Below are positions 1-58,842 of a stretch of 58,842 nucleotides of DNA, piece by piece. The stretch's first letter is position 1. Every line of letters starts with the position of its first letter. The notes beneath the pieces were generated by a model. That model had not been told where the DNA came from and searched no databases. It saw only the letters and a list, made by a program, of their open reading frames with translations. The stretch comes from Cyanophora paradoxa CCMP329 (taxonomy: Eukaryota; Plantae; Glaucophyta): the NCBI GenBank assembly GCA_004431415.1, contig QPMI01000504.1:1-58842 (forward strand). Direction: 5' to 3'. The translations under genes and the position numbers were made by a program.

Positions 1-12775: not shown

Positions 12776-13383
12776 ATGTGCAAGCATGTGTTGAACGCGC
12801 AGGTCAGCATTTCGAGCGCCAAATTTGAACGCTTAAGTTGCAGCAGCGCCATCAACGGCGCTGTGAAGCCCGCGCATGCCCCTGGGCAAGGACGAAATTT
12901 GAACGCTTGAGTTGACCAAGCACTCTCTGCAGGTCAGCATTCGAGCGCCATGCTGCAAAGGTGCGCGTCTCCTTCCAGTGCGCCGTGTACTTCTGATCCT
13001 GGCGCAGCATGGTTCGACTGCCCAGAATGCCATGAAGAGAAGGCTGATCACCCTCTGGCAAAGGTGCGCCGCTCGGAGGTGGCGGCGCCGTTGGACTTAC
13101 GCGGCGAGCAGGCATACGAGATGATTTTCGCCTGCAAGAAGTGCAAAAAATGCTTCAGGAAAGACGTGCGGGAATTCGAAGAGGCGGACGAGTTCTGCCC
13201 GCACTGCGATAATCACTTCATCCTCCCCGTGCGGCTTTGCTTTCAATATTCCATCATGCATCCTTAGTTCGACCTTAACTGCAATTTCGAACCACGCAGG
13301 CAAAATCTCCAGAGCAGAAAGTGGTCGTTGAGCTCGAAGGAGATGAAAAGATGTTCCGGGATGATCGAGTGGCAAGAAAATGA
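12776..13383 (+). CDS. Small CHY-type zinc-finger protein (spliced)
   Basis: MCKHVLNAQVSIRAPCCKAWFDCPECHEEKADHPL..EMIFACKKCKKCFRKD..EADEFCPHCDNHF; reading frame restored by GT-AG introns. Confidence 0.85.
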
Positions 13384-13386
13384 GGC

Positions 13387-14177
13387 GTTTTGTGGGTCAA
13401 TGGGTCCCATGGGTCAACGGTTCAGCGCTAGCTGACTCTGATGAGCAAATTGGCAACCGTTCACGGTTGAAATGTCAGTCAGTGTTTGAGAATCTTGCAG
13501 CTAACTTTTGCTCAGCGCGAATATATATGTAACTTAGTCACACTGTGACATTAATTGGTCATTAATTGCCAAAAAAAGTTGGTTGAGGTCTCAATTGCAA
13601 CTTGGCAAGCTTATTATTAAGCTTAAGCTTCCTATCTCAATCAGGCCTTGAGCTTAATTATAAGCTGAAGCTTCCTCTCCACATCGTAATCGCAATTTCA
13701 ATTCATGCCATAAGGGCCGCCGGGCCTAAATTGTAATCGTTAACGTTATCCCATCATGATCGTAATCGAAGGCGCCTTAAACCTAGTCAATGTGAGAGCA
13801 ATGCATGCAAATGAATTACGACCCAGAATTACGATAGGCCTTGGCTAGAGCTACGATTACGACCGATTGCGATTACGATCGGAATCAGGGTTGCGATTAC
13901 GATCGGAATCAGTAATCGTAATCGTAATCGTAATGGGCGCGGCAGTCGCAATCGTAATCGTACTGATCGCACAGACCTCTCGCAGGGGCATCCTGATCCG
14001 CTACGGCACGGGCGTGGACGCGAAGCGCCTGCTCGGCTCGTAGCTAGCTAGGCTCCCATCCCCTTTTCCCCATCAGGGCACCAGTCCCTGCGGGTTACGC
14101 TCTATCCCTAACAGCACGGGTACAGTTAAAGCGCTGTAGGTAGGAGGTCCGGCGCGCCCGTAGCGTAGAAAGAGCAG
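13387..14177 (-). mobile_element. Dispersed non-coding repeat family A, copy 1
   Basis: 13387-13913 is the near-identical reverse complement of ~29920-30486, and 13995-14177 of 41561-41742. Rich in ATCGTAATC motifs; no ORF. Confidence 0.85.
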
Positions 14178-14498
14178 CACGTGACCACATGTATGAAGAG
14201 GTCGCGACCCCATGGGCCCTCAGTTTCCCGCTATCCGCAATCAGGCGCAGTGGGGCCGAATGAACCGACTAGTACGTATACTGGCCATGGTGTCTGATCA
14301 GGTACCCCGACCTGATTTGTGGTTTGGACTTCGACGGGCTTGGGCTTTGAGTTGACGGTTGAGGGAGAGGGCTAGAGCTGAAACTTCACAAAAGAGTTAC
14401 CAAGTTGTCAACAGGTTGTGGTCCAGCTTATAATTATAGATCCTCGATGATCGCGCGCAGCTGCATGTGCACCGTCGGGCCTGATGGGCTGCCTATCA

Positions 14499-14679
14499 CA
14501 TTTGGACACGTACTGAAAACGCAGGTCCGGGCTACAAGTGTGGGAATGTGCACTGCGGCCGCCGTAGCCGCGGGCCCAGCCCACCAGCGAGCTGGCCGGC
14601 CGGGCCCTGCGTGGCCCCCTAAGGCCCCCGTGGCCCCTGCGTGGCCCCCTGCGGGTGCAATTAAATTCGTGTCCAAATG
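14499..14679. mobile_element. MITE family B, copy with both termini (12-bp perfect TIR CATTTGGACACG)
   Basis: CATTTGGACACG at 14499-14510 and CGTGTCCAAATG at 14668-14679. Internal sequence is homologous to copies at 28644, 29238, 39606-39865 and 40046-40121. Confidence 0.75.
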
Positions 14680-14700
14680 CTTTACTACAGCAATTTGAAA

Positions 14701-14925
14701 TTAGCTCGTAGCTTCCTCCATCTCCTGCAGGCTCAAAATCGCCTGGAACTCGAAATCCTTCCCGGCCTCGAAGATCTTGAGCATCTCATCGCTGGACTGT
14801 TCGATTGTGAATTCCTCGTCACAAATGTAGTCCTTCAGGTCGTTCGAGACGACATCGAGCATGCTCTGTTGCACCGCCTTCTCCAAAACAAACTTTTTGT
14901 ACGCCGTAAGAGCCATATTTGGCAT
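14701..14925 (-). CDS. Hypothetical intronless ~74-aa acidic protein
   Basis: MPNMALTAYKKFVLEKAVQQSMLDVVSNDLKDYICDEEFTIEQ... has protein-like composition and codon usage. No family recognised. Confidence 0.45.
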   Translation of the reverse strand: MPNMALTAYKKFVLEKAVQQSMLDVVSNDLKDYICDEEFTIEQSSDEMLKIFEAGKDFEFQAILSLQEMEEATS

Positions 14926-15700
14926 CGCCGCACGCCTACACAGTGTTGGTGATGTAAAGGGCAGGTTAGGGGGCGGGGATTGGGGGGCGGGGATTGCACC
15001 TGAATCCGGGAGGCGCTGAAGCTTTCCGGCTCGCTTCCGCAAGTAGCGAGTCCATAAGAAACTTGCTCAGCTTTGCCTGCAAAAGAGGCTCAATTATAGC
15101 GCGTGTATGGGATCTGCTGGCTGCCTATAGCGCTAGCTGACATCGCGGTCGCCCCGCTCACGCACCGGCACTACGACGGATACATTCAACTTTCCGTCAA
15201 CCTCCTCATGCTGCAGAAGCCTCCCGCGGTCTTCAGGACCTGCGCTGCGTCGGACCCCAAATCTTCTAGCACCGCCGCTTCTAGCCTGCGTTGTCCGCGG
15301 CTAGTATGCCAGTGTTATCAATGTGCATCCTCTGTTGCCCGCCTCACCGAGCTTCACGGTCGAGATCGGCTTCTTCGCAGCAGCGGGCTTGTTCTGCTTC
15401 TTCTTGGCGGCGCACTCGATCGGCGTGCGGTGCCGCTCGAGCACTTCGAAGCGCGCAGGCACCGCCGGTTTTAAGTTGAGCGGACAGAGAGCGAATGAAA
15501 TCTGCATCGTGGACGCCGAGGATGCTAAACTGCACGTCAACGCTTCGGAGCCGATCAACGAGCCGCCGTACCCCCGAACGGCAGCAGTACCCAGAAGCGT
15601 TCCCGCCAAACGCGCCTGAAACCACAGGCAGCTGAGAGCGCGCGGAGAGCGCGCACCGCCCTCGGATATTCAGAGAGCAGCAGCTCCCTAGCGCCAGTCC

Positions 15701-19625
<3,925 letters not shown>

Positions 19626-20029
19626 TCACTAAAAATCCCGATTAGTTGTGCCCCATCCAAGAAGGGGCAGGAATGCGTTTCATACCGAATTTTTGACCCC
19701 AGTGGGGGTTGATGATTCCGTGAATTCTGTGAATATTCAACTCAGAAATGAAAACCCCTAAATGTCCAACTTAATAACCTTGGCCTCATTCAAAGACTTC
19801 GCCTTCTCAACTGCGCGAGCTCTTGGATTCAACCCCAGCATTCTAATTTGATGCATATGAGGGGGCTACTAAAAGTTAGATTTCGATTAAATATACATTA
19901 ATTATATCTAAATATTTGAGGTTGGTCAGGGTTGGACTTAGGCTAGTTCGAATTCGTTAATGGCCATGGGCTGCAGCTGGGCCCGCGCGCGGTCGACGTC
20001 GACGTCGCAGCAGCCGCAGCAGCAACTGC

Positions 20030-20170
20030 CCCGAGACGACCCCGGCTGCCACAAGACGCAATGCAGCACTAGTACTACGTATACGCTGTGCGGGCACATA
20101 TGCATGTAGCTGTACCTAGCTATAGCCCGGCCAGAGTGTCCGCGGCGCGGGGGGCGCAATACTCTCCTCG
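20030..20170 (-). repeat. Family B-related repeat fragment
   Basis: Aligns with 39607-39722 (CCGAGACGAC..CCACAAGACGC..GTGCGGGCACAT..CCAGAGTGT..TACTCTCC). Confidence 0.6.
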
Positions 20171-20188
20171 GGAATCTTTCACCAAGAA

Positions 20189-22843
20189 TCAAATGCTAAC
20201 TAAACCAAAAGCTCGAGAGGATACATGAGTCAAGTTTGGGGGGTGCATGTACAATGCAGAGCCTTCACGGCGCCTATAAAAAAGTATGTATCCTTGAGAA
20301 GACAGAACCTCCTCCCGTGAAACGGGTGACACTTCGGCATCATTGTAAAGATGCCAATTCCCTGGTTTCCTGTAAGCAAAAAGAAACGTTCTGAGATCAT
20401 AGGGGACTACCTGACTCGTCAAGGACAAAAGAGGTGTAATGTCCACTGCCGGATCTGGAAGCAGTGAATGAGCATTTGCATCAGGAAAACAAAGCAAAGA
20501 CAGACATGTACCCAAGTCCGTGGTGATTTACCACACCGATCAAGTCATAAAGAGTGTGCATGCAGCTAGCTGTACAGAAGGGGCGCAAGTTCAGATGAGA
20601 TAGCGGGAAATCGACGTGGACGTCAATCTTCGAGCGGTTGTACGAGTGCCACCGAAATCTCTTGATGTGCAGGCATAAAATCTACGTGAGAACGAAAGAA
20701 CCAAAGTGAGCTCAATACCTGAAACGAAATCAAATCGGGCACCAGAGGAAGCTTGTCTATGACCAATCTTTTGACAGCGTCCACCTTCGTGTCACACTTG
20801 TCACACTGGTATTTTTCACCCTCCTTCAACCGTTCAGGGTCTGTGAATGCCTTCAAGCAATCTGGAAAATATGTCAGAGAATTCTTTAAAAAAGCCAGTG
20901 GGTAGTGTGCCTGCTAGCATGCAAGGGGGTCTTGGCACAGCCACTGTTGCAGTCTGGCGGCGTGGAGGAATGAACTTCTCTGGGATATCCAGAGACAAAT
21001 CTGCTGTACGAGTTCGCCCATTCTTTGAAGATGGAGAGCAAGGAGCGTACCCAAGAACACTGTGTGCGTGTCAAGCGATGGAAAGTAACCAACATGTACG
21101 AGATGACCGCTCACCATCCTCCTTGGTTGATGTGCAGCCACAGTAGTCACACGTGATCTGACATACAAATTACGCCTATTCAAAAAAAAACGGGAATGGT
21201 GAAAGTGATGCACCGAGCTGAGAAGCCTCCCCTGAAAGGTGTGTAAGATTGCACTCATGTCGCCATCAAACACGTGATGTTGCTGGAAGTTCAACTCTTG
21301 CGAGACATCAACCCTTCCCGTCAACTCGAGATGCATGCGATCCAACTGTGCAGCCAAACAGAATTTGAGCAAGTACAGTATGCAGAAGGCGCTTGATGAC
21401 TTGACGAACCAAATAACGAAGAAACTGTGGGCGAGTGAGTTTGAAATAGAAAAAAGTTGTAAACAAGCTGGTACCTCGTGAGCATCTTGCTGCTGGTGGC
21501 CTCGAAACCTCGGAACTGCCTTCCACACAGCTTCGAGCAAGGCACCTGGCTCGCATGGCATTGAGCCTTCCGTCATGTCTTTGAACAGAGCTTTGAGCTC
21601 CGAACAGAGGGAGCTGCAAAATAGTGAGTCCGCGCAAGACCTCGATTTCACTGCTGTGGCAAAACGCACACATCGTTATGCCATGTACCTTGCACGTCCG
21701 AGAAATGTGAATTCGTGCTAGGAGGGCATGGCCCTGGCAATTCATGCTGCAAGAAGTACTGCCGGAGCTCTCTCATGTGGCTGGAATCGAATCAGACGGT
21801 GAACTACTAACATATTTATGGAGCATATATTACCTGAGGTTCTGGATCACGGCATTGAGCTGCGCAAGTACAAGCGTTTCGAGAGCCTCGGGGAAAAGAA
21901 GCCAATCAATGCTCGCACGAAACATGTGTTGCCAAGATTTTTCTGGGAAGTGCATGAGACGAGGCAGATCAGAAGTAGAAATGTGCAAACCAATCCAGGA
22001 GAAAGAGCCAAGGTGCGCTCGTGATTTGCGTCCTTCTGCTCATTCTGGCAGTCGAGTTTTGCGAACCTGCGTCTGCACTGAGTCTGTGCGTCAATACAAG
22101 CCCTCCAGAAAACAAACTTGATAAGTGGAAACTGTGGCGAGATTCGAGATCGCTTGCCAGCCTTCGCCTGCTGTTTTGTACAAGGCCGAAAGTCGCAAAC
22201 AATCTCTCGCAGCAGCTGTATCTCCTGCAGCAAAAAAAAAAAGAAGGGTTTTCAAGTCGGCATTTTCTTGCGACCAATAGCCCCAGGAAGCTCACATGGG
22301 AGAGAGAGTCGCCAACAACGTATTCCTCGCAGGCCGAGCTGGGTGGAACGAATCGGCAAGGCATTTTAACAATCAAGCGCACTTCGATTACCAGTGCACG
22401 AGTTTAGTCGTGAAGTCTAGTGAGGATGCGTGCCCCGCTTGGTGCTTGTGCGACCACGCGTGACTGTTCAAGTAGCTAAGAGGAGTGAGCGGAAAGGGGC
22501 GCTGCGCGATGGGGCTGAAAAATCGCAGCGCACCGACCACAACCCAAATGACCGCATGCTGCAAAATCGCATTGAGCGCCTGCATCATTGCACTGGGCGC
22601 AACGATCGGCGCACCCAAGCACGCCCTGCGACCAATTAAAAAACCGCGCTACGTTTCGAGCAGCTGGGCGCGTACCATACGCTGTCCTCGGTCCCGCAGT
22701 CTACGAGGAAGCGCAACAGCATCGAAAAGAGAATTTGCGAATGGCGGGCCTCACGTACCGTCACATTTCCAGGGGCCCGACTCGAGCCGCTTCCGTAAGA
22801 GATCGTACGAGACTTCCTTCTCCACGTGCGTGCAGCGGATCAT
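20189..22843 (-). CDS. Ubiquitin-specific protease with N-terminal zf-UBP (USP3/USP44/USP49-like), spliced
   Basis: zf-UBP exons (CTH..WKCDDCGTEDSVW..CGHLGCGR), Cys box KNLGNTCF, FRGHQQQDAHEFLRY..LDRMHLEL, YQCDKC, His box region and GYILFYRRR. Confidence 0.92.
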
Positions 22844-23086
22844 GCGGCGATCCGACGCTTCGCGTGCCGCAGCCAAGGAAGATCTTGGGGCGCGCTTGTG
22901 TGCGCTCGGCGCTCAGCTTGCGCCCCTCTTGACCAGGCAGGCAGCAACCGCGCTGCGCTCTCCGTGAGCTCAGCGCTGCAGCCGGCCACCACGCAGCGTC
23001 CGCAGCGGCGCAGCGCCGCAGCCACCGGGAGGGGTACGCCACAGAGGGAAGCACTCGGAGGCGGAGCGCGCCACACTTCGTTACAG

Positions 23087-23607
23087 ATGGCGGTGGACTT
23101 CATCGCTCTCCGAACGTGGCTGTGCCTGGCAGCGTGTTTGCGGCTGCTCGCGGTGTACCTCGGTTTCTTCAACGTGCAGCGCTTCCGCAGCAATCTGTTC
23201 TCCCTACGCCAGGATCAAGGTGCCACCGTGCCGTGCCGTCGCGCTCCGAACTCACGTCTTCTGCAGTCACTGACCTCTACGGCCGGACTTTTGCCATCTG
23301 GACCCTGGTTACGTGCACCCTGTGCGTGCTGTGTGCAATCTACATCCAAAGCGCTGGCATCTTCATCGCCACGCTCGCATCCTTCGCGCTCGCTCTGGTT
23401 CACTTCTCCACGGAACTGCTGTTCTTCAAGACGATGACGTTCGTGAACGCCCTACCGACTCTCATTGTGGCAGGTGAGCGGACAAGCCGTATCCTGAGAG
23501 GATGCCCAGCTCACGCATCTATTGCAGGCGTCTCTGTGGTGTGGATGTCGACCCACGCCATCATCAACGCCTCCACCTTCACCCCCGTCCACGTGAAACA
23601 CTTTTAG
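23087..23607 (+). CDS. ERG28: Ergosterol biosynthesis scaffold protein Erg28 (2 introns)
   Basis: LRTWL...LRLLAVYLGFFN...VTDLYGRTFAIWTLVTCTLC...SFALALVHFSTELLFFKTM, the Erg28 family signature. Confidence 0.93.
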
Positions 23608-23761
23608 ATTATAATGCGCTAGATCGATATAGAAACATCTCGTCGCTAGGGCTAAGTAGCAGCAGACATCGCATGTTGCGTCAAAATGCTCTTCACACGG
23701 TAGCTACATGCCACGTGCTGGAACCCGGCATGCCCCGGGCCCTTAGGGGGAGCATAGAGCA

Positions 23762-24120
23762 GTCCCCCCCCCCCCCCCTTCCCCCCCTACACCCCACCCC
23801 CCCGTCCGCCACACGCCCCCCCACCCCTCCCCCTTCCCCGTCCGCCCGCCCACACGCTCACACGCCCCCCCCCCCCCTTCTCCTCCCCCTCCCCTGCCCT
23901 CGATCCGCCGGCGCCCCCTGCCCTCGATTCCCCTACCGCCCCTCCCTTGCCCCTCCAAAGCTCACTCCTTCCATCCAGTGCCCCACCCCCCTCCCCCCTT
24001 CCAGCCCTGGGGCTTCTTAGATCACATGGGAAATTAGGTATTAAGAAATAACACTGGTGTGAAAACAACACCCCCCCCCCCCCCCCCCCCCCCGCCCCCT
24101 CCCTCCCTCCTTCCAACCCA
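23762..24120. repeat. C-rich low-complexity tract (G-quadruplex-prone on the minus strand)
   Basis: Poly-C runs of 14-22 nt and many CCC-CCCCC blocks. Confidence 0.8.
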
Positions 24121-24618
24121 GGGCTCCGTTGCATCCCTGCAAAGAGAATGTGCTGTGTCGAAATGTCAATCTCTGCCGCTCTTGTTCATTTGCAATTGAT
24201 TCTCTAGTACTATGCATATTGACGTGACACGCATATACGTACGTGGTATCTGGTGCCGGCTAGCGCTACACACAAACCCCAACCGAGTGGTGCAATTAAC
24301 TTTCTGGGTAGTATATATATATGCGCTCCTAGGTCCCTGACAGCCTGGGAAACGTCGACGTCGCGGCAAAGCTCACAGTTCACGGTCTCGCCCAGGCTCA
24401 GTTGCGTAGTCAAACTTAGTCTAGCGCTAGCGCTAGCTCTGCATGTGCAATTTGACATGACAATTGCTGTATCTGGCTAGCTGTTCTGGCTAGCAAGGGT
24501 CTCAGAGTCTGCAGTCAGCAACCACAAAATTTAAATCGGAGAGAGAGAGAGCAAGTAAAAGACACGCCCACGCCAGCAAGACTGGGTATGACAGAACCGC
24601 AGAGGCCCCTAAAGGAGC

Positions 24619-25400
24619 TTGCAAGGCTCTGTCAACGCCATGGCACAGTTCACGGTCTCGCCCGCCGCCGTGCCGGGCTCAGTTGTGGAAGCAATTCGAT
24701 TTCTCGCGAACTTCGGAAATTTAAATCCCGAAAAAGAACAATTGCATGGGAAGAAATCTCGCGCGCGAGGTGGAGCACCTTCAGCTCGGCGAGAGAGAGG
24801 TCTTTAGAGCTCCTCCAGCTCGGCGATTTGAACAATTTGATGGAAAGATGAGGTTGAGCATAAGCTTTTTTCCGAAGTTCATTAATTTCTTTGATTTCAA
24901 GTTTATAAAGAGGGTACCCGGTTAGGATCACGAGAAATGGCCACGAGGGCATCCGTTCGATTGCAAGCTTGCGATGTCGACGCCAGTTGATCCGCTGGGG
25001 CGCTTGGGTCCCGGAGTCCTACTGGCGTTCAAGCGATCCTGTGGGCCGTGAGCCACCCCATCGCGTGTCTCAGAATCTGTGTGCCCCACTGCAAGTCGAC
25101 CCAGTGCCAGCTGCAGGTGCCGCCACTTCTGATGCGATGCGGCTCCATCTAGATCTTTTTGCCCGTAGGGCGGGGGGAGTCCTTCAGGGCTCGTAATCGT
25201 AGAATTTCGAGTATCATTCCTTTCCCGTAGGGCCCTGGCGGGGACGGGCGAGCGTCAGGCAGGGCCCGCACCTTTGATCTTTGATCTTCTTCGATCTCTG
25301 GTCTTGAACCTAGTAGTAGAGTACTTCCATTTCGATTTGCCTACGCAACTAAACCCGGGCAAGACCGTGAACTGTGCCGTGGCGTTGCCTGGCCTCGCAG
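24619..25400. mobile_element. Degenerate non-autonomous TIR element (~780 bp, ~70-bp imperfect TIRs)
   Basis: 24619-24700 (..CAACGCCATGGCACAGTTCACGGTCTCGCCCG..CTCAGTTG..) is inverted-homologous to 25331-25400. A third partial arm lies at 24374-24410. Confidence 0.6.
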
Positions 25401-25464
25401 TCTCTGGTGGACCCTAGATTTTCAGAAACAGCTAGATAGATTTCACGTGTCCAGTCAAAATGTA

Positions 25465-26761
25465 CTAATCGATTTCAGGGATGTCAAGGTCAGGCCGGAA
25501 CCTGTGGAGCAGTCTTGAATGGTGAAACCGACAGTAAGCAATTTACGCACTGCTTGAGTTCATGACGGAGGTTTCTCAGAAGCTCATTCTTCTGTGCAAT
25601 CATCTTTTTGAGCTGCTGGAACTGTTTGGATTCGTTGATCCGGTGCTGCTGCTCTTTTACAGCTTGATCCAGGGCGTCCTTGCATAGAGATGTAAGCAAG
25701 TTGACAAAGAAGGCGTGGGGGGCACAGATATCACCTTCGTCTCTGCAAGTTCCTTGCGGAGATTCATGAGGTAATCGTTGCTGACACTCGGTCCTGCACC
25801 CTGTTGCGACGACGTCAGGTGAAACCCAGGAAGGGGACGACAGAGGCAACATACCGACGCGCTCTGCATGGATTGCAGCTTGTCAATGGTGGACTGGAGC
25901 TCAACTTGTTTTGATTGAAGAGCCGCGAGGGCCTCTTCCGACTTCTTAAGCTGAGAACGATATCATGGCGAGGAAAAGTGGATATTTTGAGTTTCCCCGC
26001 AAACCTGAGCATCTTTCTGATGGTCGACCACCCGCAGTTGATCGAGTTCATGCTTCAGATGCTCAAGCTCCCCACGAATGTCGGATTTTTCTTTTAAGAC
26101 AGCTGTGGCCTTTTTCCAGGGTAAATCAAGCGAACCGAAGACCACAAAAACCACAGCTAGCGCATTCCGAGGCATATTCACCTGCTGTTGCATTTTCAGC
26201 ATACGTTCCCGCATGTTTTTCATGTCCTCTGCGACATCGGGGGCAATCTCGGTCTTCAAGGTGCTCAGCTTCACGTTCGCGTCCTTCCCGCCCAAACCAC
26301 GGCCAAATTTGCCTTCCTCGAACTGCTTGACCTCCTCGAGCAGATACCTTCAACATGTTAGGTCGTCGTATCCGGGAGACCCAGCCAGCGAGCGCACTTG
26401 TCCTCCAGCTGGGCGGTGTTGATGACCAGAGTCACGTACTGCTTCTCCGCCTGCTCGAACAGCTGCCGAAGCATAATGACAACGGAGCTGGCGGACTGCT
26501 GAAGTTCCGTGGAGAAGGTCGAGCGGATCTGCGACGCGAGGTCGTCTAGCATCTTTGCCACTTCGGCCTTTGTGAAAGTGTCTTCGCTGAGGCGATCCGC
26601 CTTGAAATCCTGAAAAGTCGCCACAACTTCGCGCTCGGAGGCCTCGCGCTGCGCCCGCGCGAAGCGCAGGTAATTCGTCATTTGTGCCTCTGGACTGGCG
26701 GCCTGTTCTGCGAATCAGAATCGAGTCGAAGCGCCGTACGCATGCACAGCATTGGCACCAT
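25465..26761 (-). CDS. LZTFL1: Leucine zipper transcription factor-like 1 (BBS17), spliced; start codon approximate
   Basis: NYLRFARAQR..FQDFKADRLSEDTFTKAEV..ELQQ..VIMLRQLFEQAEK..QLED and C-terminal QFQQLKKMIAQKNE match LZTFL1. Confidence 0.92.
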
Positions 26762-27017
26762 GTTTCGTTCGACTTTGATTTGCCTGCTCAGTTGAGCGCC
26801 CGGCGTCGACTGCGCGACCAAAACAGTTAGCTGTTATCGCGTGTCGCGTCAAAATGCACGTGCACCACCTGAATGAAAGCGAAGCAGGACAAAGCCGCGA
26901 CCCTCAATGCCCGCAATCCGCTAACAAGCCCAGCGGGGCTGAGCGCACCGACTCTGTACCCCTCTGAATTCAGCACTCGGCACCTGATCCCGCAGCACAG
27001 CGCAGGACAGCACGTGG

Positions 27018-27588
27018 ATGCGGAAGCCGTCGTTTGCGAGGGTGGCGGACTTGCGTCCCGCCGCGCGTGGTGTAAATCTCCTCGTAAAGGTCCTCTGGTG
27101 GTCTGGTATCAATATAGCCCCAACGCGTGCTGAGGATCGATCTCAGGTGGTGCGCATATCGGTCGTCGTGGAGTCTTCCCGCGTCCGCATTGCCGAGGCC
27201 CTCATCGGCGATGAGTCGGGCTCCGCAGTCATCTCGCTCAGGTGAAAGCAGCCTGCGTCATGAAATTAAAGTCACCCATGCAACCCTTAATCCCGTTCAA
27301 TTGTCTGACTAGCTGTAGGAATGCTCAAATCGATCTCGTCGAGGGCTTGCTTAAGAATAAAAAGCCCGGTTTGCGGATCCAGAATGGCAAAGTAACGATG
27401 CAGAGAGGATTCATGAGGTGCCCTGTCATTGATATCTACCAACGTGCGTTCGTTCAACTCGATATAGGTTAGAAGTGGACCAGTGGGGTGTTATCGCCGG
27501 AGATGATGAAGTTTGCGCTGCCTCGTGGACTCCGAATGAAGGAAACAACCTTTCGGCTGTCGAGTATGAGCTCGTGAGCGTCAGTTAG
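27018..27588 (+). CDS. Single OB-fold nucleic-acid-binding protein (At4g28440-like), spliced
   Basis: RKPSFARVADLRPAARGVNLLVKV..RIAEALIGDESG..RNAQID..IQNGKVTMQRGFMRLEVDQWG..NNLSAVEYELV. Confidence 0.88.
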
Positions 27589-28223
27589 CATTTGGACGCG
27601 AAGTGAATCGCAACGTCCGGGCCGTCATTTGCAGTACAATTGCAAGCCCCCAACTGACAGGTCTACCCTATAGCTACTAGGGGAGTGATGTACTTCTCCA
27701 CAGATACTGCTACAGGTGCCCGCATGGCGGGTGCGGCGGCGGAGCAGGTGCGGGTTGATCCAATGGTTGCAATTGATGCCCTGAAAACGAATCAAGAGCA
27801 GCCATATGCATGCGCGCTCGGTTGACGTCCAGTCCCCAATCGAAGTCAAATCAAAATCAGACTCACTCAGTGACTGAGTCAGCTAGCGCTGCGCATGCGC
27901 ATGCATATGGCCATGGAGAGCTCAAATCAAAGTCAAACCAGTCAAAAGTTGATTCTGGTTGGCCTCGGCCCAGCGGCGCGACTGCGCATGCGCATGCGCA
28001 TGCGCAGCAGTCTTTGATTTATGTACCCCTTGGTACCCTCGCCGTTTGACAAACTGACCTTGAATCGCGCGCTCTAGCGAGCGGGTTGGTCGTAGAGAGA
28101 GAGAGAGAGAGAGAGATTGGGCGAGCGCTAGCACGCGGGGAGACGTCTGTATACGTTTACGGCGTTCCCTACCTCTCAGGATGACCGTACCCGTCCCGGA
28201 AGTCGTCAACTCCACCAGCCCAA

Positions 28224-28482
28224 ATGTCCGGCGAGGCCCTTAAGGTGTTCTCTGGCGTCGCTGCCCTGGTCGGCGTTGCGACTGCCGCCTTCATGTTGAC
28301 CCCCCGTTCGTGCCCCATGCCTTCGTGCCCGCCTCCAATTCACCCGCGCTTTCTCGGCCACAGGGAACACTCCGTCGACCATCTCCAACCCCGAGCACGT
28401 GAAGGCGCGCGAGGCGGTCTATGCGAAGGCGGACTACAGCCCTCTGAGCAAGTACCGCGAGGGCAAGATTCGCATGGAGTGA
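28224..28482 (+). CDS. 66-aa single-pass membrane protein, putative minimal cytochrome c oxidase subunit IV (COX4/yeast Cox5-like)
   Basis: One GT-AG intron gives MSGEALKVFSGVAALVGVATAAFMLTPRNTPSTISNPEHVKAREAVYAKADYSPLSKYREGKIRME: a TM helix followed by a P-x-T...E...P-x-S pattern like the COX4 C-terminus. Confidence 0.55.
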
Positions 28483-28643
28483 CGCGGCCCTCGTGCCGAT
28501 GTTTTCCTTTCCGTTATTGCATTTCCTGTAAATCATAATCGTTCTGCCATTCCATTCGAGCGTCGCCAAGTGCAAGGTGACGTCAACAGCCGTTCGGTAC
28601 CGGCCGCGTCGAGTGTGCACGGGCCTGTCTTGGACGCAGTGGG

Positions 28644-28830
28644 CATTTGGGCGCTTACTAAAAACGCAAGTCCGGGCTACAAGCGTGGAATGGACCGTGG
28701 GATGGACACTGCGGGGACACGTTGCTGCGGCCCCAGCCCACAGAGCTGGCGCGGGGCCGGCGGGGCCCTGCGTTGTCCTCTTTAGGCGGGTCATGCGCCT
28801 CCCCGCGCACACTGGCTATAGCTACAGGTG
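28644..28830 (+). mobile_element. MITE family B copy
   Basis: GCATTTGGGCGC..AAAACGCAAGTCCGGGCTACAAG..CCCAGCCCAC..GGGCCCTGCGT, homologous to the 14499 copy. Confidence 0.7.
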
Positions 28831-29237
28831 CCCGCAGCGGTGACGGGAGCTGCAACGGGCCGCCACGGACACGAAAGGTCACATAGAAATCTCGAATTAC
28901 GAGCAGCCATGCGCGCTCTGTTGACGCGAAGCCTTACCCCCGTCCAGACCCCAGTCAAAGTCAAATCAAAAGCAGACTCAAGAGCTCAAATCAAAGTCGA
29001 ATCTCAGCGAGCTCAAATCGAAGTCCTACCCTCAAATCATCTTTGATCGAAGTCCAACCCTAGGGCCTGCCGCAGTGCCATCGTTGATCGATCAGAGTCG
29101 ACGTCCATCGATCCTCGGGTTATATTTACTAAGTTAGGTTACTGCGTAATTTAAAGGCAGACGTTGCATGATGCTGCTGCAGGAAGGCAATCTGTCCTGT
29201 GCACCTAGTCTTCCTCGTGTTTCATTGAAAACGCCAA

Positions 29238-29392
29238 GCATTTGGACACGTATTAAAAACGCACTGCGGATGTACTACAAGTGTGGGATGTACTGCAGCC
29301 GCCGTCGCCGCGGGCCCAGCCCACCAGCAAGCTGGGCAGCGGGGCCCTGCGTGACCCCCTAAGCTTAAGGGGAGTAATGCTCCTCCCCCGCG
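29238..29392 (+). mobile_element. MITE family B copy
   Basis: GCATTTGGACACGTA..CTACAAGTGTGGGATGTAC..CGCGGGCCCAGCCCACCAGC..GGGCCCTGCGT. Confidence 0.72.
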
Positions 29393-29767
29393 CCTCTTGG
29401 CAGTGGGGCCCGGATCCGGAGGTCGTCTCAAAACAATTCATGCAATAATATCGCCAACTTAAATTTGGGAGAGGGAGGGAGGCGGGAGGGCGGGGAGGGA
29501 GGCGCGCGCCGGCGGCGGCGGCGGCGGCGGACCTTCCCATCGCCACCGCAGAACCGCAGAGCACCCTTTCGAATGACGAACTGCGAGCCGCGCGCGGCGG
29601 ACGCCCGCCCGGCCCACAAGAACCGGTTCTGCCCCAGGCACGCGGCACGCGGCCGCACGCGCACGTGGCGGGCCCCCCGGCGGGCTCCCAGGAAGAACCA
29701 GTTATCTTCCCCGGCGTGCGCACGTGCCCATCGGCAGAATGGAGGCTGGACGAATTCGAAAGTTGCA

Positions 29768-29830
29768 AGTTGGACGAAAGTTGGACGAAAGTTGGACGAA
29801 AGTTGGACGAAAGTTGGACGAAAGTTGGAC
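29768..29830 (+). repeat. 11-bp tandem repeat (AAGTTGGACGA), ~5.5 copies
   Basis: Directly visible. The same unit recurs at 39152-39205. Confidence 0.85.
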
Positions 29831-29869
29831 GTCGTAATCGCAACGTTAACGTTAACTTAGTAACTTAGT

Positions 29870-30534
29870 AACTCTGATTCCGATCGTAATCGCAACCCTG
29901 ATTCCGATCGTAATCGCAACCCTGATTCCGATCGTAATCGCAACCCTGATTCCGATCGTAATCGCAATCGGTCGTAATCGTAGCTCTAGCCAAGGCCTAT
30001 CGTAATTCTGGGTCGTAATTCATTTGCATGCATTGCTCTCACATTGCTCTCATGATTACGACTAGGTTTAAGGCGCCTTCGATTACGATCATGATGGGAT
30101 AACGATTACAATTTAGGCCCGGCGGCCCTTATGGCATGAATTGAAATTGCGATTACGATGTGGAGAGGAAGCTTCAGCTTATAATTAAGCTCAAGGCCTG
30201 ATTGAGATAGGAAGCTTAAGCTTAATAATAAGCTTGCCAAGTTGCAATTGAGACCTCAACCAACTTTTTTTGGCAATTAATGACCAATTAATGTCACAGT
30301 GTGACTAAGTTACATATATATTCAGGTACCCGGTGACCGGTATACGTACCAGAATCACTGAGCAAAAGTTAGCTGCAAGATTCTCAAACACTGACTGACA
30401 GTTCAACCGTGAACGGTTGCCAATTTGCTCATCAGAGTCAGCTAGCGCTGAACCGTTGACCCATGGGACCCATTGACCCACAAAACCCCTGGATTGCGAT
30501 AACGACTAGGGGTTGGACGACGAAGCTGAAGGTA
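29870..30534 (+). mobile_element. Dispersed repeat family A, copy 2 (internal 24-bp unit in four copies)
   Basis: Reverse complement of 13387-13913. CTGATTCCGATCGTAATCGCAACC occurs four times here versus twice in copy 1. The 3' part is shared with 41750-42058. Confidence 0.85.
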
Positions 30535-30619
30535 GGCCACGGACGTCTTAGCCCACACAGGCGCAGTTCACAGATGCAGCTAGCTAGCAGCTAGCTCACG
30601 TGTCTACGCTGAACGCAGA

Positions 30620-33600
30620 TCAAAGTCCAACCCTCAAACCCCGGCTGTTCTGGGGGCAGCAAGGGGAGGCTCAAGCAAGGGGGGAGGTTGGCCTCCCTTC
30701 TTCAGGGCCTCGAAGAAGAGCGAGTAGCTCTTGTAAGCCTCGGCGTCTGCACAGCGGTTCAGATGTGTTCACTATCCAAATAAGTTTTCTTTTACCTGTG
30801 GGGTCCGCCGAGACACTCGCTCGAAAATGCAGCTCCGCTTTTCCCAGATCCCTTCTGACATTCTGAAGGAATAATGCGTAGTTGGTCTGCAGGCAATGGC
30901 CACAAAGCATCAGCCGTGAGCTAAACACTGCAGAAAGCCGTGCAACAGACCAAGGCCTGGGAGAATCGTGGGTCCGCCTCGATCGCTCTCTTGAAAAGCA
31001 CCTCGGCACCATCATAGTTTTTCCGAACGTTCTGCAAGAACAATGCATAATTGTTCTGCGCATTTGATGCCGAATCATTGATCAGCACAGTGCAGCCGAT
31101 GAATGAGGAATCTCACCAAGGCCTGTGCATAGCGCCTGCAAGGGCCGAAGGAATGAGATCGGACTTTCGACAGATAATGCAATTAAAAAGATGCTCACGG
31201 ATCAAGGTCGATAGCAAGCTTGAACAGTCTCTCGGCCTCGTCGTAATCCCGACCAACTTCGCCACCTGAGCCCGGATGACAAATCCCCAAAGCGTGTGGG
31301 GCCAGCGGAGATTACCATCTCGAATTTTGACGAGGAGAGTTGCATACGAGTTGAGGGCTTGAGGGTGCCGCGGTTCTGCTTCGAGCTACGGGAACATTGT
31401 CAAGTTATGAAGATGGCAAGCTGAACAACAATTACCGCCAACTTGTAGTAGACTTCAGCCTCGTGAAGGTTGCCACGAACGAAATGCAGAAATATGGCAT
31501 CTTCGGAGAATCAACAGGGAAGGGCACAGAGTTGGGAAAGTGACGTACAGTTAGAGAGAGCCTGAGCATAATGTGGGTCGTTTGCGATGGCGGATTTGAA
31601 ATACGACTGTGCCGAAAACAAAACAGTGTAAGAAGGCGCCTGTCCCCGACCTGCGGCCCCCAGTGACTCACCTCTGCAGCATCGTACTTCTTCTTAACGT
31701 TTTGTAAAAGAAGAGCATAGTTGTTCAGTGCGGGAGAATACTGCACGCTATCAGCACGAAAAAAAGCTTTGTTTTAGCGGTCAAAATTGGCACCTTTGGA
31801 TCAGCTTTGATTGCCCTCTGGTAGAAATGCTCTGCCTGCTTGAAGTCTTTCTTGACGTTTTTCAGGAACAATGCGTAGGAATTCAATGCCGGTGCAAACG
31901 ATGGGTCCGCCTGAAAACCCGCAAACACCATTCACAAGGAGGCACACACACACAAGTCTGGAAAAAATCACCTCAATTGCAAGCTGCGTCTACAATCAGT
32001 AGCGGAAAGGGTAAAAGAGATCCGAGGTCCCTCACCTTGTAGTGCTTCTCTGCCTGATCGTAGTCTTTCCGGACCTGCAATCATTTTGTCAACGCCCTGA
32101 CCTTCTGCAGGATGCACAGCACATACCTTCAAAAACCACATTGCGTAATTGTTCTGCAAATCAGTCAGCACCATTCGCAACAGCAGAAGCAAAAGCTGAG
32201 CACCAATGCGTATGCAAAACGTGGCTCCGCTTCGATGGCCCGTTTGTAGAGGGCTTCTGCCTGTGCATGCTCTCTTCGGATGGACTGGAGGAACATCGCG
32301 TAGTTGTTCAATGCGATCGCGTAGTTCCTGCGTTACATGTCAAGAGTGCATCTGCAAAAGGATTCACAAAAAAAACAAGCAGACGGATTTGCTTCGATCG
32401 CCAACCTGACGACAGCCACCGAACAGGGAGGTTCAGAACAAAACCCGGAATGACTGAATGCACTTACTTATAACACATCTCAGCTCGGTCGTAGCGCTTT
32501 TCGACCTATGAAACGTGGATTCGGAACGACAACAGCACACTGCGCATTATGAATCGTTCTCGAACCTTTTCCAACAATTGTGCATAGCTGTTTAGAGCTT
32601 GGTAGTTTCTTCGATCTGAACCCTGGCGATGAGTTGCCAGTTTTAGCCACGATGGGGCGGAGCTTGCCTGCTTCAATTGCCTTCTTGTAATAGAGTGCAG
32701 CAACATCGTACTTCTGCAACACCTGCGAGAGATCGAGTGCATGCCTTTCAAACAGCAAACATCAGGTCAGATGAGCAGACCTTCTCAAGGAGCACTGCAT
32801 AGTTGTTCTGTAAAAACGCATCATTGAGGGCATTGCGGGCCTGCAAAGGCACATACCAGAGCCTGGGAGTTGCTGCCATCTGCCTCGACAGCAAGCCTGC
32901 GAGTGCCAAGGATAAGCAACGATAAAACGCCCAACATTCAAAAGAAATACTTGTAGAATCTTTCGGCCTCTGTGTAGTTCTTGCGTGCGTGATGAAGGAG
33001 GACTGCATAATTATTCAAGGTCTCAGAATCAGCACGGCCTGTGTCGATCGCTCGCCGATACAGGCCCTCTGCTTTATCGTATGCCTTCCTGATGTCGTGA
33101 AGCAGGACAGCGTAATTCTTCAACGCTTCGAACTGCAGCACGATCCGTCAGCTCTTCAAGTGAAGCCCACGCCTCAATCGGAGTCTCACGTATGACGGGT
33201 CAGCATCCAAAGCACGCTTGTACATGCCCTCAGCAGCATCGTGGTCCTTGCATGCGTTTTCGAGGAAAACGCCGTATGCCTGCGGAGGATTTTAGCTGAG
33301 AAGCAGCAGAGAAAGCACGAGACAAACCGTCAATGCAGGAGCACAACGTCTTCCCGCATCGACGGCACGTTTATGCATGGTTTCTGCAGCGGATTGATCT
33401 CCCCTGCATTTGTCCAAGAAGGAAGCATAACTGCTCACAATACATCGCATCACGAAAAACCATGCAGAGGGATGTGGCCGCATACCGGGATAATGCAAGC
33501 GGATTCCGTGGATCTGATTCCACCGCACTGTGCACCTCTTGAGTCGAACAATGCGTACCAAAGATAGCAACATGCCTCACCGCCGATACAATACGTCAGC

Positions 33601-36008
33601 AGCGTCGGGCTTCTTCCTAACGCGCTCCAAGAAAGTAGCGAAGCTGCAAAACGGCGGCTAAATGGAAAAAAATGAAAATGTAAAGTACTGAGACCAGAGA
33701 GGGACGAACCTCGTGAGCAGGTCGCCATCCTGAGGCCACTGGTCCAGGCCTGCTCGAAAGTACGCCTACGCACATACAGGTTCGCACCATGTGACATGTT
33801 ACGAATCGAACAACGCACAACTTCGCACCTCTGCCTGGTTGAAATTCATTTCCTCAATGCTCTGCTCGCCTAGAGATACGAATTCGCGGGCCGGCAGCTG
33901 GGGAGGTTGCCCACCCCTCCAGTCTGCAGCTGGACCCATGTGCCCACCAGCACCGCCAGATACAACTTCGTTGTGATGCAATATGATGGCACCCCTTGCG
34001 CCACCATAGCCGGTGGGAGTCACGGGAAGGGACGGGGTCGGCGGCACGGATGGCTGTGCAGCAGCAGCACTGGGAGACGACATCCCTATCGAAGCCTCCA
34101 AGCGCTCCAAGTCCGCAAGCACTGAAGCCATACTTGGGCGTGCAGATGGGTCTGCCTTCCAGCACCATTCCATCACCAATCTGAAACATACAAGTGAGCC
34201 AGGAAACTAACATGCAATTTGAAAGAATTCCGTTGTCCCGAACCGAAGCTCTGGAATGCAGTCAGGAGGAATCGTCAGCCGTCTGCCTTTGTCCACTATG
34301 AAGGACTCGATCACCCTCCAATCAACCGCATCGGGAAACGGACTTTGACGCGTGGCAATCTCCCACATTACCACTCCGTAAGAAAAAACATCCGCCGCCG
34401 GAGTATACCTGCCTTGGAATGTCAGCCAGAGTATCGGACCTTTATGAGAGAGGATGCACCGTTGCATCCGCATGATTTCCGGGGCCATCCACGGAAAGCT
34501 ACCCACTTTGCCTTGCGTTGGCTCCGTGGTTGAAGCTATGGTTGTAGACTTGACGACAGCCTGCCCGAAATCGCTTAACTTGCAGGTTAGGTTCCTGTCC
34601 ACGAGTACGTTCATGCTTTTGACATCTGAATGGAGCGATTTCAATGATAAGAAAAGGCAGAGAGAGTTCAAGAATAAACCTCTGTGTACGATGATTGGCT
34701 TTTGGCTGTGGATGAATGCGAGCGACGCAGCGATCTCCTTCATCATTCGGACCTGGCGAATGTGGATGATTGGATTACAGGAAGAACATCTTGAAACCCG
34801 CAAACGCTACCTTCTGTAAGAGATTGATCTCAATCTTGGTGTTTCGAAGCACATCCGTCAAATTTCCTTGCATCAATTCGAGAACAATGCAGAGGGGGGC
34901 GCTTCCATTCCGCCTTGTGCACGCTCCTCGAACCGCGACAATATTTGGGTGGTTCAGGTGGAAGTGCAAAGACACCTAAAGCATCTGTTGGTCCATGCAG
35001 CGAAGTAGGGTTTGATCTTTGGTCGCACGCACCTCTCGCCGAAAATCTGCAAGATCATTCGCAGACAGTTCCTGGACCCTGAGCTCTTTAATAGCGACTG
35101 GCTTTCCCTTGTACGATCCACTGTACACGACACCAAACGTGCCAGCTCCAATCACTTTTCCTCGAACCAAGGATCCGGGGTCAATCTCCCAGTCTGCAAG
35201 GGATCAGAGGTCACCTTCCCAAGCCAGGCAAGAGATCAAGTCACCTCCTCTTCCGCCATCGGTTCCCGACGAAGCTAATTTTTCCCGAGACGACTGAGAC
35301 GCTCTAAGGAAGGAGACTGCCTGCTGTATACTTCGCCCAGCTTGACCGGGTGGGCCTGCACATAGGGCGCAAGTAAGAGAAAACGATGACAAAATGGAGG
35401 CTTGCACGCACCAATAGCCTCGAAGACGAGCTCGAGTTTAGGCGGGCCAGCTCCTGACTTCCCCGAGGACTCGGCGATTCGATCCTCGATCCGCGACAGC
35501 TCTTTGTTCAGATCCAGCCTTGTGTCCTCACTCAACCCGCCCTGCTGAATGTAGACGAGCTGCCCATCTACTTCAAGATTCAAATCGCGGCTGAGCAAGA
35601 AGAGGCCTTGCTCGATGCTTGCGCAGCGGTCGGCGACGGAGAGCGTGCCCGGTAGAAAGCTCCGGAGAGCGGAGAGCGGGGAGCGGATCTCATCGAGCAA
35701 TACGTGCGCCTGTGATACGAGCTGCTGCAAGTTCTCAGCCGCTCCAACGATGATGCCCCGGTCGGGCGCGAGTCCCGCTCCGTCCTTCTCGCGCTCGTAG
35801 CACTGGTCGAACAGCAGCACGGCGCAGCAGCGGAGCCGCGCCTGGATTGCCCAGTACCTCTCGCGGTATTCTTTGAGCTCTCCAGCGCGATACGGCAGTT
35901 GGCGCGCCCCAAGCACAGCGAATAAGCTGGTTGGACGATGGCGGTCAGCAGCGCGCCGACAGACGCGCACGACTTTCAAACTGAAAGACCGCACCCGTGC
36001 TCGAGCAT
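30620..36008 (-). CDS. Tyrosine-kinase-like protein kinase with N-terminal helical domain and long C-terminal TPR array (many introns)
   Basis: GAGTFGVVY, VAIKEL, HRDVKSMNVL, DFG, WMAPE and DVFSYGVVMWE, followed by more than 12 repeats of ALNNYA.LL....K.Y..AE..Y.RAI..DP. Start and stop inferred from splice patterns. Confidence 0.9.
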
Positions 36009-36271
36009 CTTCTAGCGCTAGAGCGCTAGAGCTTCGGCTTCCGGCTGCTGCAGGGATCTCGCAGAGATCAGCAGCTAGCGCTCTAGCAGAGGTAAGGGAG
36101 ATCAGCGCTAGCTAAGCCAGCGTCACTGCTGTACCCTGCAGTCACCCTTACCCCCCCCCTCGTCTCAAAATACAGTAGCGAGCTGCAACTGCAGCCAGCG
36201 AGCAGCGAGCGAAAATTCAGCAGCGTGCTAGCTAGCTGAGGCATCTGGCTTGAGCAGTCAGCTCAGCTCAC

Positions 36272-38419
36272 ATGGAGGCGGAGGGCAGCCTCACAAAGAA
36301 CAAGGCGCCCGTGTACGAAGGGACGAAGCGCGAGCAGTATGTGGCAAAGCTCCAGGTGCCACGCCGTAGCTGCTCAGTGCGAATAGAGCTGGAATCAATA
36401 CGGACGCAGGACGACGCCGATCGGTTCACGCGCCGGATCGAACTCGAGCGAAGGCGTGTGGAAGAGTTTGAGAAGATGGTGTGCAGAGCGCTCGGATCCG
36501 CTGGCTGCACCGCTGCAGTGACGCTCGGCGCAGCTGAAAGTGATGAAGGCCAAAGTAGAGGAGCAGAGAAAGAACATGGGGGGCGTCTACGCCCAGAAGG
36601 AATCGCAGGAGGCGGTCGAGAAGCAGATTCGCATCCTGGAGTCGAGGCTAGACAAGGTTTCTCCCATACTTCGTTCTGCTTTTGCTCCATCGATCAATGC
36701 TGTCCGGTGCAGGCACTTTCAAAGTTCAACGAGGCTCTTGCACATAACAAGCAGTTAAGGGAGGAAATCGACAACCTCCGACGAGAGCGGAAAACCTTCG
36801 ATTCCATCTACAGAAAACTCGAGCAGCAACTTCACGATCGAAAGAAAGAGATGGCGAATATCATTGAGGTTGCGAATCTCATGTACGAGGCAAGGTTCGC
36901 AAGCTTTGCTGGGCCACAGCGCGCTTTTCGTAGACGCCGTATTTAGGGACAAGGCTCAAGAGGAGATGAAAGAGCTGAAGATGCAGTTCGACCGAGAGAA
37001 CGATGCCCACCAGGCACAACTTGCAGAATTGAATCAACAATTGCTGCAGGTGTGAGGTCACTGAGAATTCTCTTATTTCGAACTCACTTGCTTCTGCAGC
37101 TTGATGGACGCATGCGCGAACTGGAACTCAGCCTCCGCAGACCCATCGAATCTGTCCAAGAGACAAGGCATAAAAAGAAATCTGAAGAGATGGTTGTAGG
37201 TGCGTGTTTTATTACGAGCTCGTTGTAATCGCAGTTCCGGTAATCTTTGAGCAGATAAAGAAACGAAAGAGCGTCAGGAGAAACTCCGTATGTATGAAGA
37301 TGCTTTCAAGCGCATCCAGGTTCAGTGCATCTCCTGCGTTGATGTAGATGTGACGCAATTGACCCTCACCAGGACGTGACTGGCATTGAGAACATCGACG
37401 AGCTTGTAGAGCAGTTCATCAAAGCTGAAGATGAGGCTCGTTTCTGTTTTCTTTGAAAATCGTTCGGTGGTGAGATAGCTTCGCTTACCCTTCTGCTGCA
37501 GAATTTCGCGATGTTCAGGCGGCTGAACACGATGCAAGAGGAGATCGAGGAGATCGAGGGACATGTGCATGGCTTTTCTTTGGTAACCGAGTGATCGGCA
37601 ATGACAGCTGCGTCAGATTACGGATTTGAAGCGGGAAATCGTGGAATACCGCGAGAAGAACTCGATGAGCCAGACACAGAAGGGCCATCTCTTCAAGCAG
37701 CTCCAGGAACGAATTACAGAGACGGAGAAGAGGGCGGAGATGTTTGACAACAAGTACACGACATCAATCCACGTGAGCCAGCGCCCCTGCTACTCTCGCA
37801 GTGGAGTATGACTTCGAGATCAGGAACTAGAAGTCGTTTATGGCACCGTCAAGCAAATGTTCGAGCGAGCAGGATGCTCATGGGATGTCGCTGACTCGGC
37901 ATCTGGAGAAATATCAGAGTCAAACATCATGATTGCACTTGGTGCTGCTAATTTTTGGATGCTTCTGAAAGCATTCGTGCGCTGACAAATGTCTAGGTAT
38001 GATTGAGGAGAGGATCAACGTATTCTTGATGCGCATGGCAGCACAAGAGCCCCAAGCAGGGGGTGCAGAGGCGCCACCAGCAGTCCAGCCTGAACCTCTG
38101 CCTCCGGCGGCGGCATCTGCTCCTCATATTCGCCCTCCTGATCTTGAAGGGGGCAAGAATTACGACACGGATGAGAGCGAATCTTTGGAGGAACGCCCGC
38201 TGACTCGTGATGAAATCAAGGTGGGACCCTCGGTCGCAATGAAATGAAGGTGGTGTTTCCGTCTGACTTCTTTCACAGCGCAAGGTTACCAGTAAAGACA
38301 GCAAGACTAAGGGGAGCTCCGGGCTTCGTGGATCACGTAATCCATTGCAGCAGCCCCAAAAGCAACAAAGAGGATATACAATGGACATTCGTGCAGTTTC
38401 CAAGAATCCTGATCAATAG
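36272..38419 (+). CDS. ODAD1: Outer dynein arm docking complex subunit DC2 (CCDC114/CCDC63 family), spliced
   Basis: MGGVYA..KQIRILESRLDKALSKFNEALAHNKQLREEIDNLRRER..FDSIYRKLE, FIKAEDENFAMF and LGMIEERIN. Confidence 0.9.
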
Positions 38420-38467
38420 GCTGTGTGGACATTGGGCATCCGTGCAGATCGATCCTATGAGGCTGTG

Positions 38468-38850
38468 TTACGGGAAGACGTGCGATGCATTTTTGATGAG
38501 ACGCAAGCGCCATGAGCACCACTCGAAGGCCTCGGGCCCGCCGGCGGCGGCATAGTCGTACCCGTCCTTGCGGCACTCGAAGGCGGTGCCGCCGGGGCCC
38601 GTGCGCCCGTTGCGGCGCGCAAAGGCCGACGGCGGTGCCGCGTCGAACGAGTCGGGCATCGGGAGCGCCCGCCACCGCGCGTACTGGATCGTGCCGCTGC
38701 GCCGCGTTGGGCGGTGCGGGCGCGCACACCCGAGCAGCGGCGGGAGGCGCACCGGAAGGAGGCCCCGGGGGGGCACGCGATCTCGTAGACGACGCGCTTG
38801 TTCGGGTCCTCTAGCTGCGGCTTGCACCTGGAGCTCCGTGTAAGTGACGC
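38468..38850 (-). pseudogene. GC-rich intronless frameshifted coding fragment of unknown origin
   Basis: Protein-like frames CKPQLEDPNKRVVYEIACPPG and GTIQYARWRALPMPDSFD..FECRKDGYDY..EAFEW are joined by a frameshift. No start context; embedded in repeats. Confidence 0.35.
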
Positions 38851-39605
38851 CGGCGCCGCGAGGCGGGAATATTAATGCTGCCGCGAGGCGGGAATATTAA
38901 TGCTGCCCGTGCTCCCCCATCTTCGCCTGCGGGCCCCGCCGCGGCAGGCCCCCCCTCGTCCCCATCGTAGTTTGTAGGAACCCCAGGGGGAGTGCACGCC
39001 CCCCTTCAGAGGGCCCTGCCTGCGTCGTCCGCGGCTTCTCGCCCCCGTAGTTAGCACCGCCACTTCTAGCCTGCGTTGTCCGCGGCTGGTATGCCAGTGT
39101 TATCAATGTGCAGGATGTCTGAGCTTAAATCTACTGCGATTACGATCAGGGGTTGGACGAAAGTTGGACGAAACTTGAAACTACCAATTGGACGAAAGTT
39201 GGACGGAAGTATTACGGAAAGTCGGACGAGTTCTCATGATCAACGAGTACGTTGGTCTTCGATTCATGCGTACCCCTGCATGCACAACAGATAGGGACTA
39301 TCCTTGCAAGGAACCACCTTGCGTTTAAGGTGCATTTTTGGCCGTTTAAGGTGACCTTGCCAAGGTCGCAAGGTGTTCAAGGTGAGGGCAAGGTCCGCCC
39401 ATACAAAATTTTTGTATATATGGGAGCATGCATGCGCACAGCCAGGGCGGCCCACGTCTGGTAGAAAACCGCCTAATGCAAGCCAATCGCGACAAAGGTC
39501 AACTAAACTTGAAACCTGAAGATCTAGAAGCGATCAAGTATCAGTATTAGATGCAAGATTGGATGTTCGATCGAGTCAATTGTACCGCCCACCGCCTGCC
39601 ACCGC

Positions 39606-39865
39606 CCCGAGACGACACCCGCCGCCACAAGACGCGACTCGGCGATGCAGCACCCGCCGTGCGGGCACATGTATAGTAGCTATAGCTAGCCAGAGTGTTC
39701 GTGGGGAGGCGCATTACTCTCCTTAGGGGGCCACGCAGGGCCAGGCCGGCGCCGGCCCGGCCAGCTCGCTGGTGGGCTGGGCCCGCGGCCGCGGCGGCCG
39801 CAGTGTACATCCCACACTTGTAGCCCGGACCTGCGTTTTGAGTACGTGTCACAGTGTCCAAATGC
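39606..39865 (-). mobile_element. MITE family B copy (longest); a further partial copy lies at 40046-40121
   Basis: Reverse-complement homology to the 14499, 28644, 29238 and 20030 copies. Confidence 0.72.
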
Positions 39866-40120
39866 GAGACGCAACATTTAAATCCAGTGATCTACTCCGA
39901 GCTGCGCAATGAAAGAACCCGTCCAATTAACTCATTCAACTTGCATTGTGTTGACTAGATCACACCGATGATCAAAGGAGAGAGGGCCTTTTGAAGCTTA
40001 AGTTTCCCCTCAAGCTCGCCATGGCGTCGCTCCCCGGCAATCCTCGTGGGCTGGGCCCGAGTGGCCGCAGTACATCCCACACTTGTAGCCCGACATGCGA
40101 TTTTGATACGTGTCCAAATG

Positions 40121-40817
40121 CTAGTCCAACCTCTCTAACTCGAGCTCTTGGAGCTCGAAGATCGAGTGCAAGAATGCCTCGAACTGCTTGGAGCGAAGGT
40201 CTAGCTTGGAATCTAGCTGTTCGCGTTCGCCGACTAGCGACTGAAGATCTGCCTCCAGCACCTCGATTTCTCTGGCTGCAGTGTGAGCGAGGCGTTCGCG
40301 GGAATGACTTCCGAAATTTCTCACTTGGCAGTCCTTTGGCGGGCAGGTAGTTCGTTTACTTTGCGAGCAACGTTCTCGTACTCTTCCTTGAAGCGCCGCA
40401 ACGTTTTCTCGACCCGCACTTGGCCGTTCAGGTCCCCGATGGAGCTCTTTGCCTCTGCTTTGAGAGCCTCTGGGAACGGTGATAAGCGAATCTGAGCGTG
40501 TAAAGCGACGTTTCCGTACCGATGTCCTGTATCAAAAAGTGATGCTCCTCCTCCTCGCGTGCGGCGGAATCCGCAGCGATCTGTGCTTTCGCCGCGTTGA
40601 ACTCGAACAACGCCAGTAACCTGAGGAGCGTCTGGTGGAGCGCGGCACTGCGCGAAGGAGTATAAGTATCCGCAGACGTGGAATACGTGCCGCGGCACCA
40701 TTCCGCGGCGCTCGTGGTCTCAATGGAGGCGGAGAGCTTCAAAGCTTGCCGCAGGGCTTGCTTGAGCGCGGGAGTCGAGCCTACAAGCCGACTGCGGATC
40801 GCAGCATCTTCATCCAT
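40121..40817 (-). CDS. THOC7: THO complex subunit 7 (3 GT-AG introns)
   Basis: MDEDAAIRSRL..LALFEFNAAKAQ..REEE..KTLRRFKEEYENVARKVNELPARQRT..EIEVLEADL..LDLRSKQFEAFLHSIFELQ matches the THOC7/Mft1 pattern. The introns resolve the apparent frameshifts. Confidence 0.85.
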
Positions 40818-41560
40818 GAAAAGAGCGTCCCTCTTGAAGTGCACTCGGCACTCGCCCTTCTTGCAGCCCTCAGACCCAATACTTAAGCGTACCCCGGGTT
40901 CTGTGGTGTGGTAGGTCGGCGGAGCCAGGATGCTTTCCGCAGTGTACAACCTCCTCATGAAGGTGCGCTAGCTACGCCGGAGCTCTCATCCAGCAGCGCA
41001 GTTCCAGCCCGCGTTTGCGCGGCCGGCGCTAAGGAAGGAAGCGCAGAGGAACTCGGTTTACTTCGGAGTCATCCTTACGGGTGCTGTCGTGGGCGACATC
41101 GCTGTTCAGCGCCTCGGCGACGCAGTGTGGGAGAACAACAACAAGGGGGTGCGGACACGCTCGAGCCACGCCACCTCAGCGCTGATCCTCCTTCTTTGCG
41201 CGCCGCAGAAGCTATGGAAGGATCTCGAGACAAAGCTCGCCACCGGAAAGTAGAGTCGCGCCGGTTGGCCGATGGCCGCGCGCCCCAGACATCGTGTGAG
41301 TCACATGTTAATGCACCTCGCTCAGAGCCCGAACGAGAGCGGCGCGTAGCTATCGCCGATTAGGTAGGATGTTTCAAGTCGCAAGGCTAGCGTTCGCGGG
41401 CCGAGCTTTGGGGCCGATCTGCATTTGACGTGACAATCGCGGTATCTGGCTAGCTGTTCTAAACTAACTAGTACTAAAGTAGTACTCAACTAATGATGAG
41501 GGAAGCTAGCCGTGGCGGTTTCTAAACTATCGCCAAGTTGGCTTTCAATGAAACTTGAAA

Positions 41561-42058
41561 CTGCTCTTTCTACGCTACGGGCGCGCCGGACCTCCTACCT
41601 ACAGCGCTTTAACTGTACCCGTGCTGTTAGGGATAGAGCGTAACCCGCAGGGACTGGTGCCCTGATGGGGAAAAGGGGATGGGAGCCTAGCTAGCTACGA
41701 GCCGAGCAGGCGCTTCGCGTCCACGCCCGTGCCGTAGCGGATGAAGGATAATAATAAGCTTGCCAAGTTGCAATTGAGACCTCAACCAACTTTTTTTGGC
41801 AATTAATGACCAATTAATGTCACAGTGTGACTAAGTTACATATATATTCAGGTACCCGGTGACCGGTATACGTACCAGACTCACTGAGCAAAAGTTAGCT
41901 GCAAGATTCTCAAACACTGACTGACAGTTCAACCGTGAACGGTTGCCAATTTGCTCATCAGAGTCAGCTAGCGCTGAACCGTTGACCCATGGGACCCATT
42001 GACCCACAAAACCCCTGGATTGCGATGACGACTAGGGGTTGGACGACGAAGCTGAAGG
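41561..42058 (+). mobile_element. Dispersed repeat family A, copy 3 (internally deleted), next to the viral element
   Basis: 41561-41742 is the reverse complement of 13995-14177, and 41750-42058 matches 30224-30534. Confidence 0.85.
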
Positions 42059-42472
42059 CGACCCCATTGTGATCTGGCCGCCCGCTAGCGCTGCCCAGGC
42101 CCTGAGGGGCCTCTCCACGCTGTGTGCCCGTGCTCCTCGCCAGCCCCAGTAAATCGGGCTACTGGCCGCCTCCTCAGGGCCTTTCGTCGCCTCCACACCC
42201 GGACAGAAACCCCCGTGTCTCCCTCTCCTAGCTAGCACTATATATATATAGGTATATAGGTGGGCTCTTGCCAAGGGTCGAGCTCTCGAGCTTGCCCCTT
42301 CGCTGTCAATGCATTGTTAACCCTCGGAGGTTGATGAGTCACGCGTTGCGGAGGTTGCATTGTTATATTGCATTCGGGGAGGCAGGGGGACTAACACGTC
42401 CAATGTACCCCCCGGGGGCCTCCCGGCCTCTAACTAGGCTCGGACTCTAACTGAATGCTGTACCCCCTGCGG

Positions 42473-43225
42473 TTACTGCCCGAGCCTAGCGAACTTGCGT
42501 AACTCGGCCTCGCCCTGTACCCAGTGACTGGTGTCGTCCATCCATTCGCGTACCTCCCTCTGACGCTTGAGTGACTCACGCTGCTCAGGTGAGGGGGAGG
42601 GGGGGCCGTAGAGGAGGGGCCGCGGCGGGGGTACCATGCCAAAGTTTGCCCACTCGGGGGGTATACCGAATTCACCGTGATCGATTCTCTGAGGCGTGAA
42701 GTACTGGCCGTCGCTCAGCGCCAGGTGGTAGAAGGCGTTTCGCAGTCGTCTGAGGAAGCGGGGCTGCACAGTCTGCGGGTCAAGGCTCTCGAAGCGCCAC
42801 GGTGCCACAAAGTCAATGATACGCTCCTGCACCCGCGCGGGCAGAGCGAGGATCTGGCTCTTGCGGTTCGCAAAGGCCATCCACAGTGCTTGTAGGTCCG
42901 CCCAATCGCCGTTCAGATCCCTGCGTTCTCGCCTGCCATGATTGCGTGGATTGATCGTCATACCCATGAAACGTGCTGCGCCGATGGTGTTTTGATCTGG
43001 AAACTCTTGATCGTCGTTAAACTTATCTCGTATCCAGCGCACGAGGTACAGCACGCGTTCCATAAAGTTCTCCCCGGGCGATCCGCTCCCCGAATCGGGG
43101 CCCATCGCCCATCGCCGCCGGTGCAGATCGGATTGTGCGTCGTCCAAGTCCACGGTCCGCTGTAGGATCTCACCGATGATGGGGCCGTTGTTGTACAGCA
43201 CGTCGGACTCGCGTGTCCGCGCCAT
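42473..43225 (-). CDS. Viral hypothetical protein with F-box-like motif (paralog 1)
   Basis: Intronless ORF from MARTRES. Contains ENFMERVLYLVRWIRDKF and SQILALPARVQERIIDFV. Confidence 0.6.
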   Translation of the reverse strand: MARTRESDVLYNNGPIIGEILQRTVDLDDAQSDLHRRRWAMGPDSGSGSPGENFMERVLYLVRWIRDKFNDDQEFPDQNTIGAARFMGMTINPRNHGRRERRDLNGDWADLQALWMAFANRKSQILALPARVQERIIDFVAPWRFESLDPQTVQPRFLRRLRNAFYHLALSDGQYFTPQRIDHGEFGIPPEWANFGMVPPPRPLLYGPPSPSPEQRESLKRQREVREWMDDTSHWVQGEAELRKFARLGQ

Positions 43226-43344
43226 GCTCGCGGCTCGCTGAGAATATCTACCCGTACCCCCTATCACGTCCACCTCCACGTCAGGCGATTGTTCTCGAAA
43301 ACGGGGTACGCCTCCTCCTCTGGGGTATAGTGCCGACCTTTGCC

Positions 43345-43964
43345 TCACCCGGCAGACGGTTTCGATCGTCCTGCAGCCAGTCGCGCAGTCGCTTGCGCTC
43401 GTTGATGGGGGCCTCGAGTCAAAGGGGGATACGTAGGCGGGGGGTGGGGTGGGGCGGGCGGAAGCTCTTGCCAGCTCCGGGGTACGAGCTCGCGTGGAAT
43501 CTCGAGCTCTGTGTACCGTGAGCCGTCGTACTGTCGGACACCGCCTTCGCCTGTACGCATGTACCACTGTATCTCATTTCGAAGCCCATTGATCACATCG
43601 CCTTCGCGCCCGTCTCTACCTGCGAGTAAGAAGTTCATGATCTTCAATCTGGCCTCGTTCGGCAGACGGGCCACGCGGCTTCTAGGCGACATCAGCGCCA
43701 CGTACAGGGACGTAAGCACACTGCTGAAGTCCCAGTTCCGATCATAGGATGGGGGGCGAGCCTCACGGTATCCCGCAGCCCCTGGGCTGCAACAGGGGCT
43801 AGCCCCCTCAGCGGAAAGGACGACGTTCCTATCCGATTTCGCATCCCCTCCTTGAACTTATCTCGTATCCAATGGGCCAGGCCCCTAACGCGAGTCAGGA
43901 ACTCTTCGGGGCTCGAATCTTCGTCCATCTGCGGGACCGGGCTCGAATCTTCGTCATCCGACAT
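43345..43964 (-). CDS. Viral hypothetical protein with F-box-like motif (paralog 2; one frameshift near 43750-43800)
   Basis: MSDDEDS..EEFLTRVRGLAHWIRDKF, then after the frameshift SRVARLPNEARLKIMNFL. Colinear with paralog 1. Confidence 0.55.
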
Positions 43965-44016
43965 TTGCAATTGCACACAACGAGAAATTCTAAACGCTAC
44001 TGCGAGGCTACGAGCT

Positions 44017-44652
44017 ATGGACCTACAACAGGGGAGCGCGGCGTGGCACGCTGCGCGCCGCGAAAAGCTAACCGCCTCGAACTTTGCCGCCGCGTGCGGC
44101 ATCAACCCGTGGAAATCCAGGGCCCGCCTCTGGGCGGAGCTGAGCGGGATCGCGGAGGAAAACAACTTTGACAACCCTGCCCTAACCTACGGGCACGACT
44201 ACGAGCCCCTCGCGGTCTCTATCTACAAGGCACTGAACGATAACGTGGACATTCAACACACTGGACTGCACGAACACAAAGAAATGCCGTTCCTCGCCGG
44301 GAGCCCCGACGGACTGATAGGAAATGATAGGATTTTAGAGGTGAAATGCCCTTACAAGGGCGAACTTTACGATAGCGTTCCTACCTATTACATGACTCAA
44401 CTTCAGGGCCTGCTGGACATAACGGGCCGCGACTGGGCCGAACTTTTCTGTTTCACGCCTCTGCGCGTGCAAACGTGGTACGTCAGACGGGACGAGAGGT
44501 ACATCGAGCTCATGCGGCGGTGCTTACATCTATTTTGGATGCACGTGAAGGCTGGAACTCCGCCCGAGCCCTACAGCGATCGAATGAAGTCAGAGAACCT
44601 CAGCGAGGAGCAGGCGGCGCTGCGCGAGTTTAAGTCGTACGCCCTCCTCTAG
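44017..44652 (+). CDS. YqaJ-like viral recombinase / lambda-type alkaline exonuclease (PD-(D/E)XK fold)
   Basis: QGSAAWHAARREKLTASNF..ALTYGHDYEP..FLAGSPDGL..LEVKCPY..YYMTQLQGLL; intact and intronless. Confidence 0.93.
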   Translation: MDLQQGSAAWHAARREKLTASNFAAACGINPWKSRARLWAELSGIAEENNFDNPALTYGHDYEPLAVSIYKALNDNVDIQHTGLHEHKEMPFLAGSPDGLIGNDRILEVKCPYKGELYDSVPTYYMTQLQGLLDITGRDWAELFCFTPLRVQTWYVRRDERYIELMRRCLHLFWMHVKAGTPPEPYSDRMKSENLSEEQAALREFKSYALL

Positions 44653-44990
44653 TGTCCCGACCCTCTCAGATATTAATTTAAAGATCTGGGAGGGTCGGGA
44701 CACGTCTCTTGGTCAGACTACTTATGTACGCCCTCCTCTAGTGTCTCGACCCTCTCAGATATTAATTTAAAGATCTGGGAGGGTCGGGACACGTCTCTTG
44801 GTCAGACTACTTATGTACGCCCTCCTCTAGTGTCTCGACCCTCTCAGATATTAATTTAAAGATCTGGGAGGGTCGGGACACGTCTCTTGGTCAGACTACT
44901 TATGTACGCCCTCCCTCCTCTAGTGTCCGGACCTTTCCAATAATCTATAAAGAAAGTAGGGAGGGTCCGGACACGTCTCTTGGTCGGACT
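44637..44990 (+). repeat. Tandem array of 89-bp units (3 near-identical + 1 diverged), each with a 52-bp imperfect palindrome around an AT-rich core
   Basis: Units start at 44637, 44726, 44815 and 44904. Arms GTGTCCCGACCCTCTCAGAT and ATCTGGGAGGGTCGGGACAC flank ATTAATTTAAAG. Confidence 0.95.
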
Positions 44991-45268
44991 CACCGTAGCT
45001 TGGTGTAGCTCAGGCCCAGGCGGGGAAGGCGAGTCTGCAATGAATCAGACCCCACAGGATTTGGTTGAGCTGCTCTTTGCAGGGGGCAGGAAGGCGGCCG
45101 CAGAGGGCTAGGGAGACTAGATCTAATTAGTAATCCCACACCGCGCATGTGCAAGCGACAGAGAACGAAGTGAGTAAATGCAGATCGATGATACGGCAAT
45201 CATGAGTTGTTCAGAAAAGGTCGGGACACATAGAGAGTGCATGCCCTCACTCTCGTCCGCCCTCGCAA

Positions 45269-45318
45269 TGTCCCGACCCTCCCAGATCTTTAAATTAATA
45301 TCTCAAAAGGTCGAGACA
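45269..45318 (-). promoter_or_regulatory. Solo copy of the array palindrome, inverted, downstream of the helicase (half-site at 45211-45229)
   Basis: Its reverse complement is 49/50 identical to 48631-48680. Function (origin, terminator or recombination site) is unknown. Confidence 0.75.
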
Positions 45319-45419
45319 TTCATTGATCATATGCATGACGTCACTTGAATTCGCACGTTCGTATTTACACACTGGCACGCGCATCCCGTTCGCGAAGTCC
45401 ACACTGTGACATCCGACAA

Positions 45420-48400
45420 TCACACGCGCCTGTGAATGAGAGCATAGCAGTCGGAGAAAACGTTGTAAACCTCTGGGAAGCTTGGCGCCATGCCTGCCCT
45501 TGCCTGCTTAGCCTGGCGCTCTACTGCGTCGTCGAGCATGTCTTCCTCCCACGTGATGTAGCGTCGCTTTCGGCTGCCCATTTGCCCTCCGTCCGCGTCG
45601 GAGAAAGCGCGTCTCACTCCGAGGTACTTCTCCAGCAGGTACTTGATGACTTGCCAAGACTGCTGCGAGAGCCGCTTCTTCTCACCGTCCGCTGCATCGA
45701 AGCGGGGCGCGCGCTCGTCCAGACTCTGCAGAGCCGCGTACGCCTCCCGACCCTCCGGCGACGCCAGGGCCGCGTAGGCTTCGTCCGACCACAGAGCACG
45801 CCCCGCGAGCTTTCCATACCCCGCCAGCCGAAGAGTTTCTTGAACAGCGCGACGACCTTCGATACCTTGAGGCGCTCAGCAGTAGGCACGATCTCGGCAA
45901 CGTCCGCGCCATGCTTCAGCACCAGCGTGACCACGGCAGTGAGCGGGATGGAGTAGAACGAATCCCACATCCAGGCGACGTCTCCTTCGGTCAGCTCGCT
46001 CGGATCCTTGGCCAGGAACGCGGCGATCGACGTGCGAGCAAGCGAAGCAACCTTCTCGATGTCCAGCTTAGCGAGAGACTCGCGGGACTGCCTCCAGGCC
46101 AGCACCGTGCTCCACAGATCGACGGGCTCCAGCGCGCCCGCCTCCAGCACGCTCCTGATCTCGCGCAGCCGCTGCTCCTTCTCCTGCTTCGGTCCGCTCG
46201 GGTTTTGATCCTCCGTGACTTGCACGTTCATCAGCGCGCAGGTCGACATCAGCCGCAGGCGCGCTGCCACTGCGAGGCGCCGAGTGGGCATGCCGGCGCG
46301 GCGGCTCCCGCGGTGGCTAGCCTTCAGGTCCAGGTAGCGCTGCATGTCGTCCGAGCTCTCGTCGTCGTCGCTCTCACGCCAGTGCGCAGCCGCCGCGCCG
46401 ACCGCAACCGAGGGCGTCCGGTTCTTGCGCACGGCGACGAGCAGGTGCTCTCCGTCGGGCGTGCTGCGTTTGCGCAGCCTTCTGACTCGAAACAGCAGCT
46501 GCACGATGTCGTCCGCCTCCAGCTGCGCGGGCTCTGCCTGGAACACGCCGTAGACCTTGTCAAAGTGCGCGTCCGAAAAGTCCACGCCTGCCCGAGCGCG
46601 GAAGTTGCGATGAGCACGTCGCAGGCCTTGTACGCGCCCTCCTCAGACACATCGATCGACACGATGCGCACTGGGCCGTCGTTCGTGAAGCGCACGCTCT
46701 TCTCCTTGGCCTGCCCAACGATGAGCCCGATCGTGAACGGTGCGCCGCTGCCGTCCTCGGGCCCTGCCTCGAGCTGAGTCACGTACTGAGCGCCGCCCAG
46801 GCTGAGCTGCTCCAGCGCCTGCTTCGCAATCTTCTCCTGCATCTCGATCGCCTTGGCCGGCGTCTCTGCAATGATCATCGCCCGGCAGCGCCCCGGTCTG
46901 CACAGCGCCATGATGTCCGCCTCGACGTGCGCCGGGCTGTCTGACACGCGCATCTTCCAGTCGCAGGTGCGATGCGAGTTGTACAGGAGCCCCAGGCGCG
47001 CCCCGACCTCCTGCGCCGACTCTGCCAGGTACGCGAGATCGACCGACCGAACGAAGCCGTCCATCGCCACGATGCGCGATGCCTTCATCACGCCGCGCCA
47101 TAGGCCCACGCAGCGCGCGTTTCGAGGCACTGACCGCATACCTAGGTGCAGGCCGGTGGGCTCGAGGGTGCCGCTCGAGGTGAGGTGCTTCGTGAGGGAG
47201 GAGAGCTCGTCCAGCACGACCAGTAGCGGCGCCGTCGACCAGCCCTCCCAGTCCTCGAGCACCTTGTGCAGCGAGTCCCATGTGATGACGACGCACCTGC
47301 ACTCCTCATGGCGGAAGCCCCACTTGCCATGCGATCCCTTTGAGCTCTCCGGTGGCTTCTTGATGTCCATGTAAAGCACGGCGTCCTTTGACAACTCCGC
47401 AGCATCAATGCGACGCTTGAGGTCGCGGGAGAAGGCCCGGCGGCAAGTCACGAGGATCACTCGCCAGCCGCCTGCAAGGGCCGGGTCCAGGTACGCATCG
47501 ATCAGCGCCTGCGTCTTCCCCGTGTTGAGTCCCGAGCAGATGACGTCGACCTGCGGCTGAGCGGATCTCGGGTTCTGCTCCAGCGCCCCGAATGCGGAGG
47601 TAAGGATCTTGCACGAGAGGTGGCGTTCATCCACTGCATTGACGCAAGCCTCCAGGCCCGTCGACTCGAGCGCGATCAGGAGGGAGGGGAGGGCAATGTC
47701 GAAGGCGACAGGCTGCGAGGGATCGGTCACATAGCGGGTCTGTGCCACGCTGCCCGACTCCCCTCCGGTCCCCTCCCCCTCGAGCTCGACTTCAATACCG
47801 TGCGCCTGGATGGAGATTCGAGCCGCCGGCGCCCCCGGCTGACTCCCGCCCAGGACGAGGGTGATGGACCCGTCGGGCTCGACTCCAAGGTGCTGAACGC
47901 GGCGGGCGTCGTGCAGGCCAAGGTCCGCGCGCAGCTCTGCCCCCGCCTTCCAGATCTCGTCCCTCACCGCCTTGTTCTTGCGCAGGCGGTCCAGGAGCCG
48001 CTCCAAGGCCGGCAGGCTTGGGCTCGAATCCAGGAGAGCGCCCGGCTCCGGGATGGGCTTAGCGCGGGGCGCCGAGCTTCTGGATGGAGTGGGGAGGAGC
48101 TCCGCTCGCGGCCCGGGCGCCGGCCCCCGCAGAACGTAGCCCCCGGTGCCATCCACACCGAGCTCCAGGCCGCTCGAGCTCCCAAAGAACCATGCCATGA
48201 GATCGCAAGCCTCCGGGCTCTGTAGGACGTAGGCAGCCTTGAATCCATTATCCAAGGGGCGAGAGAAAGTGAAGCCTCCGAACTTGGTTGCAAAGGCGCA
48301 GGCTGCCGCAGTGCTCGTCTCATCCTCGGCACCCGAGAAGTGGCTGGGGGTGATGCAGGGCGGGTGGAAGACGCAGAAAGCCGTCCCCAGGGTCGGGCTG

Positions 48401-48540
48401 CAGGCCTTCTGGACTTCGACGAGAGGGAATCGAACGAAAAAGCTGCACTCCTGCTCGCTCAGATCTATCTGCTGTACCCCGGGCCCGGGCATACGGGCCA
48501 GGAAGGCGTCGACGTCGAGAGACACGCGTCCGGTTGCCAT
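45420..48540 (-). CDS. SF2 helicase of the herpesvirus UL9 / origin-binding-protein family (frameshifts near 46590 and 45620-45800)
   Basis: Motif I VICSGLNTGKT, Ia VILVTCRRAF, Ib VVITWDSLHKV, II VVLDELSS, III IVAMDGF, V LIATSAL..GVDF and VI QLLFRVRRL. Confidence 0.82.
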
Positions 48541-48630
48541 GGTCGTCTCTCTATAGCTAGGCTTGGAAAATTCTAGATCTACTAGGCTAGTCGACGTCTG
48601 TTGGCTAGCTATAGTCGACGTCTGGACTGC

Positions 48631-48680
48631 TGTCTCGACCTTCTGAGATATTAATTTAAAGATCTGGGAGGGTCGGGACA
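48631..48680 (+). promoter_or_regulatory. Solo copy of the array palindrome, upstream of the helicase
   Basis: TGTCTCGACCTTCTGAGATATTAATTTAAAGATCTGGGAGGGTCGGGACA. Confidence 0.75.
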
Positions 48681-49823
48681 GGCTTTGGTCCGACCTTAAG
48701 CGCTCAACTAGACCCGGTTGACACCGTCTTGATCTCTCCTTCTTGGCGCAGCGGACGATGTGACGCGCAGACCGTCGGCCCGGCGGACGGGGAGGCGCGC
48801 GCGTAGAACTTCGGAAGCGCTAGCCCCTTGCTTGACCGAAGCTTAGAAAGTTTTGAGCGCACGCGAATGCGACACGTGTAGAGAGAAGGCAGAGCGCGCC
48901 GGAGCTAGCTTGCGCGGCCGAGCGCTCGACCGCCTTTGCTCCTAAGCTCAGAAAGTTTTGGGCTCACGCGGTTGCTCCACGTGTTTCGACTCAAAACACA
49001 GTACCCCAACCCGAAAAAAAGCGCCCGGGCAGCGCATCTCGCAGCGCCCGGGCCCAGCGCTCCTTGCAGCACTTGCCAGAGGCACTAGCTTGCATTCCGC
49101 TCAGCCCGGAGAGCCGCCGCCTCGCTCCTTTCGATTCGGAGGTGCGCCTCACTTCGCAACCTCTTTCTCCGCACCACGGCTAGCTCCGGACCTCAGATTT
49201 TGGGCGCTGGAAAGCTCTCTCGACGCCGCACTCACGCCGCCACGCGCAGGGTCGCTCGCGCCGGCCGCGGACCTTCGAAAGCTCGATGGCGCCCGAGCCG
49301 GAGCACTCCGCCGCATCCCGCAGGTGCCAGCTCGCTCTCTTGCCGCTCTATCCCTTGCATTTAGCACCTAGAACATGTCCCGCAACCTCGCGCTCGATTC
49401 GCCCGCGTCCGCTGACATTTGGTCTCTGAGCAGGTGCCGAGATTGGCCGCCGCGCCTTCCGCAACTCGAGCCGACGTTCGCGGCGACTTGCGCACGCTTC
49501 TAGATCTCGTTCTCAAGCCCGCGCATCGATTCGGCGGCTCCGGCTCGCCTCCCCGCGCCTCCAGCCCCGCGCCCCACACCCGTTCTTGTCCTAGCTAAGC
49601 CCTCCCTTGTCCGCAGCCAGTCGCGGGCTACGCGCATCGCGGATAGCATCAGTGGAGCTACGTTTCAGCGCTGGACGCAGGCCCGCCCGCCCAATCCTCC
49701 CACCTCCCGCTCGCAGCACGCTCACTGGGCCGCAGGCAGCTTCGCGGGGAGCCGCTGGATTCGAAGCCGCGCACCTTCCCCGCCCGTCCCGACGTCGTAC
49801 GCGCTAACGTCGCCCGCGCCGCA

Positions 49824-51055
49824 GGTGGCCGCCAGGCCTCCTGCATCCAGTCCTTCGAGCCGGTGTGGCTGCGGGCGAAGCGCCTCGCCTTCTGGCAGGA
49901 GACGGCCTCCTGCACCCTCACCCGCTTCGTCATCACCCACTGCGTCGTCGACCCCACCACCTACCTCGTCGGCTCGGAGACGGAGGGCGGCATGACGAGC
50001 GTGGCGGGCATCTGCGAGTACATCTCGCGCACGGAGGGCCCGGACGCCGCCGCCGCCGTCGCCGCCGACGTCGAGAACGGCGAGCTGGACGAGACCATCG
50101 CCGCCTTCGGCCCCAGGTGCCGCCTCTTCTCCTACAGGGCCGGCGGCATCTGGCAGACCTACATCCGCGGCATCGTCCCCAAGGCCCCCCTCTCCCTCGG
50201 CGAGAGCCAGCCGGCGCTGCAGGCCATCCAGTTCTTCGAGCCGGCGGACCCGGAGAACGGCCCCTTCCCCGTCAAGGCCTCGATCCGCGGCAGGGGCAAG
50301 CGCACCCGCAACTCGGCCCCCGCCTTCGTCCCGCCCCCGCCGCCCTCCTCCTCGCACGGCCAGCAGCACGCCGGCCAGCAGCACGCCGGCCAGCAGCGCA
50401 TCGACGAGATGCTGCCGCGCCAGGTCCGGCCCCGCGTACCCCCCGCCTTCCCTGTACCCCCCCTCCCCTCGCCCCCCTCCTGATCCAAGGGCAGGGTACC
50501 CCGGCGAACGGCGGCGCGGGCCCGAGCGGCTACGGGAGCTCGGCCCCCTCCGACGGCGCCGGCCCCAGCCCCGTCCCCTTCTCCCTCGCCGACCGCAGCC
50601 CCGTCCCCGCCGCCTTCGCCGCCGCTCCCGACCCGGACGCGTTCATCCCCGGCCCCGGCGCCATCCTCAGCGCGATCATGGGCTTCGGGGCCCAGCAGGG
50701 GGCCGAGCGGCGGGCGCTGGCGGCGCGCCAGGCGCGCGAGGCGGAGGAGCGGCGCCAGGCCCTCTGGGCCCAGCGCCTCCAGCGCACCCTCGCCTTCCGC
50801 GCCGAGCTGGAGGCGGGATTCCGCGCCCGCCAGATCTCCGGTGCGGAGGCCTCGGAGACTTGGCGGGCGTTCGAGGCGGAGACGGCGGGGCTGGCGAAGA
50901 CCCTCGCCCAGCCCTACCGGCGCGTGGCCGTCCCGCAGTCCTACGCGCGGCGGGCGACGCTGGAGGCCTCGCGGGCGGAGATCGACGCGGCGGAGGAGCA
51001 GGCGGAGCGCGAGGAGGCCGAGGACAACGCGCGCTTCCGGCACCTCCACCACTGA
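49824..51055 (+). CDS. Hypothetical protein in the viral element, apparently spliced; 5' exon(s) not located
   Basis: Two strongly GC3-biased frames (49863-50423 and 50495-51055) are joined in phase by a GT..AG intron ending at 50494. A branch point and acceptor (CTAAC..CCGCAG) lie at ~49804-49823. Confidence 0.6.
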
Positions 51056-51103
51056 GGCCTCGAGGCGGTATTTTTTCTCAACCCCTTCCAATTCGGTCTC
51101 GCG

Positions 51104-51295
51104 ATGGCCCTCGCTGACAGCTATCCCCCGCATTACTCGCTAGGAGCCCTCGCCGCGACCCTCACCTGGCTCCTCGGCGGCACGCCCACGGCCTCGGCCG
51201 TCATCGGCGTGGGCTTCGGCTACGCCGCCAAGACCCTCTACGCCCCCGGCTCCGTCTCGATGGCGACGGCCGGCATGCGCCCCGCCGGGCGTTAA
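51104..51295 (+). CDS. Small hydrophobic viral membrane protein (63 aa)
   Basis: ATG preceded by a TTTTCT motif; two hydrophobic stretches; coding-like codon bias. Confidence 0.55.
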   Translation: MALADSYPPHYSLGALAATLTWLLGGTPTASAVIGVGFGYAAKTLYAPGSVSMATAGMRPAGR

Positions 51296-51402
51296 CTCTC
51301 CCTTTTCAAAGTTCCATTCCCCCCTTTCCCTTTTCAAAGTTGCGACGTCCTTTTGAGTCCGTTGGCATTTAAATTTTCTTCATCGTCTGTACACGTCTAA
51401 AC

Positions 51403-51900
51403 ATGCCCAACGCCGTAGAGAAGCTGTTGTGTACGGTGTTCAAATCGGACTCGCGCTGCAGCAAGATCGGCGAGGCTGCCAAGGGCGGGGGCGGGGCGAA
51501 GGCCGGCGGCGGGGCGGAGGGGCCTAAGATAAGGGGCGCGGACCCGGCGCCGCCGGCGCTAAAGTCGATTAAGGCTGCGGGCAAGGGCCGCGGCGTCGGG
51601 CCCCTGCCCCTCGTGGCGATCGCCCCGGGCCAGCGCGAGGCGGCGCACGCGGCGACGGCGGCGCTGGCCTCGCAGCAGCAGAGGGAGGGGGCGCCGCGCC
51701 TGAGCGCCGGCCTCTGGTCGCAGCCTGCGCCCGCGCGCGAGTACGGCGTCAGCGCTTACTTCGACGGCGCGAACGAGCTGAGCCGCCAGGAGATCTGGGC
51801 CTGGGAGGCGCGGCGCGCGGTCGACGGGCACCTGCCGTTGCTCGTGGCGCTCGGCGGCTCGCTCCTCATGGTCTGGTACCTGCGCGGCTTCGCGATTTAG
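51403..51900 (+). CDS. Viral hypothetical protein with C-terminal TM helix
   Basis: 165 aa ending LPLLVALGGSLLMVWYLRGFAI; bounded by AT-rich gaps. Confidence 0.6.
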   Translation: MPNAVEKLLCTVFKSDSRCSKIGEAAKGGGGAKAGGGAEGPKIRGADPAPPALKSIKAAGKGRGVGPLPLVAIAPGQREAAHAATAALASQQQREGAPRLSAGLWSQPAPAREYGVSAYFDGANELSRQEIWAWEARRAVDGHLPLLVALGGSLLMVWYLRGFAI

Positions 51901-51929
51901 ATAGATTTTCGAAGCGCTAGCTAGTAGAG

Positions 51930-52256
51930 ATGAGCTGGCTCGACGCGCTGCTCACCAAGACCTTTGGGCCCAAGGGCGCGCCGCGGCTGCAGTTCGGTGA
52001 GCTCAACGCCGCGATCGGCGCCACAGTCGAGATGAAGAACCGCGAGAACGTGCTGCGCGGCGACGGAGGCGCGTGGGCGGACATTGCGGCGGGCGCGCTG
52101 GGCTCCGCACTCACCGCACCGGGCAAGGCGGGCCGCGCGCTCACGGACGTGGCCGAGCGCTTCTGGCACTGGCTCAAGGTTGCCGTGGTCATCGCCGCAG
52201 CGGTTGTGGCGGGTCTCCTGGTGCTCGAGGCTCGCGCGCTATTTTCTAAACGCTAG
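51930..52256 (+). CDS. Viral hypothetical protein with C-terminal TM helix
   Basis: 108 aa ending WHWLKVAVVIAAAVVAGLLVLEARALFSKR. Confidence 0.65.
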   Translation: MSWLDALLTKTFGPKGAPRLQFGELNAAIGATVEMKNRENVLRGDGGAWADIAAGALGSALTAPGKAGRALTDVAERFWHWLKVAVVIAAAVVAGLLVLEARALFSKR

Positions 52257-52272
52257 GTAAAGCGAGCGAACC

Positions 52273-52677
52273 ATGCCCCGCGGCGGCTCTTCCCCCCGTG
52301 TCTCCTTCGCTGAGAACGAAGTCGCCGCTACCCCCCTGGAGCCCGGCGTCAAGCTGGAGCGCGCGAACGCAGTCTCCGTCAAGAAGGCCAAGCGCGCGCT
52401 GGTTCTAGAAGTCCCCAAGACCGCCTCGCAGTTCCTTCCCACGTCCGAGTACGACGGCACGGAAGATACGGAGAAGGTTGCATTCAACAAGCGCAAGACG
52501 TACAAGGCGATACGCGAGGGCCAGCTGCTGCCCACGGACGCGGTTCCCGGGCTGCCGGGCACCACGGCCGGCGAGCTGCTCGTGCGCAACCTGCGCCTGC
52601 AGTACGTCTCCCGCCTCCGCCGCTCCAAGGCCAAGAAGGCGCGCCTGGACTCGGGCGATAGCAGCTCTAGCTCGTAG
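52273..52677 (+). CDS. Viral hypothetical basic protein (134 aa)
   Basis: ATTTTCTA motif at 52241 upstream of the ATG; coding-like codon bias. Confidence 0.6.
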   Translation: MPRGGSSPRVSFAENEVAATPLEPGVKLERANAVSVKKAKRALVLEVPKTASQFLPTSEYDGTEDTEKVAFNKRKTYKAIREGQLLPTDAVPGLPGTTAGELLVRNLRLQYVSRLRRSKAKKARLDSGDSSSSS

Positions 52678-52693
52678 GGCTCTGTACTCAATA

Positions 52694-52978
52694 CTACCAG
52701 TTCCTGTTCCTATCCCAGAGCACGACTCGGGTAAAGGGCACGGTCATAGCGAACATGAACTCGGCAAACTTGGAGAAGTTCATGAGGGTCCCTAGGCGCG
52801 GGTCCTCCCAGTAGATAGCTTCGCGCAGGGACTCGTAGATGCGCATGAGGGAGCGCTCGTTCTCGGTCGCGAAGGCGTCGGAGGGCTCGTCGGGATCCGG
52901 ATCCGAGAGCTCCGAGTACTCGTCCGAGCTGCCAGCGCTCTCGACGCCTGCGGCCGGGTCGGGCGAGGGGTCAGCCAT
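52694..52978 (-). CDS. Viral hypothetical small acidic protein (94 aa)
   Basis: Acidic N-terminus, then F..ENERSLMRIYESL...NFSKFAEFMF. ATTTTCTA lies ~20 nt upstream. Confidence 0.6.
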   Translation of the reverse strand: MADPSPDPAAGVESAGSSDEYSELSDPDPDEPSDAFATENERSLMRIYESLREAIYWEDPRLGTLMNFSKFAEFMFAMTVPFTRVVLWDRNRNW

Positions 52979-53004
52979 TCTTTGCTGGTAGAAGGGCTAG
53001 AAAA

Positions 53005-53346
53005 TCACGGGCGCCGGTACTCCATCGAGTCGCCGCGCCAGTACTTGTTGCCGGAGGCGAGCAGCTTCATCGGCTCGCCCGTCGAGTCGTGCGTCCAGGC
53101 CTCGCCCGTCCAGACGGCCGTGCCGCCGTCCTCTAGCTTGAGGCGGTGGCCCGCCTCGAGCCGATCGCCGTTGAGCATGCGGCCGGCCATGAGCGCCAGG
53201 TCCCACTCGGTGAGGCCGCGCTGCTCTTCGGGGGTGAGGCCGCGCTCGACGCGCTCGGGCTGGCGCGCCTCGCGCTCCATGCGGCTGAGGCCCACCAGGA
53301 AGAAGATCGGCAGCGCAAAGGCCATGAGATCTAGCAGGGCCTCCAT
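53005..53346 (-). CDS. Viral hypothetical protein with N-terminal TM helix (113 aa)
   Basis: MEALLDLMAFALPIFFLVGL..; TTTTCTAA ~11 nt upstream. Confidence 0.6.
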   Translation of the reverse strand: MEALLDLMAFALPIFFLVGLSRMEREARQPERVERGLTPEEQRGLTEWDLALMAGRMLNGDRLEAGHRLKLEDGGTAVWTGEAWTHDSTGEPMKLLASGNKYWRGDSMEYRRP

Positions 53347-53356
53347 TGGGCAAGAC

Positions 53357-53649
53357 TTAGAAAAGGTTCCGGGCCAGGCCCGAGAGCTGCGGGCCCAGGC
53401 GCCGGGCGGCGTAGTAGAGCGCGGCGGCCGCGGCGGCCAGGATCAGAAGGCGCGGCGGGCCGCGCGCGGGCTCCTCCAGGGTCAAGTCCACGGTCTCTGG
53501 CTCGCGGGCCGGCGTCGCCAGGATCTCGGGCTCGGAGCTAAGGGACTTGGGCCCGCGGCGGCGGCGCTGCTTGGGGCGGAGGCGGCGGCGGCGGCGGAGA
53601 GAAGGTCCTCGGGCTCCTGCTTGATACCTGCGCAGTCAGTAAAGTCCAT
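53357..53649 (-). CDS. Viral small Pro-rich protein with C-terminal TM helix (one frameshift; missed by the ORF track)
   Basis: MDFTDCAGIKQEPEDLL, frameshift in a CCG run, then PPPKQRRRRGPKSL..RLLILAAAAAALYYAARRLG..RNLF*. AATTTTCC upstream. Confidence 0.5.
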
Positions 53650-54336
53650 GCTTGCTGGGTACCTCGGAAAATTGTGGGAGGTGCCCGGCGGCTGCGAACG
53701 TAGGATGGGGGGAGAAGTGACGCGGACGCGAATACGTCATAGTCGAATACGTCATAGTCCAAAACCTGGACTCGGGACTCGGCCCGGGCCCTGGGGAGGG
53801 GGGTACATGTTATGTCCAAATGTCCAAATGTCCAAATGTCCAAATGTCCAATTGAAAGGTTGCGGAGGTTGCGGACGCGTCACAAATACGTCATAGTCGA
53901 ATACGTCATAGTCCAAAACCTGGACTTGGGACCTGGGCCCAGACTCTCGCCAAGTTTCAAATAATAATACTGTACCCCTGTTATCTGCAAGCTTATCTTA
54001 TCGTTATCGTGTCACCTATCCTATCCCGATCCTATCGCTATCCTTTCGCGATCGCTTGACTACACTATTGCATTCATTGCTTTTGAATGTAGTTAATGTC
54101 ATAGCAACTTGAACATGATGTCATGATGATTTCAAGTTAAATACCGGGGTACGGTGTTTTGTTCAAGTCTCTTTTTTTTACCGGCAGGGCCCGGGCCGAG
54201 TCCCGAGTCCAGGTTTTGGACTATGACGTATTCGACTATGACGTATTTGTGACGCGTCCGCAACCTCCGCAACCTTTCAGTTAATTAATTAAGCACTGGG
54301 CTAGCGCTAGGCTAGCTAGATATCGATACCAGCTAG

Positions 54337-54765
54337 CTAGCTCAGCTCTACCCTGCCCAAGTTGATGGTATCTAGCAGCGCCTGCTCCTCTAAGTCTGCA
54401 CCGCCTCCTCCTAGCGCTAGCGCTAGCTCGATACCGCCTCCAGACTTGATCTCCCTTGGCTTCAGCCACCGAAGGGGCTCAGGCCACCTCCTCCTGGTGA
54501 AGCCGGTATCGTTGCGCTTGTCCAGCTTGAGGTAGCGGTAGGGCGCCGGCGCCGGCCAGTCGGGCCTGTGGCTGCTGGCCTCCTTGGCTATGTCCTTGGG
54601 CCTACGCGGAAGCAGGTCGGCCTTGGCCTTGGCCTTCTGCAGAGGGCCCAGCGCCTTGAACTTCGGTGCCTTCGTCGCCGGCAGGGCCTTCGGCTGAGGC
54701 TTCGGTGCCTTCTGCGCCTTCGTCTTCGGCTGCGGCTGCGGCTTTAGCTGCTTCGATTTCGGCAT
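54337..54765 (-). CDS. Lys/Pro-rich basic protein (possible DNA-condensing/core protein)
   Basis: MPKSKQLKPQPQPKTKAQKAPKPQPK..; TTTTCTCA motif ~16 nt upstream. Confidence 0.5.
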   Translation of the reverse strand: MPKSKQLKPQPQPKTKAQKAPKPQPKALPATKAPKFKALGPLQKAKAKADLLPRRPKDIAKEASSHRPDWPAPAPYRYLKLDKRNDTGFTRRRWPEPLRWLKPREIKSGGGIELALALGGGGADLEEQALLDTINLGRVELS

Positions 54766-55002
54766 ACTTCTTGCTCATAAATGAGAAAAGCGCCTCGAAG
54801 TCGGCTTTTATCTCCTCCTTGGTCCAGGATGTCATCTGAGTCGGGTCACCTGAGAACGGCGCATCGAACGCCACGTGGAGCGATTTGCAGGCCTGAGCTA
54901 TCATTGGCTCGGCCAGGCCAGCTCGATCAGCTGAAGGTAGATACTGAGGGCCTTGTCGAGCTTGGCGCCCTGGGAGACTAGCTGGGAGATGGCGGGCTCC
55001 AT
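54602..55002 (-). CDS. Viral hypothetical protein with acidic tail (one frameshift near 54915)
   Basis: MEPAISQLVSQGAKLDKALSIYLQLIEL, then LAEPMIAQACKSLHVAF..KEEIKADFEALFSFM. ATTTTCTG upstream at 55031-55039. Confidence 0.55.
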
Positions 55003-55256
55003 GGTACTGGATTAAGCAGCTAGCCGGGGTTCAGAAAATGGCGCCAAGTCCGAGCTTATTTTTTTACCGGCGGGGCCTGGGCCGAGTCCCGAGTCCAGGT
55101 TTTGGACTATGACGTATTCGACTATGACGTATTCGCGTCCGCGTCACTTCCCCCCCCCTCTTCAGGTGAGCGCTCACCTGACCCTCACCTGAACGGCCTC
55201 AAAACCGCAGCCGCGCCGCGCCCTCGCTCACACTTCACAGCCAAGAGAAATCAAGA

Positions 55257-55547
55257 ATGTGCGCCCCCAAGTACGAGACCTGCTGCCTGACCTTCGGCAT
55301 CTTCGAGTACGAGGCCATGGACGAGGATCTCGACGAGAACGGCGAGATCTGCTTCAACTACTGCAGGCTGCTGCGCAACATCTCGCTGGAGTGCCGCAAG
55401 GGCGACTGCTTCCAGCACATCATGCTCAATCCCGCCAAGAACGAGATCACCCTGTACGCCGTCGCCAGCCCCAGCGCCAGATTTAGACTCTCGAATATTC
55501 GCGTAGCCGTGATTGAGGCTCTCCCCCTCCCCAGTGAGACGAATTGA
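55257..55547 (+). CDS. Viral hypothetical Cys-containing protein (96 aa)
   Basis: Intact ORF with strong GC3 bias; no family recognised. Confidence 0.6.
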   Translation: MCAPKYETCCLTFGIFEYEAMDEDLDENGEICFNYCRLLRNISLECRKGDCFQHIMLNPAKNEITLYAVASPSARFRLSNIRVAVIEALPLPSETN

Positions 55548-55661
55548 ACACGTGTTTTACCTGAATCACCTGAGCGCTCACCCGAGGTCAGCCTGAAGTC
55601 AGGTGGGGCGGCCTTAAATATTTTCTAGCGCTAGGCTGATCGCACACTAAGCTCAGACAAC

Positions 55662-56405
55662 ATGGCCACCGTCCGCAACGCCACCGAGATCGACCCCGCC
55701 AAGCTCGCCTTCGAAATCGATGCCAACGGCCGCATCAAGGCCAAGTACGACGGCCTGCAGGGCCTCATGATGTACGCGCCGCCCATGGTCACGATCAACC
55801 CGTGCATCAACACCGAGCAAGGCAAGGCGTGGAGCGACGAGAAGAAGGCCTTCGTCATGGAAGAAAACGGCGGATTTTACACGCTGGACCTCACGATCTC
55901 AGCGCCGTCGACGGCCAGACGAACCCAGCCGCGGACGAGTTCCTCAAGCTGCTGGAGGCCCTGGACGCGAAAATTCTGCGAGTTCGTGCAGCAGAACCAG
56001 GCCAAGCTCAAGGTCTCGCCCGGGCGCGCCCTCTCCAAGGATCAGATCTCGTGCTGCAGACGCCCAGCGTGCGCATCAGGTCGACAAGGAGTCGGGCCAG
56101 GCCTTCTACAAGTACCTCAACATGCGCATCCGCACGCAGACGATGGCGGGCAAGCGCAAGACGATCCCAGTCGTCGACATGTCCAACTACCTCATCACCG
56201 AGCGCGCCACCATCGGCACGGAGACCTGGTGGCGGCCCTCGTTAAAATCGACACCGCCTACGCCATCCCCGAGGGCAAGTTCGGCCTCAAGTGGTCCTTC
56301 CTCGCCGTGCAGCAGTGCAAGGTCGGCGCCTTTCGCTTCGCCGGCCGCACGCCCGAGCTGCCTTCAAGCCCTACGACAACGAGGCCGATTTCGAGCCCTA
56401 CCTAA
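55662..56405 (+). CDS. NCLDV-type single-stranded DNA-binding protein (T7 gp2.5-like OB fold), several frameshifts
   Basis: Reconstructed sequence LMMYAPPM..FYTLDLTI..DEFLKLLEALDAKFCEFVQQN..PSVRIRVDKESG..GDLVAALVKIDTAY..GKFGLKWSFLAV follows the motif order of Nucleocytoviricota SSBs. Confidence 0.72.
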   Translation: MATVRNATEIDPAKLAFEIDANGRIKAKYDGLQGLMMYAPPMVTINPCINTEQGKAWSDEKKAFVMEENGGFYTLDLTISAPSTARRTQPRTSSSSCWRPWTRKFCEFVQQNQAKLKVSPGRALSKDQISCCRRPACASGRQGVGPGLLQVPQHAHPHADDGGQAQDDPSRRHVQLPHHRARHHRHGDLVAALVKIDTAYAIPEGKFGLKWSFLAVQQCKVGAFRFAGRTPELPSSPTTTRPISSPT

Positions 56406-56479
56406 ACCCCGAGTCTATGTACACCACCCCCATGCAGTAGTTTAGACGAATAAATTGTAAATTCTCTGGTGCAATTGAT

Positions 56480-57293
56480 TACAAGCGTTTACAATCAGAG
56501 GCCGTTGAACTTGCCGCCCACCGCCCTGGCTCCGCCGCCGTCGAGGCCGCCGCCTCCGTCACCTCCTTCATCATCTCCGGGTTCGCGTTGGCCGCGTGCA
56601 CCGCCAGCACCGTCTGCACCAGGGCCATCCCCAGCGCGCCTCGGGCCCAGGGTCACGTAGCGCGAGTACTTAATCACCAGCTCCTCTAAGATCGGCTGCA
56701 CCTGGTCCATGGAAGAGAGCGTCGCCTGCCCGAGCCCGTCTAACTTCAGGCCGATCGGATCGTACGCTTTGTTAAGTGCTCCAGCGAGTGCATGCCCGCG
56801 ATCAGAAAGAGGCGCGCCGCCTCCAGCGAACCCCGCGTGCTCAGCTCGCGCTGAATTTCCTCGTACTCTTCTTCAGCTCGTCCAGCGGCGTGGCGAGGCT
56901 CAGCTTCTTCGTGGACGTCAGCTCGCCCCGAACGAGCGCCTGTACTGCGCGATCTGCCGCAGAACCTGCTTCTTCTCGTCCACGTCCACCTGCGCCTCGT
57001 CGCGCGGCCTCTCCTGCAGGTCGATCCCCAGCGCCTTTTTCACGCTCTGCTCCTTCTTCTTCGTCATTTCGATGTGCTCCTGCACGCTGAAGCTCGCGCC
57101 CTTGCTCGGCGCCGTCGGCGGCACCGGGGCCCGTCGCCCGGTAGCGACGTCTTTGTCGGCCTTCGGCGCCTTCTCGCCCTTTTCCTTGCCTTCCTTCGCG
57201 GGGCGGCCCTTCTTCCGAGGCTGCGGGATCCCCACCGGGTTCGGCCCGTCCACGGCCAGCGCGTCGAAGCCCAGCATCGCCGAGGGGGTCCAT
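56480..57293 (-). CDS. DUF5767-like conserved Nucleocytoviricota protein, several frameshifts; 3' end approximate
   Basis: Reconstructed C-terminus EHLTKAYDPIGLKLDGLG..MDQVQPILEELVIKYSRYVTLGP(E)ARLGMALVQTVLAVHAAN fits the recalled DP..lkLdG..EL..KY...PE.rL...H..N pattern. Confidence 0.65.
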
Positions 57294-57329
57294 TGGTTAC
57301 GCTTGCCCCTTAGAAATTTCCTCGGATTT

Positions 57330-57659
57330 TTACTCCGACGTCAGCTCGACGAAGAGCTCGATGTAAAGCCACAGTTCTCGCGCAGCTCGGGCCCGCTCCC
57401 GTTAGAAGAGCGAGCGCACGGCCGAGGCGTACTCCTGCGGCAGCTTCTCGAAAAACTCCGTCGTCCCGCGCCTAATTAATTCGGCCTCCGCGTTGATGTG
57501 CCTCCTAAAGAGAACGATGACCGCCGTGGCGCCTATGCCGCGCAGCGACTGGATCTGCGCCCGCACCCCCGGCTCCTTGGCCTCCGGCTCCAGCAGGTCG
57601 AGGAAGCGGCCCCAGCGCGCCTCGATCTGCTCGCCCAGCGTCGCCTCCGTCGCTGCCAT
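57330..57659 (-). CDS. Small helical viral protein (frameshifted near 57400 and 57375)
   Basis: RFLDLL..IVLFRRHI..ELIRRGTTEFF, then GPELRE(K)LWLYIELFVELTSE*. The I..FF and lW.Y pattern is recalled from small NCLDV proteins. Confidence 0.55.
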
Positions 57660-57674
57660 GTCGCTAAGGGGGCT

Positions 57675-58794
57675 TTAGAAATTAGCGGGCCAGGATGCCG
57701 CCGCCTTTTGGTACATTTCCGCCATGCGTGCGTTGGTTTCCCGTCGGATGTTCTTCTGTCTGTCCTGAGTTCCACGACCATGGCTTGGAATGCCTTTTGG
57801 ATGTCGAACTGATCGTCGGTTTCCATCCCTGCGACAGTACCCTCCTGTCGCACCTGGTTGAGAGCTTCGCGCTGATCCGAGGTTGTAAAGTCTTTCCCTA
57901 CGCGATTGTTGGGTTCACCACCCTCGGCAGCAGATTCTGGTCCGCATACGGCCATGCCGTCGGCAGCGCAGGGCCCGCGTGCCTTGCTGGTCCATGAGCA
58001 TTGCTCCGAAGGATTGCCCTTGCTGAAGTCGACGTCGTTCCGTCCGTACGGCCTGTTGTGCTCGCTGCTGATGTTCGCCGTCTGCGCGTTGAACATGGGC
58101 GAGAGGTCGGGCGTGTAGCCGGCGCGGAAGCCGCCCTTGCCGGCAGCATCGACGGGGCCGTAGCGCCCGGCGGGCCCCAGCAGGTTCTCCTTCTCGATTC
58201 TTCCATCGTCTTGATCCAGCCGCGCTCGCGTGCCCACTTCATGACGAGATCGTCGTAGTTCATCGGGAAGAAAACTTCTGGTACTTATCGAAACGCTGAA
58301 TTTCGATATCCTGCTCGATCATGTTCGTAATTCGCTCGAGCAGCTCGGGGTAATATTCCTCGAGCATTTTAGCCACGCCGGGCTGCTTCAGGTCGAAGGC
58401 CGTCATGGCCCACTGGTCGAAATCGCGAATCATGATTTCCTTCCGCAGCGCGAACGCATTCTCGACGTCCTCTTCGTTTGATCTGGCGGTTGGGATAGGC
58501 ATTCTGCAGCTGCTGCCGAATGCCCATCCGCATCAGCTTCTCCATCTGCGGGGTGTACTTCATCGCGGGCAGGGTCTTCGTGGGAAGGGCCGTCAACCCG
58601 AGGCCCCGCGCCTGATCCTCCGGCGTGTAGATGTCCGCCTTGCCCGGATCTGTGACGTGCACCTCGGGTAGGATCGTGCCGGGCGCATACTTCTCAATGA
58701 TGCCCGTCACCTCGCCCTTCAGGTCGTTCTTCAGCGACTGGCGCTGCTTCTTAGAGCCCTCCCCGATGTCCATCATGGAATGGCCCTTCGTCAT
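57675..58794 (-). CDS. Viral hypothetical protein (several frameshifts; ends approximate)
   Basis: Successive coding frames include RDFDQWAMTAFDLKQPGVAKMLEEYYPELLERITNMI and PMNYDDLVMKWARERGWI. Confidence 0.55.
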
Positions 58795-58842
58795 CGTGCC
58801 TCGGTTAGGATCCCAGTGGGAAAATTTATTGGTTCACATCGG

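Follow-up and report, generated by a model that had tools for sequence, protein, structure and literature searches.

Described relatives of the element

Mriyaviruses, small Nucleocytoviricota of the class Mriyaviricetes with genomes of 35-45 kb, may according to one proposal be the nearest extant kin of the ancestor of giant viruses; what is known of how they replicate comes from sequence alone. Among them, the Gamadviridae (Pleurochrysis endemic viruses, NDDV; Yutin et al., 2024, PMC11253617) combine a PDDEXK/YqaJ nuclease, the PEV_26 SSB, Mriya_48 and Mriya_51, the gene order Mriya_51-PEV_20-Mriya_48, an NCLDV-type capsid protein of 515-690 aa and an SF3_hel2 helicase, with no polymerase. 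The Yaraviridae lack the PEV_26 SSB and PEV_20, and those with SF2_hel (9 of 60 representative mriyavirus genomes) possess Mriya_48, Mriya_51, a PDDEXK nuclease and a UL9-related SF2 helicase located C-terminally in a larger protein, with an intact AEP primase at the N-terminus. SF2 and SF3_hel2 helicases have been reported to be mutually exclusive in mriyaviruses. Relatives integrated in haptophytes have already been published, and the elements Phaglo-G, PaeNCLDV and PgeNCLDV of the haptophyte Phaeocystis (10.1101/2022.07.28.501842; PMC12480563) are small NCLDV-like elements of algal assemblies, 47-54 kb long, devoid of some core genes and described in few copies.

Here we analysed a stretch of 58,842 nt from the glaucophyte Cyanophora paradoxa (the window). 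Its positions ~42,060-58,842 hold the left part, ~17 kb long, of an endogenous mriyavirus-like virus. The element continues past the right edge of the window, and no more than about half of the viral genome is visible. The preliminary description had proposed a mriyavirus/yaravirus-like or new lineage, in agreement with our finding that the closest identified relatives are published gamadviruses and that the capsid gene adjoins Mriya_51 in another copy. Several features of the Mriyaviricetes are present, namely the NCLDV-type capsid (in the other copy), Mriya_48, Mriya_51, the PDDEXK nuclease and an SF2 helicase placed C-terminally in a larger protein. With the Gamadviridae, the element further shares the PEV_26 T7-type SSB and the order of the three genes around PEV_20; PEV_20 and PEV_34/35 are matched weakly and may add to these, and no polymerase is visible within the window. 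It differs from them in its SF2 UL9-type helicase instead of SF3_hel2, its capsid protein of ~370-400 aa, the low identities (22-40%), an otherwise rearranged gene order in which the usual Mriya_50 slot does not hold Mriya_50, many orphans and a high-copy endogenous state. The helicase recalls the SF2_hel Yaraviridae, a likeness by description only, although no AEP primase was recognised in the element, and its SSB separates it from that family, which lacks gamadvirus-only genes (SSB, PEV_20). The helicase excepted, the element leans to the gamadvirus rather than the Yaravirus side. The Phaeocystis elements are likewise GC-rich, but Phaglo-G encodes an SF3 helicase.

Gene sets published as branch-specific, the gamadvirus SSB and the yaravirus-type SF2 helicase, are thus combined here. 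A tentative reading, to which we give rather little credence, is that the element represents a third mriyavirus branch. In this branch, the HUH/SF3 module for rolling-circle replication would have given way to a UL9 helicase of herpes style that works on palindromic origins of the virus itself, and dozens of loci of a glaucophyte genome would have been colonised without an integrase, forming a capsid-encoding, recombination-integrating provirus family that might be culturable and inducible in an axenic alga.

Extent of the element and its host flank

The host side of the window contains a telomere at 1-4,933 and a THOC7-like gene at 40.3-41.0 kb (Pfam match below cut-off), followed by an interspersed repeat at 41,749-42,058 that is 99% identical to 30,223-30,532 and diverges at 42,059. 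From the sequence, this abrupt end would mark the leftmost possible host-virus junction, placing the left edge of the element at or to the right of 42,059; a 4-mer model of host and virus composition did not refine this position. No terminal repeat or target-site duplication of the element was seen, no tRNA genes were found in the window, and no Rfam families in 41,000-58,842.

Compact, mostly intronless ORFs had been noticed before, and they do fill 42,473-58,794 without evident introns. Their description as GC-rich holds for the element (55-77% GC per kb), with a modest contrast to the host flank (48-63%). Similarly, most of the ORFs that had been taken as orphans remain so, while two to three of them are mriyavirus genes. 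Four genes of the element in the window carry 22 frameshifts, which look like long-read errors and whose density climbs toward the right end of the window.

As previously stated, no pPolB, retroviral integrase or tyrosine recombinase is visible in the window frames scanned: polymerase, integrase and tyrosine recombinase families were without match in Pfam searches of ~58 of the 135 listed reading frames and PHROGs searches of 28, and neither a DNA nor an RNA polymerase was present among the ~58 frames. Nor were the marks of Polintons and Polinton-like viruses found in the window, whether terminal inverted repeats or a pPolB (or Pol-helicase fusion) accompanied by RVE or a tyrosine recombinase. 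Profiles of the A32 ATPase, VLTF2, VLTF3, RuvC, Mriya_1 and Mriya_50, as well as the neighbouring-cluster profiles HUH_long and PEV_12/14/15/22/27, also gave no match within it.

Genes shared with gamadviruses

For four genes (YqaJ, SSB, Mriya_48 and Mriya_51), the closest identified relatives outside the host are gamadvirus contigs. The YqaJ/PDDEXK exonuclease noted in the preliminary description is an unbroken gene at 44,017-44,652 (+; Pfam YqaJ E 2.7e-28), showing 39-40% identity to gamadvirus copies (49 of 51 loci); of 354 phage records, the 12 best-listed reach 27-31%. Antisense-frame matches at 43,695-44,186 and 44,338-44,523 overlie real genes and were discarded.

The SSB, of the T7 gp2.5 type (gamadvirus PEV_26 family), lies at 55,662-56,440 (+) with six frameshifts and is identical at 249 of 254 positions to an unbroken copy. 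It has no Pfam match, but it scores 83.7 bits against the gamadvirus profile. Its predicted fold (pLDDT 82.5 from a 31-row alignment, versus only 34.6 from the single sequence) matches T7 gp2.5, ASFV CP312R and many NCLDV proteins, and is nearest to mimivirus-like proteins in BFVD. The earlier assignment to an NCLDV-type SSB thus fits the predicted fold, while the closest sequence relatives are gamadviral. In the SSB tree, built without an outgroup and leaving the root unfixed, the branch of the cyanophoran SSB is long (3.3 changes per column) and carries a long-branch warning. This tree omitted 37 of the 51 viral SSBs and the short or spurious P0136, P0144, P0146, P0149 and P0152; P0136 and P0144 are repeat proteins and were also discarded as relatives.

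Among the 51 viral loci with an SSB relative, YqaJ also occurs in 49, DUF5767 in 22 and Mriya_51 in 23. These loci encode the NCLDV capsid, A32 ATPase, VLTF3 and A22 resolvase, none of them is on a contig longer than 42.7 kb, and two are named gamadvirus representatives.

Toward the right end of the window, the order Mriya_51, PEV_20, Mriya_48 is kept as in gamadviruses; the names Mriya_48 and Mriya_51 were assigned from the gene order of PEV2. Mriya_48 (DUF5767), a predicted envelope protein, is located at 56,495-57,293 (-) with seven frameshifts and scores 103.8 bits against the gamadvirus-loci profile. The DUF5767-like protein had been noted beforehand, and its match (E 2.1e-06 in the window piece) reaches 2.7e-13 in an unbroken copy. 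A broken, PEV_20-like small gene at 57,330-57,659 (-) occupies the same position as in gamadviruses and scores weakly, at 8.2-13.6 bits where shuffled sequences reach at most 4.5. Mriya_51, an abundant virion protein in Yaravirus, follows at 57,682-58,794 (-) with seven frameshifts. Its score with the gamadvirus-loci profile is 29.5 bits, whereas shuffled sequences do not exceed 7.6; a 90-aa piece of it had no usable Atlas match. An antisense-frame match at 56,661-57,476, overlying real genes, and one out-of-frame slice among the gamadvirus profile matches were discarded.

The preliminary description had counted a missing downstream virion module, in combination with cellular or Polinton affinities of the proteins, against its viral reading, but a double jelly-roll capsid gene was found outside the window. 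In gene model P0187, from another copy, an N-terminal capsid part is fused to Mriya_51, with the capsid directly upstream. Its residues 1-372 match Capsid_N at E 0.001 (below cut-off), gamadvirus capsids with 84% probability and, by features, NCLDV capsid clusters at 0.98. From this one fused gene model, the capsid gene of the present copy likely lies just past the window edge.

Direct pattern scans with the SSB (in viral contigs and metagenomes), the capsid-Mriya_51 model, the helicase alignment and the palindrome described below retrieved no close free relative, and that with YqaJ a single locus, 27% identical. Sequence searches of the PDB returned nothing significant.

A UL9-type helicase bracketed by palindromes

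The UL9-type helicase of the preliminary description is an SF2 protein of ~1,030 aa at 45,420-48,540 (-), starting at 48,540 and interrupted by two single-base frameshifts. It matches Pfam Herpes_ori_bp (E 1.4e-06, above cut-off), while the best profile match is NCBIfam CyRepA1, a cyanobacterial plasmid Rep family (E 4e-13, below cut-off). The last 650 aa are identical at 647 of 648 positions to an unbroken host gene model. The SF2 domain forms the C-terminal part; the N-terminal ~310 aa are of no recognised kind, without a family match to an AEP primase ahead of the helicase (Pfam, NCBIfam) or a conserved acidic motif by eye. Relatives were found neither in 132 viral loci nor in two whole gamadvirus-like records.

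All six ~50-bp AT-centred palindromes of the element lie within 800 bp of this gene. At 44,637-44,990, a candidate origin, an 89-bp unit is repeated 3.9 times, and every repeat contains one palindrome around an AT-rich centre; the three that were folded have hairpin z values of -8.8, -8.1 and -4.4, and 0 of 200 shuffles were as stable. A fifth, inverted copy (45,269-45,318, -; z -2.9) is located just downstream of the helicase gene and is 98% complementary to the sixth (48,631-48,680, +; z -7.0), upstream of its start. The arm motif is absent from 37 kb of host flank. These results come from repeat, folding and motif analyses, which were preferred to a generic hairpin scan in which two of the six palindromes escaped notice and five hairpins of the host were called.

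By analogy with herpes oriS, in which two inverted OBP boxes flank an AT-rich spacer (PMC12543377), the palindromes bracketing the helicase gene look like a herpes-type origin. Besides the Herpes_ori_bp SF2 helicase, the analogy with herpes simplex extends to the presence of an SSB and to the inverted arms on either side of an AT-rich spacer; the virion and the SSB family are different, and no viral polymerase or primase is seen in the window. The helicase-palindrome pair is a concrete candidate for testing origin function. Stem-loops also serve HUH rolling-circle origins.

Copies in the Cyanophora paradoxa genome

The element is multi-copy, as a search for related copies in the host proteome set revealed: its genes match C. 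paradoxa gene models on at least 56 distinct contigs, 33 of which carry two or more gene families, counts possibly inflated by uncollapsed haplotypes. The helicase sequences form 11 clusters (28 sequences) and those of Mriya_51 form 12 (30 sequences), every one of which consists of gene models of this one proteome; the same is true of 11 of the 12 SSB clusters (37 sequences). The neighbours of the helicase vary among copies, as in gene model P0004, where a relative of a 108-aa ORF is fused to it.

For this species or its class, three papers have described capsid genes or viral regions, including methylated viral clusters of C. paradoxa called GEVEs by Sarre et al. That glaucophyte genomes can harbour such viruses has been stated before in a preprint (bioRxiv 10.1101/2025.04.19.649669, Fig. 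5f), where one sentence of the text mentions Mriyaviricetes-related endogenous regions in a Glaucocystophyceae assembly, without details of gene anatomy, copy number, helicase type or origin; these regions, of the same virus class and host class, are probably this very family. Some of the unknown repeats and "giant virus" regions that have been reported for this genome may be explained by the element. Because its copies are numerous and nearly identical and the alga can be cultured, the family also offers dozens of junctions at which to study entry into chromosomes without a known integrase.

Replication, integration and alternative explanations

We somewhat favour, as the best explanation of the whole, an integrated mriyavirus-like DNA virus with nuclear replication by the host polymerase, a UL9-type helicase acting on palindromes and entry into chromosomes by recombination or repair of breaks instead of an integrase. 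Its parts differ in strength. Replication in the nucleus by a host polymerase, taken from the mriyavirus model, would be quite probable. The helicase may, with about even chances, bind the inverted arms and melt the 12-nt AT core while the SSB coats the strands, by analogy with UL9 and ICP8 at herpes oriS. With slightly less assurance, the YqaJ exonuclease might resect ends that the T7-type SSB anneals, leading to recombination-primed copying, and host repair might join ends to chromosome breaks. Copies would probably have been built up by repeated infection or reactivation of several virus lineages.

An unlikely alternative keeps the same virus and places an HUH endonuclease, tyrosine recombinase or RVE integrase in its unseen right part, so that insertion would be catalysed and the palindromes would either play no role or be stem-loops nicked by HUH. 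Published descriptions list HUH among the conserved genes of mriyaviruses, RVE or YR are often present in related NCLDV-like groups (Zora/VC102, VC134, VC218), the very high copy number suggests an active route, and gamadvirus HUH genes lie ~6 kb beyond Mriya_48, a position compatible with the unseen part. However, the window has no match to a profile of eight gamadvirus HUH proteins (best E 1.3), published accounts find integration genes missing from mriyaviruses and infrequent in endogenous Nucleocytoviricota regions, and the palindromes cluster around the helicase gene.

It is improbable that the helicase and its flanking inverted palindromes are a separate mobile cassette inside the virus, replacing or supplementing the viral helicase. 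The gene is indeed bounded by the 98%-complementary 50-bp inverted pair, its relatives are missing from the viral loci searched, its best profile match is to a plasmid Rep family and its neighbours differ in P0004. Against this, helicase models co-occur with other element genes on several contigs, SF2 UL9-like helicases exist in nine published yaraviruses, and we found neither a tblastn match in plasmids or phages nor a transposase.

It is very improbable that host and virus were wrongly joined by the assembly at ~42.1 kb, or that the copies represent redundant contigs and free viral genomes instead of insertions: the rising frameshift density and the end of the window inside the element would fit, but the spread of gene models over so many contigs, the three published reports and the sharp cut of the host repeat at 42,058 argue otherwise. 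Least probable is an origin of the stretch from a large giant virus of the Megaviricetes that became endogenous, suggested by the term GEVEs and by the mimivirus-like SSB neighbours in BFVD, since relatives of the SSB, YqaJ, Mriya_48 and Mriya_51 are on contigs of 4-48 kb with gamadvirus gene order, Mriya_51 and PEV_20 are mriyavirus genes, and no polymerase or RNA polymerase was found in the window frames scanned.

Orphan genes and repeats

The first gene of the element encodes a 250-aa orphan (42,473-43,225, -) with an exact gene model in the host proteome, in a cluster of six; it has no Pfam, PHROG or NCBIfam match and no relative in any of the 132 viral loci. A 115-aa orphan ORF (43,345-43,692, -), also without match in these databases, is followed by a short partial paralogue of the 250-aa protein (43,692-43,964, -; 15 of 35 residues identical, pairwise E 5e-06). 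Beyond the helicase, six orphan ORFs run along 49,647-52,677 (+), at 49,647-50,483, 50,678-51,055, 51,104-51,295, 51,403-51,900, 51,930-52,256 and 52,273-52,677. They have no Pfam or PHROG match, three contain hydrophobic stretches, and the last three belong to clusters of 10-11 host gene models.

A 94-aa ORF at 52,694-52,978 (-) weakly matches a gamadvirus small gene (12.1 bits versus a shuffled maximum of 4.2 with the gamadvirus profile), PEV_34 or PEV_35 by gene order. The adjacent 113-aa orphan (53,005-53,346, -), with an N-terminal hydrophobic stretch, is in a cluster of 15 gene models, and a 96-aa Cys-containing orphan (55,257-55,547, +) precedes the SSB in several fused gene models. Between these two, at 53,704-55,160, two inverted pairs of an ~88-bp repeat (four units) enclose short ORFs at 54,337-54,765 and 54,602-54,904; every unit contains the same 15-mer twice, and this 15-mer has eight matches in all (chance mean 0.04).

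Identity of the element genes

The window opens with a telomere repeat of 4.9 kb (1-4,933, ~842 copies of a 6-bp unit), followed by intron-rich host genes and, from ~42.1 kb to the window end, by compact ORFs. In these, the preliminary description had recognized a YqaJ exonuclease, a UL9-type helicase, a DUF5767-like protein and an NCLDV-type SSB. The first three (44,017-44,652, plus strand; 45,420-48,540, minus; 56,495-57,293, minus) match YqaJ, Herpes_ori_bp and DUF5767 above the Pfam cut-offs. The SSB (55,662-56,440, plus) has no family match by sequence, but a model built from 31 aligned relatives (pLDDT 82.5) has the fold of T7 gp2.5 (E 4e-08), ASFV CP312R and the phage Enc34 SSB, which supports the original assignment. 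Likewise, the reported absence of pPolB, integrase and tyrosine recombinase agrees with the lack of any polymerase, integrase or recombinase family match among the ~58 of 135 listed reading frames of the window that were scanned.

Compared with unbroken gene models, the helicase carries two single-base shifts, the SSB six, DUF5767 seven and the gene at 57,682-58,794 (minus; Mriya_51, see below) seven, in total 18 losses and 4 gains, with no in-frame stops. Identity to these models is 98-99.8% in the helicase, SSB and DUF5767 and 81% in Mriya_51, while YqaJ and a 250-aa ORF (42,473-43,225) show no frameshifts. Uncorrected long-read errors in a repeat appear to explain this pattern better than decay does. 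The assembly underlying the named Cyanophora paradoxa gene models was obtained with PacBio RSII and Canu (PMC6704402).

Relationship to gamadviruses

Searching 1.84 billion representatives with the SSB retrieved 38 matches, comprising 7 near-copies, 29 relatives (23-36%) and 2 spurious repeat proteins, which were discarded. One relative led to 51 IMG/VR loci (contigs of 4-42.7 kb), in which the SSB is present by construction. Relatives of YqaJ occur in 49 of them, of DUF5767 in 22 and of the ORF at 58.3 kb in 23, noting that the loci end 10 kb from the SSB and that missing genes often correspond to contig ends. The YqaJ is 39-40% identical to the copies in these loci vs 27-31% for the best phage records. 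The loci share a single gene order, including an NCLDV capsid, A32 ATPase, VLTF3 and A22 resolvase, and this is the order that Yutin et al. (PMC11253617) give in Table 1 for Pleurochrysis endemic virus 2; their Table S1 includes two of the contigs as gamadvirus representatives. The agreement in order identifies DUF5767 as Mriya_48, the gene at 57.7-58.8 kb as Mriya_51, the SSB as PEV_26 and YqaJ as the PDDEXK nuclease. The profiles score 170 bits for YqaJ, 104 for Mriya_48, 84 for the SSB and 30 for Mriya_51; PEV_20 (57,330-57,659, minus; 8-14 bits) and PEV_34/35 (94-aa ORF, 52,694-52,978; 12 bits) match weakly, shuffled maxima being 4-5 (520 shuffles).

The element is a real endogenous mriyavirus-like virus leaning to the gamadviruses, which narrows the mriyavirus/yaravirus-like or new lineage initially proposed, and it likely belongs to Mriyaviricetes. 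The unrooted SSB tree separates the algal sequence from the dense cluster of gamadvirus proteins and gives it a long branch, raising a long-branch warning. The element has an SF2 helicase, in contrast to the SF3 helicase that is a criterion of Gamadviridae, and it has an SSB, unlike the yaravirus pattern.

Mriyaviricetes-related regions embedded in a Glaucocystophyceae assembly have been described (bioRxiv 10.1101/2025.04.19.649669), and Fig. 5f of that study may show the same virus family. Methylated "GEVEs" were reported in C. paradoxa by Sarre et al. (PMC12344493), related elements in Phaeocystis (10.1101/2022.07.28.501842; PMC12480563) and other Cyanophora elements in PMC12220804 and PMC8502044. 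Cyanophora is not mentioned in the searched journal passages and supplement of Yutin et al. (PMC11253617), and the literature searched, which excludes most subscription journals, yielded no paper on the genes, helicase or palindromes of this family; none of the terms sought occurs in 10.64898/2026.10.13.758929.

Copies in the algal genome and host flank

Related copies, whose presence had been suggested as a check, are numerous: element genes occur on 56 distinct contigs of the C. paradoxa gene-model set, a lower bound on contig names that may exceed the true number of insertions, with at least two gene families on 33 and at least three on 13. The helicase search gave 11 clusters (28 sequences; 46-99% identity) and the Mriya_51 search 12 (30 sequences), all from the C. 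paradoxa proteome source, as were 11 of the 12 SSB clusters (37 sequences). The remaining SSB (P0021), a metagenomic protein on a 3.4-kb contig, is 88% identical to the algal one, so that at least one close relative is present beyond this proteome set. Eight of 16 window ORF queries are exact EukProt sequences (5/6 in one query set and 4/10 in another; nine if the 108- and 134-aa ORFs are counted separately), other members being named C. paradoxa gene models, which identifies the host as this glaucophyte alga. Consecutive gene-model numbers keep the window gene order in other copies, as in g11929-g11937 on a single contig (Mriya_48, 142-aa ORF, SSB, 113-, 94-, 108/134- and 165-aa ORFs; the 113-aa ORF lies at 53,005-53,346 in the window). 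The helicase copies (P0001-P0011) fall into identity groups of ~46-53%, 70-88% and 93-99%, indicating that several virus lineages have entered this genome.

On tig00000342, g24258-g24269 encode SSB, Mriya_48 and Mriya_51, then a capsid fused to Mriya_51 and a partial Mriya_48 in mirror order. Only five gene numbers separate the two Mriya_51 genes. This arrangement, either a head-to-head pair or an inverted duplication, may reflect a hairpin-type replication junction or else an artefact of the assembly.

The virus lies 37 kb from the chromosome end, as marked by the telomere array. Blocks of a host repeat family, 98-100% identical, are found at 13,383-14,177, 29,870-30,532 and 41,561-42,058, the third being truncated beside the virus. 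A host gene at 30,700-35,900 (minus), which has numerous short introns and in which a ~33-bp repeat recurs in register nine times, presumably encodes a TPR-repeat protein kinase, judged by eye. The window ends inside the element, suggesting that the contig was broken in a repeat.

Virion module

The capsid gene sought in the preliminary description was recovered in another copy, outside the window: gene model P0187 carries ~400 residues fused ahead of Mriya_51. This N-terminal part matches Capsid_N below the cut-off (E 0.001), the gamadvirus capsid profile with 84% probability over 225 columns and, by features, NCLDV capsid clusters of ~394 aa at 0.98, clusters in which only 10-18% of members have the Pfam family. 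As the fusion places capsid and Mriya_51 adjacent on the same strand, the capsid gene likely starts a short distance past the right edge of the window. The rest of the module sought (A32 ATPase, VLTF2/3), together with RuvC, Mriya_1, Mriya_50 and HUH, had no match within the window, which holds the left ~17 kb of the element.

Bellas 2023 (PMC10120064) reported, for C. paradoxa, 366 capsid matches that fall in two new clusters. Its Table S2 lists an NCLDV-like capsid gene at tig00020936:8,432-9,370, on a contig also carrying the SSB and 108/134-aa genes of the element. By eye, this capsid is of another type than that of P0187; it could belong to the same virus, as its second capsid, or to a neighbouring element.

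Helicase, palindromes and a possible replication mode

The SF2 helicase matches CyRepA1 (E 4e-13, below cut-off), a Rep family of cyanobacterial plasmids, better than the herpes family Herpes_ori_bp. According to Yutin et al. (PMC11253617), gamadviruses have an SF3 helicase; UL9-like helicases of the SF2 type are described from just 9 genomes, all of the yaravirus group, where an intact AEP primase is fused to them. The family search gave no AEP match for the helicase of the element. No relatives of this helicase were found among 132 viral loci or in two whole gamadvirus-like records, nor any match in plasmids or phages by tblastn.

The helicase gene is bracketed by six copies of a ~50-bp palindrome, whose GC-rich arms enclose an AT core of 12 nt. 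Four copies form an array of 89-bp units behind YqaJ, and the helicase has one further copy on its downstream side and another on its upstream side. Four of the five copies folded are more stable than all 200 shuffles, and the arm is absent from the host flank of the window. Herpes oriS consists of an AT-rich spacer flanked by inverted OBP boxes (PMC12543377).

While gene identity, kinship, copy number, capsid adjacency and palindromes are observed, the steps of replication and integration that follow are inferred. The element would replicate in the nucleus using the host polymerase, as proposed for mriyaviruses (Yutin et al., PMC11253617). Its UL9-type helicase, together with the SSB, may open a candidate origin at the palindromes. 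Enzymes of the lambda-exonuclease family resect DNA ends and gp2.5 anneals strands; similarly, YqaJ could resect and the T7-type SSB anneal. Copying would then be primed by recombination, and host repair might attach the resulting ends to breaks in chromosomes. The main rival, an HUH protein or integrase encoded in the part of the element beyond the window, seems rather unlikely to us; mobility genes are scarce in endogenous Nucleocytoviricota (bioRxiv 10.1101/2025.04.19.649669).

A second repeat, unrelated to the palindromes, is located at 53,704-55,160. It consists of four ~88-bp units, each containing a 15-mer twice, that are arranged as two inverted pairs with two short ORFs between them; it could be a second origin, a promoter array or an invertible segment.

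What the first reader, a model, noticed from the sequence alone, without database searches (positions are those of the whole stretch)
44017..48680. Exonuclease / palindromic 89-bp array / origin-binding helicase module
Seen: the YqaJ nuclease (+) and UL9-like helicase (-) converge on four 89-bp units, each with 20-bp inverted arms around an AT-rich 12-nt core. The first unit includes the last codons and stop of the nuclease. Established: UL9 binds palindromic sites flanking an AT-rich spacer at herpesvirus origins, and baculovirus hr regions are tandem palindromes acting as origins/enhancers. Inference: a self-contained initiation/recombination system (iterated origin + initiator + 5' resecting nuclease). 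An alternative is a nuclease-linked structured-RNA array. I know of no description of this arrangement.
Basis: partly seen in the sequence, partly recalled or inferred. Interest (0 to 1): 0.88.

Follow-up and report, generated by a model that had tools for sequence, protein, structure and literature searches.

The report
Dwarf-virus helicase cassette with palindromic origin
A small DNA virus, likely a mriyavirus, sits in dozens of copies in an alga's genome; its herpes-type origin-binding helicase gene comes in four very different versions, is bracketed by palindromes that likely form its replication origin, and is covered by a spliced antisense RNA.

Summary
There are three near-identical 89-bp units and one diverged unit. 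The 50-bp palindrome occurs six times in the window: two further copies bracket the helicase gene in inverted orientation.

The module is not self-contained. It is part of a multi-copy endogenous virus of Cyanophora paradoxa (>16 kb; genes on 59 contigs). It shares YqaJ/PDDEXK, SSB, DUF5767 and an upstream WWTTC motif with capsid-encoding IMG/VR contigs that have the gamadvirus gene order.

Three features were not found in my searches: (1) a UL9-like helicase in a gamadvirus-like backbone; (2) four helicase alleles, roughly 30-75% identical, beside neighbours 93-100% identical; (3) an antisense RNA across the helicase gene with 12 GT-AG introns, seen in five RNA-like runs and absent from two DNA runs.

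Best reading: an exchangeable initiator-plus-origin cassette, damped by antisense RNA. Binding and origin activity are untested. No capsid, packaging ATPase or HUH gene lies inside the window.

The parts
44017..44652 (+). YqaJ/PDDEXK nuclease gene (211 aa), backbone gene of the virus
   Evidence: PF09588 E 2.7e-28; 97-100% to other copies; groups with 36 gamadvirus-like sequences and none of 33 other viral YqaJ, support 0.81, the clade also holding five database proteins, one a plant protein
44637..44990 (.). Tandem array: three near-identical 89-bp units plus one diverged unit, each holding the 50-bp palindrome (44653-44702, 44742-44791, 44831-44880, 44924-44973)
45269..45318 (-). Fifth palindrome copy, inverted, about 100 nt downstream of the helicase stop
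45420..48540 (-). UL9-like SF2 helicase gene (allele A), two frame breaks in this assembly
   Evidence: PF02399; weak PDB hits to herpes origin-binding protein, E 0.011; Atlas neighbours with PF02399, including CyRepA1 plasmid initiators; SF2 motifs kept across alleles
48631..48680 (+). Sixth palindrome copy, 91-140 nt upstream of the helicase ATG; tandem (86-bp unit) in most genomic copies
   Evidence: joint 48692 to 48629 with 22 letters between, depth 461 beside 669 (X1) and 2135 beside 3972 (X9)
45276..48675 (+). Spliced antisense RNA across the helicase gene; 12 introns of 49-117 nt between 46192 and 47985; ends approximate
   Evidence: GT..AG joints in X15, X17, X18, X19, X20; none in X1, X9 among the rows shown
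44460..44994 (-). Spliced RNA antisense to YqaJ; a 423-nt intron removes the whole array
   Evidence: two CT..AC joints, run X15 only
55662..56441 (+). Nucleocytovirus-type SSB gene (frame-broken in the window)
   Evidence: Atlas 0.97 to a Nucleocytoviricota cluster, 0.94-0.95 to DUF5871/DUF2738 clusters, for the intact copy P0143; relatives in 40 IMG/VR loci
56495..57293 (-). DUF5767 gene, likely Mriya_50 by gene order (frame-broken in the window)
   Evidence: PF19071 E 2.7e-13 for the intact copy P0122; 20 of 40 relative loci
57898..58794 (-). Homologue of the 304-aa protein of gamadvirus-like contigs, likely Mriya_51 by gene order (frame-broken)
   Evidence: 16 of 40 loci, E 6e-4 to 2e-7
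42300..58842 (.). Endogenous mriyavirus-like element, running off the right end of the window; left end approximate
   Evidence: multi-copy depth; conserved gene order across EukProt contigs; WWTTC motif before 15 of 17 ORFs against a 7% background

Best explanation
This is likely the replication-initiation cassette of a multi-copy virus integrated in the Cyanophora genome, likely a mriyavirus: a UL9-like helicase gene that exists in four alleles, bracketed by palindromes that its protein would bind as an origin. Shown: the gene, the six palindromes, the four alleles in a near-identical backbone, and the spliced antisense RNA. Inferred: a helicase dimer binds the two GC-rich arms and melts the 12-nt AT core, as herpes UL9 does at oriS (recalled). 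The viral SSB and a host polymerase then take over; mriyaviruses encode no DNA polymerase. Inferred: tandem copies act as iterons, and the copy upstream of the ATG could allow autoregulation. Inferred: helicase and site are exchanged together between virus copies, like plasmid rep/iteron modules (recalled), with the YqaJ exonuclease and SSB as a possible recombination pair. Inferred: in the integrated state, nuclear antisense transcription between the palindromes, spliced at host-type cryptic introns, dampens the initiator.
For: The palindrome occurs only within 4.0 kb around the helicase in 58.8 kb, and other element genes lack a comparable hairpin after their stops. It was amplified twice with different flanks. 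Unit 4 keeps arm pairing through a two-sided change, and reads show further variants right after the YqaJ stop (table 7). The helicase's nearest look-alikes are PF02399 clusters, among them plasmid replication initiators. There are four alleles: A-B 54-68%, A-C 47-75%, A-D 38-56% on best local alignments of gene models. On 6 of 13 contigs with a non-A allele a neighbour 93-100% identical to the window's gene is seen. [quoted passage not shown] Genes of the element have their own WWTTC motif, including the helicase at -30, so the palindrome is not the general promoter.
Against: There is no binding or replication data. The neighbours came from 90%-identity clusters, so only close ones could show; 6 of the 13 non-A contigs have no fetched neighbour and one has only noisy values. 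The UL9 similarity is weak outside the helicase motifs, and the C-terminal DNA-binding domain is not recognised; the structure model was unusable (pLDDT 36). The palindromes also sit exactly where 3-prime hairpins would sit (at the YqaJ stop and about 100 nt after the helicase stop), and RNA depth changes sharply across them. No outside relative of the helicase was found.
Confidence: 0.5

Rival explanations
1. The palindromes are transcript-boundary signals (3-prime hairpins for cleavage/polyadenylation, or bidirectional start sites), not an origin.
For: They follow both convergent stops in the same sense orientation. RNA depth steps 15- to about 270-fold across the left copy in X15, X18 and X20 while DNA depth is flat, and falls 8- to about 90-fold across the right copy in those three runs. 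Mimiviridae polyadenylate at hairpins (PMC4402537).
Against: The other 15 element stops tested have no comparable long hairpin. The mimivirus signal is not conserved in sequence, whereas this one is. Contigs cannot fix RNA ends, and in X17 and X19 depth rises to the right of the sixth copy. It does not explain the tandem amplification.
Confidence: 0.18
2. The palindrome is a stem-loop origin nicked by a HUH endonuclease (rolling circle), and the helicase is only the motor.
For: All mriyaviruses encode a HUH endonuclease. A GC stem with an AT loop is the usual shape of such origins (recalled). The units fold strongly as single strands.
Against: No HUH gene was recognised in the window. Six nick sites in both orientations would be unusual. 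Only 3 long palindromes were found in 493 kb of relatives, none of this family, although those loci are partial.
Confidence: 0.14
3. The palindromes are recombination sites or homology arms that delimit the exchangeable helicase cassette.
For: An inverted pair brackets the gene; arms around an asymmetric core resemble recombinase sites (recalled); alleles are mosaic; one contig has YqaJ numbered between two helicase pieces (tig00000983).
Against: No recombinase was found in the window. No strand-changing joint appears among the rows shown (15 and 20 rows hidden). The long allele-A contigs continue to about 49.86 kb, past the sixth copy.
Confidence: 0.1
4. The array is a neutral slippage expansion of a hairpin in a silenced provirus, and the antisense RNA is noise.
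For: Units 2 and 3 are identical; palindromes promote duplication (recalled); the spliced RNA has no long ORF; viral-origin genes in this species are enriched in the methylated, silent fraction (PMC12344493).
Against: Six copies keep their arms, one through a compensatory change; the helicase motifs are intact in four alleles; the RNA is seen in five studies.
Confidence: 0.08

Closest known systems
Mriyaviricetes, 'Gamadviridae' (Pleurochrysis endemic virus 2; Yutin et al. 2024, PMC11253617)
   Same: Shares PDDEXK/YqaJ, the SSB (listed as gamadvirus-conserved) and probable Mriya_50 and Mriya_51. The nearest environmental contigs have the PEV2 order RuvC-MCP-PDDEXK-SSB-ATPase-VLTF3. An endogenous Mriyaviricetes element in a Glaucocystophyceae assembly is already reported (10.1101/2025.04.19.649669).
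   Different: Gamadviruses have SF3_hel2; the UL9-like SF2 helicase is reported only from a subset of Yaraviridae, with an intact AEP primase domain. Gene order is rearranged here. No origin, helicase alleles or antisense RNA appear in the passages read.
Herpes simplex UL9 and oriS
   Same: SF2 helicase of PF02399; palindrome with an AT-rich centre (oriS layout recalled).
   Different: Similarity is limited to helicase motifs; the arm sequence is unrelated; the site flanks the initiator gene itself and is iterated.
UL9-like primase-helicases of mimivirus (R8), ASFV (pF1055L) and SmDNAV
   Same: Same helicase family in nucleocytoviruses; SmDNAV also has YqaJ and a T7-like SSB.
   Different: Those proteins have an AEP domain; none was detected here by Pfam. 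No cognate origin is described in the passages read.
Plasmid rep/iteron modules, including cyanobacterial CyRepA1
   Same: Atlas neighbour at 0.96; initiator gene flanked by repeated sites and exchanged as a module (recalled).
   Different: Here inside a eukaryotic virus, with palindromic rather than direct iterons.

Membership tests
Mriyaviricetes | Nucleocytovirus-type MCP, packaging ATPase, VLTF3, RuvC | tested here: inconclusive
   Not in the 16.5 kb held; the element runs off the window and no genome is held. Present in relatives: ATPase 40, VLTF3 39, MCP 23, RuvC 17 of 40 loci.
Mriyaviricetes | HUH endonuclease | tested here: inconclusive
   Not recognised in the window by Pfam/PHROG scans; the rest of the element was not seen.
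Mriyaviricetes | PDDEXK nuclease | tested here: met
   (38 of 40 loci).
Mriyaviricetes | SF2 or SF3 helicase, no DNA polymerase | tested here: inconclusive
   SF2 helicase present; no polymerase in the part held, remainder unseen.
Mriyaviricetes | Genome of 35-45 kb | not testable with these tools
   At least 16.5 kb; relatives' contigs reach 42.7 kb.
Gamadviridae | SSB (PEV_26) | tested here: met
Gamadviridae | SF3_hel2 helicase | tested here: not met
   The helicase seen is SF2/UL9-like, so the element is filed as gamadvirus-related, not as a member.
UL9-like origin-binding proteins (PF02399) | SF2 helicase motifs | tested here: met
   27.1 bits against a cut-off of 20; motifs I, II, V, VI conserved across alleles.
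UL9-like origin-binding proteins (PF02399) | Sequence-specific origin binding by the C-terminal domain | not testable with these tools
   Domain not recognised; model pLDDT 36.
Mimivirus-type hairpin polyadenylation | Hairpins after most genes, not conserved in sequence | tested here: not met
   Long hairpins follow only YqaJ and the helicase among 17 stops, and they are conserved in sequence.
Polinton-like viruses | PLV capsid module, YR or RVE integrase, terminal inverted repeats | tested here: inconclusive
   None recognised in the part held; the shared genes point to mriyaviruses instead.

The most novel reading that the evidence does not exclude
A eukaryotic dwarf virus keeps several replication 'incompatibility groups': swappable cassettes of a UL9-like initiator with its own palindromic origin. 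The integrated copies are held latent by a spliced antisense RNA running from one origin palindrome to the other, a counterpart of herpes latency transcripts in an alga. This would be the first origin for any non-herpes UL9-like protein that my searches could find.
Probability: 0.25. Interest if true: 0.85.

Novelty: new variant of a known kind. Interest (0 to 1): 0.64.

Why it matters
How mriyaviruses, proposed to resemble the ancestors of giant viruses, start replication is only predicted, and the passages I read describe no binding site for UL9-like proteins outside herpesviruses. One cultured alga holds dozens of copies with four natural initiator alleles. That allows a direct test of protein-site covariation and of in vitro binding. 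The spliced antisense RNA gives a concrete, testable route by which an early-branching alga, or the virus itself, keeps such proviruses quiet.

Tried and rejected
No whole genome is held, and record L005 could not be searched whole.

Palindrome searches: the scan of viral contigs is void. A corrected pattern matches 5 window copies and found 0 in prokaryote genomes. A looser one found 0 in 141 fetched loci.

Helicase relatives: none outside Cyanophora (P0064-P0066 are Cyanophora). No helicase-profile hit in 100 YqaJ loci (best E 0.035) or in 40 SSB loci; 33 of the 41 long unmatched ORFs of the latter were scanned and gave no Pfam family. These loci are partial, so the relatives' helicase type is unknown. 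No strong hairpin was found after YqaJ in 96 distant loci (best score 9 against 17 for the window).

Structure and families: both structure predictions were unusable, so no fold search was run. Rfam gave nothing above cut-off. L005's MCP had no match among phage records.

Other ideas: a protein-coding gene on the antisense strand was rejected; the longest frames after splicing are 310 and 269 codons stop to stop, against 375 unspliced. The 235-aa ATG frame was not searched against databases. A subtelomeric helicase element was rejected: the telomere array ends at 4933 and host genes fill the 37 kb between.

Look-ups: the IMG/VR ids were not found in the two supplement files of PMC11253617, so the gamadvirus assignment of L005 and L101-L140 rests on gene order. 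No run is on record as RNA. Earlier findings: nothing returned.
Full report
Observation. The window begins with a telomere array and host genes, some shown to be spliced; from about 42.3 kb it is densely packed with short ORFs. YqaJ (44017-44652, +) and a UL9-like helicase (48540-45420, -) converge. The array 44637-44990 has period 89 and 3.9 copies: three units 99-100% alike and a fourth 63-80% alike. Each holds a 50-bp palindrome with arms of about 20 bp and a 12-nt AT core. Six copies exist in the window against 0 in 100 shuffles; two of them bracket the helicase gene in inverted orientation. Unit 4 changes both sides of one arm pair. Contigs of two DNA runs show that the upstream copy is itself tandem in most copies, with an 86-bp unit (table 5c). 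The palindrome was therefore amplified at two places with different flanks. The helicase's two frame breaks are not shared by the dominant contigs or by gene models of other copies.

Host and element. All close homologues are EukProt proteins of Cyanophora paradoxa. Long helicase contigs have depth 669-838 against 19.9 for a unique host contig in X1, and 3972-4004 against 115.8 in X9. That suggests roughly 34-42 copies of this allele; the tool warns that depth is not copy number. Fetched element genes lie on 59 contigs, in conserved order where several were seen (cluster lists were truncated). YqaJ and the helicase have adjacent gene numbers on three other contigs and adjacent accessions on a fourth. 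Further right lie an SSB of nucleocytovirus type (recognition score below the tool's threshold, but supported) and DUF5767.

Relatives. A YqaJ scan gave locus L005, the only one of 100 loci that also encodes the SSB and DUF5767. It carries a nucleocytovirus MCP, A22-like RuvC, VLTF3 and a weak A32 ATPase match. An SSB alignment then gave 40 loci (one is the same contig as L005): ATPase 40, VLTF3 39, YqaJ 38, MCP 23, DUF5767 20, RuvC 17, and a homologue of window ORF 58260-58502 in 16. L005's order matches Table 1 of the mriyavirus paper for the gamadvirus PEV2. A WWTTC motif precedes ORFs both in the element (15 of 17) and in the relatives (165 of 268). In a YqaJ tree (83 sequences; every second of the other loci used) the window's protein falls in a clade with all 36 gamadvirus-like sequences and none of 33 others, support 0.81; the clade also holds a plant protein. 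I put the assignment to a gamadvirus-related mriyavirus at about 0.85. The capsid module itself is not in the window.

Alleles. The helicase models fall into four groups. Identity between groups is roughly 30-75% and within groups mostly 85-100%, with noise from gene-model errors. Of 13 contigs with a non-A allele, 6 show a neighbour 93-100% identical to the window's gene, for example a helicase at 41-43% beside neighbours at 99% on tig00021762. One has noisy values and six have no fetched neighbour. Neighbours were found through 90% clusters, which biases towards close ones, but the contrast on those six contigs stands. No relative outside the species was found among 1.84 billion representatives. 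The nearest Atlas clusters carry PF02399 in 31-53% of members and include CyRepA1 plasmid initiators.

RNA. Five runs from five studies show joints inside the helicase gene with GT..AG ends on the plus strand, that is antisense: X15 9, X17 6, X18 12, X19 8 and X20 11 of 12 introns; DNA runs X1 and X9 show none (15 and 20 rows were hidden). One further row has CC..TT ends three bases from a GT..AG row of equal length and is likely the same intron. The introns are 49-117 nt, eleven end in CAG and one in TAG, and 8 of 12 have a branch-like motif; the host has many short introns (PMC6704402). X15 also has two joints antisense to YqaJ, one removing the array. Splicing yields no long ORF. RNA depth steps up across the fifth palindrome, and in three of five runs falls across the sixth; in X17 and X19 it rises there, and these runs have unspliced contigs of unknown strand. 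Contigs cannot fix ends or levels. The RNA carries the majority allele-A letters where the window differs, so it cannot be assigned to this locus. The library types are not on record; splicing is what shows them to be RNA.

Mechanism. Shown: anatomy, multi-copy viral context, allelic mosaic, antisense splicing. Inferred: the palindrome is the helicase's binding site and origin, iterated like iterons and exchanged with the gene (0.5). Rivals: transcript boundary (0.18), HUH nick site (0.14), recombination site (0.10), neutral expansion (0.08); the first two can coexist with the best reading. YqaJ is a backbone gene whose 3-prime end was caught in the duplication. A role with the SSB in allele exchange is plausible but untested. 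The antisense introns are probably cryptic host splicing. A silencing role is inferred from the host's RNAi machinery (PMC3700990) and from methylation of viral genes (PMC12344493).

What is known. Endogenous mriyaviruses are reported from chlorophytes (10.64898/2026.06.19.733378, passages) and from a Glaucocystophyceae assembly (10.1101/2025.04.19.649669, passages and section 10; 'UL9' and 'Cyanophora' occur 0 times in its main text; its figures and supplements, which I could not see, may show this element). Giant-virus-like regions in C. paradoxa are noted in PMC12344493 (passages and section 9). UL9-like helicases are reported for some Yaraviridae, mimivirus, ASFV and SmDNAV (10.1101/2024.02.29.582850, passages, section 5 and part of section 6; PMC11253617, passages, first part of section 6 and two supplement files; 10.64898/2026.08.29.747986, passages and section 5). 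Passages only: PMC4402537, PMC6704402, PMC3700990, PMC10120064, PMC12220804, PMC8502044, PMC12085832, PMC12721341. Herpes oriS layout, plasmid iterons, rolling-circle stem-loops and herpes latency transcripts are recalled. Ten searches showed no description of the palindromes, the alleles or the antisense RNA; most subscription papers are outside the library.

Verdict. Real and more than chance. The virus class and its presence in a glaucophyte are known; the UL9-type cassette with its palindromes, alleles and antisense RNA appears to be a new variant. Interest 0.64.

Noticed in passing
window 53704-55181: A second repeat cluster inside the element: four 70-90 bp copies with a doubled 15-mer, in inverted and direct pairs around two small ORFs, plus a perfect 20-bp palindrome at 55162-55181. 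It could be another origin or a terminal junction.
   Followed up: no
window 42400-58800 and loci L101-L140: A WWTTC motif precedes 15 of 17 element ORFs (13 of them at 18-31 nt; background 7%, motif chosen after looking) and 165 of 268 long ORFs in the relatives (background 9%): a likely mriyavirus promoter element.
   Followed up: partly
window 42473-43955: Two ORFs left of YqaJ are at about 8-fold depth against 30-fold or more elsewhere; most copies diverge upstream of 43955: a variable region.
   Followed up: partly
window 48651-48922: A short RNA contig to the right of the sixth palindrome is deep in X17 and X19 (553 and 246); strand unknown.
   Followed up: no
window 45276-46352: X17 and X19 have a steep depth peak beside the fifth palindrome and unspliced contigs across the first intron; this could be sense helicase 3-prime ends in 3-prime-biased libraries.
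   Followed up: partly
window 1-4933: Telomeric repeat array of 842 six-base units; the contig is a chromosome end.
   Followed up: no
window 13383-14177, 29736-30532, 41561-42058: Three pieces of a near-identical host repeat; the last abuts the element's left end.
   Followed up: no
proteins P0015 and P0144: Metagenome proteins 64% (YqaJ) and 88% (SSB) identical to the element's, suggesting close relatives outside this assembly.
   Followed up: partly
EukProt tig00000140, tig00021332, tig00000983: Helicase models two gene numbers apart, and a rearranged copy with YqaJ numbered between helicase pieces: tandem or rearranged copies, or split gene models.
   Followed up: no
L116 1398, L122 7311: Long palindromes in 2 of 40 gamadvirus-like loci, unrelated in sequence to the window's.
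   Followed up: no
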